A DNA stretch of 62,366 nt, from the sequence record SRR20825006_1719; one strand, written 5' to 3'. Below the pieces are notes generated by a model. The model was given only the letters and a program-made list of their open reading frames with translations. It was not told the DNA's origin and ran no database searches. Below, in pieces: positions 1 to 62,366 of the stretch; within the stretch, counting starts at the first letter, position 1, and each line of letters starts with the position of its first letter. A program made the translations under genes and the position numbers.

Positions 1-73
1 CTAACGAGGGAAGTTTTAAAACTTGAGAAGAGGGATTAAATTATAATAGTCTAACATATAAAAGTGACTCATT

Positions 74-111
74 AAAAAAAAGCCCCATTATCGAAGTGAT
101 AATAGGGCTTT
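74..111 (-). terminator. Intrinsic terminator hairpin downstream of the AKR operon; related to the hairpin at 19640-19675
   Basis: AAAGCCCCATTATC-GAAGT-GATAATAGGGCTTT inverted repeat preceded by A8 (U-tract on minus strand), 50 nt after the 162..1007 stop. Confidence 0.85.
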
Positions 112-161
112 CAGTTTTTACAACCATTATTGGGCTGAATTAAATCATTTGAAGGTATATG

Positions 162-1007
162 TTACTCAATCATCGTTGAGAACCACTTGATGATCTCCGG
201 ATCTCTGTGACTAAAAAATAAACTTTTATTAGTATCTAAGGATTCAATCTGTTGAATATCATCTGCAGAAAGTTCGAAATCAAAAACATCAAAGTTTTCT
301 TTAATTCGATCTTCATTCACTGATTTTGGAATCACCACAATATTCTTTTCTAACATAAAACGTAAAGCCACCTGCGCTACACTTTTTTGATATTTATTAC
401 CTATAGCTTGTAAAACCTCATTGGTAAAAAAATCATTTTTCCCTTCGGCGTAGGGTGCCCAAGATTCGTGAACAATGTCCTCGTCATTTAAAAACTTATG
501 ATCTTCTTTACGCTGATAGAAAACGTGGGTTTCTATTTGATTAACTGCCGGCTTAATGGTGTTATTTACGATAAGGTCCATCACACGATCCGGGTGAAAA
601 TTACTCACACCTAAGGCTTTTAATTTTCCGGCTTCATACGCTTCTTCCATAGCTCTCCAAGAACCATATACATCTCCATAAGGTTGATGAATTAGATAAA
701 GGTCTACATATGAAGTGCCTAATTTAGTTAAAGATGTCTCAATCGCCTTTTGAGTATTTTCATAACCATTATCTGCAATCCATAATTTAGTAGTTATAAA
801 AAACTCTTCACGAGGAATGCCGCTTTCTTTAATTGCTGCACCTACGGCAACTTCGTTTTGATATGCCGATGCTGTATCAATACTACGATAACCCGCTTTG
901 ATGGCTTTTAAAACACTTTCTTTACACGTATCGTGATCAGGAATTTGATAAACACCAAAGCCTAAAACAGGCATTTCGGTTCCATTATTTAGGGGTATAT
1001 ACTTCAT
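162..1007 (-). CDS. Aldo/keto reductase, 2,5-diketo-D-gluconate reductase (AKR5/DkgA)-like
   Basis: MPVLGFGVYQ, IDTASAYQNE, TTKLW, DLYLIHQP, GVSNF, NQIE, IPKS motifs. Confidence 0.92.
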   Translation of the reverse strand: MKYIPLNNGTEMPVLGFGVYQIPDHDTCKESVLKAIKAGYRSIDTASAYQNEVAVGAAIKESGIPREEFFITTKLWIADNGYENTQKAIETSLTKLGTSYVDLYLIHQPYGDVYGSWRAMEEAYEAGKLKALGVSNFHPDRVMDLIVNNTIKPAVNQIETHVFYQRKEDHKFLNDEDIVHESWAPYAEGKNDFFTNEVLQAIGNKYQKSVAQVALRFMLEKNIVVIPKSVNEDRIKENFDVFDFELSADDIQQIESLDTNKSLFFSHRDPEIIKWFSTMIE

Positions 1008-1198
1008 AATTTTAATTTTTGTTTAATTAGTTTCGGTTAAAGATTCGTTTGCTTTAATAGTTGCTTCAACGCTATCTCGGAAAGTTCGATTTCAGAAGTA
1101 TTGAAGTGAATACTAGTAGCACATCTAGGGCAATCTTAAATTTAATCAGCCTCAACCTTTACTGAGTTCGACTTTCGTTTGTTATTCTTATCTACTGT

Positions 1199-2449
1199 TT
1201 AGTTTTCAGCAGTTACTTCGTTTAAAGCTCCTAAAGCATTTAAAGATCTGGGGTAACCTATATAAGGTACGAGCTGTGTAACCACTCCAACTAGTACTTC
1301 GCGATCATTACCTACATTTAAATTTCCTTGTATATGACCTTTTACTTGAGAAGTTGTTCCGCCCATACTTATAAGCATAGAAAAGGTAAGTAACTCTCTG
1401 GTCTTCATATCAAAACCCTTACGTGTATAATAATCTCCAAAACAATTAGCCGCTAAAAACTCTTGAAAATGCTTTTGATCTGCCGGTGCATTTGCACGAT
1501 TTTGACTTATGCGTTCTCCAAAGGTAGCCTTCATCAATTCAAGACCTTTTTCTTCTCGATTTGCTTCGGTTACCGTGGCTTGTGGCTCAAGAGGAAGCGT
1601 AATATTATGTTGTTTAAAGAGATCGTTAGTAGCGTAAATAAAATCTACAACTTTAGCCATTCCTACATAAGGTACTGCTTGATATACTACCTCTTTTATC
1701 TCTTCAGGCGTAATACCTATTTGTAAAGCCGCATCTACAAATAACTTATATTGAGTTAAACTTTGCGAAGCAATTGAAGATGCCAGAGTAGTCAACACCC
1801 TCGTTTTGATATCAAGGTCGCTGTTTGAATACGTTTGATCAAAAGCAAAGTTGTCAAAAATCTCGATTAACTCAGGATCAGTGTGTTTTAAATCAAAAGT
1901 AAAGTTGGGCCACAGCGCCTCGTGGTTTTGAATCGCTGCCGGAGATAGCGCGTTATCTACATGCTCAACGGGAGCTTCATAGCTATTATATTCTGTATCT
2001 GTCACCGGCTGATTCCAGATGGTTTCACCTTGATCAAGCTGAGTTACGATAGCTATATGCTGCATTTGACTATAATGTGATCCACCGTGCCAGTGTTTCA
2101 CTTTTGGGGCAATTTTGATTACATCCCCCTCTTTAATAGTTATGATAGGTTTACCTACTTCTTGATAATAACCAATGCCTTTAGTGACCATTAAAATCTG
2201 ACCGGTATCGTGTGAATGCCAATTAGTTCTCGCTTTAGGTTCAAAGGTTACTGTGCCCACCACACTATTATAAACATCATCTGCTGTGACATTCATATTT
2301 ACATAAACAGTACCTGTAAAATGCTCTTTAGGCGCGAGAGTTCCTTTATCTTTAAATGATGTCATAGAATAATTTTTGTCTGTATTTTGCGCCGATACGT
2401 GCTGAAACAACAATGGCAACAGAATCGCTAAATATTTGAAGTAGTTCAC
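1199..2449 (-). CDS. Cupin plus tandem carboxymuconolactone-decarboxylase(CMD/AhpD)-like domain fusion with Sec signal peptide
   Basis: GTG start; hydrophobic leader ending VSA-Q; cupin RTNWHSH...GQIL...KHWHG; two CMD-like repeats (QAVPYVG, QLVPYIGYPRSLNAL). Confidence 0.82.
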   Translation of the reverse strand: MNYFKYLAILLPLLFQHVSAQNTDKNYSMTSFKDKGTLAPKEHFTGTVYVNMNVTADDVYNSVVGTVTFEPKARTNWHSHDTGQILMVTKGIGYYQEVGKPIITIKEGDVIKIAPKVKHWHGGSHYSQMQHIAIVTQLDQGETIWNQPVTDTEYNSYEAPVEHVDNALSPAAIQNHEALWPNFTFDLKHTDPELIEIFDNFAFDQTYSNSDLDIKTRVLTTLASSIASQSLTQYKLFVDAALQIGITPEEIKEVVYQAVPYVGMAKVVDFIYATNDLFKQHNITLPLEPQATVTEANREEKGLELMKATFGERISQNRANAPADQKHFQEFLAANCFGDYYTRKGFDMKTRELLTFSMLISMGGTTSQVKGHIQGNLNVGNDREVLVGVVTQLVPYIGYPRSLNALGALNEVTAEN

Positions 2450-2456
2450 AATGAAA

Positions 2457-3029
2457 TCAATTAGGTCTACTTATTCCTAAGTTTTCATTAGTATGTGTTG
2501 AAGGATTTTCGATTATCGAAATAATAAAAGAAGCTATACTCTTTCTAGAAACTGCTTTCCCAATCTCTGGCTCACCCTTGTGCGTAAGTACGTAATCTAT
2601 CTCTGAGCCACTGGTAAACCAGTCCGGACGCAAAATCGTGTAGGTTAATCCAGAGGCTTCAACCACATCAGCAAGTTCTCTGTAGGATTTAAGTATAGGC
2701 TTTAGCGGTGTTTCATAAATACCTATCGAACTTATTGCCAGCACACGACTCACACCGGTTTCTAACATTGCACCTACGATATTTTCAGCCATTTCTTTAA
2801 GTCTTCCGGCTAGATTGATGTATACAAAATCCTGCCCTTTAACGGCGTTTTTTACATCTGTATAGTTAAGTGCATCCCCATCTATTAGTTTTGCATTTCC
2901 CGGATTACTAATACGTTCCGTATTGCGAGCAAATAGGGTCAACTCGACATCTTCATTGGTTTGAAGGTTATCAATGACCACTTTAGCCAAGCTTCCCGTG
3001 GCTCCTAATATCAATACTTTTCGTTTCAT
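2457..3029 (-). CDS. NAD(P)H-binding atypical SDR/epimerase family protein
   Basis: VLILGATGSLA Rossmann motif, YTILRPDWF, VSRKSIA; start reassigned to ATG 3029, which overlaps the upstream TGA (ATGA). Confidence 0.85.
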   Translation of the reverse strand: MKRKVLILGATGSLAKVVIDNLQTNEDVELTLFARNTERISNPGNAKLIDGDALNYTDVKNAVKGQDFVYINLAGRLKEMAENIVGAMLETGVSRVLAISSIGIYETPLKPILKSYRELADVVEASGLTYTILRPDWFTSGSEIDYVLTHKGEPEIGKAVSRKSIASFIISIIENPSTHTNENLGISRPN

Positions 3030-3640
3030 TTTATTTTTAAATTTTTCAGCCATCGCTCTAAAAGGATGGCAACTTCTTGAGCTCTTTCTTCTTTAATTGC
3101 CAGAAAAACACCTTTCTTCTCATAGCCTCCTTCCACAGAAAATCCTTTTAAAACTGTGGCTCCCTCACTCATTTGCTTTACCGTATCAAAACCACTACCT
3201 ACACCAAAACCTGCATTGGTATTAAACGGAATAATCGTTTTACCTCTCAAATCAGAATTTTTCAAAAAGCCTTTTACAGGTGGAGGTAATTGCATTCCCC
3301 AGGTAGGAAATCCTACAAAAATGGTGTCATACGCTGATAGTTCTACTTTTAAAGGTTTCAGCGGAGGCAGAAAACCAGTTTCATTTTCTTTTTGTACCTG
3401 ATCTACGATTTGCTGATAATTTTCTGGATAGGGCTCTTGTAAGTTCAAGGCTTCTAAATCCCCTCCTACACGTTGCTGAATCATCTGTGCAACCGCTTCG
3501 GTGTTATGAGTTCTACTCAAGTAAACAATCAACTTCTTCGTATTGTCTGTATGGTTTTGAGCTTCTAAACAAGAGCTATTGAAGATTAAGGCTAGAAAAC
3601 TAAAAACCTGAATGATTAATTTTTGAATTTTCTTCATCAC
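3026..3640 (-). CDS. Flavodoxin-like protein with N-terminal signal peptide
   Basis: VYLSRTHNTEAVA phosphate loop, YDTIFVGFPTWG, IIPFNTNAGFG; leader ending LEA-Q. Confidence 0.88.
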   Translation of the reverse strand: MMKKIQKLIIQVFSFLALIFNSSCLEAQNHTDNTKKLIVYLSRTHNTEAVAQMIQQRVGGDLEALNLQEPYPENYQQIVDQVQKENETGFLPPLKPLKVELSAYDTIFVGFPTWGMQLPPPVKGFLKNSDLRGKTIIPFNTNAGFGVGSGFDTVKQMSEGATVLKGFSVEGGYEKKGVFLAIKEERAQEVAILLERWLKNLKIK

Positions 3641-3676
3641 TAACTCTTGTTTTTGAAACTCTTTCTAACCAACACT

Positions 3677-4669
<993 letters not shown>

Positions 4670-4679
4670 TTATCCATCA

Positions 4680-4746
4680 CAAAGGTAGAATCAGAAGCTA
4701 AGTTCAAGCTAACACAATTGAAACAGATAGTTACGATTATCAAACA
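4680..4746 (-). promoter_or_regulatory. Promoter (-7 box TACCTTTG) with 37-bp AraC-type direct-repeat operator
   Basis: caaaggta 4680-4687; TAACACAATTGAAAC-n6-TTACGATTATCAAACA 4710-4746, 29/37 identical to 14192-14228. Confidence 0.75.
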
Positions 4747-4925
4747 TCCATTATTAAATCTTTCTTAAATAAAAAACACAAATCAAACCCCTAAAAATCA
4801 CAATACGCTGATTTAACGACCCTTGAAATCAAAAACGATTTAGATTGCCAAGGCTATATGAATAGATAATTTGATTTAACTTTTTACAGAAATCAAATAG
4901 AAAAAACGTTAACCCCAGTTCTAAT

Positions 4926-4967
4926 AAAAACGCCTCAACCTTGATCGTGCAAGTTTGAGGCGTTTTT
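4926..4967 (-). terminator. Intrinsic terminator
   Basis: AAAAACGCCTCAACCTTG-ATCGTG-CAAGTTTGAGGCGTTTTT inverted repeat about 30 nt after the 4999 stop. Confidence 0.85.
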
Positions 4968-4998
4968 CACTACGCTAAATTTGTAAAAAAGGATGGGA

Positions 4999-6129
<1,131 letters not shown>

Positions 6130-6212
6130 TTATGTCAGTCGATTAAGTATGAATCAAATCATACCGCATAGCGAAAGCATAAAGTTTAGTAATGCTCAAA
6201 AAAAAGCTGATG

Positions 6213-6278
6213 AGTTTGATTCTATCAAGTTCTTGTTTGATTTGTGCTACTTAGAGCAGAAGTAATGGGTTAATTTTA
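6213..6278 (+). promoter_or_regulatory. AraC-type direct-repeat operator and -7-like box upstream of first IorB-like gene
   Basis: 6213-6249 reverse complement TAGCACAAATCAAAC-n6-TTGATAGAATCAAACT; TAATTTTA at 6271-6278. Confidence 0.68.
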
Positions 6279-6303
6279 TAAATCACTTTAATGCTAGGCT
6301 ATT

Positions 6304-8544
6304 ATGAAAAAATTAAAGACCACTATTAACAGACGTGCATTTCTTAAAACTTCTTCCTTGGCTGGAGGAGGCTTGCTTCTTGGTTTCAATTGGTTATTGC
6401 ACGCAGAAGAAAGCGTACTTAAATCAAATGAAGCTTTAATTGAAGAGTGGTCTACCTTAAATAGTTATCTAAAAATCGAAAGCAATGGTAAGGTTACTAT
6501 TATGGCTCCAAATCCTGAATTTGGTCAGAACGTAACCACCTCCTTACCTATGATTATAGCCGAAGAACTCGATGTTGACTGGCAAAACGTTCAGGTGGAA
6601 CAAGCCCCCTACAATACTGAACTCTACACCCGTCAATTTGCCGGAGGAAGTCAATCTGTGCGTCACGGTTGGAATGGTTTACGAACTGCAGGAGCTACTG
6701 CCAGACACATGCTCATTGCTGCAGCTGCTGCTTCTTGGGGAGTTCCGGCTAATGAAATCAAAACCAATAAAAGCGTATTGTCACATCCTAGCGGAAAAAC
6801 TGCCAGCTACGGTGAAATGGCCGCTTTAGCCGCAACACAGACGGTTCCTGAAAAAATTGAACTTAAGGATGTTAAAGACTTTACGATCGTTAGTTCTTCT
6901 AAGCAAAATGTTGAAGTCCCTAAGATTGTTAACGGCTCTGCCATATTTGGACTAGACTATAAAGTGGACAACATGCTTTATGCCATGGCTACGCACCCTC
7001 CCGCGTTTGGTCTTCAGTTAAAGTCTTATGATGACAGTGCAGTGAAAGCTATGCCAGGCATCGTTGACGTTTTTACTATTGACACGTATAAAGAAGATTA
7101 TGAGCAAAGCATCTTTGACACCGCAACCTTCAAGAAACTCATAATCATTGTTGGTGAATCTACATGGCAGGTAATGCAGGCAAAAAAGAAACTAAATGCC
7201 ACCTGGGAACCTTTTGAAACGTATACCGAAAAGATGAATATGTTTGGTAACAAGAGTGAAAAAGTTATTCCGGCGGGATTGGAAAGCACCGAAGCACACT
7301 ATGCTCAAATGCTGGAAAAAGCTAAGGAACCGGCAACAGTTTTAAGAAAAGACGGCAACCCGGAAGAGGCATTCAAAAATGCAGCTAAAGTAATTGAAAG
7401 CACCTATACCGCTCCCTTTCTTGCTCATAATGCAATGGAACCGCATAACTTTTTTGCAGATGTAACCAGCGAGCGTGCAATTATCGCAGGACCACTTCAA
7501 GCTCCTGAATATATGGAGCCTACCCTATCTGCTCGCTTAGGACTTCCTAAAGAGAAAATAGAGATCAAAATGACACGTATGGGAGGTGGCTTCGGAAGAC
7601 GTGCTTACGGGCACTATATTATTGAAGCAGCAGTGATTTCTCAAAAATTAAAAAGACCGGTAAAACTTATCTATAGTCGAGAAGATGATATGACCTTTGG
7701 CATCTATCGTCCCGCTTATACAGTTACTTTTAAAGCAGCTTTAGATGACAATAATAAGCTCACAGCCTACCACGTTAAAGGCGGTGGTATACCCGAAAAT
7801 CCTGTGTTTGCTAATAGATTTCCTGCTGGTGCAGTAGAACATTACTTAGCTGAAGGTTGGGAGCTCAATTCAAATATCACTATCGGAGCGTTTAGAGCAC
7901 CACGTTCTAATTTTATGGGTGCTTCAGAACAAGCCTTTTTAGACGAAGTAGCTTTAGCTGCTAAGAAAGATCCTATAGATTTCAGATTAGAATTATTTGA
8001 GCGAGCCAGAACAAATCCGGTTGGCAAGGACAATCAATATGACCCCGAACGCTATGCCGGTGTTTTGAAATTGGTAAAAGAAAAATCGGGTTGGAAGGCT
8101 GCAGATGCTCAAGGCACTCGAGGTGTTGCAGCTTATTTTGCTCACAACTCTTATGTTGCCCACGTAGTAGACCTCAGCTTTAAAAATGAAGTGCTGTATG
8201 TAGATAAGGTTATAAGCGCAGTAGACTGCGGTATCGTGATCAATGTGGACGCTGCCAAAAATATGGTAGAGGGCGCTGTGACTGATGGGATTGGTAATGC
8301 TATGTTTGGCGAAATGACTTTTAAAGAGGGTGTGCCTCAAAAAAATAACTTTCATTCTTATCGTATGATCAGAATGAGTGAAGCACCAAAAGATATCGAG
8401 GTACATTTTGTACAAAACGAGGAAGATCCTACCGGTTTAGGAGAGCCTCCGTTCCCTCCTATTTTTGCTGCATTCACTAATGCGTTATCACGTACAAAAA
8501 ACAAGCGCTTTTACAACCAGCCTTATAGCGATCAGCTTAGCTAG
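6304..8544 (+). CDS. iorB: Xanthine-oxidase-family molybdopterin-binding subunit (isoquinoline 1-oxidoreductase beta-like), Tat-exported
   Basis: NRRAFLK Tat motif; EFGQ, AGGSQS, AHNAMEP, MGGGFGRR, FRAP, GLGEPPFPP motifs. Confidence 0.88.
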   Translation: MKKLKTTINRRAFLKTSSLAGGGLLLGFNWLLHAEESVLKSNEALIEEWSTLNSYLKIESNGKVTIMAPNPEFGQNVTTSLPMIIAEELDVDWQNVQVEQAPYNTELYTRQFAGGSQSVRHGWNGLRTAGATARHMLIAAAAASWGVPANEIKTNKSVLSHPSGKTASYGEMAALAATQTVPEKIELKDVKDFTIVSSSKQNVEVPKIVNGSAIFGLDYKVDNMLYAMATHPPAFGLQLKSYDDSAVKAMPGIVDVFTIDTYKEDYEQSIFDTATFKKLIIIVGESTWQVMQAKKKLNATWEPFETYTEKMNMFGNKSEKVIPAGLESTEAHYAQMLEKAKEPATVLRKDGNPEEAFKNAAKVIESTYTAPFLAHNAMEPHNFFADVTSERAIIAGPLQAPEYMEPTLSARLGLPKEKIEIKMTRMGGGFGRRAYGHYIIEAAVISQKLKRPVKLIYSREDDMTFGIYRPAYTVTFKAALDDNNKLTAYHVKGGGIPENPVFANRFPAGAVEHYLAEGWELNSNITIGAFRAPRSNFMGASEQAFLDEVALAAKKDPIDFRLELFERARTNPVGKDNQYDPERYAGVLKLVKEKSGWKAADAQGTRGVAAYFAHNSYVAHVVDLSFKNEVLYVDKVISAVDCGIVINVDAAKNMVEGAVTDGIGNAMFGEMTFKEGVPQKNNFHSYRMIRMSEAPKDIEVHFVQNEEDPTGLGEPPFPPIFAAFTNALSRTKNKRFYNQPYSDQLS

Positions 8545-8595
8545 TTTTAGCTCTTCCCTTAAATTGACTTTATTTATTTTATTTGACTACCCCTA

Positions 8596-9609
8596 ATGAC
8601 TCACGAGTTCAAAAGAATAATAGAGACCGCACATCACTATTATTTAAACAAAATTAATTGTGTATTGGCAAGTGTTGTTGCACTTGATGGTTCTTCTTAC
8701 CGAAAACCCGGAGTGCGCATGCTTATTGCTGAAGATGGAACGATGACCGGAGCTGTAAGTGGCGGTTGTGTGGAAAAGGAAGTGATATTTCAGGCTGCTA
8801 GTGTTTTTAAAACACAGCAGTCAAAAATGATGACCTATGATGGTCGATACAGACTAGGTTGCGAAGGAATTCTGTACATATTACTTGAACCATTAACTAT
8901 CACAACTGATTTACACGACACTATTCAACAGCAATTTAAGGCCAGATCACCCCTATACATTAAAAGTTATTATCGCAAAACCATAGAAGAAGCACCGCTC
9001 GGATTACAAACTCATATATCATTAGATAAGAAAAATTGGTTGTCGTTGTCAAGCAGTTCTGAAAACCATAATAATCCTAAAGAGCTCGCTGAATTTGAGC
9101 ATACGCTTGACCCGCTTTTTCAAGTATTTATTTTTGGAGCCGAACACGACAGTGTACAATTATGCTTGCTTTGCTCATTTATGGGCTGGGAAGTTATTGT
9201 CAATGCTCCACCTAATGATCCCAGAGAACTAAAAGATTTTCCAGGAGCCTCTCAATTGCTTCACTTGAATCCCGAAGAAATCAAACCATTAAAAATTGAT
9301 GCTAACGCAGCGGTTATTTTGATGAATCACAATTATGCAAAGGATTTTAATTTTCTAATACATCTTATGGATCACACTCCCTGTTATATAGGTATATTAG
9401 GCTCCCGTAAAAGAAGAATAAAACTACTTAACGAACTTATTGAAATTAAACCCGAAGTAAGCTACGAATGGGTAGACCGTATACACGGCCCAGCCGGATT
9501 AGATATTGCTGCCATTACACCACAAGAGATCGCTAATGCAATTATTTCAGAAATTCTTGTGGTCACACGTAAACACAAAAAAGCCGCCCAATCATTGAGT
9601 CTGATCTAG
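8596..9609 (+). CDS. xdhC: XdhC/CoxI molybdenum-cofactor insertion accessory protein
   Basis: GSSYRKPG, GAVSGGCVE, LGCEG, YIGILGSRKR, IHGPAGLDI..TPQEIA. Confidence 0.93.
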   Translation: MTHEFKRIIETAHHYYLNKINCVLASVVALDGSSYRKPGVRMLIAEDGTMTGAVSGGCVEKEVIFQAASVFKTQQSKMMTYDGRYRLGCEGILYILLEPLTITTDLHDTIQQQFKARSPLYIKSYYRKTIEEAPLGLQTHISLDKKNWLSLSSSSENHNNPKELAEFEHTLDPLFQVFIFGAEHDSVQLCLLCSFMGWEVIVNAPPNDPRELKDFPGASQLLHLNPEEIKPLKIDANAAVILMNHNYAKDFNFLIHLMDHTPCYIGILGSRKRRIKLLNELIEIKPEVSYEWVDRIHGPAGLDIAAITPQEIANAIISEILVVTRKHKKAAQSLSLI

Positions 9610-9645
9610 CGGCCATTCAATTAAAACTAGCTTCTTACTAAGGCA

Positions 9646-11808
9646 CTAGACTACTACTTCACTTAATTTAAAAGGAAGTTTTCTTATTCTCTGTTTAGTC
9701 AAATCATAAATTGCATTGGTCAATGCCGGTGCAAATGGTGGTAAGCCAGGCTCTCCTACTCCTCCCGCATCTTCTGCATTTTCCATTATAAATACCTCAA
9801 CAGGCGGGATATCTGAAATACGAGGCATTTTATAATCGTAAAAATTATTTTGTTGTGGTAAACCGTCTTTGAATGTAATTTCATGAATTGTTGCTGCTCC
9901 CAATGCCATAACAATTGCTCCTTCTACCTGTGCCTGAATGATATCAGGATTTACGTACCAACCGCAATCAATCACCGCCCAAACTTGGTCTATTTTCACA
10001 CCACCGGTTTCAGCTTTTGACACCTTAACCACTTGACCTACAGTAGTATTAAAACATTCGGTGATCGCTGCTCCTAAACCAAAACCATTTCGCGTAGCAT
10101 TCCAATCAGAAACGGCAATCATACGATCTATGAGTTTTTGCTCGCGTTCTTCCGGTAGATGTTCTTTTCTAAATTGCAAGGGATCTTTACCCGCTTTTAT
10201 AGCCAATTCATCAAAGAAACTCTCAAATGCAAAACCATTAGTGGAAGCATAAACTGAACGCCACCACATTACTGGAATAGGTGTTTGAAAAAGCACGTCT
10301 GAGATGCTCAAATTGGCTATACTTTTATAATACGGTTTGAGTAAACCTTCGGCTGTACTGGTATTAGGCTTATCTACTGAACTAGGGTCACGCCAGATAT
10401 TTCTGTTTTGTCCGGCCATTCGATATTTATAAGCGGCAATCTTACCATCTTTTAACGAGCCTTCAAGTCTATAAGAAATTCCGGGTCTGTACGGTCCCTG
10501 GCGCATATCATCTTCGCGTGTCCAAACCACTTGTACCGGTTTGCCAATTTTTTCAGAAATTACAGTTGCCTCGTACGGATAATCCATAAAGGCTTTTCTT
10601 CCAAAACCACCGCCTAGAAAGGTCATATTTACGATGACATTTTCGCGTGGAATCCCATATTTCTCTGCAAGCGGATCCTGCACCCATTCCGGTGCTTGTA
10701 TAGGACCCCAAACTTCAATCTTATCTCCTTGAAAGTGTGCAACGCAGTTAAGTGGCTCCATCGCACTATGCGACTGATATGGTGTTTGATAAACAACATT
10801 AAGCTTTTCAGGATCTTGAGCGATCACATCAGTACTGTTTCCTTGAATATGAAAAGCCTTACCTTCATCATTTTGCAGTACAGCTTCTTGATCCTCAAAT
10901 ATTTTATCAATATTAACGTGCTCAAAACCGGTATCATCCCATTCAACTTTAAGCTTTTTTCTGCCTTCCAAGGCTGCATATGTAGTATCTGCAATTACAG
11001 CAACCCCTTCTCTCATGGTTTTAAAAACCAGCATTTCAACCTTAAAAACATCTTGTACTCCGGGTACTTTTCGTGTTTCTGAATCGTCAAAACTCACCAG
11101 TTTACCTCTAAGTCTGGGATTACGCTCAACAGTAGCATAGACCATCCCGGGTACGCGCTTGTCTAAACCAAAAACAGCGGCTCCGTTTGTTTTTAACGGA
11201 GTATCCTTTCTTTTTAAAGGTTGGCGTATGAGTTTATACCCACTTACATCTTTAAGCTCCACTTCTTGCGGTACCGGTAAGGTAACGGCAACCTCAACCA
11301 AGTCGCCATAATGCAGTTTCTCTCCGGTGGTTTTATGTATCACATAATTCTTCTCCGCGTAACATTCAGTGGCTGAAACATTCCATTTTTGAGCAGCTGC
11401 ACTTACAAGCATCATACGTGCTGATGCACTTAGATTAAGTAGCTTTTTGTAAGAACCTCGTATTGTAGAACTTCCTCCAGTGATCTGACTGCCGTATTTC
11501 TCGCGATTTCCTTGTGCAAAAACAACCTCAACCGTGTCAAGATCTGCTTCTAACTCTTCTGCCAAAATCTGAGCTACAGATTGAAAAGATCCTTGTCCCA
11601 TTTCGGCACGGTGACATGTCATCGTTATTTTTCCTGAAGTGCTTATCGTCACCCAAGCAAACAACGCTATATCTTTCTCTTCTGTTTCTTCTAACATTGC
11701 AGCGGTAGCGCTCCCGGGATAAATACCTAAACAGAGTGCCGTACCTCCTAAACCGATTCCCTTAAAAAAGGTTCTTCTAGAAATCGTATTTGTTATCGTT
11801 TTTGACAT
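9646..11808 (-). CDS. iorB: Second IorB-like molybdopterin-binding subunit, Tat-exported
   Basis: SRRTFFK Tat motif; EMGQG, TGGSST, HSAMEP, LGGGFGRK, WWRSV, GVGEPGLPP. Confidence 0.88.
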   Translation of the reverse strand: MSKTITNTISRRTFFKGIGLGGTALCLGIYPGSATAAMLEETEEKDIALFAWVTISTSGKITMTCHRAEMGQGSFQSVAQILAEELEADLDTVEVVFAQGNREKYGSQITGGSSTIRGSYKKLLNLSASARMMLVSAAAQKWNVSATECYAEKNYVIHKTTGEKLHYGDLVEVAVTLPVPQEVELKDVSGYKLIRQPLKRKDTPLKTNGAAVFGLDKRVPGMVYATVERNPRLRGKLVSFDDSETRKVPGVQDVFKVEMLVFKTMREGVAVIADTTYAALEGRKKLKVEWDDTGFEHVNIDKIFEDQEAVLQNDEGKAFHIQGNSTDVIAQDPEKLNVVYQTPYQSHSAMEPLNCVAHFQGDKIEVWGPIQAPEWVQDPLAEKYGIPRENVIVNMTFLGGGFGRKAFMDYPYEATVISEKIGKPVQVVWTREDDMRQGPYRPGISYRLEGSLKDGKIAAYKYRMAGQNRNIWRDPSSVDKPNTSTAEGLLKPYYKSIANLSISDVLFQTPIPVMWWRSVYASTNGFAFESFFDELAIKAGKDPLQFRKEHLPEEREQKLIDRMIAVSDWNATRNGFGLGAAITECFNTTVGQVVKVSKAETGGVKIDQVWAVIDCGWYVNPDIIQAQVEGAIVMALGAATIHEITFKDGLPQQNNFYDYKMPRISDIPPVEVFIMENAEDAGGVGEPGLPPFAPALTNAIYDLTKQRIRKLPFKLSEVVV

Positions 11809-11833
11809 AGCAATAATTTAATTTTAACAGACT

Positions 11834-12493
11834 TTAGTCGGTTTCATCAGGAGCATACGCCCCATTTTCTATCCAGGTAATCCAAGCTTCTTTAAACTCC
11901 TCGTGACTCATAGGAGGTAGCTCAAGACCTTCAGCGGGTTTCCATCCTGCTTTTACCAGAGTATCTTCGGCGTGCTCAATAAGATCAGCCATACTCTTAT
12001 TTCCATTTTTAGTTTTGTCTACTAATTGAAGTGCTAATTCTCGTGCTGATTTCCCTTCAAAAACCATTTTCATATCAGCGGGAGGCAAATGCCATAATGG
12101 ATTTCCCGGAGGCCTGTGTGGTCCTGGTGTATTCTCATTCTGGTGGCAGTTAGCACATTTCATAGCATATAATCCTTTGCCATCTTCTCCTCTACGAGGA
12201 GCCATTGTATGCGGGTGACTATCTTCTCCCTGCAATGGTATATCTCCTGCAGGATGACAGTTCATACAACGTGGATGCATAAGTACTGTATATACCTTTT
12301 TAAAAGCTTCTTTAGATTTGGTGCTGTCTTGCTCTGAAGTATTTACCAGTAACGCGTAAGTTGTATCATCATTATTATAGCGCCCTCTAAGACTAAGGGT
12401 CACAAACACCACTAGTATGAGCAGGGCTATCACAAGTGGCTTTACAGCGTACTGCGAGCGCCGATTTTTATCTGGGTTAAAATTGTTTTTCAT
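11834..12493 (-). CDS. Membrane-anchored di-haem c-type cytochrome associated with IorAB
   Basis: N-terminal hydrophobic segment; two CxxCH motifs (CMNCH, CANCH); lies between iorA- and iorB-like genes. Confidence 0.8.
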   Translation of the reverse strand: MKNNFNPDKNRRSQYAVKPLVIALLILVVFVTLSLRGRYNNDDTTYALLVNTSEQDSTKSKEAFKKVYTVLMHPRCMNCHPAGDIPLQGEDSHPHTMAPRRGEDGKGLYAMKCANCHQNENTPGPHRPPGNPLWHLPPADMKMVFEGKSARELALQLVDKTKNGNKSMADLIEHAEDTLVKAGWKPAEGLELPPMSHEEFKEAWITWIENGAYAPDETD

Positions 12494-12532
12494 CGGGAAT
12501 GGTATTGACCTAGCAATAAACTAGGTTATGTG

Positions 12533-12997
12533 TTATATTTCTGTAGAACCTTTTTCAGCAGCCAGATGTATGGCTTTACGAATACGAGAATACGTACCGC
12601 AACGGCAAATGTTACCAGCCATTGCAATATCTATGTCTTCATCTGAAGGATTAGGATTCTCTCTAAGTAAAACAGCAGCAGACATTATCTGCCCACTATG
12701 ACAATAGCCACACTGAGGCACGTCTACCTCCATCCAGGCTTGTTGCACCGGATGATCATTATTATCTGACAAACCTTCAATCGTGGTGATTTTTTTACCT
12801 TCTGCGCGTTTTACTTTAGTAACACAAGAACGCACAGCCTCACCATCTAAATGCACTACGCAGGCACCACATTGCGCTACACCACAACCATATTTGGTTC
12901 CGGTTAAATTGAGTGTATCACGCAACACCCATAAAATAGGGGTTTCAGGATCTACATCTACATCTACATTTTTGTTATTAATTGTTAAAGAGACCAT
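12533..12997 (-). CDS. iorA: 2x[2Fe-2S] small subunit (IorA/CoxS family)
   Basis: [30 protein letters not shown]. Confidence 0.95.
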
Positions 12998-13039
12998 AGG
13001 AATATAGTTTTAAACACACACCGTGTATTGTGTGAATAG

Positions 13040-13105
13040 TAAAATTGAACAATTTTTAATGGATTTTCTTATGCTAATCAAACCAAACATTGCATAAATA
13101 AAACA
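13040..13105 (-). promoter_or_regulatory. AraC-type direct-repeat operator upstream of iorA-cytc-iorB
   Basis: TTATGCTAATCAAAC-n6-TTGCATAAATAAAACA 13069-13105; weak -7-like box 13040-13047. Confidence 0.58.
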
Positions 13106-13235
13106 ATCTATGTTAAAAAATTAATCAGCATTTAGACAAACCCTGGGACATTCGGCGAAAATAATTTTTAATTTCTTGAGAACCTTCGGGATTCTGTACC
13201 GTTGCTAGAACATAAAACACGAAGAAATTAAAAAC

Positions 13236-14132
13236 TTAAGCGCTTCTAAATGCACTTGGTGTCTTTTCTGAAAACTTTTTAAAGAAATTATTAAAGTGAG
13301 AAGCCTCGGCAAAACCTAATGAAAATGCAATATCTCCAATACTCCAGGCACTGTATTTTAGCAAGATTTGTGCTTCTCTAAAAATACGTTCCGCAATCAC
13401 TTTTGAGGTTGTTTTTGAAGTAGTCTCTTTGATGACACGGTTTAAATGATTCACATGAACATTTAGATGATCTGCATAATCAGAGGCGGTACGTAAACTG
13501 ATTTTCTGGTGATTCTCATCTATTGGAAACTGGCGTTCCAATAATTCAAAAAACAACGAAGATATACGTTGTGAAGCGTTAGCACTCTTAGCTTCACGTG
13601 GTTTATTATCTATCTTTAATGCGTAATGTATTAACTGATGAACCAGCGTTCTCAACACGTCATATTTATGAGGATAGTCAGACTCGATTTCCTCAAAAAT
13701 CTGAGCATAAATCGCATTTATCTCTGATACCTGAAAATCTGATAATTCAAACACATGATGTCCCTTAGGCTGAAAAACATCATACTGCTCTATGTTACCG
13801 AAGTTTTTTAAAAAGTGCTTATTGAAGATACAAAAGAAACTATCTTCAATAGGCCCTAAATGCTCACAATTATAAGGTATGAATGGATTAGAGAAGGAAA
13901 GCGCCTGTTTTTCTACCGCAACAGTTTTATCTGCAAAATGAAAGTTACACTTGCCTTTTACAAGCATTATTTTAAAAAAATCTCTTCTTTTATAAGGTAT
14001 TGGCTTAGGATCTGAGCCTACAAAGGGATCCAATTTAAAAACATTGAAATGGCCAACTTCATTTTTTAAATTTTCAGGAACCCAATTAAATTTTCGGGAA
14101 TAAAATTCTTCTAGATTTTCTACATCAGCCAT
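13236..14132 (-). CDS. AraC-family transcriptional regulator
   Basis: C-terminal double HTH (YADHLNVHVNHLNRVIK; IAFSLGF.EASHFNNFFKK...TPSAFR); ATG at 14132 preferred over TTG at 14138. Confidence 0.93.
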   Translation of the reverse strand: MADVENLEEFYSRKFNWVPENLKNEVGHFNVFKLDPFVGSDPKPIPYKRRDFFKIMLVKGKCNFHFADKTVAVEKQALSFSNPFIPYNCEHLGPIEDSFFCIFNKHFLKNFGNIEQYDVFQPKGHHVFELSDFQVSEINAIYAQIFEEIESDYPHKYDVLRTLVHQLIHYALKIDNKPREAKSANASQRISSLFFELLERQFPIDENHQKISLRTASDYADHLNVHVNHLNRVIKETTSKTTSKVIAERIFREAQILLKYSAWSIGDIAFSLGFAEASHFNNFFKKFSEKTPSAFRSA

Positions 14133-14162
14133 AGTCAATTCTCTTTTTCGTCTTAGAAGTTA

Positions 14163-14228
14163 CAAAAATCAAGCTAATTACAATTTTTCTATAACACGAT
14201 TCAAACCATAACTTACGATTTTCAAACA
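14163..14228 (-). promoter_or_regulatory. AraC-type direct-repeat operator at the AraC gene itself (autoregulation)
   Basis: TAACACGATTCAAAC-n6-TTACGATTTTCAAACA 14192-14228; GATTTTTG box 14163-14170. Confidence 0.75.
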
Positions 14229-14477
14229 GTGCTTTGTACTATAATGTATTACCACCAAAATTTACCTGTTACAGTCATTCCTTTTCTTATAAAATCAATG
14301 GATTAAAATTTTTTAATTGCATTCTCTTTTTAAAACCTCTTAAATTTAAATTGAAATTCTTAACACCTATTGTCTCCTATAACACTAAACATTGAATCTC
14401 TCAGCTTGAAATACTCTTACTGCTTTACGATTGCGCATTTTTAATTTCTAAACCACCCTTGTGCACCTCGTTTAGAA

Positions 14478-14543
14478 TATTTGATTTTCATAATAAATTG
14501 TTTGAAAAGGTTTAATTATTTAAGTGACTTCCACTGAACTTTG
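14478..14543 (+). promoter_or_regulatory. AraC-type direct-repeat operator and -7 box upstream of ADH
   Basis: 14478-14514 reverse complement TAAACCTTTTCAAAC-n6-TTATGAAAATCAAATA; GAACTTTG at 14536-14543. Confidence 0.65.
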
Positions 14544-14600
14544 CAGTGCGTTTAGACCTTCTATTCTAGCGCAGATTTAATATCCTTTAAAAAATTAACT

Positions 14601-15656
14601 ATGAGTACAACAACAGTAAAAGCTTATGGAACTAGTGCAGCAGATAAGCCGCTAGAAGCTATGGAAATTAAGCGAAGAGCGTTAAAGGCAAAAGATGTAG
14701 CATTTGAAATTCTTTATTGTGGTATTTGCCACTCAGATCTGCATCAAATTAAAAATGATTTTGGTGGTACCATGTGGCCTATTGTTCCCGGTCACGAGAT
14801 TGTAGGACGAGTTACCCAGATAGGTTCTGAAGTTTCTAATTTTAAAGTAGGTGATCTTGCGGCAGTAGGGTGTATTGTAGACTCCTGTGGACATTGTGAA
14901 CATTGTGAAGAAAGCCTTGAGATGTTTTGTGAGAATGGTGTGACCTTTTCTTTTAATTCTCCTGACACCTATATGGAAGGCGAACACACCTACGGTGGTT
15001 TCTCTAAAACCTATGTATGTGAAGAAAAGTATACCTTAAAAATGCCGGCCTTTGAAGATCTTGCTTCAGCTGCTCCACTATTATGCGCGGGTATCACTGT
15101 GTACTCGCCGTTAAGACATTGGGGCGCCGGACCAGACAAAAAAGTAGGCGTTTTAGGAATAGGTGGTTTAGGTCATCTTGCCATTAAGATAGCAAAAGCA
15201 ATGGGCTCTGAAGTCACTGTTTTCACCACTTCTCCTGCTAAAGTTGAAGATGCAAAACGTCTAGGTGCAGATAAAGCAGTGCTCTCTACAGATGAGGCGC
15301 AAATGAAGGCTGCTATGGGGTCTCAAGACATCATTATCGACACCGTTTCGGCAAAACATGATGTAAATCAATACTTGGGAATGTTGAAAGTAGATGGTTC
15401 CTTAGTTTTAGTTGGCTTACCTCCTGAAGCACTAGAAGTTGGTGCTTTTAATGTAGTTATGGGACGCAAAAGCTTCTCTGGCTCTAATATTGGTGGTATC
15501 GCTGAAACTCAAGAAATGCTTGATTTTTGCTATGAGCACAATATTGTCGCCGAGTCAGAAATCATTACGATGCCAGAAGTAAATGAAGCTTTTGAACGTC
15601 TCGAAAAAGGAGATGTAAAATATCGCTTTGTGATCGATATGGCTTCACTCAACTAA
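14601..15656 (+). CDS. Zn-dependent NAD(P)H alcohol dehydrogenase/aldehyde reductase (YahK/CAD-like)
   Basis: GICHSD, PGHE, CxxCxxC-x7-C structural Zn site, APLLCAGIT, GIGGLG, YRFVID. Confidence 0.95.
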   Translation: MSTTTVKAYGTSAADKPLEAMEIKRRALKAKDVAFEILYCGICHSDLHQIKNDFGGTMWPIVPGHEIVGRVTQIGSEVSNFKVGDLAAVGCIVDSCGHCEHCEESLEMFCENGVTFSFNSPDTYMEGEHTYGGFSKTYVCEEKYTLKMPAFEDLASAAPLLCAGITVYSPLRHWGAGPDKKVGVLGIGGLGHLAIKIAKAMGSEVTVFTTSPAKVEDAKRLGADKAVLSTDEAQMKAAMGSQDIIIDTVSAKHDVNQYLGMLKVDGSLVLVGLPPEALEVGAFNVVMGRKSFSGSNIGGIAETQEMLDFCYEHNIVAESEIITMPEVNEAFERLEKGDVKYRFVIDMASLN

Positions 15657-15676
15657 TTTTAAAAACAAAAGTTAGT

Positions 15677-15708
15677 AAAGGATTACTCTTCTCGAGTAAC
15701 CCTTTTTT
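15677..15708. terminator. Intrinsic terminator between convergent genes
   Basis: AAAGGATTACTC-TTCTC-GAGTAACCCTTTTTT. Confidence 0.75.
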
Positions 15709-15775
15709 CTGGTATATATGTGAAGTACTTGCAAGGATCTTAGTAGTATTCACAACACTCCTTATTTATCAAATT

Positions 15776-16312
15776 TTAGTGCTCTACTTCTACCTCTCGT
15801 CTAACAAAGTTTGAGGTTCTGTTCTTAATAAGCCATTTTCCATTTTGCTTTTCATAAACATCGTTATATATAGTGTAGAGCGTTGTTTTGGTTGTAGTTC
15901 CTTCTTGATTTCCTACTAAAATCACTCTACAATAACTAGTTGCTTTTGCTGAAGCTTCTGTGAGCTCCTCAATAGTTTGCTGTCCGTTTTGATGATAGAC
16001 CGTTTGAAAGTTGGCCAGGAACCCTTCAAAAGCCGCTTTTAATTGCGCTCTTCCTTTTAATACGGTACGATTCCCATCAGAAACAGAAACTACTTCTGCA
16101 TCTTCTGTAAAAAGCATAACCTGCTGATCAATCTCCTTTGTATCAGCAAGATTAGAAAATGTGTCAACGAGTGCTTTAATAGCCAGTTTATCTTCTATGC
16201 GTGTAAGACGTTCTTCAATAGATTTTGTTTTCATGGTTTGAGCATTTAAAATCGAGGTAAATAAAATTAGCAAGCTAACTGTGTATGTCTTTAATGTTTT
16301 CATAGTAATCAT
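15776..16312 (-). CDS. SnoaL/NTF2-like protein with signal peptide
   Basis: IEDKLAIKALVD..ADTK...LFTEDA, HQNGQ, YNDVY....GKWLIKNR; start probably ATG 16312 (TAATG overlap) or 16303. Confidence 0.82.
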   Translation of the reverse strand: MITMKTLKTYTVSLLILFTSILNAQTMKTKSIEERLTRIEDKLAIKALVDTFSNLADTKEIDQQVMLFTEDAEVVSVSDGNRTVLKGRAQLKAAFEGFLANFQTVYHQNGQQTIEELTEASAKATSYCRVILVGNQEGTTTKTTLYTIYNDVYEKQNGKWLIKNRTSNFVRREVEVEH

Positions 16313-17379
16313 TATTCTGTGTTTTCTGTAATCCATTTAATTAAATAATCTGCTATTTGCTGGTTATTCCTGTCCTGCATAAGCATATGGCTGTTTCCTT
16401 TAAACCCAAGATCAGTTAATTTGAGCGTTGTGGCTGTTCCGCCTGCAGCTTCAAGTCTATTTGTAAAGCGTTGCCATCCTTCATAATAATCTTGCCAAGA
16501 ATGGCCCGGTAAGCCTGTCTCATTTGTGAGATAATCTCCAAAAAGAATTAAAACAGGTATATCCTTTAGCTTTGCCACTTGCTGATCGTTGTAATTATCG
16601 CCCGTTCCTCCGGGTTCTAGCATAATAATCGCTTGAATACCCTGCGCATCTAATAATGCCGTTTCAATAGGAAAGCTGCCTGATTGGGAGTGACTCATTA
16701 AAACCACAGCCTTTAAATCTTTTGCAAGCGTAGAAAGATTTAAATAATTAGGATTAGGGTCTGGCAGGCCAAATAAAGAAAACGGAATACTCTGTTTTGA
16801 AAATTCAGTAGCAGTTGCCTTATCATACTGCGCGTGAGCAACAGCATCCCCATTTTTGAGTCCGAATCTAAAGTTAATCCAGCTATTATCATCTGAAATA
16901 CGATGGAAAATTTGCTGTACACCCGCCGAAGTTTTACCTGCTTGAACTTGATTATAAGCCTTTTGATTAAACCCTGAACGCCCTGCTCCCACTTGATCTA
17001 CAGTATAGGTAGCAAAGCCCTTACGTACAAAATATTCATACCATCCCATGCTTCCATCCGGTACCGTCTCATAGGTTTTTCCGCTCAAATTCATACCATG
17101 TATCATCACCACCGAAGCTTTATGTTTTCGCTTCTTAGGAATCATAAAATTTACATACATCTGATGCACGGTAACACTACCTGGCGTGCTATATCCGCCT
17201 AAATCTAAAGCTGATTGCTCCTCTTGCTCTCCACCTACATAAAAACTACCTAAACCTTTTAATTTTAGCGTTTCATTTTCAAATTGAAGGGATGAATAGC
17301 GCTGCGCATTACCAATGTTAAAACACAGCTGCATTAAAAGAATGATCAAACAACCGTGAACCCAATTATAAATCCTCAT
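16312..17379 (-). CDS. Secreted alpha/beta-hydrolase (esterase-like)
   Basis: Signal peptide ending GNA-Q; MIHG oxyanion region, SHSQSG nucleophile elbow, GNSHMLM. Confidence 0.85.
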   Translation of the reverse strand: MRIYNWVHGCLIILLMQLCFNIGNAQRYSSLQFENETLKLKGLGSFYVGGEQEEQSALDLGGYSTPGSVTVHQMYVNFMIPKKRKHKASVVMIHGMNLSGKTYETVPDGSMGWYEYFVRKGFATYTVDQVGAGRSGFNQKAYNQVQAGKTSAGVQQIFHRISDDNSWINFRFGLKNGDAVAHAQYDKATATEFSKQSIPFSLFGLPDPNPNYLNLSTLAKDLKAVVLMSHSQSGSFPIETALLDAQGIQAIIMLEPGGTGDNYNDQQVAKLKDIPVLILFGDYLTNETGLPGHSWQDYYEGWQRFTNRLEAAGGTATTLKLTDLGFKGNSHMLMQDRNNQQIADYLIKWITENTE

Positions 17380-18481
17380 GAATCGATTCTTTGGTTCTAA
17401 ACCCTATTGTAGGTAATTGTTCTAAAGCTAGCCTGAATTCCTTAAGATCTTCTGAACTCAGTTTGAGGTCTAGAGCTCCTAGATTTTCCTTTAGATGTTT
17501 ATTGTTAGTTGTACCTGGTATAGGCACGATAAAAGGTTTTTGAGCCATTAACCAAGCTAATGCAAACTGCGCTGGAGTGGCATTTTTTTCAGAAGCCCAA
17601 CGCGTTGCTAATTGTGTAACTTTAAGGTTGACCTCAAGCGCTTCAGGAGTAAAATAAGGAACACCTGCTCTACGATATTGAGGATCTGGTTTAAAATTCT
17701 TATCAAACCTACCAGTCAACATTCCTCTACATAAAGGCCCCCAAGGCACAAAAGCTATATTTAAAGATTCGCAGAGGTCAAGCATCTCATATTCCATCAC
17801 ACGCTCAAGCATAGAATATTCGCTTTGCAACGCTGCTACAGGCTGAATCGAGTGTGCTCTACGTATAGTTTCTGGTGCAACTTCTGACAAACCAAAATTA
17901 CGAACCTTACCTTCGTTGATTAATTCTTTTACTGTGCCCGCAATATCTTCAATTGGTGTGTTCGGGTCCATTCTATGTAAGTACAAAAGGTCTATAACGT
18001 CAGTTTGCAAACGCTTTAGCATACCTTCTACTGCGTTCCGAATACTCTGCGGACTACTATCACGTCCTGTAACCTGTTTACCATTATATTCAAAACCGAA
18101 TTTTGTTGCAATATTTACCTTATTACGAAAGGGTTGCAGCGCCGCTCCTACAAGTTCTTCGCTGTAAAATGGCCCGTATACTTCTGCAGTATCAAAAAAA
18201 TCAACCCCCTGTTCATAGGCCTCGCGAATAAGCTTTATCATTTGCGATCTATCTTGCGGTGCATTGTATATACCCGCCATATTCATACAGCCTAAACCCA
18301 ACGGACTCACTTTTAAGTTCCCAATTTTACGAGCGGCTTTAAAATCTACAGCAGCTAGTCTTTCGGAAGAAAAATTAGCATGGCTTTTAAAAAATGGAAA
18401 ACTTCCCGCGGTCAATAGCATACCCGCAGTCGCCAATGTACCGTTTTGCAGAAATGCTCTTCGTTTCATAGATTTTTTCAT
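17366..18481 (-). CDS. Aldo/keto reductase (AKR13-like) with twin-arginine signal
   Basis: MKRRAFLQ Tat motif and SHA-N cleavage site; LGLGCMN, FDTAEVYG, IATKFG, YLHRMD. Confidence 0.9.
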   Translation of the reverse strand: MKKSMKRRAFLQNGTLATAGMLLTAGSFPFFKSHANFSSERLAAVDFKAARKIGNLKVSPLGLGCMNMAGIYNAPQDRSQMIKLIREAYEQGVDFFDTAEVYGPFYSEELVGAALQPFRNKVNIATKFGFEYNGKQVTGRDSSPQSIRNAVEGMLKRLQTDVIDLLYLHRMDPNTPIEDIAGTVKELINEGKVRNFGLSEVAPETIRRAHSIQPVAALQSEYSMLERVMEYEMLDLCESLNIAFVPWGPLCRGMLTGRFDKNFKPDPQYRRAGVPYFTPEALEVNLKVTQLATRWASEKNATPAQFALAWLMAQKPFIVPIPGTTNNKHLKENLGALDLKLSSEDLKEFRLALEQLPTIGFRTKESIHEDL

Positions 18482-18573
18482 ATTCTTCTTTTTTATTTGG
18501 TATAAGTTCTATGAAGTAAGCGAGAGAAAATTTTAAATTTCTAAACTACAAATACTTACTTCTTTACATAACC

Positions 18574-18640
18574 CAAAATTAGAGAAGCGTCTAGATTCAA
18601 TTAAGACATATATTACTGCACTTTTTTCACATATTACTGT
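18574..18640 (-). promoter_or_regulatory. Promoter (-7 TAATTTTG) and ATATTACTG direct repeat, probable site of the adjacent AraC
   Basis: caaaatta 18574-18581; ATATTACTG at 18610-18618 and 18631-18639 (21-bp period). Confidence 0.68.
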
Positions 18641-18678
18641 AACTTTAATCTGCTCAATACCTATTAAAATTAGAAGTT

Positions 18679-19494
18679 ATGCAAGAGATCTTAGTGACCC
18701 ATGCTCTTACAGATGCAGATTTTCTTAAAGACAATGGTCATAATCACTTTATTCATATTTTATGCCTTACTGGTAATGCTACTCTGCGTATAGACGAAAC
18801 CGAATACTTTCTTTCTTCTAATGCATTGGCGATTGTGTTACCGCATCTTAAAGTTGAAATTTTAAATGCTTCACCAACTTTTGAAGTGAAGATTTTATAT
18901 ATCTCGTTTGAACTCATGAGTTTGAACAATCCTGATATCAGTTGGGGTATCAAAGCATACTTATACTCCAAAGAAAATCCTGTAATACAACTTGAAGAAC
19001 ATCAAGTTCAAGTTTGCCTTTCTTTCTTTTCTGATTTACATGAGCGGTCTCAAAATCATACACATACCTTCAGAAAGCAAGTATTAAATCTGCATATTCA
19101 ACTATTTATCTATGAGATGTGGCACATCTTTTCAACCGTTATCCAACAACAAACCGCGCAAACAGATAAACGCTCTTTATTTCAAAGATTTCTACAGTTG
19201 GTTGAATATCATTGTATGGAGCAACGTGAAGTGCGCTTTTATGCCAATTTGCTTTTTATAACACCTAAGTACCTTTCTGAACTTTGCAAAAAACATAGTG
19301 GTAAGAGTGCATCAGAATGGATTAAAAATTACACCAGAACACGGCTTATAATGCTGCTTAGGAATGAGCAATTAAGCTTTGTTCAAATTGCTGATACTAT
19401 GCATTTTTCTAGTCAGTCTTTTTTTAGTCGTTATGTAAAAGATGTTCTTGGCTTAACACCTAGTGCGTATAGAGCAAGACTGGCTAATACTTAA
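18679..19494 (+). CDS. AraC-family transcriptional regulator
   Basis: FYANLLFITPKYLSELCK; IADTMHFSSQSFFSRY.K...GLTPSAYR. Confidence 0.92.
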   Translation: MQEILVTHALTDADFLKDNGHNHFIHILCLTGNATLRIDETEYFLSSNALAIVLPHLKVEILNASPTFEVKILYISFELMSLNNPDISWGIKAYLYSKENPVIQLEEHQVQVCLSFFSDLHERSQNHTHTFRKQVLNLHIQLFIYEMWHIFSTVIQQQTAQTDKRSLFQRFLQLVEYHCMEQREVRFYANLLFITPKYLSELCKKHSGKSASEWIKNYTRTRLIMLLRNEQLSFVQIADTMHFSSQSFFSRYVKDVLGLTPSAYRARLANT

Positions 19495-19639
19495 AGAGTC
19501 AAACTAACAAGTAAAAAATACCTTAATTAACTATCTAGTGTTAAAAAGGGGCTAATTCGGTGTCAGTAAATATTATAGTACGCTTTTAAGCCTTATAAAT
19601 ATTATGAAACTGCAAATTCGGATAGTTCCTCTTTCTCCG

Positions 19640-19680
19640 AAAAAAGCCCCGTTATCGCAATGATGACGGGGCTTTTCTTT
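19640..19680. terminator. Bidirectional terminator hairpin; related to 74-111
   Basis: AAAAGCCCCGTTATC-GCAAT-GATGACGGGGCTTTT between convergent genes. Confidence 0.88.
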
Positions 19681-19705
19681 TAAAGGATAATAAGGAAAAA
19701 CAGTT

Positions 19706-20482
19706 TTACTTAGTTTGCGCTCTTCGCTTTGCTGCTGAAGCGTCTTCGGCTAAACCGTGTTTCCAATAAGAATAGGCGTGCCACTGCTTGCGCTCAAGGG
19801 TGTATGCTGCTCTAATATGTTGTTGTATGGCATCGACTATGGCATATTCCGCGGCAGTGAAAATGAAAGGCGTCTGGTCCTTTTCAATTGCAATATTTTT
19901 AAACGCTTCGGCTAAGACTGAACCTTGACCCGGTGTAGTGTTAAACTGCCACTGTATATCCATTCCTAACGGCTTCGTAAGATCAAGGATGTCTTCCTTT
20001 CCATAGACTTCAATAATGGCTGTTCCTTGAGAATTTTTGGGTAGGCTTTCTAAAAGCACACTGATCACCGGTAATGCCGTGTGATCACCAACTAAAATAT
20101 ACCTATCAGAAGGTATAAATAGCGGTTTTGTCTTTTCTTTCATCATCACCAAGAGCTCATCTCCCTTTTGTGCGTGTAGCGCCCACCGAGATGCAGGACC
20201 TTCTTCTCCGTGTGCCACAAAATCAATAGTCATTTCCCCTTTCTCCAAATCTAGATTACGCATTGTATAGGTGCGTATAATAGGGCGTTGCGCTTGCTCT
20301 TGTGCTAACGACCTAAAATCATCAGGAAGCATTAGCGGTACGCCATCTTGAGGCACTATGATTTTATTATTATCTCCCACTCTAGCGGCTGCAAAAGTTT
20401 CCAATGCAGCTCCTTCTAGAATTACTCTGATGTAATGTGGTGTTAAAAACGTTTTCTGTTTTACTGTGAGTATCGCTCTCAT
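19706..20482 (-). CDS. Siderophore-interacting protein (FAD-dependent ferric-siderophore reductase, ViuB/YqjH-like)
   Basis: RTYTMR, IDFVAHG..GPASRWA, LVGDHTALP, YWK.G. Confidence 0.92.
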   Translation of the reverse strand: MRAILTVKQKTFLTPHYIRVILEGAALETFAAARVGDNNKIIVPQDGVPLMLPDDFRSLAQEQAQRPIIRTYTMRNLDLEKGEMTIDFVAHGEEGPASRWALHAQKGDELLVMMKEKTKPLFIPSDRYILVGDHTALPVISVLLESLPKNSQGTAIIEVYGKEDILDLTKPLGMDIQWQFNTTPGQGSVLAEAFKNIAIEKDQTPFIFTAAEYAIVDAIQQHIRAAYTLERKQWHAYSYWKHGLAEDASAAKRRAQTK

Positions 20483-20492
20483 TTGCTTGTTT

Positions 20493-22865
20493 TTATCGTT
20501 TTCCTCCTGAATACGTCATCGCCTCTCCCTTACCAAAACTATAACTAACCCCTAGCGTAAAAAACCGCCCTCGTTTAGAAAAGTCATATAATGAAAAGGT
20601 TTGTTGATTGATGGTATTTTCTCTAATTCGAGATGCAAAAACATCACGAACACTAGCATTTACAACCATTTTTCCATCCCAGATTTTTTTGCGTAGTCCG
20701 GCGTCTAGAAATGCAAATCCAGAGATCTCGCCTTGAACGGTTTTATATTTAGATTCATAGTTTCCGTTAAGTTCTAAATCTATATCAGCGGGAAGATCAA
20801 ATTTAGTGGTCATTCTTGCCGTCCATTGATTTCCGCTGAAATCAAAATTCTGATCTTCAAATGTCCCTTCTCTAATAAAATAGCCGTAAATAAAATCTCC
20901 GGTAAGGGTCATAAAGGATAAGCCCGAATATTTCCCGTTAAGTTCAAAACCGTACTGATCACGTGTACCTATGTTTTGCGGCGTTGAAATATTGACGTTA
21001 TCTTCAAAAACCGAAACCGTTTCCACCACATCTGTGGTGTGCAAGAAATACAGACTACTGTTTAATGAAAGTTTGCCCACTCCTATAATACTCGTTAACT
21101 CGTAAGAGTCTGCAAACTCTGGCTGTAAGAACGGATTTCCTTGGCGTACGTTGTACACATTCTGAATGGTAAAAAACGGATTCAAATCCCATAAACGCGG
21201 TCTAAAAATACGCTTTGAATATCCTGCTTGCAGCGAAACCCGGTCAGACACTTTATAAGAGGTATGTACTGAAGGAAACCAGTTGTTATAAGCCTGGTTA
21301 TTTTGTTCATTAGTATTGGTAAGCAAGGTCGTGAGATCAGTATCTTCAAAGCGTAAACCTGCTTTTAAACCCCAGCGATCTCCCTCATAAGCGGCAGTCG
21401 CATACAACCCAAGTACTTTTTGATTAAACTCAAAATTATTGGTTAGATCAGTGTCTATGATAAACGCCCCATCTTCTTCGGTATAAACGGCATAGTCATT
21501 ACCTACATCGTTGATCTCATACATACTCCCAGCCTCAAGGGTTATACGCTCACTAAGCGGATTAGTATAATCAACTTTAAACGTGTAGTCAGACTGATAA
21601 AAGTCGGTTTCTGTTTTTTGATTGGGATCAATAGATTCCCCGGCTACCAGATTATTGATAAACGTAGAGCTTTGATCTTTTCCGAAGAAATTTCCGGTAG
21701 CACTGGCTAATAAAGCGTGATCCTCATCGTCCCCAAACTGACTTTTGTACTGTAGATCAAATTGATATTTAGGATTATCTGCTGAAGTTTCTCCCACTCG
21801 ATTATACTGCGAAACCAAATCTCCGGAAGCGTCCAGAGAACTGATGAGATAATTAGAAGGGGAATCTTCTTTTTCAAAAGCGTAGTTACCAGAAAGGGTA
21901 ACAATGTTTTTATCATTGATATAATAATCTGCTCCTAAAGTCAGATTGAAGAATGTCTCATTCTTATCTTCACCACCATCTGTAATAACACTGGTTCCTG
22001 ATTCGAGATTACGGTTAACGCTATTGCTTTCCATAGGAAGCGTGCGATGTCCCGCTCCCAACTGCGTAAAGAGATTAAACTTTTCAGAACGGTTGTTTAA
22101 GCTCAATCCTAAACTATGGTTATTAGGCACTCCGGTATTTACAGAAGCCGAACCGTTAAACCCGCGTTTCTCTTCTTTTTTAAGAATGATGTTGATGATT
22201 CCTGAGGTACCTTCGGCTTCATATTTTGCTGAAGGGTTAGTGATCACTTCAATACTTTCGATCATATCAGCCGTGATCGTCCCTAGCGCATTGCTCGACT
22301 CATCTGCCAGTACCGAAGGTTTTCCGTCGATAAGAATTTGAACACCACTGCTTCCACGCAAACTAATTGCGCCTTCAATATCAACATTCACCGAAGGTAC
22401 ATTGCTCAACACATCTAAGGCTCCCATTCCGGCAGAGCTTAAATCCTGACCTACGTTAAAAACCCTTCTATCCAGTTTAAATTCCATCGTAGAAGTTTCA
22501 GCGGTAACTACCACCTCATCCAGAGACTCTGTACTCATCCCAAGAACGATCGTCCCTAAATCGTGTGCACCTCCTGTGGGTAGGTCGTTGATCATTTTGG
22601 TTTGAAACCCTACAAAACTGATTTCAAGAACAGCCTGTTGATCTTCATAAGTAATCTTAAAATTACCATCATCACTGGTAGTGCTTCCGGTAATGACAGC
22701 CGCTGTCGTTTTGTTTTTCACCAGTACGGTTGCGTATGGTATGGGTTGGCCAGAACTTTCATCGGTAACAACTCCAGAGAGTGTGGTTTCTTGGGCCAGC
22801 CCTATAGTTTGCGCAGAAAGAAAAAGCGCAATACCTATAAGAAGTATTTTATAATTAAACTGCAT
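20493..22865 (-). CDS. TonB-dependent-receptor-like outer-membrane beta-barrel protein
   Basis: Signal peptide from ATG 22865; CarboxypepD_reg-like N-domain, plug (IEVITNPSAKYEAEG.SGIINIILKK), barrel ending LGVSYSFGK. Confidence 0.88.
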   Translation of the reverse strand: MQFNYKILLIGIALFLSAQTIGLAQETTLSGVVTDESSGQPIPYATVLVKNKTTAAVITGSTTSDDGNFKITYEDQQAVLEISFVGFQTKMINDLPTGGAHDLGTIVLGMSTESLDEVVVTAETSTMEFKLDRRVFNVGQDLSSAGMGALDVLSNVPSVNVDIEGAISLRGSSGVQILIDGKPSVLADESSNALGTITADMIESIEVITNPSAKYEAEGTSGIINIILKKEEKRGFNGSASVNTGVPNNHSLGLSLNNRSEKFNLFTQLGAGHRTLPMESNSVNRNLESGTSVITDGGEDKNETFFNLTLGADYYINDKNIVTLSGNYAFEKEDSPSNYLISSLDASGDLVSQYNRVGETSADNPKYQFDLQYKSQFGDDEDHALLASATGNFFGKDQSSTFINNLVAGESIDPNQKTETDFYQSDYTFKVDYTNPLSERITLEAGSMYEINDVGNDYAVYTEEDGAFIIDTDLTNNFEFNQKVLGLYATAAYEGDRWGLKAGLRFEDTDLTTLLTNTNEQNNQAYNNWFPSVHTSYKVSDRVSLQAGYSKRIFRPRLWDLNPFFTIQNVYNVRQGNPFLQPEFADSYELTSIIGVGKLSLNSSLYFLHTTDVVETVSVFEDNVNISTPQNIGTRDQYGFELNGKYSGLSFMTLTGDFIYGYFIREGTFEDQNFDFSGNQWTARMTTKFDLPADIDLELNGNYESKYKTVQGEISGFAFLDAGLRKKIWDGKMVVNASVRDVFASRIRENTINQQTFSLYDFSKRGRFFTLGVSYSFGKGEAMTYSGGKR

Positions 22866-22932
22866 AAATTGATTGTTTAGATTTGAATGCAAAAGAGCAA
22901 AACCTATTGAAAAGTAGCACATTAATATTGGC

Positions 22933-22960
22933 AAACGACTGAAGTAAACCTGTAAACGAC
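22933..22960. promoter_or_regulatory. LytTR-type direct repeat between receptor and LytS/LytTR genes
   Basis: AAACGAC at 22933-22939 and 22954-22960 (21-bp period). Confidence 0.6.
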
Positions 22961-23083
22961 AAGCGCGGCCTAGAATGAACTTAAATTGCCGTTTACACCG
23001 GTATTAGGGTTGCTAAGGGTGGTATAATCGAAGTTCGCCAGATTTTATTCTAAGATGTTTTTATATAAAACTATATTTGGCTA

Positions 23084-24115
23084 ATGGCTAAGTTTTTACT
23101 GAAAAGACCCGTAGGTATCTGGGAGATTTTATTTCAGATAATCATCTATTTTATGGTGTTTATTTTTTATTCGTTTGAGCGAATAGAAGATCAAGTTGAA
23201 GTAGATATCATTCCTGCGGAAATTGTATTTTTTTTGAATTATGCAGTGGTTGCGCTTTTTATAAGTTACTGGGTGGCTCCGCGTTATTTGTATACCAAAA
23301 GATACTTGCAATTTGGTCTTTGGATTGTGGGACTGCTCACTTTGGTCATCATTTTAGAAGAGCTGGTCATCGAAAAAATCTACTACCCGGACACACGCGG
23401 AAGCAACTTCCCTGGAATTTTTTACAGTCTGGCTGCAATACTGCCCACCATAGTTATACTTTCTGGATTTAAATTCACCTGGGATGCGTTACGGAAACAA
23501 CAAGAGGTGGATCAACTTAAAGATCTTGTAAAACAAAGCGAGCTGCAATACCTAAAATCGCAGATCAATCCGCATTTTTTGTTTAACAACCTCAACAACC
23601 TGTATGCGTATGCCATCGAAAACTCCACACGCACCCCAAAGATCATTTTAGAACTCTCTAATGTACTGCGGTATATGCTTTATGACTGCAAAGCGCATTT
23701 TGTATTACTGTCTAAAGAAATTGATCATCTTGCTGATTATATTAATCTGAACAAATTGCAGCTAGAAGGTAGAGCGCTGGTTGATTTTGAAGTTTCTGAG
23801 AACATAGATCTTCAGCAGCAAATCGCGCCCTTGATCTTACCGGTTTTTATAGAAAATGCTTTTAAACACAGTTCTTCAAGCTTAAAGGATAACATTAAGA
23901 TTAACGTAAGCATCGCCTCTCAAGACGGCGTTTTGCACTTTAAATGTAGTAACAGCTTTTCAGAACAAACTAATACAAACAGCTTAGCACAAGGCATCGG
24001 ACTAGAAAATGTAAAAAAGCGGCTGGACCTTATTTATGGTACAGATTATTCTCTTACTATTGATAAACAAGAACAGCTTTTTATTGTGCAACTCACTATG
24101 AAACTCAAAAGTTAA
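23084..24115 (+). CDS. LytS/YehU-family membrane sensor histidine kinase
   Basis: Four N-terminal hydrophobic helices; LKSQINPHFLFNNLN, FIENAFKH, GIGLENVKKRL. Confidence 0.95.
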   Translation: MAKFLLKRPVGIWEILFQIIIYFMVFIFYSFERIEDQVEVDIIPAEIVFFLNYAVVALFISYWVAPRYLYTKRYLQFGLWIVGLLTLVIILEELVIEKIYYPDTRGSNFPGIFYSLAAILPTIVILSGFKFTWDALRKQQEVDQLKDLVKQSELQYLKSQINPHFLFNNLNNLYAYAIENSTRTPKIILELSNVLRYMLYDCKAHFVLLSKEIDHLADYINLNKLQLEGRALVDFEVSENIDLQQQIAPLILPVFIENAFKHSSSSLKDNIKINVSIASQDGVLHFKCSNSFSEQTNTNSLAQGIGLENVKKRLDLIYGTDYSLTIDKQEQLFIVQLTMKLKS

Positions 24116-24119
24116 CGCT

Positions 24120-24824
24120 ATGCCCGCATCTACTTTATCCTGTATAATTATAGAAGACCAGGCTCCTGCCAAAAGAGTTTTAGAAAAGTATATTAAAGAT
24201 TGTGGTGTTTTAAACCTAAAAGGAAGTTTTACAGACGGTATAGATGCGCTTGAGTTTCTTAAGCAGCATAACGTCTCTTTGATTTTTCTCGACATCCATT
24301 TACCTAAACTTTCAGGTATTGATTTTTTAAAAATCTTGAGTAATCCTCCGCAAGTTATATTGACCACGGCATTTTCTGATTATGCTATAGAAAGCTACGA
24401 ACTTGACGTAGTGGACTATTTACTGAAACCTTTCTCATTTGAACGCTTTCTCAAAGCGGTGAATAAAGTTCAGAAACCGGCAGAGCAACTACCGGAAGCA
24501 ACCCCAGAAGAGCGGCTTATATTTATTAAAAGTGGGTATGAGCATATTAAAATAGAACTTGACCATTTGCTCTACATCAAAGCAGATATGGACTATACAG
24601 AGCTGGTTTCTACCTCTAAAACACATTTATCAAATGAAACCTTAGCTTATTGGGAAGAGCAACTGTCAGCAAGTAATTTTGTACGCATTCACAGATCGTA
24701 TTTGGTAAATATTAAAAGTATCACGAAGTTCTCTAGTGCACAAGTTCAGCTTAGTAACGGTAAAACTTTAAACGTAGGGCGCGTGTATCGTGAAAATCTG
24801 AAAAACAAATTTAAGTTGTTATAA
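24120..24824 (+). CDS. LytTR-family response regulator
   Basis: IIED, FLDIHLP, TTA, DYLLKP receiver; FVRIHRSYLVN LytTR domain. Confidence 0.95.
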   Translation: MPASTLSCIIIEDQAPAKRVLEKYIKDCGVLNLKGSFTDGIDALEFLKQHNVSLIFLDIHLPKLSGIDFLKILSNPPQVILTTAFSDYAIESYELDVVDYLLKPFSFERFLKAVNKVQKPAEQLPEATPEERLIFIKSGYEHIKIELDHLLYIKADMDYTELVSTSKTHLSNETLAYWEEQLSASNFVRIHRSYLVNIKSITKFSSAQVQLSNGKTLNVGRVYRENLKNKFKLL

Positions 24825-24845
24825 CAGCGCCTAAATAAATTGAAG

Positions 24846-25658
24846 TTAAGCAGCTAACGGAAATGTATACACCTCAGTTAAGACTTCTTGTTCTTCGGCA
24901 GTAACTAACGTATTGGTAAGCGCCCAGATACTATAGTTTAACCAAATACTTAATAATCGTAGCGGAATTTCAAGCGCATCTTTAATACCTAATTTTGAAT
25001 CTTCAACGTGCACCCAGCGTTGTAAAGGCTGCTCATAAATAGCACGCATTACGGCTTGTTTTCCGCCTAAAAAGTGCTTCAGTCTTATAAACATTTCCAC
25101 ATCAAAAAGCCATTTACTTAAAAACCGATTCCCGTAGATGACGGGAACCAACTCTCGATTAAACACTTTAGCGCCGCATTGCGTATCTTGAATGGGCAGG
25201 CCCAAGATCAAAAACACACAAAATTTGATCACTTTAGAAAAAAATGCTCTAAAAGGATCTTTCTCGATCCCGGCTTCTGCTTTTGCCCGGCTCCCAAAAA
25301 CCATTTTTAGCTGGGCGTTAGTTTTTAAGGTATGATCAAGAGCTGTAAAATCTTCAAAATCTGTTGACAGATCAGCATCCATAAAACCTATATGACGCAC
25401 ATTTGTTTTACTATAAAGGTATCGGGCACCTGCGCGTACCGCCGCTGCTTTGCCGCTGTTGCGCTTCATATCAATAACAGTAACCTTATCAGGATTACTT
25501 TGCTGAATATTTTTAAGCACTTCTAACGTCTGGTCTTTACTTCCATCATTAACAAAGCATAAATGATATGAATTTGTAGACTGAATAAAGGTTTCAAAAG
25601 CTTTAGTGTCAATGCGTTTTTCTTCGTTATAGCACGGGATGATAATAGCAGTTTTCAT
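24846..25658 (-). CDS. GT2 glycosyltransferase, polyprenyl/dolichyl-phosphate glycosyltransferase-like
   Basis: IIPCYNE, VNDGSKD, GKAAAVRAG, FMDADLST, DTQCGAKVF, WLFDVE. Confidence 0.9.
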   Translation of the reverse strand: MKTAIIIPCYNEEKRIDTKAFETFIQSTNSYHLCFVNDGSKDQTLEVLKNIQQSNPDKVTVIDMKRNSGKAAAVRAGARYLYSKTNVRHIGFMDADLSTDFEDFTALDHTLKTNAQLKMVFGSRAKAEAGIEKDPFRAFFSKVIKFCVFLILGLPIQDTQCGAKVFNRELVPVIYGNRFLSKWLFDVEMFIRLKHFLGGKQAVMRAIYEQPLQRWVHVEDSKLGIKDALEIPLRLLSIWLNYSIWALTNTLVTAEEQEVLTEVYTFPLAA

Positions 25659-25694
25659 AAGATTTGTTTTAGGTGATTCAGATTAAATACACCA

Positions 25695-25796
25695 CAAACA
25701 TATCGGGGTCCGGAAGGCTAAAAGCTTGATTTTCGACGGTTAAACTCCTACATTAGTTGAAAACCATTCATCGACAGATGAGTCATTCATCGAATG
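25695..25796. promoter_or_regulatory. Divergent promoter region with several LytTR-type boxes
   Basis: -7 box TATGTTTG (minus, 25695-25702); degenerate boxes at 25733 and 25754; CATTCATCGA exact twice at 25765-25774 and 25784-25793. Confidence 0.72.
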
Positions 25797-25847
25797 TTTT
25801 ATCTTAGCTATGTAAGAAATACAAACATTCCTATAGCTTTAAAATTC

Positions 25848-28800
25848 ATGAAAAACACCCCAAACAGATACTTGATTATCGCGCTGTTGATCGGTGTAGC
25901 CTTTCATGGGTTTAGCATCTTTTTTACGCTAGAAGGAACTTACGATGCGCTGATTCATTTATTTTTTGCAGATCATTATGCCACGCATTGGTTTGAACCA
26001 TGGAACTACAGCTGGTACACCGGTTTTACGGTGATGGGCTATCCACCTCTCGTGCATCAGTCTATCGCTATATTATCTTTAATTGGCGGTTTAAAATTTG
26101 GAATGTTCACCGTTGCTATACTTGGCGTCATCCTATTCATAACCGGTGTATATCGTTTTGCATTGCTCATCACAGCAAGCGCACACGCAGCCGGCTATGC
26201 GGCTATTCTGGCTGTGTTTTCTTCATCTTTTGTTGAAACACTACACATCTTTGGGCAGTTGCCCAGCATCATTGGTGTTTCGATCCTTATGCACGCGCTG
26301 CCCGAAATCTATCTTTGGCTGACCACCGGGCGCATAAAATTCTTTTTAACTTCGCTTTCTTTACTAGCTGTCACGGTTTGTTCGCATCACGTTACTCCAA
26401 TTTTTGGGATGGTATTCTTCATTTTTCCATTGATCGGAATGGCGGTAATGGATCAAGCGCGTACACAAGTAAACCGAATGAAAGACGTTACATTCGCGGT
26501 TTTTCTGAAAGCTTTTTTCAGCCTACTAAAACGAATGATCGCTTTTGGATTTGCTGCGCTGGCTTTAATAATTGTGTGCATTTTACCGTATTGGGTAAAC
26601 ACCAAGAATAATCCCATTACACAAGTACCAATCCCCCACGGTTCACGGGATAATTTTCTGGAAGTTACTTCTAGCGGACTCGTATTTTTCTTAATTCCGT
26701 GGGGCGTTTTGTTGCTCTTACTACCATACTTTTTTTACCGCTATTACAGTAAACGTTATTTGTTTTTTGGCCTTTCCCTCACGATGCTTACAATTTTGGG
26801 AAGTGGCGGCACAACGCCAATCCCTAAAATGATTTTAGGCGACAATGCCTTTAATATTCTCACTTTAGACCGGTTTACATTGTGGGGAAGTATTATGGTT
26901 TTACCCTTGTTTGGGGAGTTCGCTTATCGATTTGCCGAAGGCGATTACAAAAGCTTTTTGAGCACCAAATTAGGTGGTTTATATCATCGTATTCTCGCCG
27001 GTCTGCTCGCAGCGCTCTTTTTAGGAACGATGATCTTCACAATGACTTTAAATAACTTCAGACCCTCGCAACCTGATCCTATAAATATGTTGCCTATTGT
27101 GAATTTCCTCAATCAGGATCAGCATTACAAATGGCGGTTTTTGCCGCTAGGTTTTGGTGATCAAATTGCATGGCTTTCTGCCCAAACAGATGCGATGACG
27201 GTTGATGGTAACTACCATTCGGCGCGCAGGCTTCCTGAACTTACCACCAGAGCGATCGAGCGACTCGAGAATTCTAAATTCAGAGGAATTGAAGGTATAG
27301 GTTCGTTGCAGCAGTTTTTAACCATTCCTGAAAAATATCACCTAAAATATGTGTTCTCTAACGATAAATTTTATGATCCTATCCTCTACTTTTCGGGCTG
27401 GCAACGCTTGGGATTGCTTGAGAACGGCATTATGGTTTGGGAGAAATTAGGCGTCGCCCCAATGCCAGAGATCATCCCCAAAGATGATATTCCTCTGGTG
27501 CTCATATTGATGTGGGGGATCATCCCGCTGCTTACGGTGGTAATCGCGTTTGTCATTAATGTTCAATCGATCTGGCTGCGCGCGCTTCGGTCTAGTAAAC
27601 CTCAGCTCCCAGCGTATATGCAATGGTCAAACGACTATACTATTTCGGCTAAAACTTCAAAGAAAAGAAACCAACTGCTTTTTAATATCGCGCACGTATA
27701 TGGTGTGCTTCTCCTTGTTTGTTTCAGTCTGGGGGTTTATTCGTTTTACTTAAAAAATGCAGACCAACTTTCCCCAGAAAATGTAGTTGAAGCTTATTTT
27801 GACGCTTTAGACTTTAAAGAATTAGAGCGTGCTTATTCCTACTTTGATCCCAAAAGTGATAAAAATCTGGATCAATTTATGCTCGAATTTGCTGTCACAG
27901 ATGGTCTCCTGAACAGTTATGCGAAACTTGATGCGATTGCTGTTGAGATCACCAATCAGACCGACTCCACCGCAAGAGCTACCGCTTATGCTAAATGGAT
28001 CACTCCGCTAGAACTTATTCCAACTCAAGAAGATTTTGAACTCGTTCAACGGCATCAAAAATGGTATGTAATTCCTAAAAATCCTGATCTTGACTTACCT
28101 CCTGACCAACTGATCACAACTAACGAAACTGATTTTTACAACCACGGCAGGCGTCGTATTACTTCAGAACAAACTTATCACGAAGATATTCTCAAGCAGC
28201 CTGTGCTCGAGGTACTTTCGGCGCGATTGCTTCAAGTAGATGGTGCTTATATTATTTTGGGAGAACTGCAGAATATAGATAACCTTCCGGCTAATGTTTC
28301 TATAAAGGGAACGCTTTATGACGACCAAGATTTGCCTCTTGCGAGCTTTAATGCAAAATATGAGATGAAGCATAAGCTAATGCCTAAAGAGATCACTTCG
28401 TTTAAAATTGCTTTTGAAGGTACGGCCTGGTTAAAACCAGATGAGCACGCACCGCTCACCTTTAATCCGGACCAATTTACTCCGGTAGAATTAGACGGAA
28501 AACCGGTCACTTTTGACTTACACGTTTCGGCAAATGTGGCAAATACTGATTTGTATAAACGGGTGGTTGTAAATGATTTTTCATTAGAAGAAAACCAATT
28601 GTACACCACCTTGTTCAATCCCGGGACGCAGCAGGCGACTATTCCGCAGGTGTTGGTCTCGTATTATGATCGTGAGCACAACTTGACGTGGGTAGATCAT
28701 CATTTTTTACAGGAAGGAATCCGGCAGCAACGCCAGCAAGAAGTACAGATAGCTTTGAATAAAAAGTCTGGACAACTCATTAGTGATGCTATGGAAGCGA

Positions 28801-28949
28801 TTTATGTAAATGGGTTGTCTAATCAAGAAATCGCTCGTAAAGTGGTGCCCGAGCGCCAAACCGAGCAACAAAAAGCAGCGCACGTCAAACTGAAGGATGG
28901 AAGCTTTGTAAAATTAGAGATCAATACATTTTTAGGAAATCCGCGATGA
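25848..28949 (+). CDS. Large polytopic membrane protein, GT-C/PTPS-related-like N-terminus plus extracytoplasmic NTF2-like and FxLYD-like domains
   Basis: About 13 hydrophobic segments; first loop TYDALIH...WYTGF...GYPPL; C-terminal SPENVVEAYFDALD, GELQN...GTLYD, LVSYYD; ATG 25848 preferred because 25794 lies in the operator region. Confidence 0.7.
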   Translation: MKNTPNRYLIIALLIGVAFHGFSIFFTLEGTYDALIHLFFADHYATHWFEPWNYSWYTGFTVMGYPPLVHQSIAILSLIGGLKFGMFTVAILGVILFITGVYRFALLITASAHAAGYAAILAVFSSSFVETLHIFGQLPSIIGVSILMHALPEIYLWLTTGRIKFFLTSLSLLAVTVCSHHVTPIFGMVFFIFPLIGMAVMDQARTQVNRMKDVTFAVFLKAFFSLLKRMIAFGFAALALIIVCILPYWVNTKNNPITQVPIPHGSRDNFLEVTSSGLVFFLIPWGVLLLLLPYFFYRYYSKRYLFFGLSLTMLTILGSGGTTPIPKMILGDNAFNILTLDRFTLWGSIMVLPLFGEFAYRFAEGDYKSFLSTKLGGLYHRILAGLLAALFLGTMIFTMTLNNFRPSQPDPINMLPIVNFLNQDQHYKWRFLPLGFGDQIAWLSAQTDAMTVDGNYHSARRLPELTTRAIERLENSKFRGIEGIGSLQQFLTIPEKYHLKYVFSNDKFYDPILYFSGWQRLGLLENGIMVWEKLGVAPMPEIIPKDDIPLVLILMWGIIPLLTVVIAFVINVQSIWLRALRSSKPQLPAYMQWSNDYTISAKTSKKRNQLLFNIAHVYGVLLLVCFSLGVYSFYLKNADQLSPENVVEAYFDALDFKELERAYSYFDPKSDKNLDQFMLEFAVTDGLLNSYAKLDAIAVEITNQTDSTARATAYAKWITPLELIPTQEDFELVQRHQKWYVIPKNPDLDLPPDQLITTNETDFYNHGRRRITSEQTYHEDILKQPVLEVLSARLLQVDGAYIILGELQNIDNLPANVSIKGTLYDDQDLPLASFNAKYEMKHKLMPKEITSFKIAFEGTAWLKPDEHAPLTFNPDQFTPVELDGKPVTFDLHVSANVANTDLYKRVVVNDFSLEENQLYTTLFNPGTQQATIPQVLVSYYDREHNLTWVDHHFLQEGIRQQRQQEVQIALNKKSGQLISDAMEAIYVNGLSNQEIARKVVPERQTEQQKAAHVKLKDGSFVKLEINTFLGNPR

Positions 28950-30151
28950 AAAAAGCTGTCTTATATATATTCGTTTTTGTTGTCTTCAGTTTTACAATTC
29001 AACCGGAAACTGCTCCTGTCTCGCAAATAAAATTACTTACAACTAAAAGTACTTTTGTAGCAGGTGATGTGATTCAGTTAAAGTTTAAAACAGAAGCATC
29101 TGACTTAAAACTGTTGCTAGTCTCCAATTTGGGAACTATGCTCGTAAGTCCTGAAACTGAACAAGCTGTCAAAACATTTACAGTGCCCGAAGCATTAAGT
29201 ACTTCTGCAGGAGAATTGAATTGGGTATTGATTAAAAATGCTGAACTTCAAAAAGGATCGATCACCATTTTAGCTGACACAAACAAAATAGCCGCTATTG
29301 AATCGTATCTTGGTCCGCAACGCATTGCAGCGGGAGGTAACGATTATGCGCAGGTTACATTAATTTCTACTGATTGTTACGACAATGTTCTGCCTGATCA
29401 CACAGAACTTGCATTCACAACAAGTTTTAATAGTAAAACACAAACCGAAAAAATTGAGATTCAAAATAGTATTGCGTGGAAGAATATTTTATCAACCAAA
29501 GAGACCGGCCGCATCTTCAACTCCGCCCGAATACAAAAGGTTTCTTCTAAACTTCAGACGATTTATGTAGATGCAAATTTGGCGCAAGATTTTAATATAA
29601 TGGTTGAGCGTGTTCATCATTTCGCCGACGCAGATCAAATTACAGTTCTGAAAACCGATCTCATCAAAGATCGGTTGGGAAATACAATTCCAGATGGAAC
29701 TTTAGTCAACTTCCTTATCAAAACCGATACCGGCGGAATTTTACAAGCCACCGGAAACACGTTAAATGGAAACGCCACCGCTCAGATCAAACATCCTGAA
29801 CAACCGCAGCAATGGGAAATTCAAGCATTCATAACTGGGATTGCTACAAGTAACATTATTCCGATTAGCTTTTCCGCAGCTCTTGATACAATCCCCACCA
29901 CGTGGCATGCGGATAAATATACTTTAACCGTTGGTCCGCTCAACGGAAAATTAAATCAAATAGTTCCCGAAGGTACACGCGTAAAGCTCATCGTTAAAAA
30001 TGAAAATCAAACCTACACGTTAACACAAAAAACACAGACCGGAACAGCATCTTTTTATCTCGATCCTGCTGTTTATCAATCAGGAACCTATACTTTTAAA
30101 GTACAGGTTTTGGGTGTAAAGCAAACGCTAGAACCTATTACAATCCATTGA
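28946..30151 (+). CDS. Secreted beta-rich protein with invasin/Big-like Ig repeats
   Basis: Signal peptide; repeated D.(Y/L)(D/G)N.(L/I)PD(H/G)T.V.F-type units; ATGA overlap with upstream gene. Confidence 0.6.
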   Translation: MKKAVLYIFVFVVFSFTIQPETAPVSQIKLLTTKSTFVAGDVIQLKFKTEASDLKLLLVSNLGTMLVSPETEQAVKTFTVPEALSTSAGELNWVLIKNAELQKGSITILADTNKIAAIESYLGPQRIAAGGNDYAQVTLISTDCYDNVLPDHTELAFTTSFNSKTQTEKIEIQNSIAWKNILSTKETGRIFNSARIQKVSSKLQTIYVDANLAQDFNIMVERVHHFADADQITVLKTDLIKDRLGNTIPDGTLVNFLIKTDTGGILQATGNTLNGNATAQIKHPEQPQQWEIQAFITGIATSNIIPISFSAALDTIPTTWHADKYTLTVGPLNGKLNQIVPEGTRVKLIVKNENQTYTLTQKTQTGTASFYLDPAVYQSGTYTFKVQVLGVKQTLEPITIH

Positions 30152-31671
30152 AAAATCAAAATAAAAACATATATCGTGCACTGTTGATTCTTTCTTTTAT
30201 AGGATTGAATTTGCTGTTGGTTTCCGGGATCAGCAGTATACTTTCCTACCTCAACACAGGTGCCGATAAAAGTAAAATGCTCAATCTGGCTCTAGGCGCT
30301 GAACCGGTTTACAAGCCTCAGCTTGTTTGGAAAGACACGATCAACCCAAGCAGACCAATTGAAAAGCCTACCAAAAAGCGCGTTGCTCAAGATTATTTAA
30401 ATGCTTGGTATGTACGCGAGGTTGCTTTAGCTACTGGAGAGATTAAAGGAATTGCAGATTATTACACCTCTAGTGCTCGCGAAAAAATAAGCCGGATTCT
30501 TACTGAAAATAATGCCGCACAAACTCGTATAGAAAGTACTTCGCTCAATCACGAACTGCATTTAGAATTTTATAGCGCCGATGGACAACTCATCAGTTTT
30601 ACAGATCAAAATGTACTGGAGGTGCAACGTGTTTTTTCTGAAGATCAACTGATGCTTCAAACCCGGGATACTTCAGATTACAGAGTAATAATGTTGCTTG
30701 AAGACGGGTTTTGGCGCATTCGCCAACTGGTGCGCATCCCTAAAAATTCGGTAAAAGATTCCGTGGTTAATATTCCGCAGGAAAAACTTCCGAAGTGGAT
30801 TAAAGGAGTGAATTATTATCCACAAGAAAATGCCTGGGATACCTTCGGAAATTCTTTTAATCCTGAAACACTTGCCGCAGATTTTAAAAAGATAAAAGCA
30901 CTTCACCTCAACACCATTCGCATTTTTATAGGTTATGAAGATTTTGGCGCTGCTGATGTAATTGAAGACAAACTCAACAAACTAAGAGTTTTGCTAGATC
31001 TTGCTCAGGAACACAGATTGAACGTGATTATTACGCTTTTTGACTTTTACGGCGATTATTCGGTTTTAGATATGCCTAATACATTTAAGCACGCTTCTAC
31101 AATTATCAATACATTCAAGACACACCCAGCGCTTTTGGCTTGGGACATCAAAAATGAACCCGATCTGGATTATAAAAATCGCGGTGAAGACTTGGTTAAC
31201 TTTTGGCTGAAAAATCAGTTGGACCATATTAAAAGTTTAGATCCCGAAACACCGGTAACTATCGGCTGGTCAACTCCTGAAGCTGCCGTTGCGTTGGTAG
31301 AAAAGGTTGATCTGGTAAGCTTTCATTATTATCGAGACTTCGGAAACTTTGAAACTGCTTACACAACGTTGAAAGAAGCTACTAACAAGCCATTAATGCT
31401 TCAAGAATTCGGATGTTCAACGTATCGTGGTATCTGGAATCCTTTTGGAGCATCAGAGCAAAAACAGGCCGAATACTACAACACTTTTTTAAGTGATCTG
31501 AAACAGAAAAATCTACACTTCGCGATATGGACGCTTTATGATTACACAGAGGTTCCCACTAGTGTAGTAGGCCGGCTTCCGTGGCGCAAAGCTCCTCAAA
31601 AGCATTTCGGTATATTGAAGGAAAATAGCACCGATAAAAAAGCCGCTCAGGTTTTTAAAGAATCCCTTTAA
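30148..31671 (+). CDS. Membrane-anchored clan GH-A glycoside hydrolase (GH5/GH2-type TIM barrel)
   Basis: N-terminal TM helix; KGVNYYP, NTIRIF, WDIKNEP (acid/base), SFHYY, LQEFG (nucleophile); TTG start overlapping the upstream TGA. Confidence 0.85.
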   Translation: MKNQNKNIYRALLILSFIGLNLLLVSGISSILSYLNTGADKSKMLNLALGAEPVYKPQLVWKDTINPSRPIEKPTKKRVAQDYLNAWYVREVALATGEIKGIADYYTSSAREKISRILTENNAAQTRIESTSLNHELHLEFYSADGQLISFTDQNVLEVQRVFSEDQLMLQTRDTSDYRVIMLLEDGFWRIRQLVRIPKNSVKDSVVNIPQEKLPKWIKGVNYYPQENAWDTFGNSFNPETLAADFKKIKALHLNTIRIFIGYEDFGAADVIEDKLNKLRVLLDLAQEHRLNVIITLFDFYGDYSVLDMPNTFKHASTIINTFKTHPALLAWDIKNEPDLDYKNRGEDLVNFWLKNQLDHIKSLDPETPVTIGWSTPEAAVALVEKVDLVSFHYYRDFGNFETAYTTLKEATNKPLMLQEFGCSTYRGIWNPFGASEQKQAEYYNTFLSDLKQKNLHFAIWTLYDYTEVPTSVVGRLPWRKAPQKHFGILKENSTDKKAAQVFKESL

Positions 31672-31722
31672 ACACTTTTAGAGCAGCAAAACAATCTGAA
31701 GCAATAAACCCTTTGATAATAC

Positions 31723-31766
31723 AAAAAAGAAACCCCAGACGCTTTTAGGGATAGCGAATGGGGTTT
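31723..31766 (-). terminator. Terminator hairpin between convergent GH and GT4 genes
   Basis: AAACCCCAGACGCT...AGCGAATGGGGTTT preceded by A-run. Confidence 0.65.
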
Positions 31767-31797
31767 GCAACCAAATCGAAGTTGAATGAGGTGCTTC

Positions 31798-33009
31798 TTA
31801 AGCAGACACGAGTTCGGTGTCTAGATCATTTTCCTCTATATTTTGTAATCGTTTAAATACTTGCACGTATTTATCAGCGATCGTAATCATTGGTAAGGCA
31901 GTGGCAGCCTTATAATTTGCGCGTCCCATAGCTGTTCTCAAGGTCTCATTTTCTAAAACGATCTTTAAAGATTCTGCCAAATCTTCAACATCATTAGGTT
32001 TAAAAAACTGAGCCTCATAGCCTTCTTCGCGTGAGAGAATGCCCAGATCTCCCAAATCTGGCATAACCACTGCTTTACCATAACTTCCTGCTTGATGCAG
32101 TACTCCGCTGCTTCCCGTAGTAGCCGTGTAGGGGAATACGACCACTGCGCTATCTTCAAACAATTTGGGGACATCTTCTTCGGCGACATAACCTGTAAAA
32201 CGCAGTTGAGGAACGTGAGCAAATTGCTTTTTCACACCTTCAAGATATCCTCTCACATTAGGATTATCAGTCCCGGCGATGACGATCTCAATATCTAGGT
32301 CGGTGCTTTGACGTAAGTGCTGTACCGCTTCAATAAGCATCTCCACTTTCTTATAGGTACCAAATTTGCCAAAAGTCATTACCTGTAGGGGGCCTTGCGG
32401 TAAGTCATATTTAGGAGTTTGAGGCAATTCAAAAGTTCCGTGCGGAATCAATCCTACATTAGTTGCTTTATATTTTTCCTGTAGAATAGTTACATATTTA
32501 CTGATGGTAAGCGCCACATAATCTGCTCGTAGCAGCAACCGAGTGAGCTGGCTTCCTATAAAATTATATGCTCGTTGTAAGAATTTGTTCTGTGTTATAC
32601 CGGCTGCGGAAAGATCAACTTCCTCTAAAATATTATGAAGTAACACCACCGAAGGAATACGCATCAATTTGCACATACCGGGAAGCATCAAGCCTAAAGC
32701 TGCAGGAATCTTTTTGTCTCCAAACTTCATAAACTGAAGATTAAACAACACCCCGTCTGGCTGCTCCTCTCTGATCGCTTTTAAAACTTTAGGCAGATTA
32801 CTATACGCATTAAAACTCCAGCACTTGATCACGCGCACTTTACAACCTGAAACATCCAGATGATTTTCGGCAACGTCGGCAGCAACATCTGCAAGCAATA
32901 CGATTTCGTCAACCTCTTGATGCATTCTCAATGCACGTACCAAATAAAACGCATATTCGTTAAGCGTAACTTTGCTGGGCGGAAAGGCAGTAACAACGGC
33001 TAGTTTCAT
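31798..33009 (-). CDS. GT4 (GT-B) glycosyltransferase, mannosyltransferase-like subgroup
   Basis: VVTAFPP, LLHN, IPHG, FGKFGTYKKVE, VVFPY...SSGVLHQAGSYGKAVV. Confidence 0.9.
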   Translation of the reverse strand: MKLAVVTAFPPSKVTLNEYAFYLVRALRMHQEVDEIVLLADVAADVAENHLDVSGCKVRVIKCWSFNAYSNLPKVLKAIREEQPDGVLFNLQFMKFGDKKIPAALGLMLPGMCKLMRIPSVVLLHNILEEVDLSAAGITQNKFLQRAYNFIGSQLTRLLLRADYVALTISKYVTILQEKYKATNVGLIPHGTFELPQTPKYDLPQGPLQVMTFGKFGTYKKVEMLIEAVQHLRQSTDLDIEIVIAGTDNPNVRGYLEGVKKQFAHVPQLRFTGYVAEEDVPKLFEDSAVVVFPYTATTGSSGVLHQAGSYGKAVVMPDLGDLGILSREEGYEAQFFKPNDVEDLAESLKIVLENETLRTAMGRANYKAATALPMITIADKYVQVFKRLQNIEENDLDTELVSA

Positions 33010-33033
33010 AAGATTTGGTGTTTAATTATGATT

Positions 33034-33103
33034 CAAATTTGAGAAGAATACCATTTCTAAAATGCAAGAAAACGTTTGATCACCGCTTACTGTCGACGAA
33101 TGG
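33034..33103 (-). promoter_or_regulatory. GT4 promoter: LytTR-type box and -7 element
   Basis: CTGTCGACGAATGG 33090-33103; CAAATTTG 33034-33041; 48-nt gap. Confidence 0.78.
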
Positions 33104-33116
33104 AACTTCCAGAGAG

Positions 33117-34364
33117 TTAAGTGGTTTTATGTACTTTATACGCTTTTAAGTAGTACAAAACCTGAATGATTAGCAATAAGCTCATACTTCCTATTTGAAC
33201 CCAAACCACCTGTTCTAGGCTGTTATGCATTAGAATGATTCCTCCTATTTGTAAAAAACCACCGATGAAACTTAGATAGACGGGGGTATATTTCCCTAAG
33301 GATAAAAAGTAGTAGGTAAACAAATTGGCCACAGCAAACAATCCGGTAGCTAAAGCATAAGGCCCTAAAAGATGACTTACGGAAACATACGCCTCGCCAA
33401 ACATCATTTGCACGATCAAATTGGGAAACAGAAAGCACGCAGCTACAATACTGAGTGCTAAAATGCTTATGTAGCTTACATATTTAAAAAGAATGGAGTG
33501 GGTAGATTCTCCTGCTTTGTGTTTTCGAACGACTTCGGGTAAAAGCAACATAACAAACATCCAGGCAACAAAGTAGACCACCCGACCTATCAAAGCCAGA
33601 GAGGCGTATAAGCCGGCTTGATAGGCATCAAAATAGTGCTTGACTAAAAGTATATCACTGTTATTTATAAGGATCTGAGTTCCTTCATAACACGCAGTAA
33701 TAACAAAAAACTGAAGAATTTCACGCAGTTCTGTTTGGGTCAAGACTCCTACCCTACTATTCTTAGCTTTATCTTTTGCGCGTGGAAACTGTGCCGCAAT
33801 CAGCGATAAACTTACGCCTAGTGCGACTCCTATTGCAGGCTGCGCTTTGAATAGCAAAATGCAAAGCAGGGTAAGCACAAGCCTGCTCCACATTTCGATC
33901 TGATAGGTTTTTGCCAGACTGATCAACTGCTCTTTTCCTTGATATATTCCGCGGTTGATGCTCATCACAAAATAAAGTGGAACGGATAATCCAAAAACCA
34001 CAAACATGGCTTGAGATGATGTTTGAAACACTTCTTGAAAGAACGATGAAAACAACACAAAAATGCATCCAAGTACTAATCCAAAACGCAAACTCCATTT
34101 TTGGATTCTATTGAGAAACACCGGTTGTTTTTCTTCAGATAACAAAGCGATAAAACGTGCCGTTCCCAACTGAAAAGTCATTGCGGCAAATGATAATACT
34201 AACAACAATGTTACCAGTATTGCTGCATCAGCAAATGCTTCAGGTCCCAGCAAGCGGCCTAGAAGTAAATTATACAGGTAGTTTCCGCCGTTTACTACTA
34301 GCGCACTAAGCATAAAAAGCTGCTGTGCACTTATTTTTGATCGTACAAAAGGTATCGCTATCAT
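33117..34364 (-). CDS. Wzx/MATE-like oligosaccharide flippase
   Basis: About 12 TM helices; NYLYNLLLGRLLGPEAF, NSDILLVKHYF...AGLYASLALIGR. Confidence 0.88.
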   Translation of the reverse strand: MIAIPFVRSKISAQQLFMLSALVVNGGNYLYNLLLGRLLGPEAFADAAILVTLLLVLSFAAMTFQLGTARFIALLSEEKQPVFLNRIQKWSLRFGLVLGCIFVLFSSFFQEVFQTSSQAMFVVFGLSVPLYFVMSINRGIYQGKEQLISLAKTYQIEMWSRLVLTLLCILLFKAQPAIGVALGVSLSLIAAQFPRAKDKAKNSRVGVLTQTELREILQFFVITACYEGTQILINNSDILLVKHYFDAYQAGLYASLALIGRVVYFVAWMFVMLLLPEVVRKHKAGESTHSILFKYVSYISILALSIVAACFLFPNLIVQMMFGEAYVSVSHLLGPYALATGLFAVANLFTYYFLSLGKYTPVYLSFIGGFLQIGGIILMHNSLEQVVWVQIGSMSLLLIIQVLYYLKAYKVHKTT

Positions 34365-34389
34365 AACCGAGTTCTTAGAGATTTTTAGT

Positions 34390-34683
34390 TTAAGCGACTC
34401 CTAATAGGTACCGCTTTCCGGCAAGACCAAATGTGCAACTCACCGACTTATTATTCAGCCCTTTAAACAGCACCAGTTTCCCACTATTGCGGTAATGATT
34501 TTGCAACGTGATCAACTTCATCACCGTGCGCAAAGTGAGTTCGTGCAACTGACTAAGATCAATGACGATCTTTTTCTGCGATCTAAAATCTTCATTGATC
34601 GTTGCTGCCAGTTCACCAACGGACTGCACTTTTAAAATTCCACGTATTTGAATAGTTTCTGAGGTAGTGATAAATGAATACAT
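34390..34683 (-). CDS. Small STAS-like domain protein
   Basis: 97 aa; IQIRGIL, IVIDLSQLHEL, LVLFKG pattern of STAS_2/MlaB-like folds. Confidence 0.62.
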   Translation of the reverse strand: MYSFITTSETIQIRGILKVQSVGELAATINEDFRSQKKIVIDLSQLHELTLRTVMKLITLQNHYRNSGKLVLFKGLNNKSVSCTFGLAGKRYLLGVA

Positions 34684-34710
34684 AACACAAAGATTTTAAA
34701 GATTATGAAG

Positions 34711-34780
34711 CAAATATCTGTGGAAGCATTTTGCAAAAACGCTCTATTTCGGTCATTGGAATTTTACTGTAGATGAATGG
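34711..34780 (-). promoter_or_regulatory. STAS-flippase promoter: LytTR-type repeat pair and -7 element
   Basis: TCGGTCATTGG 34749-34759 and CTGTAGATGAATGG 34767-34780 (21-bp period); GATATTTG 34711-34718; 48-nt gap. Confidence 0.8.
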
Positions 34781-34924
34781 ATTCCTTTTATAAGTCAAAC
34801 AGCTTTTAATGGATTAAACTTTAAAAAGTCACCCATTTCGCAAGAAATAATCCTTAAACAGCTTGAATAGTTGCCCACTTTGAGGCTTCCTGTTTTAGTG
34901 TTTTCCGTGAGTTGCGCTTTAGCT

Positions 34925-34979
34925 TCGATAAGCGGTAAATACCTGTAGATTAAAAAAATAGCGTTCACCGCTAACTTGC
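34925..34979. promoter_or_regulatory. LytTR-type boxes upstream of the TPR gene
   Basis: TCGATAAGCGG 34925-34935 and TAGATTAAAAA 34946-34956 (21-bp period); GCGTTCACCGC 34961-34971 is the exact reverse complement of 47161-47171. Confidence 0.55.
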
Positions 34980-34997
34980 TCTAACCAAATCGTAGTT

Positions 34998-37052
34998 ATG
35001 AGAACACTAATTTTATGCTGTTTAAGCTTTAGTTTATTTGTGAGCATTCAGGCGCAGGAAATGCAAGAGGGTTTTAACCTATTGGAAACAGGCAAAAATC
35101 AAGAGGCTCAAGTTTTCTTTGAGCGAGTATTAGAAGAATTTCCGCAGAATAAAACCGCTCAATTGTGTTACGCACGCGCTTTGGGCTTAGGCGGAAATCC
35201 TTCCGAAGCTTTAGCCCTTTTTGAAAATATGCTTGACCAATATTCCGGAGATCTCGAGATAACATTAAACTATGCCGAAGCCTTCCTGTGGAATAACCGC
35301 TTTGAAGAAGCAGCTCCTATTTATAAAAATTTAGTCTCTGAATATCCCGAAAATTTCGGGGCGCTTTTAGGTTATGCCAATACCTTATCCAATTTAAAAA
35401 AGTATCCTAAAGCACTAACCTATATCTCTAAAGCGCTAACTATTGATCCTGAAAATTTAAGTGCAAAAATTTCTCAGAAATACATACGCTTAGGCTATGC
35501 TGCACAGCTATCAAAGGCGGGGGAGGCAATTCTTGCACAGACCCATCTAGATTCAAATTTTATCGATTTTCCTAAAGACCGAGATACCCAGCTTAATAAG
35601 ATTTCGATCTATTTAGAAGCCAAAAACTACGAGCAGGCTGCAAGTATTTATCAAAATTTCAATCAGACTAAAGAAGAACAGGTTGAAGGCGCAATAGGTC
35701 TTGCGCTGGTATCGCATTTACAAGAAAATGACAAAAAAGCATTGGTTTATGCTTTTGAAGCCAAAAAGAAATCTGCAGCCATAAAAGATTCTACGCTTGT
35801 TTTGGCAGCAGCCGAACGCTATACGCAAGCCCTAATTTGGAATGCCAAATACACCGAAGCTAAACGTAAACTAAAACATTTAGATTCTGTTTATAGAAGC
35901 AATTCAAAGGTACTTGCTTTGAATGCAATGTTTGGGATGTACACCGGTGATTTTAAAAAGGCGATAACTGCTTATCAAACTATTTTAGCGCAAGACAGCA
36001 CTTCTTTTGACGGAAACTTAGGCATTGCCAACGCCTATCGTGCCGCTGATGATCCGCAAAAAGCTTATCACTATGCAAAGCAAACCTTAAACTATTACGA
36101 GGATCAAAAGGATGCTCAAGGATTGGTAGAAGCCCTAGATTTAGAGTACGCTCCCACTATCGATGCAATGGCCTGCACCACCAAAGATAATGGCGAGAAC
36201 ATCGCTTACAGTTATGGTGTAGCGACGACGATACCGTTATCTACAGCACTAAAGGTGAGCGCAAATTATGGGTATCGTATCACGCGCAATGCACTTAGCG
36301 GTCAGGAAGCGCAATCGTATCAGTTAGGGTCTCAAGTGCACTATCGCCTCACTCCCGGCTATGCTTTAGAAGCCCAAGCCGGACTCATAAAAGCCATCAC
36401 CATTGATAAAGAATATACCGATGTTCAGGGAGCGCTAACTTTTAAGACTAAACCGGTAAAACGACTGCATCTGGATCTAGGCTACCGCCGTGCGCTTCAA
36501 AATTTTAATGCTGCGCTTTTAGAAGAAAAAATAGCTCTAAATGACTATTTTGTTAATTATAATTGGGGCATTACCACACGTTTAGGATGGTACACCTCAA
36601 TGATCTACACGGCTCAATCTGATGCCAATAACCGCAAGCTGCTATTTACTTCATTATACTACAGCCTTACCCGAAAACCCGCTTTAAAAATGGGCTTCAA
36701 CTATCAATATCTGAGTTATAAAAATCAGGTTAGTGAATTGTATTTTAGTCCAAAACAGTATCAGGCTGCTGAGGTTTTTGCAGATCTGATGCTAAAAGTT
36801 GGTGATCATTTTAGCATTCATAGCGTGGCAGCAGGTGGACTACAGTATGTGGAGGATCAAGAAGCTACCTCTATTTTCAGAGCTGAGCTTAATGCAATGT
36901 ATTCTGTAAGTAAGCAGTTTCAACTAGGCTGCTACGGTAAATACAGCAATATCGCTTCGGCTGTTGCCAGCGGATTCGAATTTGGAGAATTGGGCTTAAA
37001 ACTGCGCTGGATTCCTTCAGCAAAGCCTTTATTTAGACAAACTGCTAAATAA
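34998..37052 (+). CDS. Secreted TPR protein with C-terminal beta-strand-rich (probable outer-membrane barrel) domain
   Basis: Signal peptide IQA-Q; about 380 aa of TPR-like helical repeats, then about 290 aa of amphipathic strands (LKVSANYGYR, LHLDLGYRR, LKMGFNYQY, YFSP..YQ). Confidence 0.78.
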   Translation: MRTLILCCLSFSLFVSIQAQEMQEGFNLLETGKNQEAQVFFERVLEEFPQNKTAQLCYARALGLGGNPSEALALFENMLDQYSGDLEITLNYAEAFLWNNRFEEAAPIYKNLVSEYPENFGALLGYANTLSNLKKYPKALTYISKALTIDPENLSAKISQKYIRLGYAAQLSKAGEAILAQTHLDSNFIDFPKDRDTQLNKISIYLEAKNYEQAASIYQNFNQTKEEQVEGAIGLALVSHLQENDKKALVYAFEAKKKSAAIKDSTLVLAAAERYTQALIWNAKYTEAKRKLKHLDSVYRSNSKVLALNAMFGMYTGDFKKAITAYQTILAQDSTSFDGNLGIANAYRAADDPQKAYHYAKQTLNYYEDQKDAQGLVEALDLEYAPTIDAMACTTKDNGENIAYSYGVATTIPLSTALKVSANYGYRITRNALSGQEAQSYQLGSQVHYRLTPGYALEAQAGLIKAITIDKEYTDVQGALTFKTKPVKRLHLDLGYRRALQNFNAALLEEKIALNDYFVNYNWGITTRLGWYTSMIYTAQSDANNRKLLFTSLYYSLTRKPALKMGFNYQYLSYKNQVSELYFSPKQYQAAEVFADLMLKVGDHFSIHSVAAGGLQYVEDQEATSIFRAELNAMYSVSKQFQLGCYGKYSNIASAVASGFEFGELGLKLRWIPSAKPLFRQTAK

Positions 37053-37112
37053 AGTTTCCATCAACTTTTTAATCGTAATGTGTATATTGAGAAAGTAAAC
37101 GATTTACTTTCA

Positions 37113-37826
37113 ATGCACTATACGCTAATTTTTCTACTACTGTGTACCGGCCTTTGTTTTGGCCAGAAAGATTACACTTTTGACTATCGTCTGGAATATC
37201 AACAAACCTTTTTTAAAGATTCCCTTCCAATAAAAAATCGTCCGTTTTATAAGCAGGACAGCATTGCGACGCTTACTTACTTGACCAACTCTAAAGACAA
37301 TAGCTATCACGGAATGCTTACAGCACCTGACAGTTTGCACTACCTTTTTAATTTTAAAGACGAGAACGGACTTCAGTTTGAGGTGAGTTTTCTTAAGGAG
37401 GAAGTTGATCAAGCAGTTGCGATTAAGATTCCGTGTAAATTTGTTCGCAGCTATCGCAATGCGTATACCTATCAGACTAAACATTATGACTTTAGCCGTG
37501 CAAAAGATACCCTAATCGATGGTCTGCATTGTCAATATTACACGTTAGCCACAAACGATCGCAAAAGGGCTAAGAAGAAAAAAACCGGAACGTTGCTTTA
37601 CATTATAGCTCCTGAAACTTCATTTCATTTGCCGCTGTTGACCTACGCTACCGCTTTTGAAGAATGGAAAGCCACGCAAAACCTCCCAAACGGAATTTTC
37701 TACCGGAAGTACTTTATAGATTACTATGATCGAAAGGATACGCAATGGCAATTGCTGAGCAATCAAAAAATCGACCTCAAACTGCATATTGATGCTGCTT
37801 GCGATTATACGCAAGAAACCAATTGA
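37113..37826 (+). CDS. Hypothetical secreted protein
   Basis: Long ORF; signal peptide from ATG 37113 (MHYTLIFLLLCTGLCFG-Q); no motif recognised with confidence. Confidence 0.65.
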   Translation: MHYTLIFLLLCTGLCFGQKDYTFDYRLEYQQTFFKDSLPIKNRPFYKQDSIATLTYLTNSKDNSYHGMLTAPDSLHYLFNFKDENGLQFEVSFLKEEVDQAVAIKIPCKFVRSYRNAYTYQTKHYDFSRAKDTLIDGLHCQYYTLATNDRKRAKKKKTGTLLYIIAPETSFHLPLLTYATAFEEWKATQNLPNGIFYRKYFIDYYDRKDTQWQLLSNQKIDLKLHIDAACDYTQETN

Positions 37827-37845
37827 AACTATGTTGTCTAAAAAG

Positions 37846-37879
37846 AAAAAAAGGATGATATCAGAAGCACCATCCTTTT
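37846..37879. terminator. Terminator between convergent genes
   Basis: AAAAGGATG...CATCCTTTT with flanking A/T runs. Confidence 0.65.
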
Positions 37880-37904
37880 CTCAAACTAAACAACCTCTAT
37901 ATTT

Positions 37905-40340
37905 TTAATTCACGAGTAATTTTCCTTTATACGTCTGACCTGCTTCGGTGATGACTTTATACGTATACATCCCGGTGGAAAGTCCGTTACGATCCAGGCG
38001 CAAAACATCATTATTTCCGGTAGGGTTTTCTTTCTTCCGCAGTACTTCTCTTCCGCTTAAGTCTATTACAGCAAGCGTCGCCTCATTGGTCGGCTCAGGC
38101 AATTTGATCAACGTAAATGCGGTAAAAGGATTAGGAAAGTTATGTACTTCTGCAAGCTGAGTTTCTTCTTGAAATGCTTCTTTAGACAATGTGCGATTGG
38201 TACTGAACGCCACGTTTTTTAAATCTACTTGTACCGAAGTACTATTTACAAAATCTCCTTGTATTGAAAAGACCACACTACGGATCGCGGTAAGCGACTG
38301 AGAAGCTCCCGAGCCGTCTTCAAAAGCATCAAACGGAATGATAAAATGCTGCTCGGTCGAAGTTTCGGGGATCACATAGCGCAACCGCTGACTCCAATCC
38401 TCAAGCTGTGCCGGAACCAAGATAACTTCAATAGGAGCATTAGCCTTAACACTAAATTCTAAAGCCGAAAGATCGTGCACATCTAACGCAAGTTCGCCTG
38501 CTAAAAGATGTCTAAAAACGTTTAAAGTTCCCTTAACCTCAGCGCTGACTGTTACTTCTCGCTCCACAAGATATTCTGCATCTTGAGCTTCTTTCTGAGG
38601 CTGCATCACCTCAAAATCATTCACGTAAACTTCCTCTTCTTTGTAATCAATGCCCCAAGGACCATCTGCCAGATATAAGGCATCGTAGGTTGGATTCTGT
38701 GTATCATAAAGCGCTATTCCCGCGTCAAAAAGATGCCCCGTAGTAATTTCGATCTGCTCCTCATAAGCCCCGCTCAAAGCCACCCAATGCTCTTGCGTTT
38801 GTAAAGCTTCGGTTTCTGTAGGATGAATATTTGCACGTGTGCTAATGCCCGTAACGCCGGTTTTGTTTTGTACGTTAAGCATTAATTTTCCGTCGTAATA
38901 ATATCCACTTTTCACAAAAACCTGTGGAAGTTTATCTACCGTCGTATCCGCCGCTAAAGGTTGCGATTGCTCAAAAACATCAAGGGTATAATTCACTAAA
39001 GCGCTCACCTGCCCTACAGACTTTCCCCAGAATTGAAAATTGAGATAATCACCTTCAGGATATTGATCTATATTCCAAAAACTGTAAACAGTAGGGTTGT
39101 TTGATTTATGATTTACCGAAAAACTAACGGCATATTCCAGATTACCATTGGCGCGCTTGATCTTAGCCAAAATGAGCGTGTGCCCGCGTAATTGAAACGT
39201 TCTAATATCTTCTAAGGAAGAACCATTTAAACGATCGCAAATGGTTTTTGCGTGATCATAAACGCCATCATTCGTTTCCAACAACAAGCCTGCTGCAACA
39301 CGGTCTGCTCCCTGATAATAGTCGATCGCAAAAACGCCCGAAGCATTTGTTATTTCTTGTAAATCAGACGGGCTGGCAATCGCTGATTCTTCAGTCCCAA
39401 AAAGTGCCGACTCCCCAAAATAGCTTGCCAGATTTGAATTTCCATTTTTTGAAGGAAACTTGCTTTTATTGAATTTGCGCTGTGCAGCTTTAGTATTCTT
39501 ATGATCCGCAGTTTGCGTACGCTTGAGATTTCGCTTTGCGATCAATGTTGAAAGATCTCCGTTGCTCTCTAAACCTCCATCATATGCAGAATTGACCTTT
39601 GTAGCCGAATCTACATCGGCGTAATTTCGAGTTTCAAGAGCACTATACGGGTTTGCTGAAATATAAAACAGCGCATCGTTAAAATCCTGATCGCACGAAC
39701 CGTAATCGCGGCGTATATCTTCAAAACCCAAAATAATACGTTCATTGACGGGGTCATTGAGCAATACATTATGATACCGTAAATCTTCTTGCGCCTCGGG
39801 ATTAAAATCAGGATTTGAGTATAATTGCCATAATCCCCAAGTCACTTCAGACTGCCACGCATTTGCTAACAACACCCAGCCTATACCGGTTCCTGCTTCA
39901 AAAGATCCTAGTTTTACTTTGTTACCTGCAACGAGGCTTCCTCCAGACCATTTTGCTGAAACATTAGGAAAAACAATCGTGATCTCGTGATCGTAAGGCG
40001 CACGATCTAAAGGGTTATTGACGTCATAAGTATAAAATCCAAGTACGTTTTTATATCCTGCACCTTCAGCGACAAAGGTTACAAAAACCTCAGCATCTTC
40101 CTGCACGATGATATCTGTGTCATATCCGCTAGAAATATAATGCGGATTATAAATAGGCACAGGAAAAGATTCCGGTAGAGAATTAGAAACCATTTGAAGC
40201 GTTTCCGGGCTAACGACATCATTTTGAGGTTCTAAATAAAGTGGTGTTCCGTCTGCTGTATAATCTCCTAAAAAATTAAAGTTTTGGGCAGCAGCGCTTG
40301 TAACAATCGACAACGCAAAAAGTAAGTGTAGCAGTCTCAT
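37905..40340 (-). CDS. T9SS-secreted DUF4114-domain protein
   Basis: Signal peptide from ATG 40340 (AAA-Q); EGAGYKNVLGFYTY, GFEDIRRD..CDQDFNDALF; type-A CTD (NFPNPF...IDLSGR...GMYTYKV...KLLVN). Confidence 0.85.
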   Translation of the reverse strand: MRLLHLLFALSIVTSAAAQNFNFLGDYTADGTPLYLEPQNDVVSPETLQMVSNSLPESFPVPIYNPHYISSGYDTDIIVQEDAEVFVTFVAEGAGYKNVLGFYTYDVNNPLDRAPYDHEITIVFPNVSAKWSGGSLVAGNKVKLGSFEAGTGIGWVLLANAWQSEVTWGLWQLYSNPDFNPEAQEDLRYHNVLLNDPVNERIILGFEDIRRDYGSCDQDFNDALFYISANPYSALETRNYADVDSATKVNSAYDGGLESNGDLSTLIAKRNLKRTQTADHKNTKAAQRKFNKSKFPSKNGNSNLASYFGESALFGTEESAIASPSDLQEITNASGVFAIDYYQGADRVAAGLLLETNDGVYDHAKTICDRLNGSSLEDIRTFQLRGHTLILAKIKRANGNLEYAVSFSVNHKSNNPTVYSFWNIDQYPEGDYLNFQFWGKSVGQVSALVNYTLDVFEQSQPLAADTTVDKLPQVFVKSGYYYDGKLMLNVQNKTGVTGISTRANIHPTETEALQTQEHWVALSGAYEEQIEITTGHLFDAGIALYDTQNPTYDALYLADGPWGIDYKEEEVYVNDFEVMQPQKEAQDAEYLVEREVTVSAEVKGTLNVFRHLLAGELALDVHDLSALEFSVKANAPIEVILVPAQLEDWSQRLRYVIPETSTEQHFIIPFDAFEDGSGASQSLTAIRSVVFSIQGDFVNSTSVQVDLKNVAFSTNRTLSKEAFQEETQLAEVHNFPNPFTAFTLIKLPEPTNEATLAVIDLSGREVLRKKENPTGNNDVLRLDRNGLSTGMYTYKVITEAGQTYKGKLLVN

Positions 40341-40357
40341 AATCTTGGATTTGAATC

Positions 40358-40427
40358 CAAAATTAAAGGACCACCTCAAGCCAATTTATTGATTTTCGGT
40401 AGATGGCTTTTAAGTATAGTTAAATGG
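40358..40427 (-). promoter_or_regulatory. DUF4114 gene promoter: LytTR-type repeat pair and -7 element
   Basis: TCGGTAGATGG 40396-40406 and GTATAGTTAAATGG 40414-40427 (21-bp period); TAATTTTG 40358-40365; 48-nt gap. Confidence 0.8.
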
Positions 40428-40440
40428 AAAAACTGTTGCG

Positions 40441-41160
40441 TTAAAGCAAGTTAAGCCGCTTCATCAAAATAGGTCTATTGGATCTGCTGATAGGAATCAC
40501 ATCTTTTGCGATCAATACACTATTGTCTTCTATATCAATGATCTTATGATAGTTGATCACATACGAACGGTGTATTTTTAAGAACTTACTTTCAGGCAGT
40601 TTTTCTTCTATTTTCTTGAGCGTAGAGTGTACGGTGTAATTTTTACCTTCGGTTTTAATCAAGATGTAATCACCTTTAGCTTCGATGATCAAAATGCTAT
40701 CAAAATTAAGTTTGATCAAACGACGATCGATGTTGATATACAGGTCGTTCTCAGTCTCTTGTTGCGGCTGACTTTGTACCGAAGTATCCTGAATAGGCTC
40801 TGTGCTTGCTACAAATTGTTGCGCCTTTTGAACAGCCTTTAAAAAACGCGGAAGCGCCACAGGTTTTACTAAATAATCTACGATGCACTCATATTCAAAA
40901 GCCTCGATAGCAAAATTGCGATCAGACGAAGTCAAGACAATTCTAGGCGGATTTTTTAAGGTCTGAATAAAATCAAATCCGGTAAAATCAGGCATATGAA
41001 TGTCAAGAAAGATAAGGTCTACCTCGTTTTGATTCAGGTATTTTATCGCACTAATCGCATTCTCAAATTGAGCTACCACTTCAACATCTGCGGTTTTATC
41101 ACAGTGGTTGCGAATTATAGAACGTGCTAAAGCTTCATCGTCGATTATAATGCAATTCAT
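40441..41160 (-). CDS. LytTR-family response regulator
   Basis: IIDDE, FLDIHMP, DYLVKP receiver; FLKIHRSYVIN...IPISR LytTR domain. Confidence 0.95.
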   Translation of the reverse strand: MNCIIIDDEALARSIIRNHCDKTADVEVVAQFENAISAIKYLNQNEVDLIFLDIHMPDFTGFDFIQTLKNPPRIVLTSSDRNFAIEAFEYECIVDYLVKPVALPRFLKAVQKAQQFVASTEPIQDTSVQSQPQQETENDLYINIDRRLIKLNFDSILIIEAKGDYILIKTEGKNYTVHSTLKKIEEKLPESKFLKIHRSYVINYHKIIDIEDNSVLIAKDVIPISRSNRPILMKRLNLL

Positions 41161-41169
41161 AAGTAGGTT

Positions 41170-41487
41170 TTAAAGCTTCTTGACAAAAGCGTTAAGTTCA
41201 TCAATGATTTTTTTAAAAGCTGGAGCAGAAGTTGGGTTTTCGGCTCTAAGCTCATTTTCGTAAGCCGCTGCGGTTGCGTAAGCTTCTTCCATATTCAAGA
41301 TACTAATTTTATGTTTTAGCTTATGAACACTTTCGGCAGTTTGTTTAAAATCATTTTGCTCTAAATGAAATTGATACTGCTCAAGCTCAGCAGGAAGCTC
41401 TTCTTTAATGATGCTGATCATTTCCTGTTCAAAGCTAGCAGTTCCGCCGGCAATCTCTTTGATCTTATCTAAATTTGGCTTTGTCAT
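41170..41487 (-). CDS. Stand-alone Hpt phosphotransfer protein
   Basis: 105 aa helical; NLDKIKEIAGG...F, SVHKLKHKI phospho-His motif. Confidence 0.88.
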   Translation of the reverse strand: MTKPNLDKIKEIAGGTASFEQEMISIIKEELPAELEQYQFHLEQNDFKQTAESVHKLKHKISILNMEEAYATAAAYENELRAENPTSAPAFKKIIDELNAFVKKL

Positions 41488-41488
41488 T

Positions 41489-42541
41489 TTAGTGTTTAGG
41501 CAAGGTAAAATAAAAGGTGGTTCCCTCTTTGGGTTTTGAACTTAACCAAATCTTTCCACCATAGAATTTTATGATCTTTAATACAATTGAAAGTCCAATA
41601 CCCTTGTGTTTAGCGTCTTGTTCTAAAGTTTGAAAAACTTGAAAAACCTTATCGTGATAGGCAGGATCAATACCTCTACCATTATCAGCAATACTAAATT
41701 CATAGCATTCATCGCGCTCTTCAAAAGTTATACGCACAACGCCTTGCGCTTTATCATTATAATTAATCGCATTCTGAATTAAATTTTGAAACAACTGCTG
41801 AAACCTAAACGAATTACCATAAACCTTAGGCAAGTGCTTTAGCACACTAATTTCTATATGTTTAGGTGTATGCATCGTCGCCAGCAGATCTGTAACCAAG
41901 CGATTGAGATCAATAGCATGTTTGTCGTCTACCGCCTTATCAATAGCCGAATATTCTAAAATCCCCTGAATCAGGTTATGCATATGCTCAACGTGCTCTA
42001 AAATAAGATCTAGATTTTCTATACTCTCCTCAGATAAACGGTCATCTTCAATAATAAAATTAGTAAGCGCATTAATATTATTGAGAGGTGATTTTAGGTC
42101 GTGCGAAACAATATGTGCATAGTCATTGAGTTCCTCATTTTGCTTTTCGAGTTGAGCGAGTAATTCATCACGATGTTTATTGGTAGCTATAATTTCGCGT
42201 GTCTGGTTATCAATCACACGAGCAAGTTCTAGCGCATCCAGATTGATACTGTCTTTTTTAGGCGTCTCAAGCTGATTATTATACTTATAGAGTGCCGCAA
42301 TGGTCTGTGTTAAACTCTCGATTATGCTTTTCTGCTGCGAGGTTTCTTTCTGTAATTTTTTATTCGCCTCAAACAACTCATCAGAGCTTAAAGACATGGC
42401 TCGCTGCACCATAGTCAACTGCTCTTCGTAATTGGTATACGAACTGCTCACAGCATCTAAAAATACCTGAAGTTGCTCATCAAGCTCAACACCTTTTTCT
42501 AATAAATGCTTCCGTATCTGTCGTTGTAAAAGCCTATTCAT
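41489..42541 (-). CDS. Cytoplasmic sensor histidine kinase (FIST-associated)
   Basis: No TM segment; coiled N-terminus; VSHDLKSPL H-box, QNLIQNA, DNGRG, GIGLSIV, GTTFYF. Confidence 0.93.
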   Translation of the reverse strand: MNRLLQRQIRKHLLEKGVELDEQLQVFLDAVSSSYTNYEEQLTMVQRAMSLSSDELFEANKKLQKETSQQKSIIESLTQTIAALYKYNNQLETPKKDSINLDALELARVIDNQTREIIATNKHRDELLAQLEKQNEELNDYAHIVSHDLKSPLNNINALTNFIIEDDRLSEESIENLDLILEHVEHMHNLIQGILEYSAIDKAVDDKHAIDLNRLVTDLLATMHTPKHIEISVLKHLPKVYGNSFRFQQLFQNLIQNAINYNDKAQGVVRITFEERDECYEFSIADNGRGIDPAYHDKVFQVFQTLEQDAKHKGIGLSIVLKIIKFYGGKIWLSSKPKEGTTFYFTLPKH

Positions 42542-43675
42542 CTATTCACTTATTAGCGTTAGTGTCATCGTTTGATTGTGCAATTCGCAGATGCGATCAT
42601 CAGCAAATGGAGCGAGCTCTCCATAACTGTAAAATCCTGTGAGCGTGGTATTTTTTCCGAGCACTTCGCATACTTCTTCTATCTCTTCCTCTACCCGCTG
42701 ATGCATGACTAACTTTCGGCCAACACAGCTTACTAAAATGGCTAATTCAGGTGGTGAATTTCGGTGTTCTACCGCGCGCTTCGCCGCTTCAGAAGCTCCG
42801 TCTACAATTCCATCTACGGTAGCCATCATAAGATTTACCCGTGAACCTTCTGGAGCGTCACCGGCTAAAACCATCGCATTCGTGTCTTCATCTATGTTGA
42901 GAATCGTACGTACTAACGGATTTTTTTTATGTTCAAACTGAACGCTTAGCGGATAAAGCAATGCCGCCTGAGGCAATTCAGAAGCTTTATCGCCTAAATA
43001 CTTTTTGTAGAGATCCAGCGCAGGTCTGTGATCAAGCTCGTACAACACATTACCCGAAGATTTTGTAATAAGCCGTTCTGGACCAAAAGAAAACCAACCC
43101 CCATAATTGGCAAAACTGATCTCTAGCGAGTCGCCATAAAGGCCTATAAGCACAACTTCGCCTTCCTTAGCCGGCTGATTATACCCACAAAGCGTTTTTT
43201 CAAAACGAGCATCATCTCCACATAAACCTCCCGTAATTGCAATATCAGTATCTAAAACCGAGGACAAGCCATTAATGAGTTCGCTCCCGTTTACAAAACT
43301 TCCTTCAGAAAGAACAAAAACATGTTTAAGTCCGTTTTTATTAATACGCTCTGCAAGAACTTTTCCGGTAGCAAAACTTTCTTTATTGTGTTCTAAAATG
43401 GAAGCGCTTACGATCTCAAAAGCAGACTTTTCAAATTCTATAGCGGTATAAGCCAAACCATCACTAAGCACATTAGTCCCTGTAATTTCACCAGCCGTGG
43501 ATCCTAAAACAAGATGCCCGTCAGGAAACTGCGCTCTCAATTGTGTAAAAATCGAATCATCTTCAAGTAAAAACCGATTTGAAAACACCAGTACAAGCGG
43601 AGCTTTGAGAGACGATGCTACCTCAGTATGTTGCCAATTGCCCGAAGCATCGCGTGTGCCTTGTTGTATTTTCAT
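42542..43675 (-). CDS. FIST N+C domain sensor protein (NosP-like)
   Basis: GSTAGEI, ITGGLCGD, NVLYELDHRPALDLY, VSCVGR, GFYSYGE, HNQT. Confidence 0.92.
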   Translation of the reverse strand: MKIQQGTRDASGNWQHTEVASSLKAPLVLVFSNRFLLEDDSIFTQLRAQFPDGHLVLGSTAGEITGTNVLSDGLAYTAIEFEKSAFEIVSASILEHNKESFATGKVLAERINKNGLKHVFVLSEGSFVNGSELINGLSSVLDTDIAITGGLCGDDARFEKTLCGYNQPAKEGEVVLIGLYGDSLEISFANYGGWFSFGPERLITKSSGNVLYELDHRPALDLYKKYLGDKASELPQAALLYPLSVQFEHKKNPLVRTILNIDEDTNAMVLAGDAPEGSRVNLMMATVDGIVDGASEAAKRAVEHRNSPPELAILVSCVGRKLVMHQRVEEEIEEVCEVLGKNTTLTGFYSYGELAPFADDRICELHNQTMTLTLISE

Positions 43676-43679
43676 TACT

Positions 43680-46037
43680 TTACTTTTTTAGACTGAAATA
43701 AAACGTGGTTCCATCACCCGGCGTACTTTCTAACCAAATATCACCATGATAAAGATCAATTATTTTCTTTACAATTGATAAACCAATACCTGTTGAATCT
43801 TCGTGATCAGTCAAAGACTGAAAGATTTTAAATATTTTATTGTGATATGCCGGTTCGATCCCCATCCCATTATCCTCAACAGCAAAAACGTGGCGATGCG
43901 CTTCTTCGGTATATCTGATCTCCACCCAGCCTTCTGCTTTATCACAATAGCGTACTGCGTTGCTGATCAAATTCTGAAAAACCTGCTGAATGCGTATACG
44001 GTCAATAGGTATAACAGGCATAGAGCCTTTTTTAATTTGAATATGATCAGGAATGTGAATAAGCTCTGTAACGCCATCTATCACACTACCTATATCCGTA
44101 GCGTCATCCTGAGTATGATCGCGCTGAATACTGCTGTAATTTAAAATACCTGTGATTAAAGCTTCCATCTTTTCTAAGGTGTTTTCTAGATTTTCAAAAT
44201 CCTCAAGACTTTGATCGTCAAGATGTTGCAAATTATCTTCCTTGATCCAATTCGCCAAAGCATTTATACTTCTCAACGGACTTTTTAAATCATGAGAAAC
44301 CACGTGTGCGTATTCTTGAAGTTCGCGGTTACTCTTTTCTAGATTGGCAAAAAGCAAATCTTTTTGAGCTTCTAAATTTTTAATCTCGGTAATATCCAGA
44401 TGAATTCCTATAGAACCAACAAGCTTTCCATTGATGTCAAAATTGGGAGCTCCACTAATCAACCAATTGCGCTTCTGCCCGGCTTTGTTGAGCACCTCAA
44501 CTTCATAAGAATCAGAAACTCCTTGTGCTCTAACTTTAGTTTTGCTGTGAATGATCTCTTGACTTTTAGGCTTCATAAAAAGTGCTGCAGCTTTTTTACC
44601 TATAAGCTCTTCTTTACTGAAACCACTTATTTCACAAAAACTCTGATTGGCTAATAGAATACGATCCTCATTATCTACTTCGAGCAAGCCTAAATTCATA
44701 TTAGCGATAATACTGCTGTATTTCTCTTTCTGCTGCTGTAAATCATTCTTATAGCGGCGTTGAAGCGTAACATCTGTGTAGCTCCACAGATGACCTTTAT
44801 AATTTCCGTTAGTGAAAATAGGCACAAAATCCCGTTCCAGAATTCGGCCATCCTTGAGTTCAAGCTCATCGCCAGTAACGAGTTCACGCGCAGAAATAAT
44901 CTCTTTTATACGCGCCACAAATGCTTCCGGATCCTTAAATAGTGGTTTGTTTTCTTCTGCAGCATTAATACAGCTTAGGCCTTTTAAAGCTTCCGGCTTA
45001 GCCGAAATACCAAACATATCGCAAAACATCTGATTGGTAAGCACAATGTCGCGCTGTTCATCTTCTAGTAAAATTCCGTTTTGCAGTCGGGAAATAAGGG
45101 CAGAAAGTCGGTTTTCAGATTCTACCAATTGCTCGCGCGCCAGCAGTTCTTTTGTCACATCTTCAACAGTGATCACCTCTTGAATCTGCATCCCGTTTTC
45201 AGGATTTTTTATCGCTGTGCCATTGATCTTAGTAGTAATGATCTGGCCGCTTTTTGTGATGTACTTTTGAGTACTTACAAAAGCATTAACCGCTCCTTCT
45301 TGCAAAGCCTCTAGCTGCTCTTTATAATCTGATTTTTCAGCAGCAAAGGTTAGGGCTTTTAGGTCTTTTCCTGAGATTTGATCCTCGGAAAAAGCGAGAA
45401 TATTTTTAAAGCTTGTGTTACACTTTTGAATCTTACCATTTATGGCAAGGGCTATCCCTAATGGAGAGTTGTTTACAATAAACTCGAGCTGTTGTTTTTG
45501 CTCCTCAATGATCGTGGCTTTGCTCTCTTCTAAAGTAATATCGCGCACAATGCCCTGCGCGACAATTGCCTTATTATTCTCATCAAGAATGGTACTGGCA
45601 TTTATATGAACACGTCTTATGTCACCAGATTTGGTGCGTATACTCACTTTAAAATCTGTGATACTGCCTTGTTTAAGCAATTTTTTAAAGGCCGTTTCAA
45701 CAGATTTCTGTTCTTCTTCTAAAACTAAATAGGGTAAAAAAACGGGTTCTTTGGTGGCATCATAGCCCATTAACGTTACCGCAGCATCGTTCATCTTTAA
45801 CACGCGACCGTCAATATCAATAACAACATAGGCATCAGCCAAGTTTTCAAAAACCCCTTGTAACTCAGAATTCTTCTGATAAATTAATGATTGAAGTTGA
45901 TCATTAGATTTTTTTAATTCTTCAGAAAGCGCGTAAAGCTCAGTAGACTTTTGCTCTAAAATAGCCTCTGCAGCTTTACGTGCACTACGCTCGCGAGCGA
46001 TAAGTCTTTTATATAGCGCTACGCTTTCTGTTTCCAT
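43680..46037 (-). CDS. Cytoplasmic multi-PAS (4x) histidine kinase (H-NOX-associated)
   Basis: Four PAS/PAC repeats ending RDIT/EDVT/TDVT/LDIT; VSHDLKSPL, QNLISNA, DNGMG, GIGLSIV. Confidence 0.94.
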   Translation of the reverse strand: METESVALYKRLIARERSARKAAEAILEQKSTELYALSEELKKSNDQLQSLIYQKNSELQGVFENLADAYVVIDIDGRVLKMNDAAVTLMGYDATKEPVFLPYLVLEEEQKSVETAFKKLLKQGSITDFKVSIRTKSGDIRRVHINASTILDENNKAIVAQGIVRDITLEESKATIIEEQKQQLEFIVNNSPLGIALAINGKIQKCNTSFKNILAFSEDQISGKDLKALTFAAEKSDYKEQLEALQEGAVNAFVSTQKYITKSGQIITTKINGTAIKNPENGMQIQEVITVEDVTKELLAREQLVESENRLSALISRLQNGILLEDEQRDIVLTNQMFCDMFGISAKPEALKGLSCINAAEENKPLFKDPEAFVARIKEIISARELVTGDELELKDGRILERDFVPIFTNGNYKGHLWSYTDVTLQRRYKNDLQQQKEKYSSIIANMNLGLLEVDNEDRILLANQSFCEISGFSKEELIGKKAAALFMKPKSQEIIHSKTKVRAQGVSDSYEVEVLNKAGQKRNWLISGAPNFDINGKLVGSIGIHLDITEIKNLEAQKDLLFANLEKSNRELQEYAHVVSHDLKSPLRSINALANWIKEDNLQHLDDQSLEDFENLENTLEKMEALITGILNYSSIQRDHTQDDATDIGSVIDGVTELIHIPDHIQIKKGSMPVIPIDRIRIQQVFQNLISNAVRYCDKAEGWVEIRYTEEAHRHVFAVEDNGMGIEPAYHNKIFKIFQSLTDHEDSTGIGLSIVKKIIDLYHGDIWLESTPGDGTTFYFSLKK

Positions 46038-46575
46038 GACCTTTTTCTATAAAAAACCGTACGTGCGTACCATCTGTTTTTAACTTTTGAAAACGCACTT
46101 TAGAATCAAAACCAAAATAAGTAAACGTCTCGTGCATAAGGCCAAGACCAAAGCTATACATAGCTCTACTAGAATGGTAGTCTAAAATTAAAGATTGGTT
46201 TGTTTTATTTATGGTTTTAAAGGTGGGTAACTGGGAGTCCGGATAAATTTTGCGTACTTCTACGTGAATGTGATCTTCAATGGAAGCTAATAATTCTAAA
46301 GGATCTGTGTAACTGTTTAAAAGCGCCGCATAGCTCGTCTCGATCACTTTAAAAAAATGCTGTGCGTAAACGTATAAAAGTTCGTCTATACTCAGCTGTG
46401 TGCGTTCACTTAAAGCGGTTAATAAGCTCACCATCTCGACGAATTTATAAGTGCCTACCGCAGTGTAAGCTCCGCCAGATTCAAGATCAGACGCCTGAAT
46501 GATCGCATCAACCATCTCAAGACCAAATTTATCTTCTACAAGCTCTAAAAATTCAGTAAACACAACACCTTTCAT
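46009..46575 (-). CDS. H-NOX haem nitric-oxide/oxygen-binding protein
   Basis: MKGVVF start, proximal His in HIHVEV, conserved LP, YxSxR (YHSSR), GL; ATG 46575 overlaps the upstream TGA. Confidence 0.92.
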   Translation of the reverse strand: MKGVVFTEFLELVEDKFGLEMVDAIIQASDLESGGAYTAVGTYKFVEMVSLLTALSERTQLSIDELLYVYAQHFFKVIETSYAALLNSYTDPLELLASIEDHIHVEVRKIYPDSQLPTFKTINKTNQSLILDYHSSRAMYSFGLGLMHETFTYFGFDSKVRFQKLKTDGTHVRFFIEKGHGNRKRSAI

Positions 46576-46991
46576 CACGTATGAATTAATTCGTTAAGAC
46601 TCCAGTAATTAAGTAGATTAGTGATTTTACTCACATAATCTTCATATTTTAAAGGTTTAAGCACATAACCCGCGATTCCTATTTCATAGCACTGCTTTAC
46701 ATCATTATGATTGCTAGAAGTGGTCAAAATGATCGTAGGAATGTATTTAAGCATTGCGTCTGCTTTCAAGATTTTTAAGAACTCGATCCCATTAATTTTA
46801 GGCATATTGAGGTCAAGTAGAATAATATCTGGCAATGCGCTTTTATCTTCTAAAATTTGCAATGCTTCTTCTCCATTTTTTGCTTCTATCAAATGATGCT
46901 TCAGGGCACTCTGTGCAAGCACGCGTTTGAGTTTCATAATCTCAATACGGTCATCTTCGATTAACAAAATGGTTAAGACTCTTCCTTTCAT
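46575..46991 (-). CDS. Single-domain response regulator (Rcp/CheY-like)
   Basis: LIEDD, ILLDLNMPKING, IILTTS, YVLKP. Confidence 0.94.
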   Translation of the reverse strand: MKGRVLTILLIEDDRIEIMKLKRVLAQSALKHHLIEAKNGEEALQILEDKSALPDIILLDLNMPKINGIEFLKILKADAMLKYIPTIILTTSSNHNDVKQCYEIGIAGYVLKPLKYEDYVSKITNLLNYWSLNELIHT

Positions 46992-47123
46992 TTCAATCTT
47001 GTTTGAATTGGGTAATTACCTATTAATTTTATTTTACAAGAAAAACCCTTTAGGTTCACTAGACCTAAAACATTTTACTTCTAAAAAATTCCAAAGCATA
47101 ACTCTGAAAATTAATGATCTATA

Positions 47124-47214
47124 CAAAAGTCTCAATAATGCCTAAAAAATATATTTAAAAGCGGTGAACGCAATACGAAGTATAGACGAATGGTAGTTTA
47201 GTGTAGATAAATAG
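47124..47214 (-). promoter_or_regulatory. Signalling-operon promoter: three LytTR-type boxes and -7 element
   Basis: GCGGTGAACGC 47161, GTATAGACGAATGG 47180-47193, TAGATAAATAG 47204; GACTTTTG 47124-47131; 48-nt gap. Confidence 0.78.
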
Positions 47215-47274
47215 TAAAAGTACTTGTAGAATAGTACTTTAATCGCTAGTTGAATATCGAAAAAGGCAGTAAAT

Positions 47275-47303
47275 AAAAAAGCCTTGCAAAAATGCAAGGC
47301 TTT
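47275..47303 (-). terminator. Intrinsic terminator following the tRNA-like remnant
   Basis: Perfect AAAGCCTTGCA-AAAA-TGCAAGGCTTT hairpin with A-run. Confidence 0.88.
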
Positions 47304-47311
47304 AAAAAAAT

Positions 47312-47402
47312 GCTGGAGTGGCAGAATTGAATTGCACCCCTCAAACCACTCTTATACAGCTACTTACGTTTATGTAAAAAAAAAGACATCGATTTAGACA
47401 TC
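47312..47402 (-). mobile_element. Probable attachment-site scar: degenerate tRNA(Pro-like) 3' end plus arm-type-like direct repeat
   Basis: Minus strand reads TTCAATTCTGCCACTCCAGC (T-loop/acceptor-like) directly before a terminator; AGACATC repeated at 47384 and 47396; gene content changes abruptly here. Confidence 0.5.
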
Positions 47403-47788
47403 ACTGAAAGCTGTTTTAGCTTTCTAACTGCAAATTTAAACTTTTGATACATAAAATTAGATAATATCAAATTTCATCACTAGCGTATCGATAAGTATTA
47501 GATTATAAGATATTACCTCTACAATAACAATATTGTATCCCATTTTTAGTGTTCATAATGTAAGTATTAACTTGTAACTAGCCAGAGTTTAGAATAACTT
47601 ATTATTCCGCATTATGTTTAGCACTGTAAAATCATAGGATAATTACCATTAAAAAAGTTTTATTGAATTTTCCTAACTAGGATTTACATGCTAATACATT
47701 AAATTAAATTCTATCAAGGTAATTGTACAAATGAAAATCTTGTAATGCAGGTGATCAAAATTAAGACGGCATATTAATTTTGGTTACA

Positions 47789-48970
47789 CTAATTACCTTT
47801 ATTATAAACCAACCCCAACTCTAATCCTCTTAATTCTGCCAAAGCTTTTAGCCTTCCTATATACGAATACCCGGGGTAACTTTCAGAATTCCATTCCGAA
47901 CGAAATAAAAATCCATGGTCTGGTCTTAATGGTAAGCTTATTTTGCGTTGCTGCATTATGCTAAGTACGCCTTGCATAATTGCCGCCATAGAATGGTCAC
48001 CTTCCAGATGTGCTGATTCTTGAAACAGTTTGGCATCATAACGCTTGATGTTTCTCAAATGTAAAAAGTGAATACGCTCTTTAAAAGCTTCTAATACTTG
48101 GATCAGATCAGTTTCAGGGTCTGCTCCTAGCGAACCTGTACAATAACAAAGTCCGTTAGCTTGATCAGGTACCGCTTCAAAAATTTGCTTCAAATCATCA
48201 TAATTACGAACTACCCTAGGCAATCCTAAAACTGAAAATGGTGGGTCGTCTGGATGAATAGCCATTTGCACACCAAAGGAATTAGCTACCGGAATTATTT
48301 CCTTTAAAAAACTGATCAAATTTTCACGCAATTGATACTCATCAATATGCTGATACGCTGCTAGTAGTTCAAGAATTTGTTTTGCGGTAAAATGTCCTTT
48401 GCTTCCTGGTAGCCCTAGAAGCACGTTTTTAAATAATTTCTGCTGCTCCTCATCACTTAGACGCTCACCATAAGCTCTCGCTGCTTGTAGTTCATCTTCG
48501 GTATAACTTAATGTGGCTCCGGGACGTTGTAAAAGATGTACATCAAAAAACACAAATGCGATATGATCATATGCTAGTGCTAGTGTTCCATCGCTATTTT
48601 CAAATCGATGATGCGTACGCACCCAATCGAGTACCGGCATAAAATTATAAGTAACGATGTGAATTCCGCATTGCGCCAAGTTCTCTAAACTGGTTTTGTA
48701 ATTTACAATATGTCTTTCAAAATCACCTCGGCGTTGTTTAATCGCCTCGCTTACAGGCAAACTTTCAACGACATTCCATTTTAAACCAAAAGAAGCAATA
48801 TATTCTTGTCGCTCTTGAATAGCTTCAATAGACCATACCTCGCCTACCGGTATCTCGTGTAAGGCAGTGACCACTCCTGATACTCCTGCCGCTTTAAGAT
48901 CGTCCAGTCTGATCGCATCGCTAGGTCCAAACCAACGCATGCTCTGCTGAGTTGTAAACATGGTATTCAC
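47789..48970 (-). CDS. uxuA: Mannonate dehydratase
   Basis: MRWFGP, VVESLPV, YNFMPVLDWVRT, HPDDPP, CTGSLG, HFLHLRN, RPDHG, PGYS.IGRL. Confidence 0.96.
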   Translation of the reverse strand: MNTMFTTQQSMRWFGPSDAIRLDDLKAAGVSGVVTALHEIPVGEVWSIEAIQERQEYIASFGLKWNVVESLPVSEAIKQRRGDFERHIVNYKTSLENLAQCGIHIVTYNFMPVLDWVRTHHRFENSDGTLALAYDHIAFVFFDVHLLQRPGATLSYTEDELQAARAYGERLSDEEQQKLFKNVLLGLPGSKGHFTAKQILELLAAYQHIDEYQLRENLISFLKEIIPVANSFGVQMAIHPDDPPFSVLGLPRVVRNYDDLKQIFEAVPDQANGLCYCTGSLGADPETDLIQVLEAFKERIHFLHLRNIKRYDAKLFQESAHLEGDHSMAAIMQGVLSIMQQRKISLPLRPDHGFLFRSEWNSESYPGYSYIGRLKALAELRGLELGLVYNKGN

Positions 48971-48973
48971 TTT

Positions 48974-49714
48974 TTAAAATCCAATAGCGTTTCCTCCATC
49001 AACACAAAGCACGGTACCTGTAATGTAACTAGACTCTTTTCCTGCTAAATAAAACACAGCGTCCGCAATATCCTCTGGTGTTCCCATCTTTCCCATTGGG
49101 GTACGCGCAAACACACGTTCTTTACGTTTCTTATCACTATCTAATGCTTTTGCTGTCATGGGTGTTTTGATAAAGCCTGGCGCTACGCAATTCACACGGA
49201 TGTGATGTTGAGCAAGATCGACCGCCATTGCGCGTGTCATTCCTTCAATTGCTGTTTTGCTGGCAGTATACGCGATGACTTGAGGAATGCCATATTGAGC
49301 AGCCATTGAACTAATGTTCACAATGTTCCCACCATTTGTTACTTTCATCGATTTCACTACCTCTCTGCTTATCGCAAATACACTTTTCACATTAGTGTGT
49401 AAAATACTGTCAAATTCATCATCACTCACATCAGAAAAGTCCTTCTTCATGTTAATACCGGCGTTATTGACCAGAACATCGATTTTTCCGGTTGCTTGCA
49501 GTAGTTCGTCTATCAACTTGGGAATAGCTTCCAAATTATTTAAATCAAAAACGATGGGTACGACTAGTTCTCCCAAATTGTCTGCTGCCTGTCTCGTTTT
49601 TTCTTCATTTCTACCTATGATATAGACTTTATAACCTGCATCACAAAATTTACGCGCTATAGCATAACCTAGTCCTGAATTTCCGCCGGTTACTAAAACT
49701 GTCTTTTTTTTCAT
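48974..49714 (-). CDS. Short-chain dehydrogenase (sugar-acid oxidoreductase; may supply mannonate)
   Basis: TGGNSGLG, NNAG, YTASK, VAPGFI.T, VDGG; adjacent to uxuA. Confidence 0.88.
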   Translation of the reverse strand: MKKKTVLVTGGNSGLGYAIARKFCDAGYKVYIIGRNEEKTRQAADNLGELVVPIVFDLNNLEAIPKLIDELLQATGKIDVLVNNAGINMKKDFSDVSDDEFDSILHTNVKSVFAISREVVKSMKVTNGGNIVNISSMAAQYGIPQVIAYTASKTAIEGMTRAMAVDLAQHHIRVNCVAPGFIKTPMTAKALDSDKKRKERVFARTPMGKMGTPEDIADAVFYLAGKESSYITGTVLCVDGGNAIGF

Positions 49715-49720
49715 TTTTTA

Positions 49721-52606
49721 TTAGGGTTTTATTAAAGTAGGATCAGGTCCCATATAGGACTCCCGAAGACCTCCAAAATCTATAATTGCTTTTTGGATTA
49801 CCATTCCAGGATCTCCACCAATAAGTCTAAGTGTATGCTTACCCGGCTCCTTAATCCAAATTTTACTGGTATTGATTGTTGCATTACGTATGACGTTTTG
49901 CTTCCAGTTAAAAGAATATTCTGCTGATGCCGTACTCTCCCAATTTACCCTACTGTCATCTATTCGCACACCGTAGTTCGTCCCTGTGTTATCATCTTTA
50001 CCAAATACAGGCAGTGCATAGGTATATACCGTTACATAACCTGCTTTATCAGAATAAAAATCATATTCCGTTGCGGTATTCGCCCATCCCTTGTCTACAA
50101 TATTTCCCAGTTGAATGCTTTGTCCTGTATAGCCCAATTCTTCAATTACAGAAACTTTAGAGCCATTTTTTTCGCTTTTCCTAGAGAATTGAGCAGGATC
50201 TATGGATACCACTCCATTATCTTCTACATAGAGCAGCCTATTTGGTTTATCAATCTTTGAATTTTTAATACTAACAAAAATTGTTTTTTCAGCATCTCCT
50301 GAACTTAAACGTATCTGTTCTTGAAGCTGTTTTTTGTTGGGAAGCTTTCTCCAATTAATCGAAACAATAATGCGGTTCTGATCTGCTGTTTCTCCTTTGC
50401 TCTGACTCAATTTTATATAATCTTGTGAAGTTTCAGCGTTCCATTTAAGAGGCTTGCTTCCCTTATTATAGATTTCAAACGCGTATTCTCTTTTTGTATT
50501 TACATCAAACTGCGGCAGTATATAAAAGTCTGAAGATGTATCGGCGTTGGGAACAAATATCCCCATCTCTGAAGGCTCTGGAAGTTTAATGGTTGACAAA
50601 GGGGGTAATTGCACCTCAGGTACACGCTCAGGAGCAGTCATAATCCCCTTCCATTTTCCGTTTTCAAGATTGTTATAGTGACTGGTTATTTCAGAAAGTC
50701 TTTGGTCATATTGTTTCACCTCTTCAACTAGTTTATTCGTGCCCGCCCTACCCTGCATAGCATACCAGCGATTTTTCTGAGCAGTAAGCATTTTCACGTT
50801 TTCCAAGTAAGCACCTACTACCGGATAATACACCAAGTGGTAAAATGCAGATTTCTGAACTTCAGGAAGTTGTTTATAAATCGCCTCTGTTTGATTTGCA
50901 ATTGAAGTGTATGCTTGTATTCTACCTTCAGCCTCATTATAATTCTCAAATGAAAATTCAGTATCTACTATTTGTTCTTTGGCGGCAATACTATTCCATC
51001 TCCAGTCCCACCCCATATACTCTGGCTTTCTTTCAAATCCTAAATGAAAATAAGTATTGTATATATGTTTAAATTCATTAGTGTACTCTTTACCGAAAAT
51101 AGTTGCTAAAAATTTAGCATTGTAAGTAGGTAAGTTGTCGTAAGATATACAATCAATATCCCAAGCTAGATCCAAAAAGAATTGCATTCCCAATTCTCCG
51201 GGCTTGATATCACCCACGTTGAGGAGCCAATATTTATCTGCACCGCTTTGATAGGCTTTGTACATTTCCTCATACATTAATGCTGGAGGTGTTGTATTTA
51301 ACCATAAATAATCATTGGGTTCTCCTAGGTAAGATATGTGGTAATAAACTCCTGCGCCTCCTTTGCGTTCTGCTTCCTTGGAATCACTTAACTTTTTAAT
51401 GTATCCAAAATTATCATCTGGCCAGACCAATGTAACATCTTCCGGGAGCTCCATACCACTTCGATAAATATCTAGTACCTCTTTATAAGGGACAAAAATC
51501 TGTGGGATAACATCAGCCGGTTTTTTAATATGTTTTGATAAAATTTTACGCTCTTCGTCAATGACCTGCTCCAGAACATTAGCTTTAGTATAGCCCTCTG
51601 GCACCTCGCTCATTCCTCGATCGTGAATCCCTCGCATACCTACTGTATAAATATTTTCATAGAGCGCAGCTTCTTCAACACGAGAATCAAGTACTTCAAG
51701 CACACCATTCTTATTTTTCACATAATCCCAAGCACCGTTTTTATCGTGATGCCATTCTGTGGTGTTATTATAAAGCAGAGGTTCTGCATGACTGGTAGTC
51801 AGCATAATGCCATAGCGGTCTGCAACTTTTTTGTTTTCAGGATACTTAAAGAAAGCACCGGTAACCTCGTGCATAGCAGGTGCGAGCATATTTGCTTTTA
51901 AACGCAATAACAATTCACAAACCTTTGCATAAGTATTGGGGCCAATATCATTGATTTCAGGATCCATTAACTTGGATGCCCAAGGTTTTAACCCCCAATC
52001 TTCATCATTAAGGAATATACCTCTATATTTTACAGAGGGCTCTTTTGAATGGTAAGGCAAATTAGATATCAACAACTGTTTCTGTTTTTTTACAGGTACA
52101 TCCGCCCACCAGTACCAAGGAGAGACACCAATTGCCTTAGACAATTCAAAAGCTCCATAAGCGGTACCTCTACGATCACTTCCTACAATAACTAGAAGTT
52201 CTGACACCCCTTCAAAAGGTTTTGTGACCCTTTGAATTGTAAATCGTTCCCAGCTATTTTCTAAATCCTTAATCTCTAATTTTCCCTCCCTTGCTAATTG
52301 TTTTATAATCAGGTTATTATAAGTTCCTATGAGAATACCGTTAGAGGTAGGTAAATCTGCCAGTACTTCTGGCTTTTTATTTGTTACGCGTTCAATATCA
52401 TCTGCTAGTATCGTGGCGGCTGTCGCAACAAGGTCAGCTTCATTTTTATCGTAATAAATAGTTGCTATGTTCTGATCGCTTACTATAGAAAAAGCCTCTG
52501 AGGTAGAGGCTTTTTCAGCAAGACTTATCTGTCCATGCAATCTGATGAAACAATTAAACGTAATACACACACAACTAATAATTAGTCTTAAACAACTGAT
52601 TTTCAT
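49721..52606 (-). CDS. GH115 alpha-glucuronidase-family protein
   Basis: GSDRRGTAYG, IGVSPWYWWAD, PSVKYRGIFLNDEDWGL, WPDDNFGY, GVYYHISYLG, NVGDIKP. Confidence 0.93.
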   Translation of the reverse strand: MKISCLRLIISCVCITFNCFIRLHGQISLAEKASTSEAFSIVSDQNIATIYYDKNEADLVATAATILADDIERVTNKKPEVLADLPTSNGILIGTYNNLIIKQLAREGKLEIKDLENSWERFTIQRVTKPFEGVSELLVIVGSDRRGTAYGAFELSKAIGVSPWYWWADVPVKKQKQLLISNLPYHSKEPSVKYRGIFLNDEDWGLKPWASKLMDPEINDIGPNTYAKVCELLLRLKANMLAPAMHEVTGAFFKYPENKKVADRYGIMLTTSHAEPLLYNNTTEWHHDKNGAWDYVKNKNGVLEVLDSRVEEAALYENIYTVGMRGIHDRGMSEVPEGYTKANVLEQVIDEERKILSKHIKKPADVIPQIFVPYKEVLDIYRSGMELPEDVTLVWPDDNFGYIKKLSDSKEAERKGGAGVYYHISYLGEPNDYLWLNTTPPALMYEEMYKAYQSGADKYWLLNVGDIKPGELGMQFFLDLAWDIDCISYDNLPTYNAKFLATIFGKEYTNEFKHIYNTYFHLGFERKPEYMGWDWRWNSIAAKEQIVDTEFSFENYNEAEGRIQAYTSIANQTEAIYKQLPEVQKSAFYHLVYYPVVGAYLENVKMLTAQKNRWYAMQGRAGTNKLVEEVKQYDQRLSEITSHYNNLENGKWKGIMTAPERVPEVQLPPLSTIKLPEPSEMGIFVPNADTSSDFYILPQFDVNTKREYAFEIYNKGSKPLKWNAETSQDYIKLSQSKGETADQNRIIVSINWRKLPNKKQLQEQIRLSSGDAEKTIFVSIKNSKIDKPNRLLYVEDNGVVSIDPAQFSRKSEKNGSKVSVIEELGYTGQSIQLGNIVDKGWANTATEYDFYSDKAGYVTVYTYALPVFGKDDNTGTNYGVRIDDSRVNWESTASAEYSFNWKQNVIRNATINTSKIWIKEPGKHTLRLIGGDPGMVIQKAIIDFGGLRESYMGPDPTLIKP

Positions 52607-52636
52607 GAAACTAATGATATAAGTCTATATTAAAAA

Positions 52637-54280
52637 TTAATATCCTGGATTTTGTTCTAAAGGTGCCCCCCTATTGCCTTCAATTTCATCTGCCGGAATG
52701 GGCCATAAATTGAAAGTTTGAGACATCCCCTGTTCCATATAATATGGGTTATATTGCTCTACTCTGTCAAATAATAAGCCTAAACGCATTAGTGTTAACC
52801 TGCGCTTCTCTTCGACTCCCAATTCTCTTACGCGCTCGTCTAAAATATAATCTATGTCTATTTGACTCACTGTCGCAAGACTTGTTTGAGCTCTTTGACG
52901 TATTACATTTATATCGTTAGCAGCAAGCTGTGCTTGATTATTGGCTAGGTACGCTTCTGCTCTGAGCAAATAGCTTTCTGCTAATCTCAGCATATATTGA
53001 TCAGTATATGTACCGCCTCCAGATGATGTAAGGCCGAAGTTAGCATCACGATATAAACCATCAGGATGATTGAAAGGTGTGGTAACTTTTGTCTGATATG
53101 CATAAAACCCTCTACTTCTTGGTGTATCCTCAGTTGAGTATACTTCTCCCGGACTTAGTGCTACTGTATTTTCTGAATTGTATTCTCTAATGAAATTATG
53201 ATTGGCATTTCGTATATCATTAGTAAAATCGGTATTTGTAGCATCTCCTCCCCATACGGTATTACTAAAGTATTCTGTTGATATCATCCAGCCTATACCT
53301 CTACCTCCGGTGTAGTCTCCTACAGGCCAAGATCTAAAAGCTCCTGATCTATTAAGCGGAGCGTGATGACGCTCTAGCATATAAGATCCTCCCCTGCTTC
53401 CAGATTCTAGTCCACCACCCTGAACATCTAATTCAAATTGTATTACCCAGAGTCCTTCGGTATTACCTGAAGATCTATTTTGATTTCCTCTTCTGAATAA
53501 ATCCCAATAAACATCCCCAGGAGTTTCACCAGAACGTGTTCCAAAGCGATCCTGCATTAATGCTGTATTTGGATCATCTATTACAAGAGTTAACGCAGCT
53601 ATCGCCTCTTGATTACGCCCAAGTGACAAATAGGTTTCTGCAAGATAATGATAAGCAGTTAGGTTGTTTACACGACCATCATTAACTGCGGTAATTCCGG
53701 GTAAATTTTGCGAAGCATATTCTAGATCACTTACAATTTGATTAAGAACCTCTTCTTTAGTGGCCCGTATAAAATCTATTTTGGGTGAGGTAACTTCAGT
53801 AGTAACTAAGGGCACACCTCCATATAAATAAACTAAAACTCTGTAACAAAAACCTCTAAAAAAATAAGCCTGAGCAAGTACATCTTTAGCTTCGTCCTCT
53901 GTCATTTGAGAATTTGGTGCTCTATCAATAATAGCATTGGCCTCTGAAATTGTTTTATATAGTAAATTCCAATGTGTTGTGGGTATGGGACTTGCAGGAT
54001 CATATGCCTGTTCCATACGGCTATGTCGCTGTATTCCATTATTCTCTCCATCATAGACAATATCAGTACCATATAGAAAATCGAACGGTCGATTTTCATC
54101 CCTGCTGTAAAATTGCCTTCTGCTCAAAAAATAAAGATTGTTTACCGATGCAATAAAGTCATCATATGTACTATATGCATTTGCTGAGCTTAAGAAATCT
54201 TCTGGTTTTTCATCTAAGAAGTCGTCTTCACACGATACGAGTGTAAGCAACGTGAGTAAAATTATACCTATGTTTTTCAT
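52637..54280 (-). CDS. susD: SusD/RagB family glycan-binding lipoprotein
   Basis: Lipobox LVSC-EDDFL; YGGVPL, RLAESYLLRAEA, ILDERVRELG.E, QNPGY terminus. Confidence 0.95.
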   Translation of the reverse strand: MKNIGIILLTLLTLVSCEDDFLDEKPEDFLSSANAYSTYDDFIASVNNLYFLSRRQFYSRDENRPFDFLYGTDIVYDGENNGIQRHSRMEQAYDPASPIPTTHWNLLYKTISEANAIIDRAPNSQMTEDEAKDVLAQAYFFRGFCYRVLVYLYGGVPLVTTEVTSPKIDFIRATKEEVLNQIVSDLEYASQNLPGITAVNDGRVNNLTAYHYLAETYLSLGRNQEAIAALTLVIDDPNTALMQDRFGTRSGETPGDVYWDLFRRGNQNRSSGNTEGLWVIQFELDVQGGGLESGSRGGSYMLERHHAPLNRSGAFRSWPVGDYTGGRGIGWMISTEYFSNTVWGGDATNTDFTNDIRNANHNFIREYNSENTVALSPGEVYSTEDTPRSRGFYAYQTKVTTPFNHPDGLYRDANFGLTSSGGGTYTDQYMLRLAESYLLRAEAYLANNQAQLAANDINVIRQRAQTSLATVSQIDIDYILDERVRELGVEEKRRLTLMRLGLLFDRVEQYNPYYMEQGMSQTFNLWPIPADEIEGNRGAPLEQNPGY

Positions 54281-54290
54281 GATCTTTTAA

Positions 54291-57200
54291 TTAAAATGAG
54301 AGATTGATTCCTAGTGAGTATCCTTTTAAAACAGGGCGACCTCCTGCTGTAAGTCCTTGACCAGTTTCTGGATCCCAACCTTTCCAATCGGTCCAAGTCA
54401 TCAGGTTTTTTCCACTTAGAAAAATGCTCAAATCTGCAATAGATAGTCGTTCTAAAAGCTTTGAGTCAAATTTGTATCTTAGGTTAACATCCTGAAGGCG
54501 GACAAAACTACGGTCTTGATAGCGTGTCCCAGCAATACCAGGTCTAAATGGTGATAATGCATTCTCACCATCAGAGTTTTGCGGCGACCAATAATCGATT
54601 CCACTTATTAAGTTTCTAAAAAGTGTATTGCTATCTCTATATAGAGCATTATCATTACTACTTAAATAAGTATTATTTCCACCTTGAATACTATTAAAGA
54701 ACACACTCAGAGATAAATTTTTATATGAGAAAGTGCTAAGTAATGATGCTCTAAAATCAGGATCACTAGTACCTATGAATACTCTGTCATCAGCTTGATT
54801 AATTTCACCATCACCATTTTGATCAACCACACGATAGGTACCTGGTCCATAACCATCAGGAATATCAGTGTCTCCTAATTGGTATATGCCATCAGTCTGG
54901 TAATCATAAATGGTGTTTATAGATTTACCAATAAATAATCCACTTTGAATTAGATCATCTTCAACTCCATCCCCATCCGCGTCTTCTCCTGTAAGCGAAA
55001 GTATAGTATTTCTGTTCTTAGAAAAATTGATAGTTGTGGTCCAGGTAAAATCTTGGGTGCGTATCAAGTCACCTGTAAGCGAAAATTCTACACCACTATT
55101 CTTTACAGAACCTACATTTGTTTGGATGCTGTTAAACCCTGTCAAATAGGGTATGCGCACTGAGAACAACAAATCATCCGTAATACTACGGTAAACATCA
55201 ACCGATCCAGAAAGCCTATTATTAAAGAGGCCAAAATCTGCCCCAATGTTTAGCCCTTTAGTTTTCTCCCATCGAAGATTGGGATTTGCAAGCGAAGTTA
55301 ACTCTTGACCAAAGGCCGGACTACTCCCCTCCCCAAACACATATGCAGGTCGAGTTATCAATCGGGCTAAAGAACTGTATCGCGGTGTTTGATTCCCACT
55401 TACCCCATAGCTCGCTCTAAATTTTAAATTATTTACGAAGTCAATATTTTGCATAAATCCTTCGTTTGATGCGATCCATCCTAATGCCCCTGAAGGAAAA
55501 TAGGCTGTTTTTTCGTTTTCTGCAAATGCAGAGAAGCCATCCCTTCGTAGTGTACCTGTGACAAGATATCTATTATCAAATTTATAGTTGAATCTAAACA
55601 TCTGGTAATTCAGCCTTTCTGTATATGCGCCAGAGGATACTTCGGGTATACTACCTACACTCAAATCATTAAAACCAAGAGTAAGGCGATCAAAACCTTT
55701 GACGTAAGCATTGGTGTTTTCACCCTGACGCTCCATAGCTCCATAAAGTAGTGTTAAGCCTAAATCGTGTTTTCCAAAAACACGTTGATATTTCAAAATA
55801 TTGTCTAGAGTATAATCTTTATAAAATGAAATGCTTTTACCTGCATCACCCGTTTGACCAGCGCCATAAATACTTGCACCATATACTTTATCAATCCTAT
55901 AGTTGTTTCCAAAATTTAAACGATAAGATAACCCAGGGATGAAAGGCACATCAATTTCAGAATAAATGTTTGCAAACAAATAATCGTGACGCTCGTAATC
56001 AAAGGTATTTGAACCTAAAAAGGGATTTGGGTCAAGCGTTCCAGTCGGATTGGGAATAAGCTCTCCATCATCATCAAAGGGAGTAAGCAAAGGAGGCATT
56101 ATCACTAGTTGATAAACTCCTGGCTCGTCCCCATCTTGTTTAACAAAGGATCCAAATGTTTGAATGCCCACATTCCACCAGTCAGTTGCATCTGCATCTA
56201 AATTGACTCGTAAACTCTTACGGGAAAAATTATCATTTTTTATAAATCCTTCTTGCTCTGTCAACCCAAGAGACATCAAATAACTAACCTTTGATGAACC
56301 GCCAGTAACACTAATCTTATTTTCCTGTATAAATCCAGTTTGAGTACCTTCGTCCCACCAGTTATAGTCTGCAGTTTTGAAATTTCCAGGATTATTTGGG
56401 TCTTCAAGCTCAGGATTTGGATTTAAGCCTCCACCTGGGTTAAAGTAGCCGCCAAAATCAGGATTTGGCGTGATATAATCAGGCGCTTGAAAAGCCATGT
56501 CATAAAGCTGTCTATTTAGATGCTCAATATATTCACCTCTATTCATAGGTCGTAAATCTTCTGATGGTTCTTGAGTCGCATATGAACTTGTTATAGTGAT
56601 GCGTGGTTTTTGATCTCTTTTACCTCTCTTTGTTGTGATTAAAATCACCCCATTAGCTGCCTGTGCCCCATAAACAGCAGTTGAACTAGCATCTTTAAGA
56701 ACATCGATTGAAGCGATGTCATTTGGATTTATTGAAGAAAGCGAACCATTATATTGTATACCATCAAGAATAATTAATACATCTTGCGAACCACTGATAG
56801 AGGCTCGCCCTCGTATGCTAATAGCGGGAGTACTACCAGCAGAGGTCACTTGACCTATGTTTAATCCGGGAACACTACCTTGTAAGCTCTGAACAATATT
56901 GGTATTGGGCGCCTCTTGAAAGGCTTCTAAATTAGCGCTGGCAACTGCACCGGTAACATCTGCTTTCTTCTGGGTTCCGTAACCTACAACGACTACTTCC
57001 TCAAGAGCTGCTACATCTTCTTTTAATGTAATTCTCAATGTAGTTTTGCCCTCCAAAGAAATCGATTGCGTAAGAAATCCAATAGATGAAAATTTTAATT
57101 GTGCAGAATTAGCATCAGAGACTTGTATACTAAATGCACCATCAATATCAGATATTGATCCATTTGCGGTTCCTTCTTCCAACACATTCACATACGGAAT

Positions 57201-57317
57201 AGGAACGCCATTGACGTCGCTCACCACACCAGATACGGTAGACTGGGCGCGAGAAACAAAAACACAAAAGATAATAGCCACAGCCGGCAAAATCTTTTGG
57301 AGTAATACTGTTTTCAT
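54291..57317 (-). CDS. susC: SusC/RagA TonB-dependent transporter
   Basis: LEEVVVVGYG, DVLKDASSTAVYGAQAANGVILITTKRG, NPNLRWEKT, terminal GINLSF. Confidence 0.97.
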   Translation of the reverse strand: MKTVLLQKILPAVAIIFCVFVSRAQSTVSGVVSDVNGVPIPYVNVLEEGTANGSISDIDGAFSIQVSDANSAQLKFSSIGFLTQSISLEGKTTLRITLKEDVAALEEVVVVGYGTQKKADVTGAVASANLEAFQEAPNTNIVQSLQGSVPGLNIGQVTSAGSTPAISIRGRASISGSQDVLIILDGIQYNGSLSSINPNDIASIDVLKDASSTAVYGAQAANGVILITTKRGKRDQKPRITITSSYATQEPSEDLRPMNRGEYIEHLNRQLYDMAFQAPDYITPNPDFGGYFNPGGGLNPNPELEDPNNPGNFKTADYNWWDEGTQTGFIQENKISVTGGSSKVSYLMSLGLTEQEGFIKNDNFSRKSLRVNLDADATDWWNVGIQTFGSFVKQDGDEPGVYQLVIMPPLLTPFDDDGELIPNPTGTLDPNPFLGSNTFDYERHDYLFANIYSEIDVPFIPGLSYRLNFGNNYRIDKVYGASIYGAGQTGDAGKSISFYKDYTLDNILKYQRVFGKHDLGLTLLYGAMERQGENTNAYVKGFDRLTLGFNDLSVGSIPEVSSGAYTERLNYQMFRFNYKFDNRYLVTGTLRRDGFSAFAENEKTAYFPSGALGWIASNEGFMQNIDFVNNLKFRASYGVSGNQTPRYSSLARLITRPAYVFGEGSSPAFGQELTSLANPNLRWEKTKGLNIGADFGLFNNRLSGSVDVYRSITDDLLFSVRIPYLTGFNSIQTNVGSVKNSGVEFSLTGDLIRTQDFTWTTTINFSKNRNTILSLTGEDADGDGVEDDLIQSGLFIGKSINTIYDYQTDGIYQLGDTDIPDGYGPGTYRVVDQNGDGEINQADDRVFIGTSDPDFRASLLSTFSYKNLSLSVFFNSIQGGNNTYLSSNDNALYRDSNTLFRNLISGIDYWSPQNSDGENALSPFRPGIAGTRYQDRSFVRLQDVNLRYKFDSKLLERLSIADLSIFLSGKNLMTWTDWKGWDPETGQGLTAGGRPVLKGYSLGINLSF

Positions 57318-57355
57318 AATTCAGTTTTTAGTTAGTCAATCTTGTATTAAGACTC

Positions 57356-57397
57356 CAAAGATAAAAAGAAATACTAATTACACAATCGATTGCGTAA
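57356..57397 (-). promoter_or_regulatory. susC promoter (-7 TATCTTTG) with LacI-type operator
   Basis: caaagata 57356-57363; near-perfect palindrome TTACACAATCGATTGCGTAA 57378-57397. Confidence 0.85.
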
Positions 57398-57516
57398 ATT
57401 TACATTAAAATATTCTTAAACTAAAGACTTTTAAATAACAATTCATCACTATTAGAGCCGATTAATTATATTAATGTGATTTTAAATTCTATTTTACTCT
57501 AAAATAATTGGAACAA

Positions 57517-57535
57517 TAAACAACCGATTGTTTTA
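57517..57535. promoter_or_regulatory. Second LacI-type operator
   Basis: TAAACAACCGATTGTTTTA, same CAA(T/C)CGATTG core. Confidence 0.7.
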
Positions 57536-57536
57536 C

Positions 57537-58565
57537 CTATAATTTTTGTGAAGATTCTCTGATGATCAATTTGGTTTCTAAAATAGTAATTTGATTCAGC
57601 TGCCCGTCTTGAGCTACTTGTTCAAGATTATCTAAAACACTGCGAGCAGCAAGCTTACCCATTTTTGAGGCAGGGTTAGAAACTGAAGATAAGGATGGCT
57701 CAATAATAGTGGCTATAGGATCATCATTAAAGCCAATTACTGCTAATTCTTTAGGTACAAGCACCCCGTGTTTCTTTGCATATTGTATAGCACTAATGGC
57801 AGCAGTATCATTTGAGGAGAATAAGCCATCTGGAGCTTTTTTTAAATTAAGAAGACGCTTTGCCCCTTTTTTACCTTCTTTAGCACTCAAAGTGTCAAAT
57901 TGAATAATAAGATCTTCATCAACTTCAAAACCTGCCTCTTTCAAGGCATCCTCATAACCTCTTCTCCTATCCTTATAAATTAATCTATTTTGTGACCCTG
58001 CAAAATGAGCGATACGTTTACACCCCTGATCTATGAGATGCTTAGTAGCCTTGAAGGCTGAATCATAATTGTCAATAATAATCTTGTATGCCGCAAATTG
58101 TTCTGGTACTCGATCCACAAATACGACCGGAATATTTTGATTTAAAAATGGCTCAAAATGCTTATAGTCTACCGTTTGCATACCTAAGGAGGTTATAATA
58201 CCTGCAATACGCATATCATATAGTGTCTTAGCATTTTTAATCTCTGTCTCATAATCATCATTGCATTGAATTATGATTACAGTATAGCCCGCTTTTTTGG
58301 CCTCATCTTCAATCCCACTAATCAATGATGACATAAAAGGCCTATTGATACGAGAAATCAAAACACCTATAGTTTTTGTTTTATTCTGCCTTAGTCCTGC
58401 TGCAAGTGTATTAGGTCTATACCCCATTTTCTCTGCTTCAGCTTTTATTTTCTCTGCAGTTTTTTTCCCGATAGAATGATGATCGCGCAATGCCCTAGAA
58501 ATAGTAGACGTAGAATAATTTAATTTTTTCGCTATATCGTAAATGGTAATTGATTTCTTTGACAT
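57537..58565 (-). CDS. LacI-family transcriptional regulator
   Basis: TIYDIAKKLNYSTSTISRAL, GYRPN.LAAGL, PVVFVDR, VPKELAVIGFND. Confidence 0.96.
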   Translation of the reverse strand: MSKKSITIYDIAKKLNYSTSTISRALRDHHSIGKKTAEKIKAEAEKMGYRPNTLAAGLRQNKTKTIGVLISRINRPFMSSLISGIEDEAKKAGYTVIIIQCNDDYETEIKNAKTLYDMRIAGIITSLGMQTVDYKHFEPFLNQNIPVVFVDRVPEQFAAYKIIIDNYDSAFKATKHLIDQGCKRIAHFAGSQNRLIYKDRRRGYEDALKEAGFEVDEDLIIQFDTLSAKEGKKGAKRLLNLKKAPDGLFSSNDTAAISAIQYAKKHGVLVPKELAVIGFNDDPIATIIEPSLSSVSNPASKMGKLAARSVLDNLEQVAQDGQLNQITILETKLIIRESSQKL

Positions 58566-58738
58566 ATATACCTTCTTAGTTTGGCGAAAATAGAACTTCT
58601 CTGATAAAAATAATATTTATTAAAAATTGCATTACACGTAATTCAAAATGCTCTTATAAATTAATTTGAAACAGACGCATAATCTCCGTTACCTGAAAAT
58701 GCTGATACCGTGCTTATAAAAAGTAAGAAAATCATAAC

Positions 58739-58758
58739 TTACACAACCGATTGCTCAA
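58739..58758. promoter_or_regulatory. Third LacI-type operator in the lacI/GH29 divergent region
   Basis: TTACACAACCGATTGCTCAA. Confidence 0.75.
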
Positions 58759-58999
58759 TTAGTCTATCGTAAAATGCAAAATACAAAGGAAGCTTATTTT
58801 TTTTCAAAATTTTGATTATGTTTTACTTAGAAACACTAATAAAGTGCTTTTTCGATTTCCCCCTGTGCATTGGTAACAACCTCAGTGCAAGCCTTACAAG
58901 TTCTAAACTCTTCTGGCGGCTATGATAGAATAATAGCTGACTGTGTGTAAATTAAAATGTACTAATCTACAGATACCTTTACCAACCAAATAAATACCT

Positions 59000-60781
59000 A
59001 TGAATTTACTGTATCTAGAGCCCTTACAAAAAATCAAATTAGGCTTAATTTTGTCTTTAATCCTCATAACTGCTTGTAACAAAACCCAACATCAAGATGA
59101 CGGGCTAAACTACAAACTTCCACCTATTCCAGATATTGAACACTTGGCTGAAGAAAATTCGATATCTCTTGAGGGTGCAGATACCTTTAAAGAGGTTAAT
59201 ATTGATATACCTATAACCAAAGGGCCTTATAAGCCCACTTGGCAATCCATTGAAAATAATTATCCCGGTACACCTCAATGGCTTAGAGATGCTAAACTGG
59301 GGATTTGGGTTCATTTTGGACCTCAATCTGCGGGGCAGAGTGGAGATTGGTATGCACGACGTTTATACACCGAGGGAACAGAGGCGTACAAAAATCATCT
59401 CACCCACTATGGGCATCCTTCTAAAATTGGCTATAAAGACGTTCTAAATAGCTGGAATCCAAAAAAGCTTGATCCCAAAAGCCTAGTTGAAACATATAAA
59501 GAAGCCGGAATAAAATTTTTAATTATTCAAGGGGTACATCACGATCAATTAGATATGTGGGATTCTAAATATCAACCTTGGAATGCAACCAATATAGGGC
59601 CTAAACGCGATCTTTTGGGCGAATGGGAAAAAGCTGCACGAGAAGCAGACATGAGATTTGGTATTACCTTTCATCACGAATACTCTTGGTGGTGGTGGCA
59701 AACTGCGTTTCAAAGTGATACTAAAGGGCCTAAAAAAGGAGTTCCCTATGACGGTAATCTTACACTAAAGGATGGTAAGGGCACCTGGTGGGAGGGCTAC
59801 GATCCCAGATTGCTTTATGGGGTTAATTTAAGAGAATATAAGGGAGTGGCAGATGCTGCCAACTCACGATGGTCGCCTCCACCGGCAGGCATTTTTAAAA
59901 ATCACCTAGCATATAGTACATGGTATAGTCAGTGGTGGGCTGCTCGTATGATGGACGCAGTAGATAAATATCAACCGGATTTTATTTATACGGATGGGAC
60001 AGATCAACAGCCATTTAGTGGCTTTGGTACAGGAACTGGTTTTAAATCAAATGCCATGCAGCACGTAATTGCTGATTTTTACAATAAAACCTTGCAAAGA
60101 CGGGGCGAAGTTGATGTGTTTAGTATTGTCAAATTTAGAGATAAAACCAATGGCACGGTGAATACGCAAGAAGGAGGCATTCCTGAGGACATTAAAACAG
60201 ATCAAGATTGGATTGCGGAGACACCTGTAGGAGATTGGTTTTACGGCCCAGATTTTACTTACAGTGCAGACGCCGTTATACGCTATTTATTAGAAGAAGT
60301 TGCACGTGATGGTAATGTAGGTATTTGCGTATCACTCCTTCCTGACGGTTCTCTTGATCAAGGCAGTACGCAAATGCTAAAAGATATCGGCACCTGGATG
60401 CGTATCAATGGTCAAGGCATTTATGGAAGCGCTGCTTGGAAGGTTTTAGGTGAAGGAGCTAATGAGAGACTCAATGTGCTTCCCGGAGGAAAAATAGGTA
60501 AGCGGCAAGCCGAGCATCAATTCTCAACACAGGATATACGTTTTACCAAAGGCAAAGATGGTCACGTCTATGCTTGGGTTATGACGGTCCCACAACCCGG
60601 CGAAACGCTACAGTTTAAGTCTCTAGGTCTGAACAAAAACAATGCTAAGATAAAGACCATTACCCTATTAGGACATCAAGGCCAGTTACAATGGAATCAA
60701 AGTGCAGATTTTTTAACCATTACCTGCCCACAAAAAATGTCCTTCAATACTGCAGTCGGTTTTAAAATTGAATTAAAGTAG
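59000..60781 (+). CDS. GH29 alpha-L-fucosidase-family lipoprotein
   Basis: Lipobox-like ITAC; WLRDAKLGIWVHFG, HHD.LDMWDS, PDFIYTD nucleophile region, W.RINGQGIYG. Confidence 0.88.
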   Translation: MNLLYLEPLQKIKLGLILSLILITACNKTQHQDDGLNYKLPPIPDIEHLAEENSISLEGADTFKEVNIDIPITKGPYKPTWQSIENNYPGTPQWLRDAKLGIWVHFGPQSAGQSGDWYARRLYTEGTEAYKNHLTHYGHPSKIGYKDVLNSWNPKKLDPKSLVETYKEAGIKFLIIQGVHHDQLDMWDSKYQPWNATNIGPKRDLLGEWEKAAREADMRFGITFHHEYSWWWWQTAFQSDTKGPKKGVPYDGNLTLKDGKGTWWEGYDPRLLYGVNLREYKGVADAANSRWSPPPAGIFKNHLAYSTWYSQWWAARMMDAVDKYQPDFIYTDGTDQQPFSGFGTGTGFKSNAMQHVIADFYNKTLQRRGEVDVFSIVKFRDKTNGTVNTQEGGIPEDIKTDQDWIAETPVGDWFYGPDFTYSADAVIRYLLEEVARDGNVGICVSLLPDGSLDQGSTQMLKDIGTWMRINGQGIYGSAAWKVLGEGANERLNVLPGGKIGKRQAEHQFSTQDIRFTKGKDGHVYAWVMTVPQPGETLQFKSLGLNKNNAKIKTITLLGHQGQLQWNQSADFLTITCPQKMSFNTAVGFKIELK

Positions 60782-60787
60782 TTTCCT

Positions 60788-62119
60788 ATGTATAGTACCC
60801 TAATCAAGATAAATATTTTCCTTGTATTGGCTTGCCAAACTGCAGTGCTTCTAGGTCAAGAGGCTGCTTTAAAAATCACGCAGCGTATAGAGGTTGATAA
60901 AATTGAAGCCAGCTTTCCGGTTGGATTCTCACAGGTGGTAACAGCACATAAGCACTATATTGCCTATTACGATGCTGATAAAAACTTTTCTATAGCTTAC
61001 AGATCGCTTACAGATAGTCTATTTAAAAAAACCATACTACATTCAAAAATTGGGTGGGATAGTCACAATTACACAACTCTGACCGTGGATAATGAGGGTT
61101 ATATTCATGTAAGTGGCAACATGCATAATGATCAACTACGCTATTGGCGCTCTGAATATCCAGAAGATGCCACCAGCTTAAAACCCATTCATTTTATGAC
61201 TGGAAACGATGAGCATAGCGTTACCTACCCTCATTTTCTCAAAACCAATACCGGAGAACTTCTATTTCATTACAGAAACGGAGGCAGCGGGAATGGCTAT
61301 GAGCTATATAACAAGTGGAATCCTAATAAAAAGGAATGGGAGCGCTTTTTAGAAAAACCGCTTATTGATGGCAAAGGTAAAAAGAATGCCTATATGTCTG
61401 GACCTTTTTATGAAGATGACGGTTATTACCATCTATATTGGGTATGGCGCCAAAGTCCTGATTGCTCTACTAATCACGATTTTTCATATGCTCGTAGCAA
61501 AGATTTAAAACATTGGGAAAATGTTGCAGGAACAACAGTCGACAGCCCCATGACCTTTGAAAATCAATTACTAAAAGTAGACTCCTCACCCATTAAAGGA
61601 TCAGGAATGCTTAACGGAGTGCAAGCGCACGCTTTAGATGAAAAAAATCAAATTGTGCTGTGTAATATGAAATATGATGCGGAAGGAAACACTCAACTTT
61701 ATCTTTATAGGTCTGATGGCAGCAAACATTGGAAGGAACAACAAATCACAAATTGGGAACATCGATTTAAATTCTCAGGATGGGGGTCTATAGATTTTGA
61801 TGTGCAACTAATAAACATGCAACGTCTTAAAAATGGTAATTTGAGTGTAATAGTAAAACATAAAAAATATGGTCTGCGGCAAATTATAGTTGATGCTAAA
61901 ACCTTAAAGCCTGTGTCCCAAAAAAGTTGGAAAGCTCCTCTTCCTGAAGAACTGACTCAAAGCCAAAGATCTGACTTCGGCAACAAACCAGTAAAAGTAC
62001 ATCTAAACACGGTAGCCAAATACCTCCTTCGCTGGGAAACCTTAACAGCAAATAATGACAGCAAACCTTCAGGTAAATTGCCAGATCCCGGTAAGCTTGA
62101 ACTTATAATTCTTGAATAG
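60788..62119 (+). CDS. BNR-4-type beta-propeller protein, possible uronate polysaccharide lyase
   Basis: Signal peptide; WDSHNY...DNEGYIHVSGNMH, VTYPHF, YRNGGSGNG, WVWR...NHD..YARSKDLKHW. Confidence 0.78.
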   Translation: MYSTLIKINIFLVLACQTAVLLGQEAALKITQRIEVDKIEASFPVGFSQVVTAHKHYIAYYDADKNFSIAYRSLTDSLFKKTILHSKIGWDSHNYTTLTVDNEGYIHVSGNMHNDQLRYWRSEYPEDATSLKPIHFMTGNDEHSVTYPHFLKTNTGELLFHYRNGGSGNGYELYNKWNPNKKEWERFLEKPLIDGKGKKNAYMSGPFYEDDGYYHLYWVWRQSPDCSTNHDFSYARSKDLKHWENVAGTTVDSPMTFENQLLKVDSSPIKGSGMLNGVQAHALDEKNQIVLCNMKYDAEGNTQLYLYRSDGSKHWKEQQITNWEHRFKFSGWGSIDFDVQLINMQRLKNGNLSVIVKHKKYGLRQIIVDAKTLKPVSQKSWKAPLPEELTQSQRSDFGNKPVKVHLNTVAKYLLRWETLTANNDSKPSGKLPDPGKLELIILE

Positions 62120-62366
62120 ACAAAAAAATTAGTAAACCAAAGAATACTTCAAACCAAAAACCGGTTAGATATAACTTTGACTATTAGTTGACAAGCCTAT
62201 TATTAAAGAAATACCTGATCAAAATTTTCAGAAAGTTGTTTCACTATTGCTTTTGAAGCATAATATTCCTAGTCTATATTTTATATATCCTTTGTCCATT
62301 TTTCCGTGATTTTTTTGTGATGTTTATTGGAGGTATTGCATTTTTCCATTAAAAACACCCGGTTGA

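Follow-up and report, generated by a model that had tools for sequence, protein, structure and literature searches.

LytTR response regulators bind as dimers to imperfect direct repeats about two helical turns apart, upstream of the promoter core, and the operators of AgrA and ComE belong to this same class. NO circuits built from an H-NOX protein and a histidine kinase control biofilm in Shewanella (HnoX-HnoK) and Vibrio (HqsK/HahK), the usual effect of NO-bound H-NOX being inhibition of its kinase. In Bacteroidota the -7 element is TAnnTTTG, with the -33 TTG of sigma-A promoters about 19-21 nt upstream, and to our knowledge few transcription-factor sites have been defined in this phylum. The available portions of the literature cited here describe the closest operators. 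At LytTR sites, repeats of 9-11 nt are set apart by spacers of 11-13 nt, the distal site being strong and the proximal one weak, and in sites A and B of Escherichia coli YpdB a 9-nt core is directly repeated across a 12-nt spacer (PMC4847170, in part). In the LytTR Regulatory Systems (LRS), autoregulatory direct repeats are usually 12 bp apart and just upstream of -35; positive feedback has been shown for HdrR and predicted for LRS-like operons of Bacteroides (PMC6193735, in part). Pseudomonas aeruginosa AlgR, a LytTR-family protein controlling exopolysaccharide genes, recognizes the core CCGTTCGTC at dispersed positions of algD (-470, -394 and -45; PMC4064291, in part).

The window, by which we mean the whole 62,366-nucleotide stretch analysed, carries a recurring operator-like motif, CCATTCRTCKACAS, whose 9-nt core, 12-nt spacer and 21-bp period agree with the repeat lengths and spacings given for LytTR operators (PMC4847170, in part). 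It is like the YpdB sites in its strong distal and weak proximal repeats, its position upstream of the promoter core and its putative cognate REC-LytTR regulator, but differs from the YpdB, AgrA and ComE systems as described in the available text in its sequence, in serving predicted Bacteroidota -7 promoters that lack a -33 TTG, in having HisKA kinases and an Hpt protein in place of a LytS or AgrC kinase, and in a second, inverted promoter class. Nor is the operon a LytS/LytT-type system, as it contains no PF06580 His_kinase domain; that domain occurs only in the separate gene at 23084-24115. Autoregulatory direct repeats are shared with the LRS, which however use a membrane inhibitor (PMC6193735, in part), while the signalling operon here has no such gene and its regulator has a receiver domain fed by kinases and Hpt. 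The AlgR core (PMC4064291, in part) is one base off the window core CCATTCGTC, natural copies of our motif being in some cases identical to it, and AlgR shares with the proposed regulator the LytTR family and, on our reading, exopolysaccharide genes as targets. Our motif, however, extends with KACAS and is tandem at 21 bp, and phylum and sensor differ. The Shewanella and Vibrio circuits share an H-NOX beside a HisKA kinase, an Hpt relay and a surface-polysaccharide output, here a predicted one, but in the window the output regulator would be a LytTR protein with a compact local regulon, and none of the 45 window proteins scanned has a GGDEF or EAL domain. A literature search of main texts, few of them from subscription journals, found no paper on the motif or its regulon, the motif spellings matching only two unrelated papers.

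All genes of the signalling operon lie on the minus strand. The first encodes a stand-alone receiver (46575..46991, Pfam Response_reg) and is followed by an H-NOX haem gas sensor (46009..46578, Pfam HNOB), whose best solved-structure match is 6BDD (E 3e-69), named as the Kordia algicida H-NOX in the accessible part of PMC7356049. The H-NOX gene overlaps that of a PAS-domain HisKA histidine kinase (43680..46037, by domain search), so the two are directly adjacent. Then come a FIST-domain protein (42542..43675), whose NosP similarity is weak and under the family cut-off, a second soluble HisKA kinase (41489..42541) and an Hpt phosphotransfer protein (41170..41487), both by domain search, and last the REC-LytTR response regulator (40441..41160), the proposed motif binder. 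H-NOX is present in 74 of 80 related loci, the FIST protein in 43 of 80.

On sequence, conservation, geometry and co-occurrence, we put at roughly 0.8 the probability that the motif is the operator of this REC-LytTR protein, which would activate its own operon and the glycan and DUF4114 promoters with the H-NOX phosphorelay as input. Five promoters carry the arrangement on which this reading is built. The first-pass annotation had given plus-strand 14-mers at 33090, 34767, 40414, 47180 and 25751, five minus-strand boxes 48 nt away and a weaker half-site 21-22 bp toward each gene; on direct reading letters, coordinates and the 48-nt gap were exact at all five, and the weaker repeat lies at 21 nt in every case. 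At the signalling operon, strong repeat A (47180..47193, minus strand, CCATTCGTCTATAC) is followed by weak proximal repeat B (47159..47172, minus, TGCGTTCACCGCTT) and the -7 box (47124..47131, minus, GACTTTTG), with a predicted start at 47119 and a leader of about 128 nt. A third repeat absent from the annotation's site list (47201..47214, minus, CTATTTATCTACAC) stands a further 21 nt upstream, beyond the 47180 repeat, and 47 nt from an alternative box (47146-47153, minus, TATATTTT). Parts of the cluster are covered by four metatranscriptome assemblies. In three studies contig ends fall within the predicted leader, at 47089, 47099 and 47102, and no contig reaches 47379-48000; as these are ends of assembled contigs, we do not take them as start-site evidence.

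The other four promoters also read on the minus strand. The DUF4114 promoter has repeat A at 40414..40427 (CCATTTAACTATAC), repeat B at 40393-40406 and its box at 40358..40365 (TAATTTTG), ahead of a DUF4114 protein with a type IX secretion sorting tail (37905..40340; the likely start is the ATG at 40340, the ORF call extending to 40379). At the STAS-flippase promoter, repeat A (34767..34780, CCATTCATCTACAG), repeat B (34746-34759) and the box (34711..34718, GATATTTG) precede a 97-aa STAS-like protein (34390..34683), which has no Pfam match itself but whose same-position counterpart in locus L007 matches STAS, and a multi-pass membrane protein (33117..34364) that has no family match and is probably flippase-like from its size and context. 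Repeat A at 33090..33103 (CCATTCGTCGACAG), repeat B at 33069-33082 and the box at 33034..33041 (CAAATTTG) serve a GT4 glycosyltransferase (31798..33009), while the GT2 array (25730..25764) joins a degenerate repeat A (25751-25764) to a good repeat B (25730-25743, TTAACCGTCGAAAA), with its box at 25695..25702 (TATGTTTG), ahead of a GT2 glycosyltransferase (24846..25658; both enzymes by domain search).

Counted from the predicted starts, repeat A would span -74 to -61 and repeat B -53 to -40, which fits the LytTR rule of placement upstream of the promoter core, the gap peaking at 47-49 nt. The boxes had been assigned to the Bacteroidota -7 class, and they match it more loosely than claimed: true TAnnTTTG is found in only two of the five in the window and in 104 of the 232 in relatives, the remainder being nAnnTTT[GA]. 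Such boxes span -12 to -5 in Bacteroidota promoters (PMC9723704, in part). A -33 TTG occurs in at most 3 of the 232 related promoters at any gap of 17-22 nt from the -7 box. Because this element is missing and the -7 box is often non-consensus, the likeliest role of the bound regulator is activation through recruitment of sigma-A RNA polymerase.

For an out-of-sample search we used 74 loci outside Leeuwenhoekiella, a matrix built from four window sites with a threshold of at least 12 bits, and a span that began 300 nt before each ORF and ran 60 nt inside it. The motif lies upstream of the receiver gene, the operon start, in 71 of 73 orthologous loci of other genera, bearing out the claim of a site before the regulator's own operon, against 1 of 365 internal operon genes and 22 of 327 other genes in the same 74 loci. 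It also lies upstream of DUF4114 (40/48), of GT4 (21/30) and antisense to TPR, which is the STAS side (31/41). Among 341 matches, the distance to nAnnTTTG was 47, 48 or 49 nt in 23, 84 and 7 cases and 68, 69 or 70 nt in 27, 7 and 9, with 0-7 at each other distance; thus 48 nt is the mode and not an invariant, as had been claimed, holding throughout the window but becoming 47-49 nt in relatives, or 68-70 nt in three-repeat arrays. With the site chosen blind to the box, the gap was 47-49 nt in 20 of 20 GT4 and 23 of 24 STAS promoters, and 47-49 or 68-70 nt in 36 of 38 DUF4114 promoters, whereas for the orthologous autoregulatory sites an nAnnTTT[GA] box stands at either distance in only 32 of 64 cases. 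Orthologous promoters are akin, so these counts are not independent events.

To gauge chance, a three-part model from 50 promoters of other genera only was scored against 200 dinucleotide shuffles of the window, whose highest maximum was 24.3. The sites at 34767 (44.5), 40414 (34.0), 33090 (29.5) and 47201 (26.5) all exceed it; 25751 (17.8) and 47180 taken alone (16.7) are marginal, 8 of 200 shuffles attaining 18 and 24 attaining 16.5. The claimed 14-mer at 25751 is by itself no motif match (-1.7 bits, with 1659 window positions equally good), and the site, marginal alone, is backed by its orthologues. The top six of the 20 window matches to profile R1 are the six named sites, with E-values of 4.8e-13, 4.9e-8, 2.8e-7, 1.7e-5, 0.004 (+25763) and 0.098 (the GT2 site). 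The profile was trained on 50 promoters, eight of them from orthologue genomes later searched and some others from G005 loci. The genome-wide scan that had been proposed was run in relatives: among the best 31-150 candidates per genome, 22 of 24 R1 matches at E<0.01 in five genomes fell in the locus, as did 9 of 9 in the two genomes outside training, although with scoring confined to those candidates weak distal sites may be missed. The exact single 14-mer was rejected as a regulon marker for its poor discrimination: it matches in 65 of 201 genomes, and 20 exact matches from genomes without an orthologue had a -7 box in no case and lay inside ORFs in 19.

A copy in reverse orientation had been placed before the GT-C operon. 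It is exact at 25764-25777, with a second copy at 25783-25796, 19 nt apart and both on the plus strand, but it is not an activating site of the five promoters' class, and no -7 box lies 48 nt downstream; the two overlap the predicted GT-C promoter core, whose candidate -7 box (25800..25807, plus, TATCTTAG) is found as such or as TAYCTTTA in 8 of 9 regions compared. Both copies are kept in two other Leeuwenhoekiella, and one such copy in an Aquimarina. The operon (25848..31671, plus strand) has three genes, for a GT-C-fold membrane protein (25848-28949, its start shifted from 25794 because most homologues have 1029-1033 aa), an unknown protein of 401 aa (28946-30151) and a GH5/GH2-like hydrolase (30148-31671). 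The GT-C label proved sound, though a sequence search against solved structures gave no match and the first structure model, made without an alignment, was unusable (pLDDT 43). An addition to the first-pass annotation is an inverted pair at 34922..34956 (34922-34935 and 34943-34956, minus strand), weak in the window, which ends 36 and 15 nt before the plus-strand box (34972..34979, TAACTTGC) of a TPR gene (34998..37052; PgaA-like porin similarity, E 5e-14, under cut-off). That box is TAnnTTGY, the SM5 type in the available part of PMC9723704, and the best inverted site stands at a gap of 15 or 36 nt from it in 36 of 45 box-bearing regions.

These inverted sites speak for the alternative, which we consider unlikely, that the same LytTR protein mainly represses, or that it activates one way and represses the divergent TPR and GT-C promoters, with negative or mixed feedback on itself. 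The pair before the TPR box lies inside the polymerase footprint, as do the +25764 and +25783 copies, which stop 22 and 3 nt short of the GT-C box; H-NOX-NO usually inhibits its kinase, so the effect of NO may have either sign. The repeats of the five main promoters, however, lie wholly upstream of about -40 in conserved helical phase with the -33 TTG missing, and upstream repeats without that element are the arrangement of LytTR activators (PMC6193735, in part).

Comparative evidence upholds both the LytTR-type direct-repeat operator and its assignment to 40441-41160 rather than to the LytT-type paralogue at 24120-24824. The regulator is present in 14 of 201 sampled Flavobacteriales genomes, the centre genome counted. 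Among the best 31-150 candidates per genome, R1 matches at E<=1e-3 occur in 11 of 13 orthologue genomes (5 of 7 outside training), in 1 of 3 with a 51-53% relative and in 0 of 64 without an orthologue; orthologue genomes G008 and G171 have no R1 match, though the matrix finds a site upstream of the receiver gene in them. Receiver, kinase and Hpt genes track the motif as closely as the LytTR gene does, and co-occurrence by itself therefore leaves room for an unlinked factor. Binding by such a factor, whether the 24120-24824 protein or a LytTR elsewhere in the genome, is very improbable even so. LytTR paralogues are many in orthologue genomes, and in other Bacteroidia similar sites stand at a distance from every LytTR gene, so that related LytTRs may cross-bind; yet a search of 18 orthologue genomes turned up no 24120-24824 paralogue in 16, both Leeuwenhoekiella among them, its close relatives occurring in only the other two and in four motif-less genomes, and it accompanies its own TonB receptor gene in 6 of 6 loci, with a different conserved 21-bp repeat, at 22930-22960 in the window. 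Within 2-9 kb on each side, some limited by contig ends, none of 15 further class-wide match regions has a full-length REC-LytTR gene, although the geometry is complete in several of them. In G009, G025 and G047, whose LytTRs are 50% identical, no motif site lies near the LytTR genes themselves. Five genomes have a more remote LytTR, at 35-37% identity, whose operon differs (Dps, LytTR, hybrid kinase) and is preceded by the same A/B/48-nt layout; these remote LytTRs and 40441-41160 have the EAxGDY and xH[SG] segments in common, where the paralogue has KADMDY and SNE.

That the motif is instead an alternative sigma factor's promoter element or an RNA-level signal can be all but dismissed: fixed distance and non-consensus boxes would suit it, but the motif is a two- or three-fold direct repeat of 21-bp period that also occurs inverted, its position, 40-74 nt ahead of the predicted start, is outside the transcript, and the window cluster showed no sigma factor gene. 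The window has no Rfam match, tRNA or tmRNA. Relatives carry terminated, ORF-less units; the small-RNA model R2 finds no copy in the window (90 sources searched), target searches in relatives gave no consistent partner (lytTR top-ranked in 4 of 17 loci, DUF4114 in 1), and the seed complement lies close to few start codons.

The binding mode proposed for the REC-LytTR operator is itself the familiar LytTR one. A dimer would occupy two repeats 21 bp apart, strong distal A and weak proximal B, the latter just upstream of the would-be -33 position, with a third repeat added at the signalling operon's own promoter. Signals would pass through a split phosphorelay, from H-NOX (and FIST where present) to the HisKA kinases, the stand-alone receiver and Hpt, and the LytTR protein. 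Its outputs would be its own operon, the type IX-secreted DUF4114 protein, the STAS-flippase genes, GT4 and GT2, and the sites in opposite orientation may make the TPR-porin and GT-C promoters further outputs of either sign. The bistability that had been suggested finds no support; we infer that the co-induced stand-alone receiver and H-NOX could dampen the feedback loop.

More tentatively, and with the odds somewhat against it, a LytTR subfamily of Bacteroidota (EAx[GA]DY, H[SG]T) may use one operator code whose fixed geometry replaces the missing -33, and may have been connected to various sensors and outputs, here an H-NOX relay with glycan genes and elsewhere a hybrid kinase with Dps. The same repeats would control divergent promoters both ways, one of them of SM5-type TAnnTTGY, and in relatives would drive multi-copy small RNAs, some maybe feeding back on the regulator's start codon. 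If true, this would give Bacteroidota an NO-to-exopolysaccharide switch with a defined operator. The motif would join the GT-C/GT2/GT4/porin glycan cluster and the type IX-secreted protein to a gas sensor and delimit the regulon of an H-NOX phosphorelay that has otherwise gone unstudied. It supplies the exact bases to mutate, making directly testable both activator action at -7 promoters without a -33 element and surface-polysaccharide switching in marine flavobacteria.

The first-pass annotation had given coordinates for the motif sites, their promoter boxes and the gaps between them, and direct reading of the sequence showed all of these to be correct. Four strong sites lie at 33090, 34767, 40414 and 47180 (in the direction of transcription CCATTCGTCGACAG, CCATTCATCTACAG, CCATTTAACTATAC and CCATTCGTCTATAC, respectively), each followed by a -7 promoter box (nAnnTTTG) 48 nt on, and each accompanied, 21 nt nearer the gene, by a weaker repeat; the strong distal repeat is termed A and the weak proximal one B. 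A three-part model, trained solely on 50 promoters from other genera and controlled with 200 shuffles of the window, scored 34767 at 44.5, 40414 at 34.0, 33090 at 29.5 and the repeat at 47201 at 26.5 (best shuffle 24.3). Marginal scores went to the site at 25751 (17.8) and to 47180 without the 47201 repeat (16.7), and the 37 kb of the window beyond 23000-47800 gave no match scoring 17 or more. R1, our profile of the motif promoter, placed these five sites and a reverse copy at 25764 top among its 20 window matches. By itself the 14-mer at 25751 is unrecognisable as the motif; its box and repeat B are both good and R1 matched the GT2 promoter in each of the five whole genomes scanned (E 1.5e-7 to 0.025), and the site is therefore accepted by orthology. 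The interval 47789-62119 is a separate polysaccharide-utilisation region (UxuA, GH115, SusD, SusC, LacI, fucosidase) without motif sites.

To assess conservation, a search matrix built from the four window sites was applied to 74 loci of other genera, five from Leeuwenhoekiella and one duplicate having been set aside. A sense-strand site was found upstream of the receiver gene in 71/73, of DUF4114 in 40/48 and of GT4 in 21/30, and an antisense site upstream of TPR genes, which is the STAS side, in 31/41, while internal operon genes had one in 1/365 and other genes in 22/327; related loci share ancestry, so that these are not counts of independent events. The consensus across related loci is CCATTCRTCKACAS. 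For 341 matches from 75 loci, the distance to nAnnTTTG peaks at 47, 48 and 49 nt (23, 84 and 7 matches) and again at 68, 69 and 70 nt (27, 7 and 9), the second peak being the first plus one 21-bp repeat, with 0-7 matches elsewhere. GT4 (20/20) and STAS (23/24) promoters fall at 47-49; the DUF4114 class (n = 38) has 24 there and 12 at 68-70, and only 32/64 autoregulatory promoters have a box in either range. The 48-nt distance, claimed to be invariant, thus holds in the window and is the mode in relatives, but it is not invariant. With the box set at -12 to -5, as in an excerpt of PMC9723704, repeat A is predicted at -74 to -61 and B at -53 to -40. TTG occurs in at most 3/232 promoters at any position of the -33 window, and 104/232 related boxes are full TAnnTTTG; we infer that motif promoters are weak and would plausibly need an activator.

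The divergent TPR gene has the box TAACTTGC (34972-34979), of the SM5 type (TAnnTTGY in the same excerpt of PMC9723704). Of 48 such regions examined, 45 have a box, and in 36 of these the best inverted site stops 15 or 36 nt short of the box. In many relatives that inverted site and the STAS promoter's repeat A are one physical element; when a long stretch separates the two promoters, as happens in the window, an inverted pair distinct from A is retained (there 34922-34956). The reverse copy at 25764 does precede the GT-C operon, as first reported, but has no box 48 nt downstream. This copy and a second one 19 nt on, a pair conserved in two other Leeuwenhoekiella, reach to within 22 and 3 nt of the downstream candidate GT-C box TATCTTAG (25800-25807) and therefore overlap the predicted promoter core.

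The window is Leeuwenhoekiella-like, and its REC-LytTR protein (40441-41160, minus strand; hereafter LytTR) is 86% identical to the L. blandensis counterpart. The tightly packed minus-strand operon 46991-40441 runs from a stand-alone receiver gene through those for H-NOX, a PAS-HisKA kinase, FIST, another HisKA kinase and Hpt to lytTR. The solved structure closest to the H-NOX is 6BDD, from Kordia algicida according to an excerpt of PMC7356049. The likeness of the FIST protein to NosP is below the family threshold, and FIST is present in 43/80 related loci. The genes downstream code for a DUF4114 protein carrying a type IX sorting tail, a TPR protein with similarity to PgaA, STAS-like and flippase-like proteins, then GT4, a GH5-like hydrolase, an uncharacterised protein, a large membrane protein and, last, GT2. 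An alignment-based structure model of the large protein, which probably starts at 25848, has pLDDT 92.8 and matches AglB, STT3, PglB and ArnT (E 4e-7 to 5e-4, TM about 0.4-0.5), and this predicted fold bears out its GT-C label. The window GT2 is 270 aa without a receiver domain; orthologues (L129 8408-9577 and similar) are 379-400 aa, and the single one scanned has an N-terminal receiver domain. The operon leader (46995-47119, minus strand) is about 128 nt versus 50 nt in L. blandensis, with an AU-rich hairpin and then a short U-run near 47040-47075. At 47260-47440 (minus strand) a TAAATTTG box (~47431-47438) is followed by ~150 nt without an ORF and a strong terminator (47265-47300), possibly a small RNA upstream of the operator.

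A second candidate binder is the LytT-type paralogue at 24120-24824. It is absent at E<=1e-55 from 16/18 genomes with a LytTR orthologue, present in four genomes without the motif, and in 6/6 loci examined lies beside genes for a PF06580 kinase and a divergently transcribed TonB receptor; its intergenic region carries a different 21-bp repeat. In the window this repeat of the LytS/LytT-type pair (23084-24824) lies at 22930-22960 (minus strand), with a GTCGTTT core, upstream of the divergent TonB-dependent receptor and siderophore-interacting genes, and similar repeats appear in five related loci aligned. LytTR orthologues (at least 62% identity) occur in 14/201 sampled Flavobacteriales genomes, centre genome included. 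R1 matches at E<=1e-3 were found in 11/13 orthologue genomes (5/7 of those supplying no training sequence) and in 1/3 genomes with a 51-53% relative, versus 0/64 without such a LytTR, the 64 being hand-picked and mostly larger genomes. This co-occurrence, together with the paralogue's own repeat, argues for LytTR as binder, the original assignment. Weaker R1 matches (E 0.001-0.01) occur in 10 of the 64, and six such regions were inspected: in five (L141-L144, L146; genomes G122, G092, G157, G104, G162) a Dps-LytTR-hybrid kinase operon encodes a LytTR of 35-37% identity and has A, B and the 48-nt layout upstream, and the sixth had no site over threshold. The same repeat architecture stands upstream of Dps and nearby genes in the five, e.g. 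a bicupin gene. Their LytTRs share EAxGDY and xH[SG] with that of the window, segments that we take, from AgrA, to be DNA-contacting loops; the paralogue has KADMDY and SNE. Counting against LytTR, full-length REC-LytTR was found class-wide in 0/15 further match regions within the stretches inspected, and relatives of 50% identity have no site close to their own gene; in two of those class-wide genomes a further site adjoins an EALADY-type LytTR. Close LytTR copies are duplicated in two genomes (L134 in G056; L135-L136 in G195), and G056 has a second Hpt-LytTR pair with its own motif site.

Whole-genome R1 scans, scoring the best 150 candidates per genome, placed 22/24 matches at E<0.01 from five genomes within the locus, and 9/9 from two Leeuwenhoekiella genomes outside R1 training; the predicted regulon is largely local, with few distal members. 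One distal site, with full geometry (L153, G005:C3, position 2669), is upstream of a LytS/LytT-like pair, which suggests a regulatory cascade. The same promoter in relatives also fronts other polysaccharide clusters (L036, L037, L053, L064, L073, L035, L051, L137, L158), with genes for UDP-glucose dehydrogenase, an outer-membrane efflux protein, Wzx and Wzy-like proteins and a receiver-fused sugar transferase; outputs were thus swapped and the operator kept. It also precedes short terminated units devoid of ORFs, in tandem runs of up to five (L099 13900-15300; L019 11014-12800; L025, L027, L052, L070 and L080, directly after lytTR; L140; L091). The 30 units, from 22 loci and including the window's own leader, are 70-260 nt and end in a terminator that covaries, with the word TT[AG]AT[AG][AG] before the hairpin in 15/30 versus 83/1215 other terminators. 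Searches of these units gave no Rfam match and no copy in the window, and a duplex test against mRNAs no consistent target. A unit directly 3′ of lytTR may double as operon terminator; its predicted pairing with the lytTR start region (-13 to -21 kcal/mol in L064, L052, L025 and L070) was not found in most other loci.

The regulon is read from sequence, geometry, conservation and co-occurrence. From these we infer, with a probability of about 0.8, that phosphorylated LytTR would bind A and then B and recruit sigma-A polymerase, activating five promoters including its own; phosphoryl groups would flow to it through the H-NOX/kinase/Hpt relay, with NO as putative signal. The bistability raised in the first-pass annotation is unsupported, because positive feedback alone is insufficient for it and the stand-alone receiver and H-NOX would be co-induced with the operon. 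In excerpts of the papers concerned, the A-then-B order that we propose is demonstrated for YpdB (PMC4847170), and positive autoregulation via direct repeats, proposed here for the window operon, for HdrR (PMC6193735); the AlgR box CCGTTCGTC (excerpt of PMC4064291) is one base off the core of our motif.

A literature search of main texts, few of them from subscription papers, returned no description of the motif or regulon. The motif appears to be a real, conserved LytTR operator, apparently unpublished; its binding mode would be a familiar one, and its wiring would join an H-NOX phosphorelay to a glycan cluster.
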